A DNA stretch of 63,356 nucleotides, filler included, from Asterionella formosa (GCA_002256025.1; 17 parts of 17 records of this genome joined end to end with filler, not necessarily neighbours in it); one strand, 5' to 3'; shown: positions 1 through 63,356, counted from the whole stretch's first letter. The notes: a model not told the origin generated them from the letters alone. Numbers and translations are program-made.

Positions 1-38
1 GCAAACCTTAGATCAAGCGCACAAACAACGACACTTAC

Positions 39-300
39 GAGACATTGTCTTTCCTTCAAAAATACCCCAATCAGGACCCGCAGCAGAAGCTACTGATGCC
101 GAAGTGGCCCAAAAGGACAACGTCGACGCGGCGATTCCCATCACATCAAAGTCGGATTCTTGCTGTCGTTGTTCCTTCGAGGCGAATCTAGCACTGCTCA
201 TGCTCGGATTCATCGAAGAGCGAGGAGCCGTAAAGCCCGAGCAGGCTGTAGTTAGGCACAACAGCAGGAGAGCGAAAGCGGTAGCAGCCTTGTTCATCAT
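39..300 (-). CDS. Exon 1 of a plastid-targeted membrane protein, probably DUF4079-like; the rest of the gene lies outside the window
   Basis: Signal peptide ending CSG-F, Ser/Arg-rich transit peptide, second hydrophobic stretch ending ASA-AGPDWGIFEGKTMS, GTAAGT donor at 38..33. Family call is from recalled similarity of AGPDWGIFEG. Confidence 0.6.
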
Positions 301-520
301 GGTAATGGAGAATGGGATGTTTGCAAAGTTTTTTTTAAAGATATACCGGTATTACCTGTCATGTATGTCTGATGCTGATGGAAACATCATCATTATTGTT
401 TCATACCTATCCCGGTATAAAGATTCAGCCACGTCTTACAAAAATAAAACACTTTGTCATGTACTTCGAAATAATGGCATATTATGTATTCTACGTATTG
501 CAACCATTATACATCTTATT

Positions 521-563
521 TACAGTACCAGGTACCCTGCTACCTGGTACCAGGTACCAGGTA
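521..563. repeat. Array of TA-core-TA units
   Basis: Parses as TA-CAG-TA-CCAGG-TA-CCCTGC-TA-CCTGG-TA-CCAGG-TA-CCAGG-TA. Confidence 0.85.
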
Positions 564-864
564 CTGTTCATGGAGCAACAGATACGCCCCGGTACAAACA
601 GAGTGAACGAGGAGTATTTTTCAATACAGTACATACGTACTTGTGGAATTGAAAAGTATGCACTGTATCGTCACCAGGAGGAACACGTGCGATCTTTGTG
701 GCTAGGTTTACTTCCTCGAGCGAAAGGAAAGATTCCTGTGCGGCGAAGATTTTATCAGCAGGTGGACGATTGAGTCGCCGCAACTTTGACACTCCATCAA
801 TCCAACAACAAATCCAACCGCCGTCTTGCTGAGCAAAGCGCCTAAGAACCTCTCAATCCACGTC

Positions 865-1314
865 ATGAAATCTTTCGCCCTCCTCGCATCGTTCCTCCTC
901 GCTTGGAGGTCCACATTGGCCTTTGTGGTTGTCACTGCGCCTCATCCTCGCGCTCCGGGGCTTAACGCTGCTGTCCCACTCGCCAATGGTGCCATGTCGT
1001 TTGATCGCGTGTGCCGTGAATGGCGTTGCAAGTACACCGGAGACAAGTCCACAAGCGAGTCCCTTGAGGCCATCTCCAAAGTGGTGGACGAATATCTTCC
1101 TATCATCAAGCAAGTGTCGTCAGGAGTGACTGTCAATCGCCTCATTTGTGGTGGATGCTTGGACTTTAAGCTCCAAACGACTGTCCCGTTGGACGACTTT
1201 GGTCCTTGGGAGGCCAACGGATTTGCTCCTGAAGCTGACTTTCTTGAAAAGATCAAGGCGATTGAAGGTGTCTCCGTGGTGGAAACGCAGACGATTACCA
1301 ATATGGAGCTTTAG
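865..1314 (+). CDS. Conserved small plastid-targeted algal protein of unknown function with a CGGC motif
   Basis: ATG at 865, signal peptide with LA-F cleavage motif, mature region with [22 protein letters not shown] and VETQT; intact ORF. Confidence 0.85.
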
Positions 1315-1738
1315 TCACAACGCAACAAACTAGTATTGGAAACTCTTGTAAAACTCAAGGTTGCTCTCCGAACGATGCTATAGATGGTAATAATTAGAAT
1401 CAAATACAAAGCTAGAAATATTTCACAAACCGTTAGGAATTCAAGAAGACTTCAGAACCGGATGCACAATGGTAGACCCCGGTCGTGGGTTTGGTCATTT
1501 TCAATATGGTCGATGGGACAAAAGGAAATCCTCTAAAGGAAGAATAGCATAATCTCCCGACTAAACCATGGCAAATCTGAATCATTGTAATCGTAACGTT
1601 GGCTATGACCTTGAAGACACAAAATCCAAAAAAATATATTGAAATTAAGTAAAACCAAGAATTAATCTCACTGCATTTGAGCATTATTCTCAACGCAAAC
1701 AAACAAATACGTATAGAAATGGCCTTTCCTTCTCACAT

Positions 1739-4700
1739 TTATTGAAAACGATTCACCTCAGGCCTAGCGCCACATTGTTCACAGCACGTGCAGGTCATGT
1801 TGCAGTCAACCGTGTAAACAGTCAAATTCAGATCACACAATTCGGTGGGAAGTGGATCTACAAACCTGTTGCCACCAATTTGAAGTATAGTGAGATTTCC
1901 TAGGTTGCCAAGCTCTGAAGGGACAGTCCCATTCAAATAGTTGAGTTCCACGTCCAATCGTGCTAGACTGGCCATTTGACCCATATCCGAAGGGAGCGTA
2001 CCGGACAAGCCATTCTGAAACACCATGAAGATTTGCAAGTTCGTCAAGAAACCGACGCTCCGTGGGATTGTGCCTGTGATTCCAGGCCTCCTGGCTTTGG
2101 TAATACGATTACGGAAGCATTGAAATTCTTGCAATGCTTTCATGTTGCCAATGTTTCCTGGTATGGTGCCGGAAAGGCTATTGTCGCCGCAATACAAGAT
2201 TTCCAAATGTACAAGGTTGGTGATCAAATCTGGAATTTGACCCCATAAACTGTTGTATTCGAATCGGAATCTCTTTAGCAGCAAAATGTTGCCAACCTCG
2301 AATGGTATAGTTCCAGTAAGTTTGTTATTGTTCAGTTTCAGATCAGTCAATTTGGTTAAGTTTCCAATCGACGTAGGGATTGATCGGGTTAAAGCATTAT
2401 CAAATAAAGCTAGTTGTTTGAGCGAGGCCAGTTTGCCTAGCTCGGATGGAATCGGGCCTACAAGCATATTGCTCCCCAAATCCAAAGAGAACAATACGCT
2501 CATAGCCCCAATTTGAGTAGGGATGGTTCCAACAAAACCATTCTGAGACAGTCCGAGGATTTGAAGCTTATCAAGCAGACCCAGTTGAGAAGGAAGCACG
2601 CCTTCCAAGTCGTTGTCGGCCAGCGAGAAACGTTCAAGCTCAACGAGATTTCCAATCGCAGTCGTTAAACTACCAGTCAAGTTATTTTTATCCATTGAAA
2701 GAACTTTCAAAGACTTGATTTGGTACATAGAAGCAGGGAACTCTCCCGTGAACGAGTTTCTGTCGACATCGAATAATGTCAATCTATCCATTTTTGAAAA
2801 GTCAATCACAGACAAGTCTCCAGAAAAACTATTGTATGACAACGCAAGGATGCTAAGGCTCGCGATTGTATCTATACTCCACGGAAGGCTGCCTTCGAGA
2901 TGGTTGATACTCAAGTTCAACTCGATAAGGTTGGTCAGCATTGCAATTTCGAGGGAGAGTGTTCCAGTCATATTGTTGTTGATCATATTTATGCCGACAA
3001 CTTCTCCGTTCTCATCACATGTAATTCCATACCATTCACATTCGTCTGGACCAAGCCAGTTAGTTTCATTTTTCCAGGGCGTGGTGGCACTGTTGAAGTA
3101 AAGTGTTGCCAAACCATATCTTTGAGCGATTTGCACTTGGTTTTGCGATGATAAGTCATTTGGATCAAGTTTCAAAGGGTCATGGTTGACAATCCAGTTG
3201 TACGACATTGCTTCAGGACTGGTGGTATTATTAAGCGACACTCCACCATCAAACATGAGAAACGAAAAGAGAGTAGCAAATGCAGCACTTCTCTCTTGGG
3301 TTGGTGCTGGTGTTGGGACGCCTGTAGCAACACCTTCAGCACCATTGGCACCACTACTGTTATTTCCACCAAAGGCACCCGTTCCAAAGCCAATAGACAA
3401 TAACAGAATCAAAAAGATTATCAAGGCAATAATTCCAATAAAAATATACCTCTTTTTTGATTTGTTATGTTCACCAAAATCGGTGATGGATGATGTGGTG
3501 CCACAATCTTGGGGTTGTTCGTAGCCAACAACCTTGCAAGTTTCAGGGCTCAACGCAGGTAAAATTTCCGCTTCGGTGACATCCATCATATCACGACTCA
3601 TATTCATATCATTTGTCTTTCCCAAATCAGTCCCATACACACCGGAGGGGCCGAATTGTAATGCGAGAGGATTCTCCGTGTCAACAACCTGTTCCTCAGG
3701 TTTCGCCCTTGAAGGGAGAGGGCGCGACAGATTCGTCCCATTTTGATCTTCGTTCATGCTAGGGTCTTCATCGAGGGACGTTTTGGGGGCAACAATGATG
3801 TGTCCCTCGTCAACGTCAGATTCACAAGGCTTTGATACTTTGTTCCGCGAATCGGCTGCTTTAATTGCTATCTCAGGATCTTCGTATTCTCCGTTCGCAG
3901 TGTACGTTCCCGTAGCTACCGCGGTGGAGCCAGCCACAATTCCAAAAGTAGTCAACAACCTCGGGGGCATATTTTGTTCCTTGCGGTTGTCAACTATCAA
4001 CGATGAATATACTTCGGCATCATCAATATCTTTGACGTCTTCTGAAACCACGTCGTTGGTTGCATCCTTTTCAAGCGCGATTGGTATAGTAGCAGACATA
4101 CTTGGTGGTGGCCCGTAGTCAGCAATGTAGTCGTCATCTCTTCCCGTCGTGTTCTCAAACTCTTCCACCTCTCGAAAAAGGCTGTTTAGCTCTTCGTGCA
4201 GTTGTGCCCTAGCAATCAAATAATCGACATGTCCGGCTGAAGAGTCCCTAGCAAGAAGTGCAGCTCGAGGACGATCCCTCTCCACAACCTGCCGTTCCTG
4301 AGACGGCTCAAAATCATCCACAGATCGGGATATTCCAATGGGGGATGCAACGTCGGACGTGAAAGATGACATGTCTCCACGCTCCAAACTGCACTCCTCG
4401 TCATCATCATCACCATCGTCCGACGAAACAGTTCGCATCGCTACGGGGTGAATTTCCTTTGAGGGATATTCATCGGAGTAGCGTCTACTAGTGTCGACAG
4501 TGAAGTGCTCACTGGGCAAGTCATGTTCTTGATCTTGTAGTAGTTCTTCGGAAGGATAGTCCTGAGAACTGTAGCGTTCCTTCTCTGAGACAACTTCGAC
4601 AGGTGGATCAAAGGAGGACGCAACTGCGGCGCCTACAGCAATGACACCCAAACCTATTGAAATGACTCCATCAAAGAGGACATCGCCCAGGGTTTCTTGA

Positions 4701-5740
4701 TAGTTTTCATTCTCGATGACTCGAGAACGAGAATGGAGACCGCCTTGAGGCATGACAAAGACATGAGGCTGTTGTGAATCATCATCATCAAGGTGTCGAT
4801 GCTCCTCCATTTTGTCATCGAGGATTCCATCATCCTCCGTCATTTCTGTCCCTTCATCTTCCATAGCGTCATATTCGCCTTCTCGATCTTCTACACCTTC
4901 ATCGCTCGGGCCACATACAGCTTCTTCAATGGCCAATCCAGCTGCTATCATAATGGAAGAGAATCCAACACCAGCTTCTATAATAACTTGAGAATCCAAA
5001 TTTCTGGCAGTCTGATCAATAATTTTATTTTCCTCGTCGTCATCTGGAAGGGGCGATGCTCGAAGTAAGGAATCATCATCGTCAGCGTCAACCTCCAACG
5101 GTTCAAACAATGAAGGGACGTCGTCTCCATCTAAAATAGCCATGGTCGATAGGATCGTTTCATCATTGACATCAATGGTATCATCAGCAAGATCGTCAAG
5201 CTCCTTATTTACGTCTCGAAGGGTTCGCACGGCAGTAATTTCCGAAAATTCTCCTTCCCATTGTTGAGCCGAAGTTGATACATCATCTTCTCCTTCCATG
5301 GTGTCATCCACTGCAACCTGAACACTATCATCCTCCATGGTCTCGTCAGGTTTTACTTCTGTATCAAACGAAGTTGCTGATTCTTCTTGTTCTAATGCTC
5401 TAGTAGGTGTACCACAGTCGACTTGCGACATAGGAGAAGGCGTAGAGTTAAAGATTGGTTCTATCATCATGATTGGACTGGGTAGAAAGATTGGAGTCGA
5501 GTGAGAAAGACCAATGGAGTGGTCGACAGGAGGCGGTGTGTCGAGTGCCTCTTCTCTCTTCGGCTCCTCAACCACCAAGACTGGTTCTTCCTTCACCAAC
5601 ATTTGCTTTGTCGGAGATGACATGGGAATGTCTCCCAGATCTTCATAAGCACCGTCGTTGTTCTCTTCTACTACTAGAAACGGCTTTTTTCGAGGAACGA
5701 GGGGGCCCTCAAGTTCCATAATGGTAGGATCATCATCCAT
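1739..5740 (-). CDS. Type II single-pass membrane leucine-rich-repeat protein without a kinase domain
   Basis: 1333-aa intact ORF: acidic low-complexity N-terminus, KKR followed by a TM helix (YIFIGIIALIIFLILLLSIGF), QRYGLATLYF and ECEWYGITC N-cap, many LxxLxLxxNxLxGxIP repeats, VDCxxxCxCC C-cap. Confidence 0.92.
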   Translation of the reverse strand: MDDDPTIMELEGPLVPRKKPFLVVEENNDGAYEDLGDIPMSSPTKQMLVKEEPVLVVEEPKREEALDTPPPVDHSIGLSHSTPIFLPSPIMMIEPIFNSTPSPMSQVDCGTPTRALEQEESATSFDTEVKPDETMEDDSVQVAVDDTMEGEDDVSTSAQQWEGEFSEITAVRTLRDVNKELDDLADDTIDVNDETILSTMAILDGDDVPSLFEPLEVDADDDDSLLRASPLPDDDEENKIIDQTARNLDSQVIIEAGVGFSSIMIAAGLAIEEAVCGPSDEGVEDREGEYDAMEDEGTEMTEDDGILDDKMEEHRHLDDDDSQQPHVFVMPQGGLHSRSRVIENENYQETLGDVLFDGVISIGLGVIAVGAAVASSFDPPVEVVSEKERYSSQDYPSEELLQDQEHDLPSEHFTVDTSRRYSDEYPSKEIHPVAMRTVSSDDGDDDDEECSLERGDMSSFTSDVASPIGISRSVDDFEPSQERQVVERDRPRAALLARDSSAGHVDYLIARAQLHEELNSLFREVEEFENTTGRDDDYIADYGPPPSMSATIPIALEKDATNDVVSEDVKDIDDAEVYSSLIVDNRKEQNMPPRLLTTFGIVAGSTAVATGTYTANGEYEDPEIAIKAADSRNKVSKPCESDVDEGHIIVAPKTSLDEDPSMNEDQNGTNLSRPLPSRAKPEEQVVDTENPLALQFGPSGVYGTDLGKTNDMNMSRDMMDVTEAEILPALSPETCKVVGYEQPQDCGTTSSITDFGEHNKSKKRYIFIGIIALIIFLILLLSIGFGTGAFGGNNSSGANGAEGVATGVPTPAPTQERSAAFATLFSFLMFDGGVSLNNTTSPEAMSYNWIVNHDPLKLDPNDLSSQNQVQIAQRYGLATLYFNSATTPWKNETNWLGPDECEWYGITCDENGEVVGINMINNNMTGTLSLEIAMLTNLIELNLSINHLEGSLPWSIDTIASLSILALSYNSFSGDLSVIDFSKMDRLTLFDVDRNSFTGEFPASMYQIKSLKVLSMDKNNLTGSLTTAIGNLVELERFSLADNDLEGVLPSQLGLLDKLQILGLSQNGFVGTIPTQIGAMSVLFSLDLGSNMLVGPIPSELGKLASLKQLALFDNALTRSIPTSIGNLTKLTDLKLNNNKLTGTIPFEVGNILLLKRFRFEYNSLWGQIPDLITNLVHLEILYCGDNSLSGTIPGNIGNMKALQEFQCFRNRITKARRPGITGTIPRSVGFLTNLQIFMVFQNGLSGTLPSDMGQMASLARLDVELNYLNGTVPSELGNLGNLTILQIGGNRFVDPLPTELCDLNLTVYTVDCNMTCTCCEQCGARPEVNRFQ

Positions 5741-6266
5741 GATGCGAGCGGTATGGTTTCGTAAAGGATGTAGCCCAAGAACTGGTTGAACAATACTCTA
5801 GGCTTTGAGGTTCCTGAATCAGTCGTTGATTATTTTCACAGTGAACAGGGAATGATCACGCCCATCTTGTGTATACCACCGGTTATGGTGTGTCAATTGG
5901 GAGTCTTGCGAACGTGTGCCATACATAGAAAAATGATAAGGACGAAGGGTCAGCGCAACGCATAGACACTTTATTCATACATGTAAATATAAACATGAAT
6001 TATTTCATTGGACTCGCCTAAATAACATGTCATCTTGTGACGGCTACAAAACCAATGAATGCGAATGTACAGTCATGGCTATTGGCCACTAAAAGGCGGG
6101 AACAAAGCAAAAAATACCCACGATTTCGGTCTTTACGGGTTCCATGCGACAGACAAAAGTACCGGGTAAGCATTCGACACCAAATATTTAGGTATCATAA
6201 TTAATAGATTGCCAGGCAGCACCACTAAATACGTAGTGGTACCTGGTACCAGTAGGTCTATGGTGG

Positions 6267-6738
6267 TGCAATGTGGTGCAGCGACAATATGACGTCAGCA
6301 AAGACTGCCTTACTTAAAAATTCATTATCGGTAGTAACCTATATAAATGATAAAAAATGCTTGCAATATTTCATTAGTACCGATATGTCCAATTAGATGT
6401 ATGTACCGGGTAGCCTAAGCCGTTGGCTTCTACAAAATACATGGCTTACATGAATCTGATCGCGATCCTATGTAGAGAATATCACTACGGTAGTGCAGGC
6501 CGTAGCACGGATTTTATACTTGGGTAGTCTGATGGTGCAATTTTGGTGTCTCTAAGTATTAGTGGTGCAATCGGTGGTGCAATTGTGGTGCAAATGCCAA
6601 TGGGCAGTCGAATTTACGAATAGTTTTCTCTTTTTCAACCCTGTTTGGGAAAAGTCATATATATAGGTTACCACCGATAATGAATTTTTAAGTAAGGCAG
6701 TCTTAGCTGACGTCATATTGCCGCTGCACCACATTGCA
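6267..6738. mobile_element. MITE-like element with 84-bp terminal inverted repeats
   Basis: 6267-6350 matches the reverse complement of 6655-6738 at 80/84. Internal TGGTGCAA repeats, no ORF, TSD unresolved. Confidence 0.8.
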
Positions 6739-7493
6739 GACCCTGGTACTCCCACCAGGTACCAGGTACCGAAACCAGCACCGGGGATGCCTCCAAGAAA
6801 AGACTGCTACCCGGTATGTATGCGGTATGCAATGTTGTAAGTCGTGCTCGTGCTTTCCAGGAAGAAAGACACGTGCTGGTATGTAATATCAGGGGGGGGG
6901 GGAAGCACACTCATGAAAATGCTCACCAAGACTTGAGCTGCAAATCATCCAAAACTAGAAATTGCTGACTATGACTAGAAGTTACTGATTGGTGAATTCC
7001 ATAAGTAAACAGTCTTCCAGTTGCGAAATACCATTACCAGTAGTAGTATGTGAACACAATTTCGATGATCAGAACACGACTTGGATTTAATTATTGATAA
7101 TTTAACATAATAGAAATTGACTTAAGAGAGTTTGGAATGTCTCTTCCAGTACTAGGCATGGGAGGAATCATTGGGAGTGAGTCATTGGGAGTGAGTCAAA
7201 ACTGAATAAGTGCGCATAAAACAGGCACTACCAGGCCTTTGAGGTAATACATAGGAGTACCAAAAACCACCTGGAACTCACCTGTTGGTGTTCCCTCTGT
7301 TGCCTGGACGAACACACCAATTGCGTCAATCTTCAACTTGGCTGGTATACCACACCGTAGCTATAAGCAAATCACACCAAGAGTGTGCACTCATGATGCA
7401 AAAGAGTTGAACGAACAAAGACAAAACAAGTAGACTACCCATAAACTTCTCTGTCCTGCCCCCCCCCCCCCCCTGAGGTTGCTGCCCGCCTAT

Positions 7494-7564
7494 GGAAGGT
7501 CCGGTAATCGAGATATTTAGGTTAATCTTTGCTTAAGTAAACAACTTGTTTTACCGGACCTTCC
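7494..7564. repeat. Short inverted repeat / mini-MITE
   Basis: Perfect 14-bp arms GGAAGGTCCGGTAA (7494-7507) and TTACCGGACCTTCC (7551-7564). Confidence 0.7.
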
Positions 7565-10270
7565 CTGTACATCTTTCTTGAGACAGGAACCAAACACCAA
7601 ATTATTTTCTAGACATGGACAAAGTTATGTACTATAATTCTGTTTGTCCTTGTAGAAACCGGTATATAATTATTTAGCTATGATGTTGCGATTCTTTTGT
7701 ACATATTAAACACTACTAGAGTAGATAGCTAGTGATTGCGATCAGCTGGAGAATCCTGCATCATGTTGTCACAGCCTTGACCAGCATGACAAAAAGAAAA
7801 ATACGAATTATCTCCACGGAAATTGAGAACGACGCTTTGCTAAGCACTTGCTATGTATATTAAGCATGACATGGAAAGTATAATCTTAAAAGAAGTAATG
7901 ACACTACTAATCATGACAACGAAAATTGAGATCGCCAATAGCAACATAAAGTCGCGTTTTTTCTTGCTAGGTGAAGAACTCTCCTCCCATTTTTTCACCT
8001 GATGTAAACAGTTGTCATAATAAAATGGAAAAAGATATTTTGTCCCCCTTTTTTGCCACATGAATCTTCGTTGGTGGCTCGACAACACTGCCATGACTGC
8101 TGCTACACAAATGCATGCACATCATTTTTTTGTTCATATTGACTCTGATCTTCAACAAAGCTGTCAGAACCTATTGGGGGCAATACAGAGAAGGGAGATG
8201 AAATTTAATCCCACATAAATCTAATGGATCAAGTCACAATTCATTCTCGAGAAAAATGCGTTAAAACTGTTACCAAGTATTATAACGATATGGACGTGTT
8301 TCTGAAGTTGTACAAAGGCAGCAACAGTAGACGAATTATCTTCAGATGCTATCATGGAGGAGTCTATGATAACCGCAAGAGACAATGCAGATAACCCACT
8401 GGAATTCTAACCCATTGATTGCTGTGTTGACTTGAAAATCTCGCAACATGCCCTAGATTTGTACATGGTGGAATTTAAAGCTGCCAAGAATGTTGAAACC
8501 CCAACACAAGTAACTTCAGCACAAAATATGATATCCCATGTAGACATAATATCTACGACAAAATGCAGAGCTCCGGAACCTTCTAAAGCACCGATTTTCA
8601 CAAGCATGGGATGCTTCAGCACGAGACTCCATCCTCAGCAGCCAATGTCTCCCCTCCATGAAAGAAACAGCTGAATTCAATCCAAGAGACCCTATATTTG
8701 GTATAAGCTGATCAATATCCCGTTTTATTGCAAAGACTTGAGGAAGAAGCCACTTCTCAACCGCTGCATATGCTTTCCAATCTAGTGGTGTAGTTAGAGA
8801 CAAGCGTGGACGTCCTCCAGGCTCTAAAAACCGTGCTAATCAACGAGATAAGTTAAGATTTGAATATTTAAGTGGAAATCAATGGGGTAATTGCGGAGTG
8901 AATGGTATGCGAAATTAGCTCATGTACCTGTCCCAAATGAATAAATTCACTTATTTTTAGTAATTAATATATGTAGTCAATGCACTCTGAACTACTCTTT
9001 GCATGTTATTCATTGGTATACAAAGACTCAACAGTAATACACCTGGTATATTGAATATTATGATGAATATTTTGTAAGTTAGGAGCAAAGAAGACAAACT
9101 ACCTTTGCACAATACCTGTTGATGCCACTATACACCCATCTTGAGCAAAGATCTATTCTCTTCAACATCAGTTCGTGCTAAAAGTCAAATGCATTAATTG
9201 CTCAAGAGAGGAATTAAGGATTTACTAAGCATGGAAACGATGCCGAAGCATTTGAGATTCGATCCACTGCCTTTGGACCAACTCATCCACTTGTGCTGCA
9301 AATTCAGCAACTATTGAAAAGTTTCCAATCTGCTGCACCTGCACCTGGATCAACTTTTTCCAAGTCAAGCCAATCCATGAAGAAATGTCTGCCAACCCCA
9401 GAGATACCACAATTAGACATGAAAACACAGAATGACTTGTCACCTATTCCTACTAGTCCATCTCTGAGGTGCAATGACGCCTTCCAATTAGGCCCTTAAT
9501 GACACAAATTTGTTAGAAATTTAGCCCCTGGCTGCAGCTGCAATGTATCCTGACGTTGTAGTTCCAGATTTACAACATTCACCACTTGCCAGTTGTGCAT
9601 TGATATGTAGCCCTCGTGATCCACCAGCACGAAGATTGCTTTGTGCGCTCTGACCACAAGACATATCCAATAGAGCTGTGGTTGCACTGAATCGACTTGA
9701 GGCAGCGTTGAATGTCATTGGCTCTCACGTAAAATGTGGTTATTTTCTTCGTTTTGGTGGCTTGGGCATGAAGATTGAATCCTCAAATAGAACCAATACC
9801 GGCTAAGTCGATGTTGAAGATGAGTGTAGAACATGCCTGTTGGCGTCCTTGATATCCTCTTGGTGTGGTGTTCCGACAAATACAATATGATCCATTTGCA
9901 CATCCACAACTGTTTCTAACGTTTGGCTCAAAATGGATGTATTGTTGGCCTAATGACAGCTTGGGATACAAGCGCTGCAGCATGGAAATCACTGGATTGT
10001 TGTTGTGCTGTTGAGGTTGTGGCTTGCCATCGCCTGTGATCTGAAGTAAGGCAGCTGCCAGCGGTTTGGTGAGATGAGATTAACCCTCCAGCAGTACATG
10101 TAAATCGTTGGAAGGGCAAGCTTTCCTGTCGGAAAGTATTTCTGCTGCCAGTTCCATCATGATTGCAAGTGTTTTGTTGAGCCAATTTAGATTTGTGTGG
10201 CAAAACATATTGGTGGTTTTTATGAGGGTTATTACGTAGGCTAGCTAGGGTTTAGGGTTTATCAAAAAGA

Positions 10271-10344
10271 GGGGGACGAAATATCGAAATATGGAGATGA
10301 AATATCGAAATATGGGGATGAAATATCGAAATAGGGGGACGAAA
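10271..10344 (+). repeat. 21-bp tandem repeat, about 3.5 copies
   Basis: Unit KGGRGAYGAAATATCGAAATA, next to TAGGGTTTAGGG and subterminal to the putative MULE. Confidence 0.85.
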
Positions 10345-10585
10345 GATCTTTTTCCTACTAAAATAATATATCTTTACTACCCAGTAAATCTTTTCATTGT
10401 CCTGGACCCCCCCCCCCTTTTGTAAATTTCAGTCACGGCAGTGTACCGGTACATTAGGGGGCGGCCAGGACAAAGAAGTTGACCATATACTATTACCGTT
10501 TAGAGAAGTTGACTGATTTTACCTCAACTTTGCTTCCCACTCGCTTCCTTCACTACTTCTCGGACTAACCATCGCAATCACCATC

Positions 10586-11746
10586 ATGTTGGCATCTTCC
10601 TTTCGCTTGCGAGCGGCCTCCTATCTACTGCGGGTTCCAACATGCAGTAGACGGTGGCAGTCGCCTCTGGTTCTTCCTATCAAATCCATTCCACTTGCAA
10701 CAACAGAGCTAACTGCATCGAGGGGTCGAAACTGGAAACTAATTGGGCGCACCGTCCGCTATCTTCGAATTCCTTTTTTGGTAGCTTCTGTCTTTGGATT
10801 GGGATATCAGCAAGGAATCATTGACGACTCTCGAAACCCTGAAGAAACTAGAGGTGCATTACTGGACAATGTTTTGGCCGGAGTGGGATCGTCTCGTGAC
10901 AAAATGGATATTGTGCACGATGGAGAAGCTGGGTTATTTTCCGGTGCTGTCAGTCACGCCGAAACTCGAAGAGTAGCTGCCATTGCACGCAGATTGATAC
11001 ACGTCGCCAAGCTATATGTCAAGAGTAAATTGCAAGAGGCAGCGAAGACTGTTACGGCCAAACTTCCTTCAGATGTAACGAACCAGCAATTGTTGCAAGC
11101 CTTCCGCGATGACCAAGAATGCCAGCAATGGACCATGGCTCTTCGGCGAATCGATGGGGACTGGTCGTATCTACTCCTGGACACGCCACTACCCAATGCC
11201 TTCGTAACAGAAATCTTGCCGCAGCGCATATTTATCACCACCGCCATGTTTCAATTCATTGACAATGACGACGAACTTGCCTTGATTCTTGGTCATGAAA
11301 TATCTCATTTGATCTTGGGTCACTTGACAGAGCAGAACATGATCCAAACAATATTAAGGACCGTGGAAGTCTTGTTACTTAGTATGGACCCCACAGAAGG
11401 CTTATTGACACTTGCCGTGGTGGGTGTTCTGGCCACTTTGCGTACGGCTGTTGCTGCAGCACATTCACGAGATCATGAACGCGAGGCAGATGAATTAGGA
11501 ATCCAATTGGCAGCCATGGCATGCTTTGATACTAAAAAGGCAGCCAAAGTGTTTGGTAAGTTGCATACCCATGAAACCGGAGGAGAGTTGTCGCCGACAA
11601 AATGGACCCGATTCGTAGATACGCATCCGTCCACGGCCGACCGGTACAAGGACTTGTTGTTGGCGAGCGAAACAGAAAATGCAGAGAAATATTCAACAAC
11701 GACATGCCAAAGTGTGAAAAATCGAATGTCGATGCTATGGAAATAG
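10586..11746 (+). CDS. Peptidase M48 family zinc metalloprotease, OMA1-like, probably mitochondrial
   Basis: PNAFV, ELALILGHEISH (HExxH), HSRDHEREADELG, THPS motifs; Arg/Ser/Leu-rich presequence. Confidence 0.9.
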   Translation: MLASSFRLRAASYLLRVPTCSRRWQSPLVLPIKSIPLATTELTASRGRNWKLIGRTVRYLRIPFLVASVFGLGYQQGIIDDSRNPEETRGALLDNVLAGVGSSRDKMDIVHDGEAGLFSGAVSHAETRRVAAIARRLIHVAKLYVKSKLQEAAKTVTAKLPSDVTNQQLLQAFRDDQECQQWTMALRRIDGDWSYLLLDTPLPNAFVTEILPQRIFITTAMFQFIDNDDELALILGHEISHLILGHLTEQNMIQTILRTVEVLLLSMDPTEGLLTLAVVGVLATLRTAVAAAHSRDHEREADELGIQLAAMACFDTKKAAKVFGKLHTHETGGELSPTKWTRFVDTHPSTADRYKDLLLASETENAEKYSTTTCQSVKNRMSMLWK

Positions 11747-11977
11747 GAAACTACAGTTGTAGTCCACACCATGCGTTACGGATTATTTGTTTACGTATTT
11801 GTAATTTGTCACTCCTTGCATTTTTGTCCACCTTTATCCGCTCGTTCTACTAAAAATAATCAAGAGTAGATAGCCTACAAGCGACAGTAGAAGATTGCTA
11901 CATGCACAGAGCCTTTCGATTCAATAACAGTCCTTGGTGCCAAATACTTTGTGCCTGGTTCTGCCCGAATAGGGCAA

Positions 11978-12457
11978 CTAAAGCTCGTTGTCGCGTGGAC
12001 TCAATACATCCATCATGTGTTCCATCTCATTCGAATGCGCCAGAATTATATAATGTGCCCACAAGCATGTGACGGGATCATAAAGATAGGTCCAATATTG
12101 GGGCATGGAAACCGTTTCACCGGACCGATGATGATAGGTCGTGAAGACATGGAGATGACACCATTCCTCGGCAGCGCATTCAATGTCCTTGACATGAATG
12201 TCCAATTTTACTAACTCCAGCGAACTACTGGCGCCAAAAAAATCTTGTGGAGATGCCGTAAGCATTCCCATGGTTACTTTGGCGTCTGGGGCGTACCAAA
12301 CTCGAATGGCGTCGTCCATGCCCTGAGAAAAGTCATAAGAATGCCAATACTGAATGGATTCCATGGTTCGCTTGTACACATCGCATGATCTTGCCATGGG
12401 GATGAACACGAAGGAGACAAGGACAAAGAGGAGCGAAATGCTCATGAGATGGGGCAT
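11978..12457 (-). CDS. Small secreted or ER-resident protein, possibly SnoaL/NTF2-like fold
   Basis: ATG at 12457, hydrophobic signal peptide, WYAPDAKV motif, C-terminal DNEL. Fold call is weak inference. Confidence 0.65.
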   Translation of the reverse strand: MPHLMSISLLFVLVSFVFIPMARSCDVYKRTMESIQYWHSYDFSQGMDDAIRVWYAPDAKVTMGMLTASPQDFFGASSSLELVKLDIHVKDIECAAEEWCHLHVFTTYHHRSGETVSMPQYWTYLYDPVTCLWAHYIILAHSNEMEHMMDVLSPRDNEL

Positions 12458-12577
12458 GTTTGATACAACGAACGAGGAAGAAGGAGAAAAGCAATATTTG
12501 TTCCTTTCACAGAACACGATGATCTCCAGATCTGCCTGCATCCACACCTACAGCAGTGTCAACTCAAAACCAGGGCA

Positions 12578-12672
12578 CCTACCGGTAGTACCTGGTACCA
12601 GGTGGAGTACCAGGTACAAGGTACTGGTACTATGGTGGTGGTACATAGATGCCAGTACGGAGTACCAGATAC
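12578..12672. repeat. TA-core-TA array upstream of the small secreted protein gene
   Basis: Clustered TACCGGTA, TACCTGGTA, TACCAGGTA, TACAAGGTA and TACTGGTA. Confidence 0.75.
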
Positions 12673-14422
12673 TGCCTAGGCCAAGTTGAAGTCATTTTGC
12701 TTGAAGAAACAATTTAATTAATATAGGATAAAAAAAAGCTAAAGATTTTGTTTGAGCACAATTACCGCAACTTGCCAGGTATGTAGCACTGATAAAATGC
12801 AACTCCTACCATTGAGTCGGCTCGTCGGAGTCGACTCACATTCCCGCCTCCTGTCAAACCTGGTACCAGTACCAGGGTACCAGAAGCATGGACGAAACAC
12901 GAGAGCAAGGCAAACAACCTTGATACCTGAAATATTTTGTTGTAGTCTTAAATGTTCCTTCACAATGCCACATGTTTGGAAGAATATTTGAATAAAAACT
13001 ATCATTTGTATGGTAATAAATATCCATAATGATGAGGCAGAGATACACACCAGAATGAAGGAAAAGTATGATAGGCAAATGGAAGGAAAAATTCGTGATG
13101 ATGCCAGGTAAAATCTATGTGAGTTATCTGGATCTGAAATATTGCAAGGAACAGTGGGAGTTGGAAAAAGCATTGATTTGAGCAAACTAGATAAAAGACT
13201 CACAATAAACAGACAGGGAGAAACTGTTCCTAATTTATTGCCTGATAACCAGCAATCATAGCTACTAGTGAGGTATACAATAGTATATTATGTTGGAGTT
13301 AAATACTATAACATCACAGTACCCTGTTACCAGGTATATCGCATTTTTTTTAACTAATTATGTACCAGGTAGTATTATACTTTATGTAAGATACAAATCT
13401 ACTACTAGTTGGTAGTATTCAATGCATGAAATGGACCCCCTGTAGTTTGCTTTGCTTTGTTTTTTGTTGGTTCCCTATGATCTCTGATGCTTGGTGCCTG
13501 GTGCCTGGCACATATGGAGAAGATTTCAGTATTAATGGTAGGGATTATTTTGCTTTGGTTGAAGCTTTGTAGCCCTCCTCTTAAAGTGCACCTTATGTTC
13601 TCAAGAGTAACCAGTAAATATATCCACACCCAAAGCGATCGCCATGTGTTATGCCTCACAAATTGACATGAGTCGAACCTTCACTGGTTGCCCCCCGGTT
13701 TCCTGTTTCAGAGTCTAATCAAAAGGTTTTGGTATTGCATAGGATAACTGCGTCCTTAAAGGCCCTCAATAAATGAATTTATTATATTACATATTAGAAT
13801 GCACTGTCATGAATTTGAATTCTGCTCAGCAGCAAGCAAGTAGAGCGTTTTTCGTCAGGTTAGCTTTTCATGCAGACAGACACCTTCTCAGGTATTGCTC
13901 ATTCAAAGATAAGGTCACTCAAATAATCCATTAGGTTCTTAGTCCCATTTGGTCACCTCCCTGGCCCAATGTTGAAATAAGTAAACAAATGACTCCCTGT
14001 TTCATTGCCACTGTAAAAAAAAATAGAAAAAAGGAAATTCAAAGAACAAAAATTCGTCAAGTAGGAATGATATCATTAGTGTTCAGCATTAGGTAGAAAG
14101 TGCCTTGCACTGGAAAACCCCATGAATTGATGAAGGTGTTTGCGTAATGTAGTTGCTTCATCCTTGAATAATTCATGTCGAAATTTGAATGTCACCAACC
14201 GAAATAGTTTGTGATCGGCAATCTCGCATGTATTACCTTTAAACGTGCCATTTGATGGACTGCCCAAAGGCATATAGCATGGTGTAATAGGAAATATCAT
14301 GTGATGTACACACATAACGCCAGCATAGAATTACATCCTATGTAAAAGAAAGTTCTTGTAACATCAATATGAAGAGTAATTAATTTGGTTTTTGTTGGAC
14401 TTGCTCTTCAATTCGAACATTT

Positions 14423-16291
14423 TTATTTGGTCGTAATGACAAATTTGGCAGCTGAAATCGGCCCTTTGAAGCCACTCTTATCAGTGGCTTCGAAGTAAAT
14501 AGTGTGATTACCGATCCTGTACCGAGAGGCTTGAATGGCATAGAGTCCTGTTGTCGGATCAGAAGTTAATGAGACTCCGCTGACAACCTCACCAGTTCCA
14601 GCTCCACTATCATAGGGATGAACATCAACCCATGCCCGAATAGAGGCAACTCCTTGTGTGGAAGTTGCAAATTTACCCGGAGACCATGCTGAGTCACTTG
14701 CTGTTGGGCGAACTTTGAGGACACCAGTGGAATTAACCGAAGCTGCATCGAACAGAATCTTGATCACATCTGGTCCTTTTGGAAGGGAGTATGGGGCTCC
14801 GGCAATCTTGGCAGCATAGTTAAGGGCACCAATACTCTTTGGGACGATACTGCTACTAAAGTAGGTGCAGGGTTGGTAGAAATCAGTGCCAATTTCAAAG
14901 GTCATAGCAGCAGCACCCAATGTTCCATATGTCCAATCGTCACTTGCACCGGAAGCTGGGTATGAAAACCCATTGTTCGGACCGGAGTAAGCATATCCAT
15001 TAAAGCTTTTATACTTGTTGACAAGGGCCCCAAAGCCTACTTCATTAGGACTTAAGACATTTTGGAATCCCCAAGGCCAAATCATGGTTTCTCCATACGA
15101 GTGAAAATCAATGAAAACACCAATCGCAGAGTCGGGGTATGCAACACCAAGTTGACTTTCAGGATTAGACTTGCGTTGATTAATGGGAAAGATTGTTTTG
15201 GCGTAGTTTACAATAGCCTGAACTTCCGGCTCTGATGCTGCACTGGGACCACGATATGTCTCGGCACAGGGGTAACCAGATGACCCATCGTTGCGCCCCC
15301 ACATGAATGGAAAGTTTCGGTTCAGATCGACACCCCCCGAGCTACCACAGTTACCATAGTCATGCGCACTCTTTCGCTGATAGACCCCTCTGTTCGTCTC
15401 TGCAATGGCTCGGCCGTCAGGGTTGGCCTCAAACACGAGATGTATCACCGTGTGATCCAAGATGGAAGTGATGTCTGCATCTGTGCCATATCCACTAACA
15501 AGGAATTCTACCCATCGTGCCAGCAACTCTGGAGGAGCATACTCACGAGCATGAATTCCAGCCATGACGAACATAGGCCCCTTAACGGTTGTGCGACTTG
15601 CTGCGGCAACACCATTTCCTGTAAGGACGAGTGCCGTCATGTTGTATCCTTTGTACGATTTTCCAATGACATTGATCTTGATTGAAAGGTTGGGAATCGT
15701 TTTCCCTTTCTTTTCAATATCCACCATCCAAGCCGCCATACCAGCAAGGCTTCGAAAGCATGTGTAGCCGTTGATAGTTGCATATTGCACAAGACGGCGA
15801 TTGCCTTTAATATTATCGTGGTTTCCTCGCGCCGAATCAACCATGCGCTTCGTTTCCACCAAATCTTGCTCCATGCTTGATGCAATGGAGAATTGTTTCT
15901 TTCCAGCAGAGCTAGAGCGAAGGCCTGTTGTGGGGGAGGCATTCAAAGCTTCAATGTTCTTAAGTTCGAGGGCGTTATGAACCAAAAAGGAAATCTTGCA
16001 AAATGCCGACCCAGTCCCATCGTACGGTGATGGTAAACCATATGCAACGATACCTATCAAATCGACTTCGGCAGCAAAGTGAATAGCGTTCATGTCAGAC
16101 GATGACTCCTTGGTGTCCGGGCATGGAACTACAGCAGTGTACATTCGAGGGAAGCTCGTTGTAGTGAAATTGCCTCCGGCTGGAAGCTGCCTTTCCACAG
16201 ATTGAATGTTTCCATCCCTTTCCGGAAGGGCCGTCGCATGAAACGACAACAACCCAGTTCCAACGAGACAAAAGGATGCAATGAATTTCAT
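14423..16291 (-). CDS. Secreted zinc carboxypeptidase, family M14 (carboxypeptidase T-like)
   Basis: Signal peptide, pro-region ending RRL, GIHARE, NPDG, GVDLNRNF, DFHSYG and catalytic Glu in MTFEIG. Confidence 0.93.
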   Translation of the reverse strand: MKFIASFCLVGTGLLSFHATALPERDGNIQSVERQLPAGGNFTTTSFPRMYTAVVPCPDTKESSSDMNAIHFAAEVDLIGIVAYGLPSPYDGTGSAFCKISFLVHNALELKNIEALNASPTTGLRSSSAGKKQFSIASSMEQDLVETKRMVDSARGNHDNIKGNRRLVQYATINGYTCFRSLAGMAAWMVDIEKKGKTIPNLSIKINVIGKSYKGYNMTALVLTGNGVAAASRTTVKGPMFVMAGIHAREYAPPELLARWVEFLVSGYGTDADITSILDHTVIHLVFEANPDGRAIAETNRGVYQRKSAHDYGNCGSSGGVDLNRNFPFMWGRNDGSSGYPCAETYRGPSAASEPEVQAIVNYAKTIFPINQRKSNPESQLGVAYPDSAIGVFIDFHSYGETMIWPWGFQNVLSPNEVGFGALVNKYKSFNGYAYSGPNNGFSYPASGASDDWTYGTLGAAAMTFEIGTDFYQPCTYFSSSIVPKSIGALNYAAKIAGAPYSLPKGPDVIKILFDAASVNSTGVLKVRPTASDSAWSPGKFATSTQGVASIRAWVDVHPYDSGAGTGEVVSGVSLTSDPTTGLYAIQASRYRIGNHTIYFEATDKSGFKGPISAAKFVITTK

Positions 16292-17277
16292 GCTTCAAGG
16301 TGAATCAAAAACAAAATATTGTGAGAACTTCTGAGGCCTGGGCCGGACTTTGAAACATTTGTTGGCCGGATGGATCGTGAGAATCACCGAACCACCAATG
16401 AAACTTGGTTTGGTGCCGGGAGACTCATCCCCCCATGACACACATCGAATTTTCTAGAGCGATAACTAATGTACTTATGTGGAGCTAATAAATTAGACAA
16501 CCTCATGCATTTATGCTGGCATTTACAGGTGCGCATGTGCAGATAACTGGAGCGATACATGCATTAAAATATCGGTAAGTTCGTGACAGAACTACCGTAT
16601 CATGTTACCAGTACCTGGTACCGGCACCTTGACAAGGAGAGCGAGCGACGAATGTGATTACCGGTCACAGGTCGGCCTTTTTACTTTCGACAACACCAAG
16701 CAATTATGTGTACAGTCTCTTCTAGAGTACTTTATACGGCAACAATGACCCATCGAAGGCTCGAGACGTGCAACTCGGAGAAACTGAAGCAGACTACAGG
16801 TACCGACCGGTACCGGTTCTGTGGCCATATCTTAGTTCACTTGCATCCTTACATGTATGATAGTCATAGTCATAGTAAAAGCTAGTCATTATTACCAATC
16901 GTGAAGCGGCCCATGCCGCTTCGGTACCTATCTTAGACTACCAGCCAAGAAATGCTAATGACCACTATGAACTGCTTACCACAAAAACGGGGAAATCTTA
17001 CATTTGGTACTACGCACAAACTTTTTCAATTTTAGAGATTCTACAATATTGCTATGAGGAAGTCATTTGTTTTATGCATATACATATGTATTCTAACACC
17101 CGATCGATGATGTTGTGTTCCAGTTGGTGAGATACCTGGTACTCCTCTGTCTAGTAACAGTTGCATCGATAATTCAAATTTATCCGGGGCCATTTTGACT
17201 TATACGATTTTCTCCGGCTCAATTGCCCTATTGTGCGGCTTGCTCTAAGCTACAGAATCATATATACATTATATATA

Positions 17278-17449
17278 GAAAGACTAAAATTGGCAACACA
17301 TTTGAAATTTTTTTTTGGGATTTTTCGATTTTCACTTGTAGCTATCTCGAGCAAAATGCAGATGCATGAGGACCCATTTTTCTTCGAACCATCTATTCTC
17401 AACATACGTACAAAGTACGATACTATAACAGTAGAACAACTGAAACTTG
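17278..17449 (+). repeat. Dispersed repeat, copy 1 (probable transposon subterminal region)
   Basis: Aligns with 47185-47360, including an identical GAGGACCCATTTTTCTTCGAACCATCTATTCTCAACATAC block. Confidence 0.85.
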
Positions 17450-18999
17450 TAATTGCCTGCATGATTTGGGTGAGTAAAAGTTACATAAGAGTGTGTTCAG
17501 TACCTATCAAAGCTGCCCCCTCGTGCTACAATAGCTTTTACCTTCAATTCATAAAATATTTAGAAGAAGGCTTGTAGTGATGAATATGCCATAGTTGATG
17601 TAATGAAATCTATAAATAATTTATATACATTTCAGTTTCATTGCAAGGGTAATTGTGATCCAGCCAACAAAATTAGTTGCAGCATTAAAATGAACAATTG
17701 CCAATTGTGTGGGCCACATCGGATGTTGGAATCATGTGCTCGACAACGATTGTTGCTTTGATCGCAGACCACCAAAGTGATAGCAGCCTGATTGTTGCCA
17801 TGGAAAGCCTCCGTCTACCGGCCGCTTTTGCGATGATTCGCTTCAGGAGCTTGTTGGCTAGCTAAGAGTGCAACATGGCTCGAATGCTCAAAGTTTTGAA
17901 AGGGAATGGCTCGATAAAGGCAAACAATCTTTCCAACATATCAACGTAATTGCTGCCAAGCCTTGCCGCCTACTACGCCACTTATTTTTCCTTACCTCGC
18001 TTCTGACTTCGTGCTCAAAAGCAGACCGCCACCAGCAGCAATGATTGCGGCCTCAGCTGACAAGGAGGATGATGAAAAGGATGAAGCTGTGGTGATGGAG
18101 GAGTGATTATGTGTTCACACAATCTTGCTACCCGGTAAGTCAGTAGACCGAAGGAAAAAGAGAAAATATGGAAAACGAGGAAAACATTTTCTAACCGTTT
18201 ACCATAAAATAGTTTTTATACATAAAGAAAAATAAAACCTCTAAAATGCAAAATGAACGACTAAAAAGTTCGAATATCATAACAAAATAAACTTCAAATT
18301 ATTAGAATGATTCAACCAGCTTATACTTGCATGCATTTGTTGACCTCTTCTCAAAGGGTTTTATTTGGGGTCAGCTGAACATTTTTCTGGGTAATATAGT
18401 GGTCTTAAGCAGTTTTTGACTGGTACCATAAATCACGTACTAGTCCTGCCTCCCAGCAACCAATGTACACACCCAAGATTCAATTTACTTACATGAGACA
18501 GTAAAACAGCCTTTTTGCGCGCACTACTCCCTTCCATTGATCAAAAAGTTATCCCTAATGTCTTCTTTATAGTTGAAAACATACAAATGATATGCAAAAG
18601 ATGATATTGTTCTTAGTTAAATCGCTTTTTATGATAATTTGATTTTCCAATTTAGGGTGCACTTGTGCGCCAGAAAATTAGCAGAAGTCACATAGCTAGC
18701 TATACATCCCTGTTTCAAAACCTATATTATGATGATCTTGTCTAGGTTCTACAAGGTTTTGCTGTGCCGGAATTTCACCAAGCTAACCACATCATGTTAT
18801 TTATTTGTGCATCATGATGACGAAAGAATTCATCAGCCTCAGGCTGAAGAAAATTTTGGTGGAAGCCTTTTCCAAGCCAAATAACATTAAGGTGACTGCC
18901 AGTAGCTGCCTTTCTGTTTTTCTTGAGCAAATTAGGCAATGGTGGGCCATGTTTGCTTTCCTACCTGTTCAAGCAGCAGAAGACAGTGACATAAATAAT

Positions 19000-19775
19000 G
19001 ATGATGATGGAAATCAACAAATTTGTTAGCAATCACAGATTTGAACAAAAAACAGCTCACCAAGGTAATGTCAGAAAAAGTGTCAGTGAATTTAACATGT
19101 TACAGGCAACTTTTGATGGTTTTATGCAGCAAGATCGATGCTGCACAATTTGTATGCTCTCTATTGAGCTTAAAAGATTGGCTGGAAATGAAAATGTGTC
19201 TCTTGCGGCTCTGTCAATGGGGTTCAAGTGATGGATGGTGAAGGACGGTATTGTTCTTTGGAGAGTGACACATGTTTCCCAGAACATGAAAGTCGACCAA
19301 GTCAGAGTGTTTGCGTTTGGAACATACGAACACCAATCAACAGATTCAGTTTGGTTCATTGTTAATATTGATGAGACAAACATATGGATCATTATCCTTG
19401 GAGAAATGTGGAGCCAGAACCATTAGAATGAAGACTTCAAGTACTGCAGATCGGTTACTGTGGTCTTAGGTGTAACTATTAGCAGAGAAAAGCTTCCTCC
19501 ATTCATTTCGTGCAAGGGAACTAGTTATGGGAGTATAAGCATGCAGTTAGCCATCAATACACCAAAAACATTTCCTGTTTCGGTGAAATGTGCGTAGTTT
19601 GTCAGGCCCACGCTTGCTGAGTGAACCAAACTGCTTTTATTAATAGGGTTGAGTAGGCTTGGAAGCCCTGGACACAGGGAAAATTAGGAGAGATTAATTA
19701 CCTGAAAATAGACGACTTTTCGGTCCACAAAATTGGGAAATGTGTAGATGCAATTAAATCTTGTGGCACCGGTGC
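19000..19775 (+). mobile_element. pogo/Tc1-mariner (DDE_1) transposase relic
   Basis: Ordered remnants IVNIDETN (~19360), TVVLGVTISREKLPPFI (~19460-19505), WKPWT, YLKIDDFSVH (~19700-19730); frameshifts and stops. Confidence 0.7.
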
Positions 19776-20629
19776 ATTTGGCATGTCAAAAATATGATGC
19801 ATCATATAAAATATAAAATTGGAGTGAACTAAATTAGTTTCGACAATTTCCATAATTTATTTTGGAACCCACATAATTTTTGTGGCAAACTAACAATATT
19901 TTGTGCTTCCAATCAATTAATTTCTTAATCAGCGACAACAATTTTTATTCGCAGCAATCATGTATAATTTCTTTGAATGAACAAACTAAACTGAAAATGC
20001 TATTGAGATAATAATATTGTTATAATAGCTACCAGAACTATTTGTAGATTTTATAAATTGCTACTAATATTGGTAGTTTTTTAGAAATCGGGGAATTGGA
20101 GCATGTTAATGCGGAATCACTCCTCTGCTTTCTTGCTTGCTTGTCAATGGTGGCCTCTTTCTGGTTGTCTTTCTAGTATCAACAATTACTCCGCCATATT
20201 CACTTGAATCAAAGCAATAACTGCTGAATCACTTGTCATGGTTCTTGGCTGATTGTAGCAAGACAAGCAATGATACCTGCAAATAAGAGAAATAAATCGG
20301 TGAGAGTTGCTTCATTGGTAAAGAATTCAAAGCACAAGACCAATCATTGTTTTTCCTACCTTATTTTGTCATTGGACTTTCAGAGAGAATTTTGATTCCT
20401 GAAGCACGAGCTAGATTACTTGTGTGAGTGTGTGAAATGAACAAATGGCAAGACAATTGATCAAAAAACTAACAACATCCCTTAAAAAGAGCCAACAACA
20501 AAGCCTCGAAAACAACCTTCATTTATCATTGAACCTTGACTTTCTTTCAAGGAATGCTATATTTTGGAGAGGAGTGCCAGGTGTGAGAATAAGAAGCTCA
20601 GAGAATGCAGCAATCGCATCGAACTTACT

Positions 20630-21320
20630 GTGCAGAGCCCAGCATCATCAATGCGGTTTTCCATGCTTTCGGCAAACTTAACTTGCAATTTATGTGGTGC
20701 AAGAATGATGATGATTGATTATTTGATTAATTAAAATGGGCGCAGACAATTGTGCTCCCCCTTTACAAATAAAATACACCACACTCCTGTTAAATGAACA
20801 CAAAAAAGTACTGGCGCCGTCTGCAATGTTGTACAAGTCTACCATGAGGACCATCCCTTCAACTACCAGTTGCAAAAAATACATAAGGAAATTGATTAAG
20901 GCTGGATTCATATTCAGGTTACCCGAGATATCTCTCGTAAGTGCTGGTACATTATTATTTAGCTGAGATGCATAATGCGATTCTTTTGTACACACAAACA
21001 CTACAGTGTAGTTGGTGTGATTTAAAAGCCTGGAGTAATGTTGAAAAATATATATGAAAATGTGAACTTCATTGTTTCTGCTGTTCTTTCATTAAATCTT
21101 TTCCTCATCGACTAATCCTATTTATTTAGTCTTGATTCTTTCTCTATTGCTGACATACATAAACATATGTGGTATGAACCTCTCTGGCACTCTTGCCCAT
21201 CGCCTAATTTTGAGCCAACCTTGGACAGGATCTTGCGAAATATTTCAGTGCAAGTGGCATTGCTTTTCGAATGAATATCATTTTGTGTCCACTCTTCAAA
21301 CTTGTTCACTTTGCATAGAT
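20630..21320 (-). mobile_element. Possible hAT transposase relic
   Basis: Degenerate motifs in hAT order on the minus strand: EEWT, ADGAS, CAH..INQII (frameshifted), WKTALMML. Confidence 0.35.
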
Positions 21321-21890
21321 CTTGATTGGCACCCACAAACTCATCCAGAGCTAACCTAGTAGAAAAGATTGCATAATCATGTTTTTTAATCTGATAAGCA
21401 ATAATTATCTGCCACCTTATAAGTACATGCTGCCTCACTTGGCTGTATCTACAAGTGCTACTAAAGTGGAAGCTATACTTCTAGCTTGATAGGCCTTACA
21501 AGTAGCTATTCAGTATGTAATTCTTGTGACTTCCATATCTTATCAACCAACAACATCTAGAAGCAACAAATATCCTACTAGTGCAAGGCACTGCCTCTTT
21601 CTAGACTTAGTACTAGTACCATGTCTGGTCAAAACATAGGGACTATCCAACAACAGTCTCAACATCTTGATCTCAGATCTTATTCTTGTATTCATTCTAC
21701 AATTTAATATGCAATTTTCTTGTCTAATGTAAGAAAACGCAATTTGAGTAAGGAGTACATTCAATATTATGACTAAGGTCAGTACCAGTGGTTGCCATCA
21801 ATAAAGTAACCATGAGCAAATTGAATTCTTTTCGACAATGCTGGTTTCCAAAACTTATATTATAATATGGCTTAATCTTCACATAAAAAT

Positions 21891-24800
21891 CTAACTCCAC
21901 TGCATGGATTGAGCTGCAAGCCGAAGCTTGTCTTGAATTTCTTCTGCAACCTTGCTGTCCTCCATTGTGGCTTCCACTAAGACTCTTCGCAAAGCCTCTT
22001 GTAAAGCCAAGAGATCAGGCTGATTCATCTGCAGCAATCCCAATAAACAGGTGTAGACAGTTTCATTTTCTGTCATGTCCGACTTGAGGGGTAGTGCTGA
22101 TAGGAGAGCAGGCAATACTTGAGAAAGTGGAACCTGGTCAGGCAATGCCATAATCATACGCGAGATGGCAGCAGCGGCATTGTCAATACAGGCAGATGAC
22201 GAGTCGCCCTGGTTAGGGTCAATAACAAAGAGAGGAGAAATGGCCTGGAGAAGCTGGGGGTAGTCTCCAGCAATACCGTCACCGAGATTTTCGCAGCAAA
22301 CACCAGCACAGAAAGCGGCATTTCGCTTCACATTGTCATCAGGATCAGCCAGTCCGGCCAAAACAGCTGGATAAAAGACACTTATCCAGTGCTCAGAGAT
22401 AGATCCCTCGAGCTCCTGAGCGATTTCACCGAGACATCCGATCGCCATGGAACGATCACTGGGCGGCCGGGACGACTTCGCGTAAGCACAAACAGCGGGC
22501 AAAAACTCGTTGAGGTATTGTTTGAAATGGGTACCCATAACTCGTGCAAATGATCCGACCAAGTCGCAAACCGAAGTCATGAAGGTGTCATGATCATCGT
22601 CATCGTCGTCAGGCAGCTCACCATAACCACCGTCTGTTTGCTGACAAGGAGCCTTCTTGGTCAACAATTCGTGAGTATTTTTCAAGCATTCTGATGCAAC
22701 AATTACGAGGGCATGCGGACCAACCAGTTCAATGACAGATTGAACTCCTTCGCAAGCCTTGCCAACCGTGTCCTTGTCTTCATCTCGCATCAAAAAAATC
22801 AATTCATTCAAGACTGCCTCCGTAATGGCCTGAGTGTGCGGACTCATGGGATTGGTTCCACCTACATCGCCCTTCTCCCAAACAATCTCACCATTGTGAT
22901 ACGCAGCGACACTAGGAACAACCATGGATGGAAGGGCTTCCGCGACTTCGCACTTGATCAGTGGATGCCAGTGATTCCGCCCAGCACTTGTCAAGACTTC
23001 CATGACTTCTTTCAAATAAGGCACAAATGCAGTACCGGTGTGAGCCGCCATTTCACCAATTGCTGTGATCGCACCCTTCTTGGCTTCCAACAAAGCAGTA
23101 CGAATGTGCATGACATAGTTTCCGCCATCTTCGTCTTCATCGTCAGAGTCATCCAAATACTGAAACTGCTCGGCCTGAGGTTGAATATATAATAACGATT
23201 GCAATTCGCGCTGTATTAGAGGACGAACATTCAGACCATCGACTCACTTGTGGAAGGCAAGGCATACAGCACAGATTTTAATACTTACATTTTGAGCTTC
23301 TTCTTGTGCCTTTTCCACTGTCCCCTCATCGGCTCCAATGACCTTGATCAAATGTGGGACCAACTCGGGAAGGACTGGAGCGAATTCTTCCCCCATGACT
23401 TTGGCCAAATTGGCAAATGCTGCATATGCAAATTCATGCAAATCAGTTGAGTCAGTAGCAAGTCCATCACACGCACACTGCATCGTTCCTGTGAAGTAGG
23501 GCCGGAATGTTTGTTTGCCAACAGCAATGGCTATGTGCCCCATACATTCCAAAGCTCGGCCTCGGAGACTGTATAGTCGTTCTTCTTGCAACAGCATTAA
23601 TTTCGTCATGAGAGCGGCAACTCCACCCACATATGGGGTGAATTCTTCTTCGGCGGCAACTGCAGTGGCTGCCAACGCCGCTACTGCCATTTCTTGCACG
23701 GAACGTTTGGTGGAGGATTCCAACATGGCTGCCAACTTTCGTACCAATGGATCCAACAAAGGACGAACAGCATCTGGCTCCAGCCGTTCACAAAACATTT
23801 CCAAAACGTAACATGACGTAGCTTGGACACTAACAGTGGTGTCATCCAAGAGGGCAAAGACGATGGGCAATATTTGTGAAGAGTATGCCAAAACCTCTGG
23901 TTGACAATGTTCACTAAGTTGTCCGAGAGCAAAACAGGCACATTCTCTAACTTGCGATTCCGCATCGGCTGCTGCTGAGAAGACATGTGGCATCACGTCA
24001 GCCAAATGTTCTCGAAGCGGTTCGGCACATCCTTCGGCAATGACTCCTAGACCGGCTATGCCTGCCTTGCGAGCCCCCACAACTGGAGATTGCAAACGAG
24101 CAATGCATCGAGACATGACAGGTTGGAAGATGTATTTTTTTGGAATTTCACATGCCAACATGTCCAAAGTGCCTTGTGCCATCGAGGTTTCGGTAGGACT
24201 GTCTTCTGCTTCCAAGTCCATGTCTTCCTTCCACGCCGGGTTTGATTCCAGCAAAGCTCCTGCAGCTGATTCAGGTGAATTTTCGATCAATAAAAAGAGC
24301 GTATCCAAAACGGAACTCATGAGTGCTTCTTCTTTTCCAAACTGTTTTGGTTTTGCTTCTGCCAAGGTGGCAATGACCAATGCTGCTGAGTCTCGAACTC
24401 CCATCTCCAAATCAGCACTGGCCACGCAAATCAAACAAAATTGCACCATGTCTGTCAATTGTGCATTCACTGCGGGTGACGGTGAATATGCCAAATCATA
24501 CAAGACATCCAGAACGGTTGCCACCGTGTCATCATCGTGCTGTTGAACACATCGATTGGCCACTTGCAACACACCAGGCAAGAGAGCAACAAAGACTTCG
24601 ATATCCGGTTCATCTGCCAAATAACTCATGAGTTGTCCTAGGGCCTTGACGGCCGCCTTTTGAACTTTCGGGTCCACATCTGTTAGGGCGGAAGCAAACA
24701 GCGTTTCTGCCATATTAGCAAATTGTGGTTTCAGATACAGTCCAACGGTTTCCGTCATTTCTTGCAGGAGCCAAAAGGCCAGTTCCCGTGCATCTGGATG

Positions 24801-25290
24801 TGGGTCTTGCGCGGCGGCGGCAATGAATTGCCAAAGTTCCGGCCACTCATTGTCTTCCAATTTACACACCGTGGCTGCAACGCCAATAACTCCCCCACGA
24901 ACGGCACGTTCTGGTTCATGTGCCAAGACTAGCAAAATGGAAGCTTGCACTTGCGACTTGGTCGCTCGGTCCATTTTGGCGTAATGGCCTCCCACGCGTT
25001 TCCGAAGAAGAACGGCAGCGACATGACGAACGGCGTTGGGCTGTTGTAAAGAGACAGTAGAAATGAAACAATGTTGGTACGTTCCCTCTCCTCAATAGAA
25101 ATCACACGGGCAGATACCGTACCTGAACTCCTCGACCTTTCAATACTTCCATCAAGGCAGGAATGCTTCGTTCATCACGAAGAATGGGTTTCAACGCCAC
25201 CTCTGCTTGACGAATGGTTTCCGTATCTGGTTGTGTCAACGCCATCAAAAGCGCTGCCATTTGATTCACATCGTCCATGGTGGCTGTCAT
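21891..25290 (-). CDS. IPO4: Importin-4 (karyopherin beta, Kap123-like); exons 25123-25290, 23289-25040 and 21891-23174
   Basis: IBN_N-like start (PDTETIRQAE...VRHVAAVLLRK), HEAT repeats (VIAEGCAE, VRECACFALGQLSEH, LRGRALEC, IRTALLEAKKGA, VKRNAAFCAG, IDNAAAAISRM, LPLKSDMTEN). GT-AG introns 25041-25122 and 23175-23288 keep the frame. Confidence 0.93.
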
Positions 25291-25510
25291 TGTTCAGAGT
25301 GTGCAATGAATATGAAATTGTATCAGAGGCCGACTCAAAATGACAACTGCGCGTGAATTTATGTCACAAGGATCTACACACAACACAGAATAAGTGTAAG
25401 TGCCGGTATTTTTCTTGCTTGTGGGTAAGGAAAACAGAAACGATTTGTTGTGAGACAAAAAATGCGCTGATGTAGGGTTGTGTTTGCATACGAATCTAAT
25501 GTCGAGCATC

Positions 25511-25547
25511 ATACCTGGTACCTGGTACCTGGTACCTGATACCGGTA
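25511..25547. repeat. TA-core-TA array upstream of importin-4; a second array at 25785-25860
   Basis: TA-CCTGG-TA-CCTGG-TA-CCTGG-TA-CCTGA-TA-CCGG-TA. Confidence 0.85.
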
Positions 25548-26039
25548 AACGGTAGGTCCATCATATATTTTCATATCGTCTTCCTGAGCCAACAAATCAT
25601 GGCGTATAATCTTGTGGTGTAACAAAGAAAGATGAATGGTTATGAGGGGAGCAATGACGATGTCGCCGGGATCTTAAATCAATGGTTGGAGGGAGCTGGA
25701 GGGATGCACAGACATCAGGTTGAAGGATGGCTGATGGTGATCTAAGGTAAGGCGTTGGATATGGACAGACGGCATTTCCAATGCCGGTACCGGTATGATG
25801 TATGGGGTATGCACCAGGTGATACCAGGTACCTGGTACCTGGTACCTACCAGGCATGTACAGCCCTTGTCGACTTGACTACGGTACCAGGGTAGTCATAC
25901 ATTTCTGTGTACCAGGTACCGTTATGACACTGCAGTGTGTTGGTGGTTACGGCTGTTTACTTACGACCTGGAGAACCGTTGACCCTAAATTTGCAGAATT
26001 GCGAATTTCTGGTGGTTGAGTGAGAGAGTGATGAGGCCA

Positions 26040-27930
26040 GGAGGGTTTAGGGATGGTGTTATAAAAAGAGACAAGGTTTGCGCCAATGTGTCAAGGAGAG
26101 CACTGAGGATTGCCTGGAGCTATGCTGTACTCCTGGAGAGCTTGTGTGCCGTCTGGACCACAGTCTTGCCTATTTGGTTGAATGGCCAAGCGGCAATTCA
26201 AGCAAGCAACAATGGGATGATCCATTCAAGAACCAAGAACCAGCAGTGATTATTGATGGTGTTCTGATGAGTGTGTTTTTACTACTATGTGTCACAATTT
26301 GGTGTGCCCACATTATATTTGTCCATAATGGTCTTCTAGGGTAGTAGTAGTCACAGTCAACATCAACTCCGTGCACATGTTGGCCAAGGTGGAAGTAACA
26401 CATACAACCTGATCATAGCACAGATCAAGCTGTAGGTCTACACAATGATCACAGATGTAGGCATGCTGGGCTGGTTGGGTTCCTCTCAAATCTCTATGCA
26501 CCATGCAGCAGTGACAAAGGTAGTATGATGTGCTGTTAGCTAGTAGACAAGCCACCCAGACAAAAGGAGGATTTCCACTGACTTGACATATCTTGTGGAC
26601 TCATCATCTGAAAAGGGCGCAACGTAGTAGGTCCCAGCCCATTGCAGGTAAGTTTTCCTCATTTAGCTTCTTCATAAATATGAAGAAGTCTTTCATAGCT
26701 ACATGGTATGCCTGTTTACAATCTTGCGCAGAAAGAATCTACATGGGGAAACATAAATCCTTTTATTGTTATTTGTTTCAGAGAAAGAGAGATTTGTTGG
26801 TTTGCAGATCTCGTGCTTGTGCATCCACAAGCAAGTTTGACCCCTGCCAGTAGGTGGCTCAAATACTTTATCAATGCTGCACCATCTTATGTAAATGAAA
26901 CTAACACTTTTGCACTGTTATTTCCTTGCAGGCAATTTTCAATCGATCGATATTTTGCCATGAGGACACAGAAGAACACTTCAAAGGCGAATGGGTAAGT
27001 TGATCCATATCGTGTCATCTCGTTTGTCCATGGAATTATTGACATTGAATACTCTTCTGAATCTTTTGCCTTTTTTTGAGGCAGATCCAGAAATGCAGCA
27101 CCTCAGGTTCGGACGCTTCTCAATGAAGCGTAATTCGGCTATGACAGCAGTGTAGTTCAGTCCTCCAACTGTGGCATAGTCAATTGTTCTCTGCAACAGG
27201 TGAGTTTTGAAAATCTTTTGCCTGATCAACTTTCTGCTGCACTCTAACAGCTTTTCTTTGTACAGATTCATTGGATAAACTAGAGAGTCCATCAAAGCAA
27301 CAATCAACCAAAATTAGGTAAGCAAGATCCTGTATTAATTTATCATACAATCCCTATAAGTTGGTAATTGTTGTTGCTTTAGTAAATTCTTTTCCTCCCT
27401 TTCCTGCAATGATTCCTGTTGCTTGATTGCATAGTGTTTTCCTGTATACCTTCGGGAATCACAGTAGGTGGAGTACTCAACAATAAATCATTTCTCATCT
27501 TGGATTTCTCAAATGAAACCTGGGGAGTGAACTGGTGAAACTCGTTGTCTTCTTGTTTGTCGACTGTAGCGAATGGTCTTTGGTGCTTCTTAGGGATGCT
27601 GAGGAGAATGGGTGATGGCTGCGTGGTGATTATTAGTTCAGCTGTTGATTGGTTTGCTTGGTTTCTGGATTCAGGATTTGTTGGAGGATGAATATGTATT
27701 TTACTCAACAACAAACCAGGAGCAGAATGAGCAGTTGTTAGATTTTCGGATGAATAGGAAATGGAGATAGTGATAGGCCCTGTTGGATCCCCATCATCAG
27801 TATCCAAATTGGGTGCATGGCAAAAAAATCTCCTTCCACAGTCATCTTGGCTTTTTTATCTGGTTTAGAAGCTAAATTAAGTCTAAAATTATCACATTCA
27901 GCACAAGAGTAGATGCCATGGCGCTTCACA
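26040..27930 (-). pseudogene. Degraded coding-like region, possibly a non-LTR retrotransposon relic
   Basis: Broken minus-strand ORFs with Cys motifs (RHGIYSCAEC, CDHC); no decisive RT motif seen. Confidence 0.25.
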
Positions 27931-28810
27931 TAGTAGGCCTCTGCCTGCTAGTAGTTTATAGTAAAACAGTAGAATTTTCCCAATTTTTCTCTGCAATGGT
28001 CGCTGTTTGCATCTGCCATGGTGGATTGTTGTTGCTTCATTGTTCCGTCATGATGATGATAACAAATTTTCGTCATACCTATTTAAGATTGAAAAATTTT
28101 CATTACGGCTTGTCAATTTACATAGGATTTACTACTGCCTATTTATTCAATTGTGACGAATGCAATTCGATTGCTAAGAGCAGGCGAGTTACAAACTTCC
28201 TCAGGCAATCTAACGACTTGCTGGTACTAAGCATTTCCTGTGTGTGATTCTTGATATTGCATTAATGCACCCAGAAAGTGCTTACCAGCAAGTCATTGAT
28301 TTGAGCGAGATCTCAGGCCGCTACACCAAAAACGATACCCCTTGATTCTTGGAGCAGCCAAGTTGGGAGGAGAGATAGAGGATTAGTATACAAATTTTCA
28401 GTCCAGAGGTCAAAACATGTTATTTGTCGCGGCATCCGAATTCTATTTGTACATGTCAAGTGCTCCATGCGACTAAATTGGGCATGCCAAGAAAATGCGT
28501 CACTTAGAACTTTTGCCATATTTAGGCATCTGCGTCTGACTATTTATATTTATGTAAAAATAAGTCTACGTTGTACTTGAATCCCAAGCAACAACAGGTA
28601 ATGGATTAAAGGCATGCACTACTTTCGTCTAACGAAACCAACCGAAAACACAACTACTTTCATAAATTGCCAATCACATTTCAATTCGTCGTGCTGTTTT
28701 GCTTACAGGCACAGATCAATCGTTGTTGCTCCGTTATGACACATACAGTTTGATAGAAGCAACTATTGCAACAGGACTCCGCTTCTGGAGAATGAAACAT
28801 CATCGAAAAG

Positions 28811-29967
28811 TCATCTCATGGCCCAATGCCACATACAAATGAAAGTCCACATCATCCAACAATTTTGCGTTGTTATTGACTCTTTTGTACCCGAAGAAAA
28901 TGGGACAAGTCGTTCCGGTAATGGACCAAAGCATGTTGTGGACGGAAATAAATCACAAGTATAGGTAGACATATTAAGTGCTGCCTTGAGCGAATAATCT
29001 GAGAGAATCATGATACCTTCATTGCATACTGGACCAAATGCTACATTGGAAGCATAGTTTTGATTCGCCACAAACGAAGAAGACGGTGTTGTTGCCACAA
29101 TAATTCCCAGAGAATATGCATTGTCCACACTACATGTTTCATCGACACTCCATGATCCATCCATGAACCATAATAAACTCCCAGCTGTATTTTGAACCCA
29201 ATATGTTTGTGAGATGGAAACGTCAACGTTCGAACCAGAAGTGCCAACCATTGCAGATTGGACTGTATTATTGAAAAACATGCAATCTGTAAATGTTGCA
29301 GATAATTCGGTTGATTCCAGCTGACGTGTTGAGTACGAATTTCCCGTTAATGTCGATGTACCAGTATCGGAAATTTCAAAATAAGCAACAAAATTTCCAG
29401 AAAAAATGTTCTTTGTTTTGGACGAGTAGTAGCGTGTGTCAGGTTGAGTGCAGGGAAAGTTATGAGGGATAACCTTCGTTATGCTGTCATTGACACTCAC
29501 TGCAATTGGTAACAACTCACCTGGAAGATGCAATCCTGTATTAATAAGTCTTTCCCTGGTCGAAAGAAGCTCATGGTCAAAATGGATGCTCCTGTAAAGG
29601 TCAACCCTCGGATTGTGACATTAGTAGGATCTGGATTGGTCGTGGGCAGATCCAAAATAGACGGAGTCAAGAGTTGAAAATCTCCACCCTCCACAATGCA
29701 ATTATTGCTGGATGATCCATCCATTCCGCATTGTACTACTAAATTAGGATTCAATACCAAAAGAGGAAAGGAACCACGGTCATATTCTAATCCGGGTCCG
29801 ACTTGAAATCCAACATGGAAGGTAGTGTCGGGACAAAGGATGTAAATTCGTCCAGGTAATACCTCGTTGCTGCTATTAGTACTGCTAAACCTAGTTACAG
29901 CAATAGCCATTTCTTCATTGGTGATGAGAGATAAGGAGGAAAAGCAGCCTGTCATGGTGATGGTCAT
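28811..29967 (-). CDS. Diatom-type secreted/surface protein (pectin-lyase-like beta-helix candidate); exons 29521-29967 and 28811-29410
   Basis: YILCPDTTF, VQCGMDGSSSNNCIVEGG, VTIRGLTF, FTDCMFFNN motifs. GT-AG intron 29411-29520 joins the two ORFs in frame. Hydrophobic C-terminal tail; true start uncertain. Confidence 0.75.
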
Positions 29968-30544
29968 GACACGTTAACAATAATAGTTGAGCGATGATCG
30001 GTCAATCAAAACAGGAGAGGCATATGATACATATATATGTGTGGGAGTAAAGTGCCTGACAAAAAAAATGAAGTACCGGTACACAACTAACAATGGTATG
30101 ATCGACAATTCCTCTTGCAATCGATGAGGCGAGGCTGCAAGCAAAGTGCTATTGCTTACATTTTAATCCAAGAATATTCACGTAATGAGAAAGTTAATAT
30201 TCCCACAAAGCGTTGTATATCCGTTAGACAACGGTCAAACAGAATATCCGGGGGATACATTCTCGTAAAGCAAATCATAACGACGCACAAATCCTTGCTG
30301 CGCATATCATACATGTCACACTGCACAAATACCCCTGCACTATGATACCACAGTACTTAGCTATATTATTATTTAGCCTGCGTTCACGCTGATACTTATG
30401 ATGCTAAAATAAGTGCAGAAAAAAAGGACCTAAACTTATGTACATTGTCTCACAACTGCATGAAAAATCAAAGAATCCTCACCATTTTGGAAACAACAAT
30501 AACATAGTGCATATATCTAGACAATACAGAAAGAAATAATAAGA

Positions 30545-30763
30545 TCACCAACCAATGGTTTCTGTTTTCAAAATATCCAAAAACATCTCTCCGTAGGCAT
30601 CATACTCGACTCCCTGCGTCAACTCAAAGGGAGCTGTGGTCTTGTTCCCACCTGACGTTGGTTCAATTTGAGTATCTTCATGCCATTCATTAAACGAATT
30701 TACCATGACCAAGTAATTGGTCATGCTATCTGCTATCTCACGGGCTCCTTTCAGAGTGGCTCG
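30545..30763 (-). CDS. 3' end of a GH99-like glycoside hydrolase, truncated by the contig end and absent from the ORF track
   Basis: Translates as RATLKGAREIADSMTNYLVMVNSFNEWHEDTQIEPTSGGNKTTAPFELTQGVEYDAYGEMFLDILKTETIGW*. SFNEWHExTQIEP is the GH99 catalytic motif. Confidence 0.8.
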   Translation of the reverse strand, partial: RATLKGAREIADSMTNYLVMVNSFNEWHEDTQIEPTSGGNKTTAPFELTQGVEYDAYGEMFLDILKTETIGW

Positions 30764-30863
30764 NNNNNNNNNNNNNNNNNNNNNNNNNNNNNNNNNNNNN
30801 NNNNNNNTTAATTAATTAANNNNNNNNNNNNNNNNNNNNNNNNNNNNNNNNNNNNNNNNNNNN

Positions 30864-32570
30864 ATGATGAAAAACTTCTTACATTCAATGTTCGCCTACC
30901 TACAATCGAAGAAGCAAACTCCCACACAATTCATTGGTTGACACCACGAATTCCCAGCAACTCATCTGAGTTGTTGAAGCAGTCATCTAGAAGGGGACGC
31001 GGAAGCATTGTTAAAGAGGAGCCAACTCTATGGGAGAAACGTCTTGGAAATTCAACTGAGATTGTAACCAAGAAGACACTCGAAGCAACAACACAGCTCT
31101 GCACCCAGACAGTTGAAATGGAGAATAGAGAAGCACCCAGACAGCATCGAAAGAAGCGTCTAATTCCTCTTCATCCTAATCGACTTGATGGCAGGACAGA
31201 TTCGGATACGTTTTTCTCATCTATCAAGTCCATCCGGAACTACTCATGTGTGCAACTCTTCATTCATATTCCATCGCAATTTCTGTTTGCACGTTGTATG
31301 TTTAGAGAGGCACATTCACATGGAGCATACCAGGATTTTGTAAGTGAGGTTGGAGCTCCCAACATTTTGTTGACTGATAACTCTCAAACTCAGTCTGGCA
31401 CATTGTGGATCAAAACAAGCCAGGAAAACATCACAAAAGAAATCCATTCTGTCCCACACACAACCAAAACCAGAACCAGGCAGAGCTCAAGATCCGGGAC
31501 ATTATTCCTGAACCTCTAGATGAACCAGAGGATCACAATCTTATTCGTCTAGTTCATTTTGCTCCTACTCCTCAGATCATTGTTCATTTTGCTCCTACTC
31601 CTCAGATCATTGAAACATCAAAGGGTCTAGAGGAGCAGGGGGGGAAAGAGGAGCAATGCACTACAACAGAAGTATACAACAAGCAATGCACTACAACAGA
31701 AGTAGACAACAAGCAATGCACTACAACAGAAGTAGACAACAACAACATATCAAAAAATCCACCATCCAACACCGATGATGTTCAGTTCGACTTTGATCCA
31801 CTTGACGCAACACACGACATTGAAATGTGTGATGAGATCAATAATGAGCTAGCTGAAGAGCATACAGAGGCAACAAAGATGAATGGTTCCAGGGTAACTG
31901 ATATTCGAGCGCATTGCTGGAAGGCCGGGCAACTTGAGTTGGAGGTGCACTGGGATACTGAAAATGTCTCCTGGGAATCATTTCAGGACTTGAAGCTTGA
32001 ACATCCAAACATGACAGCACAATACATTGTAGACAATAATGTCAGTCGTTCCAAACGCCTGGATAGAGTCATGCAATGGGCAAAGAAAATAGTTCGAGAC
32101 ATCAAACGAGCTGTCCGAAGAATTGCAAGGTTATATGAGCTTCATTTTGATGGATGTGATCAGGTGTACACAGTGAGGCGTGCCGACATAAGAAAGAAGA
32201 AGCATCCTAAGATTAGGAAGCAAATTCTCAAGTATGGCGTTGAGGTCCCACGAAATGTCACCCATGCAATGGAATTGGACAAGCAAAGTGGAAACACATT
32301 CTGGCAAGAGGCAATCAAACATGAAATCTCCTCACTTGTCAAAATGGAATGTTTTGAAGTTAAGAAGCCAGATTTTAACCCTGGAGTCGGATATCAATGG
32401 ACAACACTGACAGTGATCTTTGACGTCAAACAAGATCTACGGCGCAGGGCAAGACTTGTGGCTGGCGGACATCTAGCTAGTTGACGCACTTGACAACAAT
32501 ATTTACTCTTCAACTGTGAAAGGCATAAGTGTTAGAATGCTACATGTGATTGCACACAAGCAGAACTTAG
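30864..32570 (+). mobile_element. CoDi-type Ty1/copia pol fragment (integrase, chromo-like domain, start of RT), frameshifted
   Basis: SDTFFS, LLTDN, HNQNQNQAE, LEVHW..VSWES, KYGVEVPRNV..A..LD..GNTFWQEAI, IFDVKQDLRRRARLVAGGH, YSSTVK. Internal 30-bp tandem duplications at about 31550-31740. Confidence 0.9.
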
Positions 32571-32905
32571 ATGGTACAACGTGGTTGTACCATCTATGTA
32601 GATACATACTACTAACCTAGTAAAAAGTACTGCTGGAACGGCCTCAAGTCACAACTTGTTGGACCTACCATTACAGCTGGGCACTAACAGGCCAATTCGT
32701 CTTTAGATAGCATCTTATCACTCTCGCCAGGCGACTGGTTCACAAAACGGTCTTGCGTCTGGTCAGCTCATTAATTTATTTACCAGCTTGGTCATTCGAC
32801 GAAGGNNNNNNNNNNNNNNNNNNNNNNNNNNNNNNNNNNNNNNNNNNNNTTAATTAATTAANNNNNNNNNNNNNNNNNNNNNNNNNNNNNNNNNNNNNNN
32901 NNNNN

Positions 32906-34847
32906 TCGTCGGGCCAGTGTGGCTGCATCCACAGTTGAGCGGCGATCTGTGCTGGAAGTGGCTCCAACACAGTGCACAATGTCGCCATGTGTGCTAAAAA
33001 ACTCCCCAGTTGTATCTCCACGAGCAACATTTTCATAAACCTTCTCGAGGTTGGCAAAGGACTGCGAATAAGGGTCCCATGCTTCGTCGGAAGTAAATGT
33101 GACGTGCCGACAGTTGACTAATTCATCATCGGTAGGGAAGCGAGTAGTGAGATAGCTGATGCATCCATGCATCTTGAATGGGAAGAAAAGGTCTTGTTCT
33201 GGAACGTAAATTCCGTGCAAAGACTTTCCTTGGGAATATTGCTTGGGGCAGGTGTCGACTACAATACCATATGCTCGACACTGATTAGGGTTGAGGAGTG
33301 AATCGTCTAAACGCTTGCCAAAGTAAAGGCCTTCGTTCCAGACACCAATGATGGTTTCCTGTACCCCTGTTAGGTCAATTGGAACATCTGAAAAAGATCC
33401 GAGCTCCCCAGAGAAGCCCTGAACATCTGCCACTCGATCGCTTTGCTCTAGTAGGCGGAATGTTTTCCCAAAACAACATGTGTCGGCTCTGGAATCCACT
33501 TCCAGACGAGCTGTGACCTTAAAGTCATTAGGATGCTGTATGACTAGTGCCTTTCCAACCTTGTAGCCCACTTTACAGTGAGTCACCACACCAGCGAGCT
33601 CCCTACGGGTGCTGCTTGTTGAGCTGACCTTTTGTTTTTTGGTTGGGTTCTCAGAATGCCTATTCCGAGAGTCGCGGCCGAATGATGCGGAAGCAGCGTC
33701 ACTTGGCATGTGGCTGGGACCTTCAGTCGCATCATCTTCAGAATCGGCTCGCTCATTGTCATGTCCTTCACTCGATACCGATTTAACAACACGGCCTTCC
33801 TCTTTATTTCGACCCCTAAGCAGATAGCTCACATATTTGCTCCCAAGTTTCCCTCCAGCTTTCTTCACTGCTTCAATTTCATTGTCTGGAATATAATTGT
33901 TCTCGCTCTGTTGCTTCTTATCGCCTATCCCTTTTCCTTTCTCGGAATCCTTTCTTTTCAATGCTTTGATTTTTTGACTTTAGTTTCTTGATTTGCCGAT
34001 TTGGAGTGCTATTTTGACCATCATCGCCCATCTGAGTTAATGTGCCAAGTAGCGCCATGCGTTCTCCAATTTTGGCCAAGGCATGACGAAGACTTTTCTT
34101 CGCCTTTTTGTCAGTAGCAACAATCTCAGCTGCTATGCCCTTGGTCTTTTCATGGAAAATCATGCTGACAACATCACGAACTTGGGTATGCTTGTCCACT
34201 CCAGCCTTCATGCTTTCAAGTTCTTGGTGATAACTCAACAAGGTGTTGCTGAACTTATCCCAGGGGAAGTTTTTCGTTGCCCTATACTGTAACGTTTTGA
34301 GTTTGTTCCTCACTTCTTGAACCCTGGTTTCATTTTTGGAAGTACTCTGATATTGAGAATGCATGCTCAAATATGCAGACCGCCCATCCCCGGGGAACTT
34401 CCTTGAGTGTACTGAGGCGCCGCCATCAGCAAGGGCCATTTCTAACATCTGACTGACCTTGAAGTTATCGCGGTCAAATCTTTTGCCCGAGAGTGTGGTA
34501 CCCTTGATCTGGCGTCTAATAGACGACTCTTCTTTCCTTGCTCTAACAATAACATAGAGTAGGGGACATCCTTCTTCATTTCTAGAGTTAGAGAGATAAG
34601 CTCTCCACTTTATATTGAAGGTCTTATAAGAAATCTGATTGCCATTAAAAGTAGGCAGGGTTAGCCCATCCTTGGCACCCCCCACAGATCTCCCTTTAGT
34701 TGTGCCCTCTCTTTCCTCCTGATCGAGTAAAGATGCAAGAGCGTCATCATCAAACTTGGTGAGATTCACGAGGCCAAGGTTTCTACCTGCCTCTTGTTGC
34801 TGTCGAAGCCATCGATGCAAAACCCTAATGAGTTGAATAACCAGGAC
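32906..34847 (-). mobile_element. CoDi-type Ty1/copia gag-protease fragment
   Basis: Gag (PLLYVI, FDRDNFKV, DGRSAY), protease LEVDSRADTCCFG, SLLNPNQCRAYG, PTDDEL..C..TSDEAWDP, VDAATLARR; one frameshift near 33970. Confidence 0.9.
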
Positions 34848-36988
34848 NNNNNNNNNNNNNNNNNNNNNNNNNNNNNNNNNNNNNNNNNNNNTTAATTAAT
34901 TAANNNNNNNNNNNNNNNNNNNNNNNNNNNNNNNNNNNNNNNNNNNNTCACATGCAGCCTATTGTGCTTGAAACTTTCATTGATAAAATGGTCAATTGAG
35001 TCATTGTAAAAGGAATCCTAATCAGTCTTCTTTTTTTCTTAGCTAAATTAATATTGAAATACCGATTGACCGCAGCGAAATGAGGGATTGATCGCTGTCC
35101 TTTCGATTTTCAACTTCTTCACCTCTCAGCGAATCTTGGCAGCATTCCAGTCGAAAGCTGAAGTCTGGAATGCTAAGAGATGAAGAAGTCGAAAATATCA
35201 ATTTGTGGCGATTTGATAATTTCGGAAATTCATCACTCATATGTCTGTTTGTAGAAACCTTTGTAGGCTTTGTTCTCCCTGCAATCACAACATGGTAAAG
35301 CCAGTAGCACAGTGAACAATACAACTTCACCATAAATATTACATCATCACACACCTCCAGAATCTTGATCCTTGCCCTCCTTTTATCTGGCATGAGGAGT
35401 GCTTCGTTTTTTGTCGTGCAGAGTGCACATCACAGGTTGATTTTTAGGCAGCAGTCGCTTGGAGCTGAGGGAATTGTGCACAGTGTCCCTGATGTGACAA
35501 TAAAACAGAGTAACTTTACAACAGCAAGTGATGAGCAACAGACCGGATTTTGTCACACAACTTTGTCCACCAGCATCTCACTCAGTCATCCATTTTCATT
35601 CCTCTTCTTTCTTGTGGAAGCAGTGATAACGATGGAATGGGAATTGGGTTGATTTGCATGAAAAAGTTGCACAATGGAAATCGTAATATTCCTCAAGTCA
35701 GACATTGGTAACACACAAGGAACTGATTGGCAAAGGTTTCAAGCAACACAATAATTAGTAGATCAGCAGGGACAAGGGAAGCAACAAAGATGTTATTCTA
35801 TCTTACAGCTAGCTACTAGTATAGCAATGGAGGAGTGGTGGCAAATGCGATTCTCAGATGGATTGTTTGGCAATATACTTTCTATTCATCAATTTCATGC
35901 AAATTATCTAGCCAACAGCCTACTGATGCATCAGATCGTCAAAGTGCCCCAAAACATATAATACTAGCTTATCATTATTTCCTATAGTTTGCTATCATCA
36001 ATACCCTGTTGATAAGGTCACCAACACTACCAAAAGCGCCATCATTGTCAATCAATTGATTGATTTAGCATTGCTTGTGGTTTTGTTGAGGTTGATTGTG
36101 CTCAACAGGTATGTCAATGGCCGATTTTTCCAAAATAAGAAAGGAGTAACATAAAGTACTATAGGAATTTGTTGAGAGACTCAACTTAAATTTTGGACAA
36201 ACTCGAAAAAGAAGTTTTACATTTAGGAGAACAAACCGACTAGAACAACTCGGAAAATACAAATGTTTGACTATGGCGAAGGTTGCATGTGTTTTATCTA
36301 ATATCACATATACATATATAGTACTATGAAGATGAGGGAATGGCTTATTGGTTAAGCACGTTGCCTTTGATCTGAGGTTGTGAGGTTTGATTCCCGCAAT
36401 TTTTTTGAGAAGCAATTGTTGGGTTCGACTCCCACACTCCTTACCATCCTACACGGTCTTGCCTGGTGTGCAAGAAATAGTGGGTTGCAACCCCCCTACA
36501 GGGAAGGCGGTCGGAGTTTCCCCTAACGCTGCGGCTAAGATGATCACCTTTCGTGTAAGATGTTTGGGGACTCATCTACGCTAACAAAACTAGGGAAGCA
36601 CAGGTCTTGTTGGCAGGTAGCACAATAAATATTTGCCTTGAAAGAGGGGAGTACGAATGGACTGTAAAACATACTAACTTTATACTATGAAGATGATTTA
36701 CCAAAGTGCAGTCAGCTTCAAACAGTTTCAAAATGGACCCAAAACTCCTTCTACAATCACACACATGAATCATCAGGAAAGGGTCAAAGTTGAAAAGAAG
36801 GTGCACAAAAAATGTGGGTTGCTGGACCTCTGGGGGACGAATTGTTCACATCAAGGAGGATTGAGCACATGCATCCTTTTGTGCTTCANNNNNNNNNNNN
36901 NNNNNNNNNNNNNNNNNNNNNNNNNNNNNNNNTTAATTAATTAANNNNNNNNNNNNNNNNNNNNNNNNNNNNNNNNNNNNNNNNNNNN

Positions 36989-38929
36989 TTGAAATCTAAC
37001 TCGAAAGTTGTTGACGACGCTCGGAAGAAGGAAATAGTAGAGGAAACAAACGATGAGACGCCTTCCATACCAATCCTGTCTCCACTCGCCGGTGGCGAAG
37101 TCGCTGCAGCAGCAGCGCAAGCAGCTGCTTTGAAATCCAACACGAAAGGTGTTGACGAGGATCGGAAGGAGGAAAAAGTAGAGGAAGCAAGTGATAAGAC
37201 TCCTTCCATACCAACCCTATCTCCATTCGCCGACGACGGAATAGCAATAGCCGCAGCCAGAGTGCAAGCAAACGCCTTCAGATCGAACACGAAGGTTGTT
37301 CACAAGGATCGGAAGGAGGAAATAGTAGATGAAACGAATGATGACACACCTTCAATATCTATTCTGTCTTCATTCCCCGATGGCGATATCGATGCAGCCT
37401 CCTTCCAAGCAGCTGCCTTGACATCGAGGACGAAGGTTATTGAGGAAGCCCGGAAGGAGGAAAAAGTAGTGGAAACTAATGAGGAAGGAGCTGCTTTGAG
37501 ATCGGACACGAAGGTTGCTGACGTCGATCGGAAGGAGGAAAAAGTAGAGGAAACAAACGATGAGACGCCTTCAATACCAATCCTGTCTCCACTCGCCGGT
37601 GGCGAAATCGCAGCAGCAGCAGCGCAAGCAGCTGCTTTGAAATCCAACACGAAAGGTGTTGACTGGGATCGGAAAGAGGAAAAAGTAGAGGTAGCAGATG
37701 ATGAGTCGCCTTCCATACCAATCCTGTCTCCATTCGCCGATGGCGAAATCGCTGTAGCCTCATCCCAAGTAGCTGCTTTGAGATCAAAGTCGAATGTTGT
37801 TGACGTGGATCGGAAGGAGGAAATTGTAGAGGAAACAAATGATGAGACGGCTTCAATACCAATCCTGTCTCCATTCCCCGATGGCGATATCGCTGCAGCC
37901 TCAGCACAAGCAGCTGCATTGAGATCGAAGACGAAAGTTGTTGAGGAAGATCGGAAGGAGGAAAAATTAGAGGAAGCAAATGATGAGACGCCGTCAATAC
38001 CAATCCTCTCTCCATTTGCCGATGGCGATATCGCTCTAGCCGTAGCCCAAGCAGCTGCTTTGAAGTCTAACACGAATGTTATTGACGATGATCGGGAGAA
38101 GGAAAAATTAGAGAAAACAAACGATAAGACGCTTTCCATACCAATCCTGTCTCCATTCGTCGGTGGCGGAATCGCGGCAGCAGCATCTCAAGCAACTGCT
38201 TTGAGATCGGAACCGATGGTTGTTGACGAGGATCGGAAGGAGAAAAAAGTTGATGAAGAAAATGATGAGTCGGTTTCAATACCAATCCTGTCTTCATACC
38301 CCGATGGCGAAATCGCTGCCGCCGCAGCGCAAGCAGCTGCTTTGAAATACTACACGAAGGTTGTTGACGAGGATTGGAAGGAAGAAAAACTTGAGGAAAT
38401 AATTGATGAGACGCCTTCAATACCAATTCTTTCTACATTCGCCGATGGCGAATCCGCTGCAGCCGCAGCGCAAGCAGCTGCTTTGAGATCGAAGACGAAT
38501 GTTGTTGACGAGGAACAGGAAGAGAAGGACAGTGATGAAACGCCAGCGAGACCAACATTTTCACCTTTTGCATGTGATGGGATCGCCTCCGCTGCTGCTC
38601 AGCCAGCAGCAATGCGATTGAACAAGATATCTAGGGAGGAAAAAGTAGGAGAAACAAGTGCTAGGATGCCTTCAATGCCAATCCTGTCTCCATTCGCCGG
38701 TGGCGGAATCGCTGCAGCCGCAGCCCGAGCAGCTGCTTTGAGATCGAAGATGAAGGTTGTTGACGAGTTGCGGCGGGAGGAAAAATTGGAGGAAGAAAAT
38801 GGTGAGACTTGTTCAACACCAATCCTGTCTTCATTCGCCGGTGGCGGAATCGCTGCAGCGGCAGCCCAAGCAGCTGCTTTGAGATCGAACACAAAGGTTT
38901 TTGAAGAGGAACAGAAGGACGAGGACATT
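36989..38929 (+). CDS. Internal fragment of a protein built of 47-aa (141-bp) tandem repeats
   Basis: Open across the whole contig. 13 near-full units and 1 truncated unit; consensus LRSxTKVVDEDRKEEKVEETNDETPSIPILSPFADGEIAAAAAQAAA; indels preserve frame. Confidence 0.8.
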
Positions 38930-39029
38930 NNNNNNNNNNNNNNNNNNNNNNNNNNNNNNNNNNNNNNNNNNNNTTAATTAATTAANNNNNNNNNNNNNNN
39001 NNNNNNNNNNNNNNNNNNNNNNNNNNNNN

Positions 39030-39896
39030 GGTGATGTATGCATCGATGTAACCTTATCATGATATCACAGTATCATCTTATCAATCATGATGAGATGATT
39101 GGGAAGCAACTGTATTCTGCATCGTGCTACAGGGTATATTATTATATCACGCAATTTAGTAGCGAAGTCACTCCGCCTGTAATGTACTAAAGTCGACAGT
39201 GCACATACCGGGTACCGGTACTCAAACGCTAATCAGGTTTGAGGCAACGGACAGTGGTTCGAACGAGCGAATGATGATACGGTACCAATTTTTCCAACGA
39301 AAGAACTTGTCTCTCTATTGATGAGGATGACACGGACATGGACACGGACACCGACTTTTCCAGGAGCAAACAACAATGAAGAGACCCACTTGTCGCTCTA
39401 TTGATGGTAACAAAGATGCGGACAAGCAAGTTCAACAGTGAATACAAGAACAACATACCATTGAAAACAAGTCGACAGTGTGTGCACGCACACGCCAAGC
39501 AAGTTTTAGGCAACAGACAATTCCAACAAGCAAATGACGATACTGATATCAAATTCTTCCTACGAGCAAACAACAATGAAAAGAGCCACTTGCTTTCGCT
39601 CTCTTGCTTGTTGGTATCAAAGATGCGGACAAGTTCAATAGTTAACTCAAGTACAGTATGCCAAATGCAGAAACGAGCGAACGATATGAAAATGAAATGC
39701 GTTCTAATCAGAATCATTCTATAACTATAGCTATGTGGACAGCAGTCTGTTACGCACATTTTCGTATCTCCTTCTATGCTGAATCTCAATAGTAGATGTA
39801 GTATCATGTGAGAATTGAAAATGTCAACGAGAACAAGTACCGGTAGAATGTGTTTGTTTACGGGTTGATTGGCGAGATTGTCATGCTGAAGTGGAC
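39030..39896 (-). repeat. Dispersed repeat of at least 860 bp, copy 1 (non-autonomous element)
   Basis: Reverse complement aligns closely with 55702-56558, with a sharp boundary at GTCCACTTCAGCATGAC. Confidence 0.92.
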
Positions 39897-40305
39897 AAAA
39901 CAGATTACTTTGTGTGCAAAATCGGAAGTTGGTAGGGTTTATAATGTCGTTTATTTCTCCGTTCTGAATGATTGGACCATTAATAGCAGCAGCATCATGA
40001 TCTACTAAACTATCAAGGAATAAACCATTATCATAGTCATCGGCATCAAAACAAACTGTTTGAACGAAATCAATGGCTGCTGGCGATTGTTTCAGGAATT
40101 TTGCAAGGGGGTCTTGAGAGTGGTGTCGTCCATCTCTTCGAGAAGTCGCTACCATTGATGATGTCTGCGATGCTTGAATCTGAGATTGAATCATATCTTG
40201 TTGCCCACACGAGGGGCTGTGTCTGTGATGACTACGAATTGATTTAAAAGGACCTTTACCACAGAATTTACATTTGTCCTCGTCGTTATTGTCACACAGA
40301 TCCAT
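39897..40305 (-). pseudogene. Zinc-finger N-terminus of a probable transposase (Plavaka/CMC-like), interrupted by the repeat
   Basis: MDLC...CKFCGKGPFKSIRSHHRHSPSC followed by an acidic region; coding character ends at the repeat boundary. Confidence 0.45.
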
Positions 40306-40726
40306 GATATTTACTGTCGTTGCAGTGCTGTGTTGGCGAGAGAAAAATAAGAATAACAGGTAGCTAAAATAATGGACCTTGTTCGGCACATATTTGGCAA
40401 ACAATACTACCTGGTACCATCCTCATCAGTAGACATAATTCCACCAGTGTTGATTTTGAGTAATAATAATCACGTAAAAAAATTGGGTTGCCTACCACTG
40501 GCTAGTAGTACATTTACCTAGTACCGGTAATAACCTACATAACATGAAAACTGGGAAGAGGGAGCTTTTTTACCGGTAAGTGTGAGTTCTTCATATGATG
40601 TGTACAACCGTAAAACTTTGATCTCAGATGGATGACATTAGACACCACAAATATCCTTACTATTTCATTAAGTAAAATGCGTGTTGTGAATGTATTAGCC
40701 TCAAGAGCAGGATCTTAGTTGAACTT

Positions 40727-40970
40727 TCAAATGAATTATTTGAAACATCAACTAATTCAGTCTCGCGTTCAAAATTCATTGTGAAAACTTCACATGAAAC
40801 AGTTAAAACTTCACATGAAACCGTTAAAAGTAACCTTTTTACGTGAAGAGTGGCATTAATGCATGTGAAGTACCACATAATTAACACTCGTACGTAGACG
40901 AAATTTCGAAAAGTCAAATGAATTATTTGAAACATCAACTAATTCAGTCTTGCGTTCAAAATTCATTGTG
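40727..40970. repeat. AT-rich subterminal/satellite repeat with 187-bp period
   Basis: CAAATGAATTATTTGAAACATCAACTAATTCAGTCT at 40728 and 40915; 40876-40914 also matches 43111-43149. Confidence 0.8.
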
Positions 40971-41070
40971 NNNNNNNNNNNNNNNNNNNNNNNNNNNNNN
41001 NNNNNNNNNNNNNNTTAATTAATTAANNNNNNNNNNNNNNNNNNNNNNNNNNNNNNNNNNNNNNNNNNNN

Positions 41071-41330
41071 ATTTCAAATAATTATGTGAAGTATTTCAAA
41101 TAATTATGTGAAGTATTTCAAATAATTATGTGAAGGTGATCACATAATATAGTGATGATCAGGAATGCATGCATGATACTTTGATCAAATATTTAACGTG
41201 ATGTATTCAAATTATATATAGATATATTCAACTACGTATTTTGATGTATTCAACTAATTCATGTGATGCATTCAAAATCAACTAGGCTTATTTATGTGAT
41301 GGTCACTTCATGTAATACGCGGCTTAGATG
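41071..41330. mobile_element. DNA transposon end: 22-bp subterminal tandem repeats plus terminal CGCGGCTTAGATG
   Basis: About three copies of ATTTCAAATAATTATGTGAAGT. The terminal 13-mer is shared with 43159-43171 and abuts unrelated sequence. Confidence 0.6.
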
Positions 41331-41847
41331 TGTGGAACAAATGCACACCATCAAAATGGTGTAGCAGAACGGGCTATTAGAACAGTATCTGACATGGCAC
41401 GCTCAATGATTCTCCATGCTTCCAGTCATTGAAAAGGAGGGATCGACAGCACACTTTAGCCTATAGCAGTTACTTACACTGTGCACCTTTACAATCATAC
41501 ACCAAATAATCATTCCTTTTGCCCAGCTGATCTCTACACTGGAAGCACAATTCCCAGACATTGACTGCGAGATCTTCACACTTGGGGATGTCCAATGATT
41601 TCTTGACCCAACTCTTCAATCTGGGAAGAAATTGCCTAGATATCAACCACGATCACGACGAGGTGTGTTCCTTGGATTGAGCTCCATTCACTCCAGTGAA
41701 GTCCCCTTGGTCCTTAATTTGCTAACTGGGAGTATTACCACTCAATATCATGTGGTTTTTGACGACAGTTTCTCCTCGGTGGCGTCAATTGGAAAAGATG
41801 AAGACCCTCCTGAATACTGGGACGGTTTGTTTCTGGAAAATATGATG
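41331..41847 (+). mobile_element. CoDi-type copia integrase C-terminal fragment, pseudogenised
   Basis: AHHQNGVAERAIRT, LHTWGCP, KKLPRYQPRSRRGVFLGLS..HSSEVPLVLNL.TG.IT.QYHVVFDD; in-frame stops. Confidence 0.9.
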
Positions 41848-43010
41848 CTGTGTAACAAACTGAAGGAATTGGATTGGTTATTACTGAGCTACCTTTAGGC
41901 ACAAACTTGGCTAAGCCACAATCAATCAGCTTGGCAGTATAGTTCTGATCAAGGCAGATATTAGCTGACTTGATGTCACGATGAAACAGAGTGTGGCCGT
42001 CCTGTTTTATAGTATGAAGAAAGTGGATGGCAGAAATAATTTCGTTCATGATTCGAAGTCGTCTCTTACTTGAGAGTCTTGATCTTTTTTGTCCACTCTC
42101 ATAGAATGATTCAAGTGACCCCTTGGATAATAACTCATACACCAGGTATTGATCAGATACCACGTGTTGATCAGATGAAACAGGGGACAAATGATAGCCA
42201 TACAAAGTTACAATATGAGGGTGTTTGAACCTCTTTAATACCTGAAACAGTATGATAGAAGAATGAGAAACATAAAAGACTTAAACAACATGCAATAGAT
42301 GATACTATAGATGAGCTTACCTCCAATTCTTTTATAAAACTCTTACTCATTCCTTTTTTCTGATCTTCCAAAAAAGCTAAATTGAAACGAAGACATTTCA
42401 CAGCAAAATACCGATGGTCATCCATGCCTTTGTAGACAGCACCAAAAGAACCATGACCAAGTTCTCTCTTTTCAGCAAAGCTGTTTGTACAACTTATAAT
42501 GAATTCCTTAGGAAGCTCGATTGGTCTTGAATCCACATTGTCCATAGCCTCCTTCATTTTCGACCGACCTTCAGAAATGAGTTCAGTTGTGTTGGCTGCT
42601 GTTGGCTTGCGGTTCTTGTTTGCATCAACCAGTTTTTGAATATCATTTAGTAAATTATTACCAATTGAATTACTTTGGAGAGAAATTGTAGTCAAGACAG
42701 TATTGACCTTGAGAGCCTCTGCAATGGCCTTGGCTCCGTCAACACCAATTGAATTATTAGAGAGATAAAGTGTAGTCAAACTTGGATCATTCGCTTTCAA
42801 CCGTTTGACATCTTCTTCCCATTCAGGCATCGTGAATGTTGTTGGAGTTGTTGAAGAAGAAGGATGTGCTGCATTTGTTGTTGTTGTTGTTGTTGTTGAT
42901 GACATTGGCTGAGTTGTGTTGGCTACTGTTGGTTTGCGGTTCTTGTTTGCATCAATGAGTTTGTTTATATCATTTAGTAAATCGTCACCAATTGAATTAA
43001 ATCCGAGATA
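41848..43010 (-). CDS. RNI-like LRR plus IRAK/Pelle-like protein kinase; 5' partial, kinase truncated at the copia fragment; intron 42242-42320
   Basis: NDPSLTTLYLSNNSIGVDGAKAIAEALKVN, LGHGSFGAVYKG, FAVK, ELE|VLKRFKHPHIV, YLVYE, FHRDIKSANI, KLIDCGLAK; no subdomains VIII-XI. Confidence 0.85.
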
Positions 43011-43110
43011 NNNNNNNNNNNNNNNNNNNNNNNNNNNNNNNNNNNNNNNNNNNNTTAATTAATTAANNNNNNNNNNNNNNNNNNNNNNNNNNNNNNNNNN
43101 NNNNNNNNNN

Positions 43111-43171
43111 CATAATTAACACTCCTACGTAGAACAAATTTCGAAAAGTGGCATATTTCGCGGCTTAGATG
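43111..43171. mobile_element. Second DNA transposon end with terminal CGCGGCTTAGATG
   Basis: Shares the terminus with 41318-41330 and subterminal sequence with 40876-40914. Confidence 0.6.
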
Positions 43172-44460
43172 TTTGTCTGCAGCGGGAGAGTCCTCGGGAT
43201 GAGGAACAGCGGCCCTTACGAGAGTACTACCAAATGCATCTTTGGCTGCGCCCATTAACAGGACATTAGCCATCGCGATTTTTGCCATGCCAGTCTCCAG
43301 GGGCTTAAGCCTGATGACATCGGCAAATGCTAATTTCCACCTAATGTAACGGGTGTACCTCCTGCCAATTGTCCTGCATTCAATGCCAGCGATTTTGTGC
43401 ATGATTCAAGGAATGTTTCACAATACGATTGACCCAATGGGTCAATACGAAGCTTGTTGGTAACATACTGCTTCAAGATCTCGTAGTTTTTCAGAGCGGA
43501 CGCATTTGGGTGGTCAGCACAGCCCAGAGAAGCATGAGTACCTCAATGCAGACCACTTCCGAGCAAAAGTAGTGCACACCAAGTTGCCCTGCTTTGGCGT
43601 CCATGTTTGCTCATGTTGCAAGTGCACCACAAAACTCGGCAACTTCAAACAGTGAGCTACCTTTTGCAGCATTCAGGGTACCTACCATCAGACCTCCGCC
43701 CCACAACTGCGGTAGAGGATCAATGCCGGCATTTTGGCATGTTACCCAACCACGCGAGGGGGAGGTTGCAACTCCTCATCTTCCTTCGACTTGTACTGGT
43801 AATAATCAATGTCTCTATCCGTTCCCAGTTGCTCTTCGTCTGCCTCAGATAGAAACCACCATTTTTGCTGTGAGCGCATTGTACAACGAAACAGTGTCAG
43901 GTCCTTTCCGGGAACACCGGGCATACCCGTCAGCTGTAATCACTCCTGCGAATTCGAATATTCCGTTGACGAATTGGAGACCTCCTGCTTGAGACACCTC
44001 GAACATCTTTGGTGATTTTTGCATGCCTCGATACAATCCTTGAGCTATTCCCAACCAGTTAGTCTCAAGGGAAGTGATCGAGACGTGATCACATCAAAAT
44101 CAGACCGCGCCAAACCGAATAAAACTTATATGTCTGCTTTCGACGACGAGAGACAACGAGACGATCAAAGATTTTCTGCAAAGACTCGCGACGACAGGTG
44201 ATGATCAGCTCCGGTGGTTGTTTCTTGATGGATTCATCGGTGAAGCTGTTCATGAAATCCATCACAGCTTGTGACACCATGATCGCATGATCTTCCATCT
44301 CCTTCGCAGACGACTTGTCATCGTTTCCAATTTGTTGACTGGGAACGGCATCAAACGAGTGCGTTCAGAATCTGATGCCAAAACTCCAACAAAGGGAAAA
44401 GCGGTGTGTTGATCCTGACTGACAAATAGTCAGCAAGCGTTGAGAAGCCGCCTTCGTTGT
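43172..44460 (-). pseudogene. Degraded coding-like sequence, family not recognised
   Basis: Consecutive protein-like minus-strand segments broken by stops and frameshifts. Confidence 0.3.
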
Positions 44461-45147
44461 GCATCGTAATTGCAGAGGTGGTTGGAATTACTACATTCCG
44501 CGTGACTGCAGCCAGCCAGCAGTTCGTTTGGATCAGGCTTTACATAGTACAGTGCTCTGGATGCTTCCGGTTCCAGAACTCATCAAGGCTTTGTATACTG
44601 CTGGCTTGGCTTGGCTTTTCTTGGGTATCTCTTCACACAACTGCAGCGTTGTGAACCAGCAGTTCAGCTGCTACTGCCATTGCCACTGCTGTCAAATCCT
44701 GATTCATCATTAGAATCAGATGACCACAACACTGAGTTGGATCCAGCAACGAGTGAAACTACCAGTATTACTTCCTGACTTGGAGGCTACCTCATTTATT
44801 AGAAAAGACCAACAAAGCTATGCTTGCATGGCTTGGTCACCGTGATCTCAGTCTCGCTACTGCTCGTTCGTGTGCTTCCATGGGGGAAGGAGTCCATCTT
44901 GATGGATTCTGGAGAGAACCTCCACTTGGATCATTGAATCAAACTTTATCACAAGAAAGGAACCTCGATTATCGAATGGCTAGACATGAGAAGCGGCCAC
45001 AACGACGACATTGAAACCAGCCACACAGCAAATACAAATTTATTGTTNNNNNNNNNNNNNNNNNNNNNNNNNNNNNNNNNNNNNNNNNNNNTTAATTAAT
45101 TAANNNNNNNNNNNNNNNNNNNNNNNNNNNNNNNNNNNNNNNNNNNN

Positions 45148-47084
45148 AGAGAGCTCAAGACAATGGAGAGTACCATCAACTGCCGGAACCATCCACCTGA
45201 CCTTGCCTTGACCTTCAATTGATAATCCTGCTGCTAGTCCTTTCAGTGTGACAGGTATGGCCAAGGGGGTTATCCCATCAACAAAGCCCTGGATATTGTG
45301 ACTGACTGTACTGGATGCTCCTGTGTCCCAAATGAAGGAGAACTGTGCTGCTGAGGAGAGCCCAAGGACAGTAGTTGGAATTTTAGTGGCAAGACAACAA
45401 AATGGACTTGGGGCTGGATTACTACAGGAAGCAATTGGATAGAGAAGACTCCGAGCCTGACACGAATGTTCAATATTTGATCTGAATAGGTTTTTTTTTC
45501 CTGCGATCTGGGATGAGTAAGGTACATGGGGAGTCTTGAAAACAATTGACTGTGGAACAGGGTCAGTGGCTGAGATAAACTTGGGAGCCTTCCTGATACA
45601 GTCAGACCTGCATTGTCGAAGCCGAAGTGGATGTGAGTGAGAGACAATTGACATGAGACTGAAAGGCTGCTGGAGTTGCTTCTGATGTCGATAATAACGG
45701 CGACATGTAGACCAGTGCAGCAGCTTGACAGGAGGGTGGGGATGAGCATAGCGCATGAAGTGAAGCCAGAGCACTTGAGAGAAGACAACCAACCAGAAGC
45801 ACACACAAAGTCCCAGGGAAGCAAGGACATGGTTGTGATTCAGAAGACTGATAAGAGGGAGGAACTCAAACGAAAGGGTCAATCTCTGACAAAGTATCCA
45901 AAGAAGAAATGAAAGTGGATCGGGCCCCCCCCCAACCCCCAGCAAGTCAAAATTGGGTTGCACAAATTCCAAGTCCATCATTGACACCAGCAAGGTTTGC
46001 ACTTATAACAGGTGCTTCAATGGCAGGAGCAGGTGTGGGGGGAGCAGGAGAAGCAGGAGCAACCGCATTTGGAGGTTTTCCATGAGTAGATCCAAGGTGC
46101 GTTGAGGTCCAAAGTCCCAGGCCTTTGCGACACTTGTTACAGAAATTGAATGTTTTATCACCAACAACTTTGACAGTTGGATCTCCAGGCTTGGGTGCTA
46201 CTTCGCGCCAGTTGTGCTTCTTAGGATCTGTGGGCTTGGGAGGAGGAACAGGCACATCACTACCAGGTTTAGCAGCAATGGCTGCTTGAACAAGGGCATT
46301 GAATGATGCTTGGTCCATTCCAGCATAAAACAGGGAAGGGGCCTGTTGCATATCTTTTACAGTGCTGGCAGGGGACCAATCACCATTGTCCAAGAGAGAG
46401 CGGTAGGCTTCTTCAGCAAGATCAAGGATAGCTGTGTAGTGAAAACCCTTTTTGACCATGAACCTTTTGGCTGAATCTTTGGATAGGTAGGCTGAGTCTG
46501 AGAGAGCAGAGTCAAGGTCAAGACGCTTGGGATGCCAAATGGCACGAAAACTCTCAACTGAAACCTGACAGAATGCCTTAATGATTGCCAACACTAACAC
46601 CCATTCAAACTGATGGGCATTTTCAAGTTCACGGCAAATTCTGCGGATCTTGTTTGCATAAAGTGAGACACTTTCACCAGGTTCCTTAATTGGAGACAGC
46701 TGCTTGAGTTCATCTTTGTTCTTTCGGTTGAATCGCTCAACAGATCCACTGCTAACCAGACAAAGGATGCGCATCCAGCCAGGTAACGGCAGCAGAGTCA
46801 GCACCTGGTTCCTGACGAAGGTTAAGTTCCTTGAGGAGTGAGGGATCAAGTGTGGATTCAAGATACAAGCGAGCAGTTGTGTCATTGTCCTGGTCATAAG
46901 AATCAAATTTGTTCTTGTAGTACTCAGATTCGTCAAGGACATGGGAAAGGGTGACCTGCTCAAAGTCCTTGATGACATTGACCATATTGGTGTCATCACT
47001 GAGACTCTTGACATACATGATGGAGTCCATACCTGTGAGTTCAAGATGTGCCAAAACCTTAACACCATAGGAGTATAGGTCTAG
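45148..47084 (-). mobile_element. CoDi-type Ty1/copia gag-protease fragment (different subfamily)
   Basis: HLELTGMD, EPGESV..YA, gag zinc motif FNFCNKC...WTSTHLGSTH, protease FIWDTGAS, LKGLAAGLSIEGQGKVRW; frameshift near 46770. Confidence 0.88.
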
Positions 47085-47184
47085 NNNNNNNNNNNNNNNN
47101 NNNNNNNNNNNNNNNNNNNNNNNNNNNNTTAATTAATTAANNNNNNNNNNNNNNNNNNNNNNNNNNNNNNNNNNNNNNNNNNNN

Positions 47185-47360
47185 GAAAGATTAAAATTGG
47201 CAACTACGTTTCAAAAAACGTTTTGGGGATTTTTCGATTTTCACTTGTAGCTACTATCTCGAGCAAAATACAGATTCGGAGGACCCATTTTTCTTCGAAC
47301 CATCTATTCTCAACATACTACATACAAAGCACGATATGACAGTAGAAAAACGGCAACTTG
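47185..47360 (+). repeat. Dispersed repeat, copy 2
   Basis: Aligns with 17278-17449. Confidence 0.85.
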
Positions 47361-49220
47361 CGTTCAATAATGGAATGCGCAACCCCGAAAGTTGCAATGA
47401 AGAAAACAACGGTATGATTGGTTTGAAGATTATAACTGTTAAACATCCGGCTGTATGGCCCATGTAGGCGCAACAACAGTAGAAAGTATACTGAAAGACC
47501 ATTACTCTATTCACATTATAATTATGATAGAGGTGGCTTGCTGTATTCGGTTTCCCGCAAATATTTGAGTGGTAGGCTGATGCGATAACAGCATTTGGCG
47601 AAATGTGCATGTATGCAATGAATATGCATTTGTTAAATTGGTTTCGAATAATTTATTAATATGCTAATACTTCAATTACAAAAACCGAGTATATGCTCAC
47701 ATCTACTATGTAACTCATAAAAACGCATTTTTTTGGAGTAAACCGACCCTCACGTAGAAATTTGGTGTATTGCCTACGTAATCCTTCATATGCAAACAGT
47801 CAAGACACTAGTGGTGCCAGCGAATCGATGCAACCATTATTGGACACAGGGAGTACCACACTGGCGAGAACAACAACAACAACAAATCATCGCTGATTTA
47901 ACCACAATCAACACATCGTCAAACCCTCATTTCACCAACATGGATTCATGTGACCATCGCCCACATAACATCATATCATGTCTAGATGCTAATGGTGAGG
48001 TAAAACCATAGAAATACTTTGCAGGAAAAAGTATCTAATTCCCAAATAGGAATCATAATATTTCATTTATAAAAGTAGTCTAATAGAAATATTTTACTCT
48101 TTTTGTTATGGTTTTGTCATCCTACATCACAGTAGATGGGTAGTTGACAACATTTAGGATTTCCCAATAACCGATAGCATCGTTTTTGCGTCAGTCTGAC
48201 CAAAACCAAAACCAATCCAAAAATAAGTTTTTGGGTCAACAGTTAGCAACGGCCTAATACATTTGAAATATGTATAAATATTAACTACCTGTACTGGTAG
48301 ATGGGCTAGCTACCTGTACCAGGTACCCCTGGTACCAGTCTATATGGTATATCGGTAGCAGGCAGCCGGTAGCCGATAGCCAGTAGCTGGCAGCTATAAC
48401 TAATAGATCTACCGGTACCTGGCACTCAAGGTTACCAGGAGTACCTGGGAGACTAAGTTGATTACCGCATATCCTAGCTTAATAATTGCTAATATGGAAC
48501 CAAAAGAAGAGCATAGTCTCAAGTCTAAGGGGCAATCTTAACAGAGATACAAAAATTAAAAAGGTTGCTCAGCCCAGTATTTTGTACTATCTCACACATC
48601 CAGGTGGTATGTTTCTTCCAGCAACAAATTATTTGTTTCTCCGAAATGTGTATTTTTTTGTTTTGCTGCCGATACAGTGTGAACCAACACTAATCTTGTA
48701 AAATTAAAATATGTCATGTATTTAATTAAGGTTCCTGCATTTCAACCCTAAGGCAAAAATAAAATATTGCTTAGGGTTGCCGAAATTCCCTGGAACTGAG
48801 ATTTTTTTTGAATGACATGATTTCGTTTGAAATATTCAAATCAGTGGAAATTTGCGCGTACGTACATAGATTCCTTTTTGAAATAGCTAAATATATAAAT
48901 AGAAATTGTGCATCACTGTATGTATATGTACCAACGATTATTCTTCTTATATACGACCCGGCGGTTCAGCAAATATTTGAAAGTGCAATCCACAAGTGGT
49001 ACTAGTAGGTACCACACGTATGATGTCCAATGATACTGGCACCTGATACCACCTAAAAACTGAGAGTCATACAAACTTTCAGTTTTGTACTGATAGTCAT
49101 AATAAAACGGGGTAATCACANNNNNNNNNNNNNNNNNNNNNNNNNNNNNNNNNNNNNNNNNNNNTTAATTAATTAANNNNNNNNNNNNNNNNNNNNNNNN
49201 NNNNNNNNNNNNNNNNNNNN

Positions 49221-51155
49221 TCTGTCCTTTCGAGGATCACAGGGCTCAGTATGGTGATGATGATACTATGTATCCTCATTACCACATCAAGACGAATTTC
49301 AGTGTTCCTTTCACTACTGACCAGTTTAAGAGTACTTGCGACAGTATAGACAAGTTACTTGAGATTGGCATGTTCAAGGATTTCCAGAGAGATCCTGAAT
49401 TTTCCATGAAGAAACTCTATCGATTGATCAACGCGTATGAGAATGAGTCCTTTCTCCCTCAACGCTATTGGTTGGTCCCTTTCAGTCCTGAGTCTATGAG
49501 TCTGATCCGTGAGGGATACAGGACTCATGTGGATTATCCACTGCTCTATTTTCTTGCTTTTTTCACTCATGTGAGCAAAAAGTCTTGAGGCTCTAGGAAG
49601 ATTGTACATTGGTCGCATCAGTGTACGTGACCCTAATGCTGATGATAGGCAGTACAAGTGGAAAGTTAGGATCACCCAAATTCCCCTTGACACCTTCGCC
49701 ACCTCTAAAATCCCTTTGGAGATCAATGAGATTATGACATTCTTGTCCAAAGCTTTTGGTAACGATTGGAATTCCGTTGTTACCAACCAAGCTCTATACG
49801 CAAATCAGCTCCAGAAGAAGCTTCATGGCAACTTTGTCATTACCATTGAAGAGAGGGAGAACTTGGAGAAGAAGTTCAAGCCCGTAGCTATGGTTGTTGT
49901 GGAGCAAAAAGAGTTTCCAACTCCTATTGCTTGTATTCACTATCTGGTGACAAGTAACCATAACTCAACCCATGATTTGCACAAGTACAAAGAACGTGGA
50001 ATGGGTCAACTGCTGATCCAAGCTGCTACTCGTCTTCGTATCGATGAGGAGGCCTGAAACTGTGCATACCCAGGATGTCCTTCCCAACATCAACCAGTTT
50101 TTGCGCAGGTGCTGGGGAATGCGGTTGAGTGGTATAAATCCTTGGGATTTGTACACTGCAATCCTATTCCTTGGATGGACAGGATCAATCATCCTCTTGA
50201 AAACCTTCTTCATGATGAGAAGAACAAGAACAATGGCGATGTTGATTCATACAATTATGGACCTGATATGCCAGAACCAGCAAATTTCGAGACGTTTCCT
50301 ATCGTGCGTTTGCGAACAAATATAGCTGGGAGTCTTCTTTCAGCCACTCATTAGGATCTTCTTGATCATCAATTGGAAGAGCAAGCCTATGTGTACTCGA
50401 TATTTCTTCCCATTGGGGGTTTCATCTACAAGCAACCAAAAGGTATGTTCGTTTACTATATATGCTGTATTCATATTCATTTATTCATTCACACATTTCT
50501 TTTTTTGCATTCATCGCCTGACAGAGGAGGTGATGAATGCGAAGGCAGCTATCAGGTCAGAGTATGCCCGCTTGGAAGTTCCTTCTTGTGCGCTCGGAAA
50601 GCGTGCGAAGAGAGGCACTTTGCAGAAGGCTGCTTCTATAGTTACAGCAGGATCAACACAGGCCCAATCCCGAGTGTTGCAGAAGAGTGTTCCAAAGAAA
50701 GCTGCAAAGACGAGGATGAAAGCTCCTCCAAGAACTGTTGCTGCGAAAGCTGTTGCACTCAAGCCTTCTGCCAAGGCTACTCCCAAGCATGATGCTACAA
50801 AAGCCATCACATCCAAGGCAGGTGCTTACAACGCTGCGAAGTCAACAGCCAGGAGCCGAGATGTTGCATCAATGGCTGTAACTAATCCTTACGAAGAATC
50901 TGAATCGGACTGCAAACCAGCCGCGATTCCCAACAAAACATAATCGAAACCAGACTCTAAACCAGCTGCCATAAACAGGAAAAAAGTATCCAAACCGGAT
51001 TCCAAATCAGCTGCCACCTCCAGCAAAATGGTCTCCAAACCGGAGTCCCAACAAGTTGCTGTGCCAATAATCAAGAAACGATCGAAGGCTACCTGGCCCC
51101 CTTCTAGTTCTATTTCCAAGAAATCACGAATTTCTTCCAAGGACAATGATGTGAT
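49221..51155 (+). pseudogene. Disrupted GNAT-domain gene with a Lys/Ala-rich tail
   Basis: IHYLVTS...YKERGMGQLLIQ (motif A-like) and NAVEWYKSLGF (motif B-like) lie in one frame across TGA 50055. Probable intron about 50442-50524; further stops. Confidence 0.55.
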
Positions 51156-52099
51156 NNNNNNNNNNNNNNNNNNNNNNNNNNNNNNNNNNNNNNNNNNNNT
51201 TAATTAATTAANNNNNNNNNNNNNNNNNNNNNNNNNNNNNNNNNNNNNNNNNNNNGTTTCCTGGGTTGTTGTTCCTAGATATATTAAGTTTTAATCTGAT
51301 TTAGCCTAAAATATTGAGACTCATAGAGAATATCTCGACGAAAAATGAGAACGATGCTTTCCTTTTTAATACATATATCTAATAAAGCATCGATAATACA
51401 ATCGTAAAAGAATAGTCCTAATTGCACTAATATTGACAACAAAAATAGAAGTTGCCGCTAGCACATTTTTTAATCTAATTAAGAGATGCGCAATCTTTAT
51501 GGACAATGCTATGAGCAGATACGACACTTATATAGTAGCTACATAACAAATGAGACTACAACAGTAGTATTAACATCAATAATCGAAGCAAAAGATGTGA
51601 AATAAAGCTATTATCTGCTGAGAAATGATTGATTGCAAACGGGCAATTTGTATTTATCAGTAGTCCTTATAGAAGCCATCAAATGTGAAGCATTTGCTCC
51701 AGTGTATGATGTTGTCAAAACTGCCAGTAATGCCCCGTATTCGTAGTAATGTGCAGCAGCCTATTCCTATTATGTACCGCTACATATGAAACCGGGTTGA
51801 TGCTACTTGGCAAGCCATAAAGAAAAATCATGGCGATTTCATAATTTCGGAGGTTCATCACTCATATATCTGTACATAAAAACTTCATAGACTTTGTTCT
51901 CCCTCTGATTACAACACGGTAGAGCTAGCAAAGTGATGAGAAAGCTTAAGTCTGGAATGCTGCCAAGATTTGCTGAGGTATTAAGAAGTTGAAAATCGAA
52001 ACAACAGCGATCGAACCCTAATCATATTGCATCGCTTGAATGGCGTCATGAAACAATATTAATTTAGCTAAGAAAACACGAGAGTGATTAGGATTTTTA

Positions 52100-53190
52100 A
52101 AAATGATTTTCAATTGCCGTTTTTGTCAAAAACCATTTTTTGAAGCACGACAGGTTACAAGTGTTTGCCCAAAGATTTTTGGGGTCATCTCCAATATTGT
52201 GGACCCATTCCTTGTATAGATGTACATATTCCATGCTTTCCAACAATCTAGGACAAACCTCAACATTTGCAAAACCATGTTTCATCCCCATCTCTTGTCA
52301 GTTGCCTGATAGTCATGGATCTGTCATTTGCGACAGTTTATTGAATTCGCAATGGCCCAGTACTTGCTGATGCATGTGTCCTCTGAACACCTGATTCCAC
52401 CACCCTATATCCTTTTCTTCAGAAACCCTTCAAACGTGGCCTGCCCTATTCAACATTCCACTGTGGAATGGAACCTTCCCATTTCACTGCTTTTTCAAAA
52501 AACATTGTCACATACCCGATTCAAAAGTTGTAATAACAAAAGGACATGTATATGTATCATTTTCCCATTTTTGTCAGGGCATTGCTCCATGCCTTGCTTG
52601 GTTCTCTCCTCTATTGTAGTCTGATAGCAAAGGATGTGGTCAATGTCCTCATTAAATTTTCCACAACCATCAATGTGTTTCTTGTATTTCTTCTGTCGTT
52701 TCATGTATGCAAATAAATCAAACTCAAATTTGAAAATTGATGTGCATTGCTTGTTGCCCCTTGATTTGTTTGTTTTCCTACTCTCTCTCTTGCTTCCCAG
52801 TCAACCATATCAATATTTCTTGAGAATTCCAGACCGAACATCGTGTTTCTTGTCGACTTTGCTACAAATAAGATTCATTCTGTTGAAACAATGGCTTTTT
52901 GAGCAGTCACAGATTCGAAGGCAATGTTATTGTTGTCATCCTTCCGTGTAGCTTTGACTATATCAGAAAACAAAATTGCCTCAGAAGGCGCTGCCATTTC
53001 GCTTCTGAGCTCACTCAGCTGAGTCAAATTCCCTCTCAAAATTTGAGGATTGTAATCCTTAATGGCTGATTCTAGCTTACTAGTTATTGTGTTGTGCCTT
53101 GTTTACCATTTCGATGACAGGCGCTCATGTGTTAGGTCGAATGATTAGTCCCTTGCATCCAAAAAATCCTGCAATGGCATTAGTTTGTAA
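52100..53190 (-). pseudogene. Degraded ORF, family not recognised
   Basis: Long protein-like minus-strand frame (about 52500-53080) with a single internal stop. Confidence 0.25.
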
Positions 53191-54035
53191 NNNNNNNNNN
53201 NNNNNNNNNNNNNNNNNNNNNNNNNNNNNNNNNNTTAATTAATTAANNNNNNNNNNNNNNNNNNNNNNNNNNNNNNNNNNNNNNNNNNNNAACAGAGGAT
53301 GGAATGGATATATAGAGGGATTGTTGAAGCACTCGTGTGATGACTATGGCTGGATTGAGGGGCGATGTACCGGTAGTTGTAGGTTGAATGCTCGACTAGT
53401 GCATAGTGAAGTCATCGATTAGTCTGTTTTCCAAGTAAAAGATATCCATGATCCCTACCCTCAGATCCTCTTCGAAAAAATTAATCAATCTCCCTCTTAA
53501 CCATGATACGTGTGAATGATTCTATCAAGCGCAATTGGGAGTCGACTATTCGACGAAAAAAAACAATGGTCGCCATGGTCGGTGTTACAATACTTGTTTT
53601 GTAACCAATGTGATAAAAATATTTTATGTAGGGGTTTAGGGTTAGGGATCGATTCCTGGTTTATCGAAGCCACAGTGATGTGCTGACCGCACAATATCAG
53701 CCACCTCCGTGGCCACACAAGACGACGCACGTTAACCAAATGATACCGGTAAGTGCCACCGCCCTGCGCGGCTGCGAACATCTCGATAATTCGTCCTTCT
53801 TCTTGCCGTCGGCAATTTTAACAATTTTATGTTGACGATAGGAATATGTGAGTATAATGAGCAGACAGCTATGTACTGTATGGCACATCAATTTGTACGA
53901 GGTAGACAACTGTCAATCCTTCCTTCCTTCCTTTTATAATTATCATCATCATCACCATCAACAACATAAATAATATATATATATACAATCATAGCCACAT
54001 TATTCTCACAGACTCGCATCATTACAGCAAACAGA

Positions 54036-54812
54036 ATGACCATCATCAAGGCTGACACCGTCATGTTCGGCTTTCTCCTCGTCCTGGCCATATCGTCGTT
54101 AACATGCGTCCAAGCCTTTGTCGTCCGACCGACCAACACAATACGTGCAAGCACTTGTGTTACAGCACCTCCTTCCAGGTTGCTTCGCAGCATTCGCAGT
54201 AGCAGCCATCATCAGTTATTTGCACCTCGAACAAGTGCCACTACTGCAATAACTCAGCTACGTTTGACAGACATCCCCATGAGTAGTACACCATCTGCAC
54301 CTCAAGAACAACAACAAAACGTCATTGTCAAAGTTTGGCTCGTCCTGAAGAAAACATTGACTGAATTTACAACTGGATACATGGGTGGGTACTTCATTTC
54401 GGCTCTATGGGGAATCATTAAAGGAGGAATGATTGATCCAGCCCGATGTGCGAGGTGGGGTATGATGTTTGCTCCCATTAGTGCCATTTATGGTGGGTGT
54501 GATGCTGTGGCCAAGCTATTCTTTGGGCTGACGGAACAAAGTCTCTGGAATGCAGTTATCAAGAGTTCTGTTACTGGAATTTATTTGGGACGCATGGGTG
54601 GGGTTGTGGGCATGATCAAGGGTGGAGCCCTTTATGGTACCATGACTTACTTTTTAACAAAACAAAGGGCCAACCAGCAGATCGAGCAAGCAGCAGCTGC
54701 TGCTGCAGCTGACATTATGAATGACAAGCGACCATCAGCACTCAATCAGGGGCCTGCTCCAGCTTTGGATGTTGACTTTGAAGTTATCCAAGATAAGGAT
54801 ATTGACGCATGA
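54036..54812 (+). CDS. Plastid-targeted Tim17/Tim22/Tim23 (PRAT) family membrane protein
   Basis: Signal peptide ending VQA-F, Ser/Thr/Arg transit peptide, Gly-rich helices (GYMGGYF, WGMMFAPISAIYGG, WNAVI..VTG, GMIKGGALYG). Confidence 0.8.
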   Translation: MTIIKADTVMFGFLLVLAISSLTCVQAFVVRPTNTIRASTCVTAPPSRLLRSIRSSSHHQLFAPRTSATTAITQLRLTDIPMSSTPSAPQEQQQNVIVKVWLVLKKTLTEFTTGYMGGYFISALWGIIKGGMIDPARCARWGMMFAPISAIYGGCDAVAKLFFGLTEQSLWNAVIKSSVTGIYLGRMGGVVGMIKGGALYGTMTYFLTKQRANQQIEQAAAAAAADIMNDKRPSALNQGPAPALDVDFEVIQDKDIDA

Positions 54813-55701
54813 TTTTACAATTGTTGATTGTGAGAAACATTATTTTGCCCAATAATATTAGTATAGCAACATGAGTGGATTTTGGGCTACTATTTCTCAA
54901 ATTGGAGGTTTAGATCAATGATGCAGAATAAGAAAAAAGTTACTCTATCATAATGAGAATAAATTTAGTTTTACCATTTTCAAGCAATGAGTAACATGCA
55001 CTACTGGTACAGCAATTATGGTCAAACTCAAGGAATAGTCAGGCAATGAAGGGAATTGTACACTGGTCCATGGAGTCAACTACATTGCTAAAAGTAACTA
55101 CTAGACCTGTTAATCATAGATGAATGCTTGGAGGTTCTTCAGTGTTGGGGTAAATTGAAGGACAAGCATGATGATAGAGATGATAATGGCAATGAAAGAA
55201 CAACATCAATATCAACAGGGGAAAGNNNNNNNNNNNNNNNNNNNNNNNNNNNNNNNNNNNNNNNNNNNNTTAATTAATTAANNNNNNNNNNNNNNNNNNN
55301 NNNNNNNNNNNNNNNNNNNNNNNNNTTTGTAATTTAAATAGTAACCCTTTTGACTACATATATTTAATTATTATATGTATTGTTTCTATTTGATTCCTGT
55401 ATTCGAATTTCTTGGTAGGATAATGTACCAGTTCAAGTAATGTAATTTGGCTTGTCATTTCCATCCGCCCCTCCTCATCACTCCGATTTTTCCAAAACAA
55501 CGAAATACTAGCGATGACAAGCGGAATGAATGTTTGCGATAACGTCTTCAATTTGTTGGTCAAGTGATCTTTATATCTTCGAGTAATCGTCATGTGCAGT
55601 GAACCTTTGTTCATAATCATTCAATTAAGAGTTTACAGGAGAGAAGAAACCATTCGAACTCGTAATGTTTCCGCACACAGCGCACAAAGTATATCCGTTT
55701 C

Positions 55702-56558
55702 GTCCACTTCAGCATGACAATCTCGCCAATCAAGAACCCGTAAACAAACACACTCTACTTGTTCTCGTTGACATTTTCAATTCTCACATGATACTACATC
55801 TACTATTGAGATTCAGCATAGAAAGAGATACGAAAATGTGCGTAACAGACTACTGTCCACATAGCTATAGTTATAGAATGATTCTGATTAGAATGCATTT
55901 CATTTTCATTTCGCTCGCTCGTTTCTGCATTTGGCATACTGTACTTGAATTAACTATTGAACTTGTCCGCATCTTTGATACCATCAAGAGAGCGAAAGCA
56001 AGTGGCTCTTTTCATTGTTGTTTGCTTGTAGGAAAAATTTGATATCTGTATTGTCATTTGCTTGCCTGTTGGAATTGTCCGTTGCCTCAAACTTGCTTGG
56101 CATGTGCGTGCACACACTGTCGACTTGTTTTCAATGGTATGTTGTTCTTGTATTCACTGTTGAACTTGTCCGTATCTTTGTTACCATCAATAGAGCGACA
56201 AGTGGGTCTCTTCATTGTTGTTTGCTCCTGGAAAAGTCGGTGTCCGTGTCCGTGTCCGTGTCATCCTCATCAATAGAGAGACAAGTTCTTTCGTTGGAAA
56301 AATTGGTACCCGTGGTATCATCATTCGCTCGTTCGAACCACTGTCCGTTGCCTCAAACCTGATTAGCGTGTGAGTACCGGCATGTGCACTGTCGACTTTA
56401 GTACATTACAGGCGGAGTGACTTCGCCACTAAATTGCGTGATATAATAATATACCTTGTAGCACGATGCAGAATACAGTTGCTTCTCAATCATCTCATCA
56501 TGATTGATAAGATGATAATGTGATATCATGATAGGGTTACATCGATGCATACATCACC
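55702..56558 (+). repeat. Dispersed repeat, copy 2, continuing into AT-rich ATGAT-rich sequence to about 56940
   Basis: Reverse-complement match to 39030-39896; internal direct repeat near 55955 and 56158. Confidence 0.92.
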
Positions 56559-57078
56559 AAAGTATGATACGTAATATTGAATAAAGTACATCACATAGCT
56601 ATGATACATTGATCATAAAGCTATGATGATTTTATAAAATGTTTATGACAAAATTTTGATCAAATAATTTTGATCAAAATATGATTATGTTAAAATAATA
56701 CAATGATAAAAAAATACGATAAAATATGTACGCAAGTATTACCAAGACATCATAGAAAATAAATCAAGCAATCATAAAGTATGTTAATTAATACATGTGT
56801 TTGTCGTTTAATGTATACTGTTAAAGTCAACAGTTAATATGATAGTATTGTACAGTGGATAGGATCTAAGTATACGGATGCGTTGATATGTGCATCACTA
56901 TAATATGATTTGTGACATGATGGATTGATGCATATCACATACCGGTATCCTCAACAACCAGCCATCACGTTCATTGTCGTGTCGTCTTTCCTTGTTTTAG
57001 CTATATACCGGTATATGCCAGCATGTGCATTGTGTTAAAACTACGCTGGCGAAACATGCATATTACACTGTGCTCTGT

Positions 57079-57261
57079 TCAACAAGGAATTGTAGCAAGT
57101 GTTGGCCGATCAATAGGCGAAATCACTGGAGAATCAGATGTAATAGGACCCATTGTGATTGGGCTAGGAGAAGCGACTGGAGATACAGAAGAAACTGGGG
57201 GTGCATCAGGAGGAAGTGTAGCAAGTGTTGGTCGGTCAATAGGCGAAATCACTGGAGAAAG
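57079..57261 (-). CDS. 3' fragment of a Pro/Ser/Thr-rich repeat protein
   Basis: SPVISPIDRPTLAT twice with 126-bp period, stop at 57079-57081. Confidence 0.45.
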   Translation of the reverse strand, partial: LSPVISPIDRPTLATLPPDAPPVSSVSPVASPSPITMGPITSDSPVISPIDRPTLATIPC

Positions 57262-57361
57262 NNNNNNNNNNNNNNNNNNNNNNNNNNNNNNNNNNNNNNN
57301 NNNNNTTAATTAATTAANNNNNNNNNNNNNNNNNNNNNNNNNNNNNNNNNNNNNNNNNNNN

Positions 57362-57700
57362 ATCCATTGTCAAGTACTACACAAAATTAGTCAAGATTTT
57401 CCCAAGAGAAACGGCAGAGCAAGGCTGGAAAATGACAAAGTTTCATCAGCAGATGCATACTGTCCGAAATATCGAACGGTTTGGCAGGCGGCAAGTTTTC
57501 AATGGGGGACCAATGGAAAAGAATTTGAAATTCCTTTGCAATTTCTTACCAGCTAAAACATCTCAAAAACGACATCACCTAATGGACCTTCAATCTGGAC
57601 AGCGAATTATCGAAAACATTGCCATAGGTATTGCATGTCGGGAATTTTTGGGAAGAGATCCTTTTGAACATGACGATACAGATTCGTTCGCCGATGATGG
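57362..57700 (+). mobile_element. Plavaka/CMC-like transposase fragment
   Basis: GWKMTKFHQQMH...IERFG....NGGPMEKNLK....PAKTSQKR...D.Q..QR resembles the PKxH..H...G.....E..K motif. Confidence 0.65.
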
Positions 57701-58425
57701 TACTACTAATGAAACACCAAGCACTGGGACTGACAGTATAAGCACATCTACAGGTGGTGCATGCTTTTCACAAATAGGCGGGAGACATCCATCGACCAAG
57801 TCGGACAGAAGTGTCATGTCAGTTCTTGTCACGTCTCTTCGTTCCAACTCCTCTTATTCGAAACCGTTTAATACGGCGGGATACAACCTTCCTCGCTGTT
57901 TCCCAAGTCCAATGGTATCACCAGAATGCAGCAAAGTTTTCTTCCCATTCATGATCCTTGGGACTTCGTCATGTTGTGGCGTTCTACCCCCTGCTCGATA
58001 ATTACAGCCACCCTGTCGCGGGCCGTTGCAACGCACGATGATGGGTGATGCACCAAATTTTTACGGTATAATAGATTCCAGCGCTTTGACTTTCACAGCC
58101 TCTCTACAGAGCTGCGACAGAAAATAAAAGGGAAAAACATAGTACCACCATAACCGTAGGTGCTACTTAAAGGTGCTGATAAAAGACGTAGACGTACTAC
58201 CTGGTACCGGTAGACATCGTCAGCCTGGCTAATTATCGCGCCAGTTAAATTCATAAAAGCAATATTATGATAACTACTGCCCGGGTAGGTATGCCGTGCA
58301 TCAACACATCACGAGCATTGATTGTCTCCAACAGTACTTAGAAGTGCTGTCACTAGTAGCAGATCACAATGATTTTGTTGTTTTAACAAACTACGTGTTA
58401 ACTTAACTTTCGCCAAACCACCACC

Positions 58426-59293
58426 ATGTGGGCTAATCGACACAATTCTGCATCGTTGTCTGATACAGACTCCATACCAGACAATCCTGCATCGGATGGA
58501 TACGACGATTATCAACTTGAGGAGTATAATGAATCGGAAGAGAGTGTCAAAGGAGATGGGAGGTTGACGGCAGAACAAGAAAGAGATAAACTCCAAATTC
58601 TATTGTCTGAGAGTACACAGGAAATCAAGCGCCTACGTGAATAGCAGCTGAAAACAACCGTTTGAAATTGGAGTAGTAGGTGGAATTGACCGGTGCAAAC
58701 ATTGGACAAACCTTCTGGCTAGCTGGGTCAGAGAGGAATTGTTTCCAAAAGTCAAATTTGTCACAGGTGATTATGATTTGGAAATTAGGGAACCCGACAG
58801 CATTGCTGGTGCTGTTCGTTATCATTCCCATCACTCAGAAATGGTACTGACAAAGATTTTGAATCATTTTGGTTCACATATAAGTGTGACATCAACAAAA
58901 AATTTCTGATAAAAGGAATGCTGTTTCAACATCAATCAAAAAGGGTTTCAAAAGTAAGTTCAAAATGAGGTGTCGTGCTTGCTGTTGGCTTCCTGTTCCA
59001 AACAATGATACTTAATTATAAAAATAGGAATGGTTGAGGATGGAAAGTTACAGTTCCTTTCCCGAAATTCGATTGTTCAGTCCAGGACAGAACCACCAGA
59101 TGTTGGTAAAGTTGAAGAGCATTCCTTCATTATTCTAGTGAATCACATTTTTTCTCGGTTAGTGAAGTATGGTGATTATGCTAGCCAAAAACACAAAAAA
59201 TATGGCCTCGTCCATCATGACTGTATCGGATGAAGCATATGCCTTGCTTGTCTTGGAAAATAGTTGAGATGTATGGACCCAGAACTATACAAC
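58426..59293 (+). pseudogene. Transposon-associated accessory ORF relic
   Basis: WVREELFPKVKFV and TVSDEAYALLVLENS*DVW remnants, with stops and frameshifts. Confidence 0.5.
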
Positions 59294-59393
59294 NNNNNNN
59301 NNNNNNNNNNNNNNNNNNNNNNNNNNNNNNNNNNNNNTTAATTAATTAANNNNNNNNNNNNNNNNNNNNNNNNNNNNNNNNNNNNNNNNNNNN

Positions 59394-61325
59394 TGCGCCG
59401 AGCACTGCGTTTGCCAGTAACTTCTTTCCAACCATCAAGGCGTTTAAATTCTCGTTCCAATTTTGCTTTCTTCGAAGCATCTTTGTTGATCTCATCACCT
59501 AACTTCCCCACTGCTTCGGATAGCTGAAATCTTGTTTGTTTCACAACTGGAACAGGTGTTTCCAAATAAATATCCTGCTGGATAGGTGGCACAAGAGGAA
59601 GAACATCTTCGTCCTGCTTTTCATCATCAATTGGAATAACAACCACTTCTGTGTCCCCTTCCACATTGAAATCCCTCAAACCTGCGATTGGACTTGTTTG
59701 GCCATGCCAATCAGCCCAGCGAATGTTTCGACTATTTAAAATCTTTCTTGTCTGAGGGTTAAACATTCGGTAAGTGTCTCTAGCATGATCATGAGAATAA
59801 CCAACCATCACACATTTAATGGCCTTTTCTTCGAGTTTATTTGTTTTCTTAGCACCAATTTTCACCCATCCGATCCTGCCAAAATACATTAGATGATCGT
59901 AAATCATTGGAAACTTTTTGTAAAACTTCTCATCTGCACTTTTTACATCATTAGATGTGGCCACAATGTTCGTGATTCGTGTGTTGGTGTTGATGGCCTC
60001 TGCCCAAAGTAAACCTTGAATTTCATAAATTAAATTTTGCAGCAAACATTGCTGCACATGCTCATTGACGAATGGTTACAAACTTTCGCTCAACAATTCC
60101 ATTCTGTTGTGGTGTGTAGGGTGCCGTAAATTCGATTTGAATATTGAATTTGTCGCATAGTTTTGTCAAACCTGAGACGTTTTCACCCGCATTGTCACAT
60201 TGGAGAAACTTGGTAACATACTCAGCCGTTTTGAGTTAAGTCAACAAATCTTCAATCTTTGAAGCAAGCTGTGACTTCTTCTTAGCAAAGAAACTCCAAG
60301 ATTTTCCGGTGTAATCATCAACAACAAGGATCCAATTGTCATTTCCTAAAATCGACTTTTTAAATGGACCGCTGATATCTGTGCACAAACGTTCGCCCGG
60401 TTGAGTAGCCTTGCTCATAGTGATTTTAGGAACACTTTTTGCTTTAGCCTTAGCTAGCGCACATCCTTCACATGTATACATCAAACCTGTCATTTTGAAA
60501 CCAAGCGATTTCATAGTAGCCCGCACTGCCGGTTCCCCAATATGTCCGTATTTAGCGTGAGCTTCATTAATGTCCATACTGGTCAATTTCGTTGTGATGA
60601 CCTCTGCAGATAAGATATCACTCCCACCTGGGTAAATTCCACGAGTTCCTTGGAAATAGTACAAAACATCTGAATGATCACGTTTGAAATCTAGCGTCTC
60701 AGTTTTTCCCGCTTTTGTCAAAGTCATTTGGTTGTGCTTCATACCAAGTTCGTATTTACCATCACGTACAAAAGTACCAATGCTGATAATTTTTTTATGA
60801 AATGTAGGTGTATAAAGGACATTCTTAAGCAAGAGTGTCTCATTGGTCACTTTGTTTCGCACGCAGACATCTCCGCGTTCCTTGCAAATGACTTCTTTAC
60901 CATCGCCTACAACAACGCGTACATTTACTGCTTTCACATTTGTCATATACTTATTGCACATAGTAATATGACTGGTTGCGCCTGTATCAGCTAACCAACG
61001 TTCCTTTTTCTCGATTGATGCGCAAATTTTACTCTCACTGTTTTTGATGCTTGCATGGTGTGCTTGATTGATCTCTTCATCCACAATTTCAACCGTCACT
61101 CCAATAAATGCATATTCTGTTTCTTCGCATGTAATGTAGACCTTTGTGTCTTCAACATATTCATAGTCAAAAAACGTCTTGTTGTTTGTAGTCAAGTCAA
61201 TTATTTCAAAATCATCATCTGTATCAGACTTTTCATCATGGATTTCGATCGTTTCAACAATACCAACAAACATTCCAGTTTCTTTCTTTTCCTTTGTTTT
61301 CTTTTCTTCAGGACAGTCCTTAGCA
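59394..61325 (-). mobile_element. Ty1/copia polyprotein fragment (zinc-knuckle end, protease, pre-integrase, integrase), pseudogenised
   Basis: AKDCP, WLADTGATSH, AHAKYGH..CEGC, TDISGP, VVDDYT, CDNAGE, TPQQNGIVER, LWAEA, CVMVGY; TAA at 60236 and a later stop and frameshift. Confidence 0.93.
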
Positions 61326-61775
61326 NNNNNNNNNNNNNNNNNNNNNNNNNNNNNNNNNNNNNNNNNNNNTTAATTAATTAANNNNNNNNNNNNNNNNNNN
61401 NNNNNNNNNNNNNNNNNNNNNNNNNGGACTGGGCATCTGGGTGTATTGCAACGCTCATCCAGTCAGACAAGAGGATATCTGTGAGTCATCTTTTGTAGCA
61501 GTAGGTGAACAAGCAAGGAATCTGCTGGACTGAAGACATACGCTTTAGCCATATCACAGGATTTACTGAGGAAATCAATAAACAAGCTTTTCCCTGAGCG
61601 TCAATTGATCATATCTTTGCTGTAAGACTCCAAATGTCGACCTGCCTTGTAAGGATACACAAAGAGGTTTGAATCTTGATGTTTAGTATGTTGTTGTCCT
61701 TCATCAATGGGACCACTGGAACTTGAGAGGACATCAAAAATATTAATTCTAATTGGACTCTTTTTGAATTCAAAG

Positions 61776-61973
61776 TGAAGTATCTAACTAGAAGTAGTAG
61801 TATTTGTTGAATATATGAGGTTATTTGTTAATCCCTTGTGTGTAACTCATTCTCTAAGTCGACACCAAAGTATACAATGAGGGTTAGTTGAGTTCTCTCA
61901 TTATTGAGTTCTGATACATATATGATATAACACTAACCCTATATACATCTGTATTGATGCGCAAGATCGCTCA
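61776..61973 (-). repeat. Diverged extra LTR copy (198 bp)
   Basis: TG...CA ends, aligns with 62109-62304; flanks CAAAG and CCTTT give no TSD. Confidence 0.8.
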
Positions 61974-62108
61974 CCTTTTACTGGTACCTGGTACCAGGTA
62001 CCCGATTCTATTGTATACCGGTAGTTTGGGATGTACATACATACGGGTGTAGGACCAGGGTACCACTCTATCTCATGGATCTGTTAGTGCCTGGAGCAAG
62101 GTACCTGG

Positions 62109-62304
62109 TGAAGTATCTAACTAGAAGTAGTAGTATTTGTTGAATATATGAGCTTATTAATTAATCCTTATGTATAACTCATTTCCTGAACTGACATCAA
62201 AAGTATAGAATGGGTGTTAGTCGAGTTCTCTCATTATTGAATTCCGATATATTTGACATAACCCCAACTCTATATATATCTGTATCGATGTGCAGGATTG
62301 CTCA
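62109..62304 (-). repeat. 3' LTR of the gypsy element (196 bp)
   Basis: Minus-strand TGAG...TTCA directly after the purine tract GGGAGAG, 26 nt past the integrase stop. Confidence 0.85.
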
Positions 62305-62330
62305 CTCTCCCACACTTGAGGGAAAACCTT

Positions 62331-63356
62331 TTACCTATGAAAAGGTTTGATACGACGAATATTAATTCGTTCGGTAATATGCATAGTGCGTTGAAAAGTA
62401 ACTGTACCATTGGCATGTACTTGAATAATAGTATAAGGACCTCGTCCACGATCATCCAAAGTAGTAGGATTATCCAATAATATTAAAATCTCGTCACCCA
62501 CTTTGTAATCATAAGATCGACGACGGAAATTTGCACGACGTAAACGTTCGTCAATTATCACCTGTCGACGTTGATGTATTAATTGTAAATCTGTAATCAA
62601 AGGAATATTTAATATCATATCACGTTGGAAAACCCATGCTCCTGGTGAAATACGTAATATACTATGAATAGTAGCTCGAGCTGCATATGACGCAGCTGCA
62701 AAACATGTATCCACAATATTTTGGGCTTGAAATTCATTGATTGGAGGATGAGCCTTTAACATAACTCGTAGACTATTGCTGATAGATTGATGGAAACGTT
62801 CACAGATAGCATTTGCTTGTGGATTCTTTACTGTGGTAGTCACATCTTTGATTCCATTCAATACTAACATGTGTAAGAAAGGAACACTAGTAAATTCACC
62901 TCCATTGTCATGTATACAACGTTCTGGACGGGGATATCTGGCTAACCAATCATTTTCAAATTTCATTGCAATATATTCTGATGTTTTATTGATGATACGT
63001 GAAATTTCTGCTAAATTGGTGACTGTGTCAATACAAGTTAGAGCACGAAATTCAATCGTTTGAGCAGCCACTGTTATCTTCCATGGACCAATTAGATCTA
63101 CTGCGACTTCTGACCATGGTAATAATAATGCATTCCTGGGTGGAAGTTCACCAAAACCAGTACCAGGTAATTTTGTACGTTGACATGCTTCACATACTCT
63201 TACAATATGTTCCACTCTTGTTTTTAATATAGGGTGATAAAAATGTGTAGCAATTGTAGCATTTAATCTTGTCATACCCACATGAGCTAACATCTGATGA
63301 TACCAATTAATAATAGGATCCAATAATGATGTAGGAATAGCAATACGCCAAGTATC
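62331..63356 (-). mobile_element. Ty3/gypsy integrase, uninterrupted to the window end
   Basis: YHQMLAHVG..CEACQ (HHCC), VAVDLIGP, HDNGGEF, NPQANAICER, GPYTI..VHANGTV, INIRRIKP. Confidence 0.93.

Follow-up and report, generated by a model that had tools for sequence, protein, structure and literature searches.

Transposons of the Tc1/mariner superfamily target TA dinucleotides and are released by a staggered cut with a 3-base overhang, as set out in the available part of PMC4505599, and the scars that they leave keep the target-site duplication (TSD) together with short pieces of the element ends, according to excerpts of PMC4561436. In rice, the accessible portion of PMC4423477 records just 8 clean excisions out of 94, most events involving deletions or filler DNA. 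The scars of hAT elements are described in the same excerpts of PMC4561436 as palindromic copies of the flanking target formed via hairpins, and not as pieces of the element. Here, a window of 63,356 nucleotides (filler included; the whole stretch of DNA analysed) from the freshwater alga Asterionella formosa (GCA_002256025.1) is considered, whose non-coding DNA had been described in an initial annotation as pervaded by short cores set between two TAs. The words of the form TA-CC(W)GG-TA are, in our reading, rather likely to be excision scars of Tc1/mariner-like MITEs. Because positions 30764-61425 consist of unplaced contigs of ~2.04 kb each, placed in order of falling length and artificially joined by N44-TTAATTAATTAA-N44 linkers (16 in number, the first at 30764-30863 and the last at 61326-61425; an assembly artefact and not a biological feature), the window draws on many places in the genome rather than on one locus. 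Low-GC metagenome loci (L-numbered) used alongside it were selected as array-bearing; loci L022 and L028, with a GC content of 0.53, come from another organism than A. formosa.

Measured against Markov backgrounds, the enrichment of these words is strong and specific in polarity. In the window, TACCAGGTA occurs 12 times where 0.1 and 0.3 are expected under models of order 1 and order 3, TACCTGGTA 13 times (0.1 and 0.3), TACCGGTA 17 times (0.2 and 1.0) and GGTACC 42 times (6 and 16). In an unbiased ranking of 8-mers, only the assembly linker and poly-C come before TACCGGTA and ACCWGGTA(C), and when all TA-x-TA cores are ranked, CCWGG comes first (25 found, 0.45 expected) and CCGG second (17 and 0.37), with GC (30 and 9), CCCGG/CCGGG (5 and 0.13) and CCAG/CTGG (11 and 1.9) next. 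Simulation of 200 sequences per model at Markov orders 1, 3 and 5 yielded means of 0.58, 1.7 and 15.8 for TACC(N)GGTA, which is found 47 times, and of 0.14, 0.36 and 1.19 for chains of at least two cores, of which there are 15. The mirror-polarity controls TAGGCCTA and TAGGWCCTA each have 0 occurrences in the window, and the full 3+3 scar TACCATGGTA is likewise absent from the window, with 2 occurrences across 133 kb of loci. The longer list of enriched words in the initial annotation therefore holds strongly for the TA-CC(W)GG-TA words and at ~3-fold for TAGCTA, but only weakly for TACGTA (14 against 4 to 8) and TACTAGTA (3 against 0.4 to 0.8), and not for TACAGTA/TACTGTA, whose counts in the window (3 + 3, against ~3 to 4 each) reveal no enrichment. 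As many as 26 of the 47 TACC(N)GGTA units stand alone in unrelated contexts with exact TA...TA borders, and thus a process producing discrete units is needed.

The remaining units are chained, and the ten arrays reported earlier are all present. In a probable divergent promoter at 521-563, TA-CAG-TA-CCAGG-TA is followed by TA-CCTGG-TA-CCAGG-TA-CCAGG-TA. The array TA-CCTGG-TA-CCAG-TA (6240-6254) adjoins the left end of an element, F1, to the right of which lies the remnant CTCCCA-CCAGG-TA-CCAGG-TA-CC (6749-6771), while the array region beside a second element, F3 (12578-12672), displays the cores CCGG, G, CCTGG, CCAGG, CAAGG and CTGG. Further arrays are TA-CCAG-TA-CCAGGG-TA with half units on its flanks (12856-12882), TA-CCAG-TA-CCTGG-TA-CCGG (16598-16625) and TA-CAGG-TA-CCGACCGG-TA-CCGG (16795-16818). 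At 25511-25547, three copies of TACCTGG precede CCTGA-TA-CCGG-TA, and this array interrupts the de Bruijn contigs from three DNA runs; a cluster of units and arrays follows at 25785-25920 (25788, 25822-25844, 25879-25893 and 25910). The cores CCTG, CTGG, CCTG, CCAGG and CCCCTGG occur in arrays at 48286-48334, TA-CCTGG-TA-CCGG-TA lies at 58198-58212, and TA-CTGG-TA-CCTGG-TA-CCAGG-TA, with a single TACCGGTA at 62016, occupies 61979-62023 between two LTR-like repeat copies. Tandem Repeats Finder (TRF) detects period-7 arrays at 525-564, 25512-25547 and 25822-25847. Cores are mixed in 14 of the 15 window chains, and in 234 of 270 when the low-GC loci are included, only one window chain (25512-25534) being made up of head-to-tail copies of a single unit.

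Placement is biased towards non-coding DNA. Stop-to-stop ORFs of at least 150 amino acids cover 46.6% of the window and contain only 8 of the 47 TACC(N)GGTA matches (binomial p = 2e-5), in keeping with the earlier claim that arrays are absent from intact coding sequences. Five of the eight fall at 344-555, in an ORF outside the family scan, two in ORF 39229-40422, for which the scan found no match, and one in a retrotransposon integrase ORF, so that none lies in an ordinary cellular gene family among the ORFs scanned. According to our reading of gene orientations, most units are 5' of genes (300-865, 5797-6816, 10444, 13328-13371, 16606-16818 and 25512-25918), and the 3.2 kb on the 3' side of the importin gene is free of them; some units are located within MITEs and some in the 3'-3' spacer at 12578-12672. 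RNA contigs hint that arrays are situated just past transcript ends, with 16598-16625 located 22 to 50 bases past the point where the RNA contig of a carboxypeptidase gene (minus strand) stops and 25511-25547 ~110 bases past the corresponding point of the importin gene.

The initial annotation had predicted TA-targeting elements ending in CCW...WGG, and three elements in the window do end in CCAG(G)...(C)CTGG. F1, a 498-base foldback MITE at 6249-6746, is bordered by TA at 6247-6248 and 6747-6748 and has arms of 84 bases each (6267-6350 and 6655-6738) that are 95% complementary; its left end reads CCAG(TA)GGTC... and its right end ...GACCCTGG, that is, CCTGG and then TA, so that the arms are supplemented by the ends CCAG(TA)GGTC and CCAGGGTC. 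F1 is inserted inside an array, with array units on both sides. F2, a non-autonomous element of 1483 bases at 16941-18423 (TA at 16939-16940 and 18424-18425), possesses terminal inverted repeats of 29 bases, 24 of them matching, which begin with CCAG; single units occur within it at 17133 and 18129, and it has 14 ORFs, none of transposase length. F3, a MITE of ~105 bases at ~12677-12779 with a conserved inverted repeat of ~20 bases, ends in ...CTTGCCAGG on the right, where TA follows at 12780-12781, and has a degenerate left end (CC-TA-GGCC). A TA duplication therefore flanks F1 and F2, and in the window copy of F3 it is confirmed on the right only; related copies of F3 in L009 and L063 are each preceded by TA, that in L063 starting with TA + CCAG... 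immediately after a TACCAGGTA unit. In all three elements, the terminal inverted repeats reach the element ends. In three DNA runs, the bins of F1 and F2 reach a summed contig depth of 100 to 300 times the single-copy level. An unbiased scan of the window for TA-flanked ungapped inverted repeats returned 18 pairs, comprising four from the F1 arms, five array self-matches, one from F2 and eight weaker pairs (14-15 of 18). The enriched words correspond to a TSD, terminal bases of the resident elements and a second TSD, the cores CCGG, CCAGG/CCTGG and CCAG/CTGG all fitting the ends CCAG(G)...(C)CTGG. The family scan, which covered 30 ORFs of the window and 37 of the 82 from low-GC loci, detected no transposase of any type.

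Comparison of related copies, although based on few alignments and small samples, reveals several TA-anchored indels in which one copy exceeds the other by precisely a core and a further TA, as the initial annotation had anticipated. Between the 93%-identical paralogues at 39030-39917 (minus strand) and 55680-56558 (plus strand), three of seven indels fit the grammar: a single TACCGGTA at 39838-39845 faces a plain TA at ~55763, a clean case of TA against TA-CCGG-TA, and TA-CCGGG-TA-CCGG-TA at 39206-39220 has one unit more than its counterpart at ~56340, where the second TA is CA; in addition, TA-CCCGTGG-TA at 56307 stands opposite TA-CCG-TA. In a second paralogue pair, three of six indels are TA against TA-C-TA, and one of them, at 17421, is also polymorphic among runs. 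A TA in one of the homologues L049 and L063 corresponds to TA-CAGG-TA in the other, and the L063 copy of F3 shows TA-CCAG-TA-CCTGG-TA-CCGG-TA where the window and L009 copies have a bare TA. In this single homologous pair (L049 and L063), whose flanks are ~90 to 95% identical, arrays have been gained, lost or rebuilt, and one L049 array of 26-29 bases occupies a site where L063 shows no TA. Among run-to-run indels, only one is TA-anchored among the 12 listed of 68; contigs are interrupted at arrays. Each observed indel could be a gain or a loss alike, and a deletion between two TAs would serve equally. Nor was a site seen that holds an element in one copy but a scar in another: of the 793 queries of an empty-site search, those drawn from the window itself returned only the known paralogue pair.

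On the basis of the known Tc1/mariner mechanism, the following scenario can be proposed. High-copy non-autonomous cut-and-paste MITEs with the ends 5'-CCAG(G)...(C)CTGG-3', mobilized by a presumed transposase, would integrate at TA and duplicate it. Staggered cleavage at excision would leave 2 to 3 terminal element bases on each flank, and end joining would then give TA + CC(A) + (T)GG + TA, with CCGG, CCAGG or CCTGG as the core and CCAG/CTGG, CGG/CCG and C/G as rarer products. Such a scar would be open to re-insertion because it presents two TAs in a G-TA-C context, and mixed-core arrays may have been built by repeated insertion and excision, with help from slippage of the near-palindromic 7-base unit during replication. 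The enrichment, the TA-anchored indels and the matching element ends argue for an excision origin, set against the lack of a transposase among the ORFs scanned and of an element/scar site pair. The suggestion that scars are stacked is favoured by the mixed cores and by the element inside an array, but it is not cleanly separable from slippage, given that the middle base is shared by 65% of neighbouring units and that one L049 array lies at a TA-less site; slippage probably extends arrays as well.

Several other explanations have to be weighed against excision. An ordinary heptanucleotide simple sequence repeat (SSR), (GGTACCW)n, seeded by chance and lengthened by slippage or hairpins as in bacteria, with single units as decayed arrays, would account for the period-7 arrays and for the paralogue difference of one whole unit. 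Prokaryote genomes do contain at least 110 stretches of a 20-base heptamer pattern, several per genome (Acidimicrobiia, Gemmatimonadaceae and Planctomycetota), and in the window and low-GC loci W is the same in 135 of 208 neighbouring units and differs in 73, so that the shared middle base exceeds the 50% expected from independent events; in the decayed array at 13487-13513, successive units also bear the same change. An SSR nevertheless appears unlikely, since it leaves unexplained the many isolated units with exact borders, the TACCGGTA word (an 8-base unit outside the heptamer, yet found 17 times against at most 1), the appearance of TA-CCGG-TA or of a three-core array at seedless sites facing a bare TA, and the mixing of core lengths within chains. 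Prokaryote arrays, moreover, differ in W in 24 of 195 neighbours and are identical in 171 (12% mixed, against 35% here), scattered single units being few and TACCGGTA never occurring outside arrays in 109 kb. For the GGTACC heptamer arrays of many bacteria, in turn, an excision-scar explanation is unlikely.

It is doubtful that the arrays are instead transposon-end pieces, namely solo ends or internally deleted copies of a MITE superfamily with (TACCWGG)n in its terminal inverted repeats. The inverted repeat GAGG-(TACCAGG)3-TCGATTT..., ending in ...CCTC, in L022 and L028 has differing flanks and places an array within a repeated element, from which it follows that an element can carry arrays along with it; in F1, the complementarity of the arms can be followed outward to GGTACCTGGTACC on both sides, and an LTR-like repeat adjoins CCWGG in three independent copies. 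However, L022 and L028 represent a different, higher-GC organism, whereas contigs of the focal organism leave arrays on both sides into unrelated sequence (14 to 48 contigs per edge, agreement 0.34 to 0.43), self-BLAST of the window finds no conserved sequence beside arrays except in the listed repeat pairs, single units are always cut exactly at TA...TA, and core lengths vary inside one array. Selected binding sites, with arrays as homotypic site clusters and with GGTACC or TACCGGTA as promoter palindromes recognized by a dimeric protein, would suit palindromic motifs that are confined to non-coding DNA, mostly 5' of genes and missing 3' of the importin gene. A promoter preference of cut-and-paste elements would produce the same placement, and such sites seem an unlikely explanation when the arrays are the least conserved parts of the L049/L063 pair, when new sites arise as a ready-made 6-base block inserted at TA rather than via point changes, and when units also occur in MITEs and in a 3'-3' spacer; the literature search found no paper on the motif. 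Very improbable is a transposon-free repair signature, in which breaks in TA-rich promoters are filled by polymerase-theta-type templated synthesis or hairpin opening that copies neighbouring sequence, direct and inverted, into local palindromic words. TACC|GGTA is indeed perfectly palindromic about its centre, direct and inverted units are mixed in arrays, and a whole array appears at a TA-less site between L049 and L063, but local copying would not bring unrelated loci and related species to identical words, mirror-polarity palindromes are lacking, and the words fit the terminal bases found in the TA-flanked elements of the window.

If excision is indeed responsible, its scars would constitute an unusually large source of new gene-adjacent sequence in this alga; no account of such arrays was found in the literature searched. 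Among described systems, Ac/Ds (hAT) footprints are comparable in being short insertions, often palindromic, at donor sites after excision; hAT elements, however, generate 8-base duplications, whereas the constant part here is TA plus element-end bases. The bacterial GGTACC-type heptanucleotide intergenic repeats share the identical 7-base unit in tandem, but their arrays are uniform with few singles, whereas in the alga single units, units of 8 bases and mixed cores are found. F1, F2 and F3 resemble Stowaway-type MITEs in their small size (105 to 1483 bases), non-coding character, TA flanks and terminal inverted repeats, and F1 and F2 also in falling within high-depth bins; they differ in that the CCAG(G) end is common to families with otherwise unrelated inverted repeats and that insertion would be strongly tied to pre-existing scars and arrays. 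The closest likeness in form is to Tc1/mariner and Stowaway-like MITE footprints, in which, as far as the available portions of PMC4561436 and PMC4505599 describe them, TA is duplicated and both TAs remain with a few terminal bases; here, too, the cores are identical to the outermost 2 to 3 bases at the two ends of resident elements flanked by TA. Known Tc1/mariner footprints have been recognized singly, at marked loci or via genome comparison, whereas in A. formosa the scars would stack into arrays, would, while intact, be among the most over-represented words of the window and related loci, and would make up ~40 to 50% of indels between the copies of two repeat pairs within the window (3/7 and 3/6).

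The arrays of TA-core-TA words described in the initial annotation are all present in the window sequence, and the words composing them are strongly enriched: TACCAGGTA, TACCTGGTA and TACCGGTA occur 12, 13 and 17 times, respectively, where Markov models of order 1 and order 3 predict 0.1 to 1.0, and they top an unbiased 8-mer ranking from which the linker and poly-C were excluded. When all TA-x-TA words are ranked, the cores CCWGG (25 versus 0.45 expected) and CCGG (17 versus 0.37) lead, followed by GC (30 versus 9), CCCGG/CCGGG (5 versus 0.13) and CCAG/CTGG (11 versus 1.9). Words of the same composition and opposite polarity are absent from the window (TAGGCCTA 0, TAGGWCCTA 0), and exchanging TA for AT, AA/TT or GA/TC leaves a count of 0 or 1 there. 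Chains of units number 15, against 0.14 to 1.2 in simulated sequences. Units are also scarce in long ORFs, with only 8 of 47 inside ORFs of at least 150 aa, which cover 46.6% of the window (p = 2e-5). Not all of the additional words named at the outset belong to this set: TACAGTA lacks enrichment in the window, and that of TACGTA and TACTAGTA is present but weak. TAGCTA exceeds expectation roughly 3-fold (30 versus 9); its 30 sites are dispersed in unrelated single contexts (e.g., 7358, 17339, 26537 and 48307), and this palindrome places G first, a polarity at odds with CC...GG scars.

The window DNA is eukaryotic. Its long ORFs encode an LRR protein, M48 and M14 peptidases and an importin-beta-like protein, RNA contigs reveal short introns, 82 and 114 bases long, with GT..AG borders on the minus strand, and the public runs matching the window are labelled as algae or as freshwater or lake-water metagenomes. 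Positions 1-30763 form a single stretch without gaps. Positions 30764-61425 contain sixteen N44-TTAATTAATTAA-N44 linkers between pieces running from 2042 down to 2032 bases; this region is the assembler's length-sorted concatenation of unplaced contigs, and adjacent pieces are therefore not genome neighbours. In the plus-strand ORF 36941-38977, a single open frame of 678 aa, a 141-base unit is tandemly repeated about 14 times (36989-38919, 74% matches); the encoded protein is repetitive and acidic and matches no family convincingly. Copia-type polyprotein fragments with SH3-like and beta-barrel domains occupy two unplaced contigs at 59338-61369. Homopolymers occur in non-coding DNA (G11 at 6892, C15 at 7459, C11 at 10407 and C9 at 45925), the C-runs at 7447-7471 and 10393-10417 being alike and preceded by a common short motif, and a 21-base tandem repeat of 3.7 copies lies at 10272-10348, roughly 170 bases upstream of the ORF for the M48 peptidase.

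The initial annotation had further predicted TA-duplicating elements ending in CCW...WGG, and three such elements were identified in the window. F2 (16941-18423) carries 29-base terminal inverted repeats matching at 24 of 29 positions; both ends begin with CCAG right after TA, exactly where homology ends. None of its 14 ORFs exceeds 134 aa, and none is of transposase length. F1 (6249-6746) is a MITE of the foldback type: its arms are 95% complementary across 84 bases, its right end reads ...GACCCTGG before TA and its left end reads CCAG(TA)GGTC after TA. Array units flank it on both sides, TA-CCTGG-TA to the left and CCAGG-TA-CCAGG-TA to the right. F3 (about 12677-12779) is likewise a MITE, some 105 bases long, whose inverted repeat is conserved; in the window it ends in ...CCAGG before TA, and related copies from metagenome loci start with CCAG (L063) or CCTTG (L009) after TA. 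At the left ends of F1 (6253-6254) and F3 (12677-12678), the terminal CCWGG is broken by TA or an extra A (CCAG-TA-GGTC versus CCAGGGTC in F1; CC-TA-GGCC versus CCTGGC in F3). Both F1 and F2 fall in bins at 100 to 300x single-copy depth, and depth points to hundreds of copies of F1, F2 and F3. An unbiased scan of the window for TA-flanked, ungapped inverted repeats returned 18 pairs, comprising four F1 arms, five array self-matches, one F2 pair and eight weaker pairs (14-15 of 18), while an ungapped scan of the metagenome loci for TA-flanked CC...GG elements yielded mostly low-complexity matches, with convincing candidates at L022 and L028 alone.

A 200-base repeat (61775-61974 and 62108-62305) was at first read as a MITE with the end CCWGGTGAAG; a gypsy-type integrase ORF follows it, and the repeat is more likely the LTR of a gypsy-type element. 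This LTR-like repeat, which starts with TG (61775-61974 and 62108-62400, beside the minus-strand integrase ORF 62331-63356), adjoins an array CCWGG in three independent copies, namely in the window, in metagenome locus L027 (185-470) and at an RNA-contig loose end at 25513. Integration may be targeted into arrays, or the repeat end may itself include CCWGG.

Some of the indels between related copies are located at TA. The window pair 55680-56558 and 39917-39030 is 93% identical, with seven indels in the aligned part: one sets a clean TA against TA-CCGG-TA, another TA-CCGG-CA against TA-CCGG-TA-CCCGG-TA, and a third, internal to the core, TA-CCG-TA against TA-CCCGTGG-TA, the remaining four being ordinary 3- or 4-base indels. 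A partial second F2 copy (47185-47360, aligned with 17278-17449) shows six indels, and all three of its 3-base indels are TA versus TA-C-TA; one of these involves no tandem duplication and is polymorphic among sequencing runs at 17421. Between the homologous metagenome loci L049 and L063, the well-aligned part contains six indels, one of them TA versus TA-CAGG-TA and two consisting of entire arrays found in one sequence only, for one of which the counterpart shows no TA. The F3 copy in L063 carries TA-CCAG-TA-CCTGG-TA-CCGG-TA where the window and L009 copies have a bare TA; judging from these aligned copies, this array of three different cores arose at a TA without a seed. These comparisons comprise a handful of alignments, and pairs alone give no proof of whether each indel is a gain or a loss. 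Among the 12 indels listed (of 68) between runs, one is TA-anchored (17421) and none lies in arrays, and the contigs of all three DNA runs stop at arrays. A skip at 8292-8569 looks unrelated on checking.

The abundance and placement of the arrays were assessed by comparing positions 6001-26000 with one RNA run and with three DNA runs that come from different studies. In the bin that includes the arrays at 25511-25920, summed contig depth is higher than in adjoining single-copy bins by factors of about 110, 72 and 50 in the three DNA runs, and contigs end at the array edges 25512, 25536, 25822 and 25846. Past each edge, 14 to 48 contigs run on with a mutual agreement of only 0.34 to 0.43. Such high depth and disagreeing continuations indicate that the arrays are very numerous in the genome and lie in unrelated contexts. 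They are also present in RNA contigs, with five loose ends at 25828 and eight at 25846. Within 1-30763, units lie mostly 5' of genes according to ORF orientation and RNA contigs, the latter being unable to fix transcript ends; no units occur in the 3.2 kb that follow the importin gene on its 3' side, and the array 12578-12672 sits within a 3'-3' spacer. The mostly 5' placement is compatible with either promoter-biased insertion or function.

The pattern GGTACCWGGTACCWGGTACC occurs in at least 124 stretches of metagenome contigs (123 loci, 219 kb), which are of two kinds: high-GC loci with one uniform array, and loci of GC 0.38 to 0.50 in which all intergenic DNA follows the TA-x-TA grammar. 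In a pooled set of 50 of the 123 loci (GC 0.38 to 0.50, at least 1 kb, two overlapping duplicates removed, 133 kb), after masking of arrays with at least two units, counts were 172 for TACCWGGTA (1 expected), 31 for TACCGGTA (1.2), 108 for TA-CCAG-TA (4.5), 116 for TA-CAG-TA (21) and 1160 for TA-C-TA (300), figures that describe array neighbourhoods only, as the loci were selected for bearing an array. ORFs of the low-GC loci include DUF6824 and ShK domains, which are common in diatoms. Repeats common to the window and four metagenome loci, at 70 to 84% identity, indicate that related species carry the array feature too. Viral contigs gave no match to the 20-base array pattern.

In prokaryote genomes, at least 110 stretches carry GGTACCWGGTACCWGGTACC. 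Uniform (GGTACCW)n arrays recur there across many bacterial lineages (at least 110 prokaryote loci, L124 onward), with several array loci per genome in some assemblies of Acidimicrobiia, Gemmatimonadaceae and Planctomycetota. Adjacent units have the same middle base in 171 of 195 prokaryote cases versus 135 of 208 in the low-GC loci, and outside arrays the prokaryote loci contain no TACCGGTA and 16 TACCWGGTA in 109 kb. Chains of mixed cores make up 14 of 15 in the window and 234 of 270 when the window and the low-GC loci are pooled. In an organism of GC 0.53, L022 and L028 represent a repeated element with inverted repeats GAGG-(TACCAGG)3-TCGATTT... and differing flanks; as its sequence reads, the element's own end includes the heptamer array.

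The favoured reading regards the units as excision scars of Tc1/mariner-like MITEs. Integration by Tc1/mariner transposases takes place at TA, and their cut is staggered, by 3 bases in the case of Mos1 (PMC4505599); mariner and Stowaway excision sites retain the duplicated TA with short pieces of the element ends (PMC4561436). For ends of the form CCAGG...CCTGG, keeping 2+2, 3+2 or 2+3 bases would account precisely for the three dominant words. The complete 3+3 product is rare, with 0 occurrences in the window, presumably as one base would usually be lost on joining two non-complementary overhangs. Against this reading, no transposase was detected in the 30 scanned window ORFs or in 37 of the 82 ORFs of low-GC metagenome loci. 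An empty-site search of 793 reconstructed pre-insertion sites likewise revealed no pair with an element in one copy and a scar in the other among the window's own queries, whose sole non-self junction-spanning matches were the already known paralogue pair. Moreover, the array in L022 and L028 belongs to an inverted repeat in another organism, and the support from related copies amounts to a handful of alignments.

How units came to be stacked admits several explanations. Support for re-insertion comes from F1, which lies within an array, and from the L063 array with its three cores. Like neighbours being in excess, together with the bacterial parallel, suggests that slippage also lengthens arrays, and the uniform prokaryote arrays imply that uniform heptamer arrays can arise without any excision-scar mechanism. 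Alternatively, one excision could write several units at once through several rounds of templated synthesis during repair. A further and rather doubtful extension of the scar reading is that scars are self-reinforcing landing pads: excision would write the G-TA-C preferred by the same MITE superfamily, and promoters would gather GGTACC-spaced arrays serving as safe docking sites; since array turnover would far outpace point substitution, the arrays would also generate promoter variation rapidly in diatom-like algae.

If this extension held, it would describe a mutational process driven by transposons, one that itself writes the sequence it targets. If the scar reading itself is right, cut-and-paste elements shape this genome more by their leftovers than by their insertions, with scars among the commonest non-coding words, concentrated next to gene starts and accounting, in the two repeat pairs compared, for about 40 to 50% of the small indels. 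Past transposition would then leave a readable, countable record, a striking sequence signature common to related algae from marine and freshwater metagenomes would be explained, and a simple system would be at hand for studying the interplay of end joining and target choice. For annotation, it would follow that a palindromic "motif" in such a promoter is not necessarily a binding site; for assembly, short-read contigs break at these arrays. The array strings were not found in the literature searched, diatom-centred searches also gave no relevant report, and although the TACCGGTA string does occur, none of the titles listed concerns this motif; the diatom papers matched on MITE/Tc1 and on GGTACC or palindromic motifs were not relevant.

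Compared with the uniform heptamer arrays of prokaryotes, the alga displays a different pattern, in which units also stand singly, some units have 8 bases and chains are mixed. Few excisions in rice leave clean footprints (8 of 94; PMC4423477), whereas in the alga intact scars would be abundant and stacked. Intact scars that rank among the most over-represented words of the window and are stacked in arrays would constitute a new form of a known excision process.
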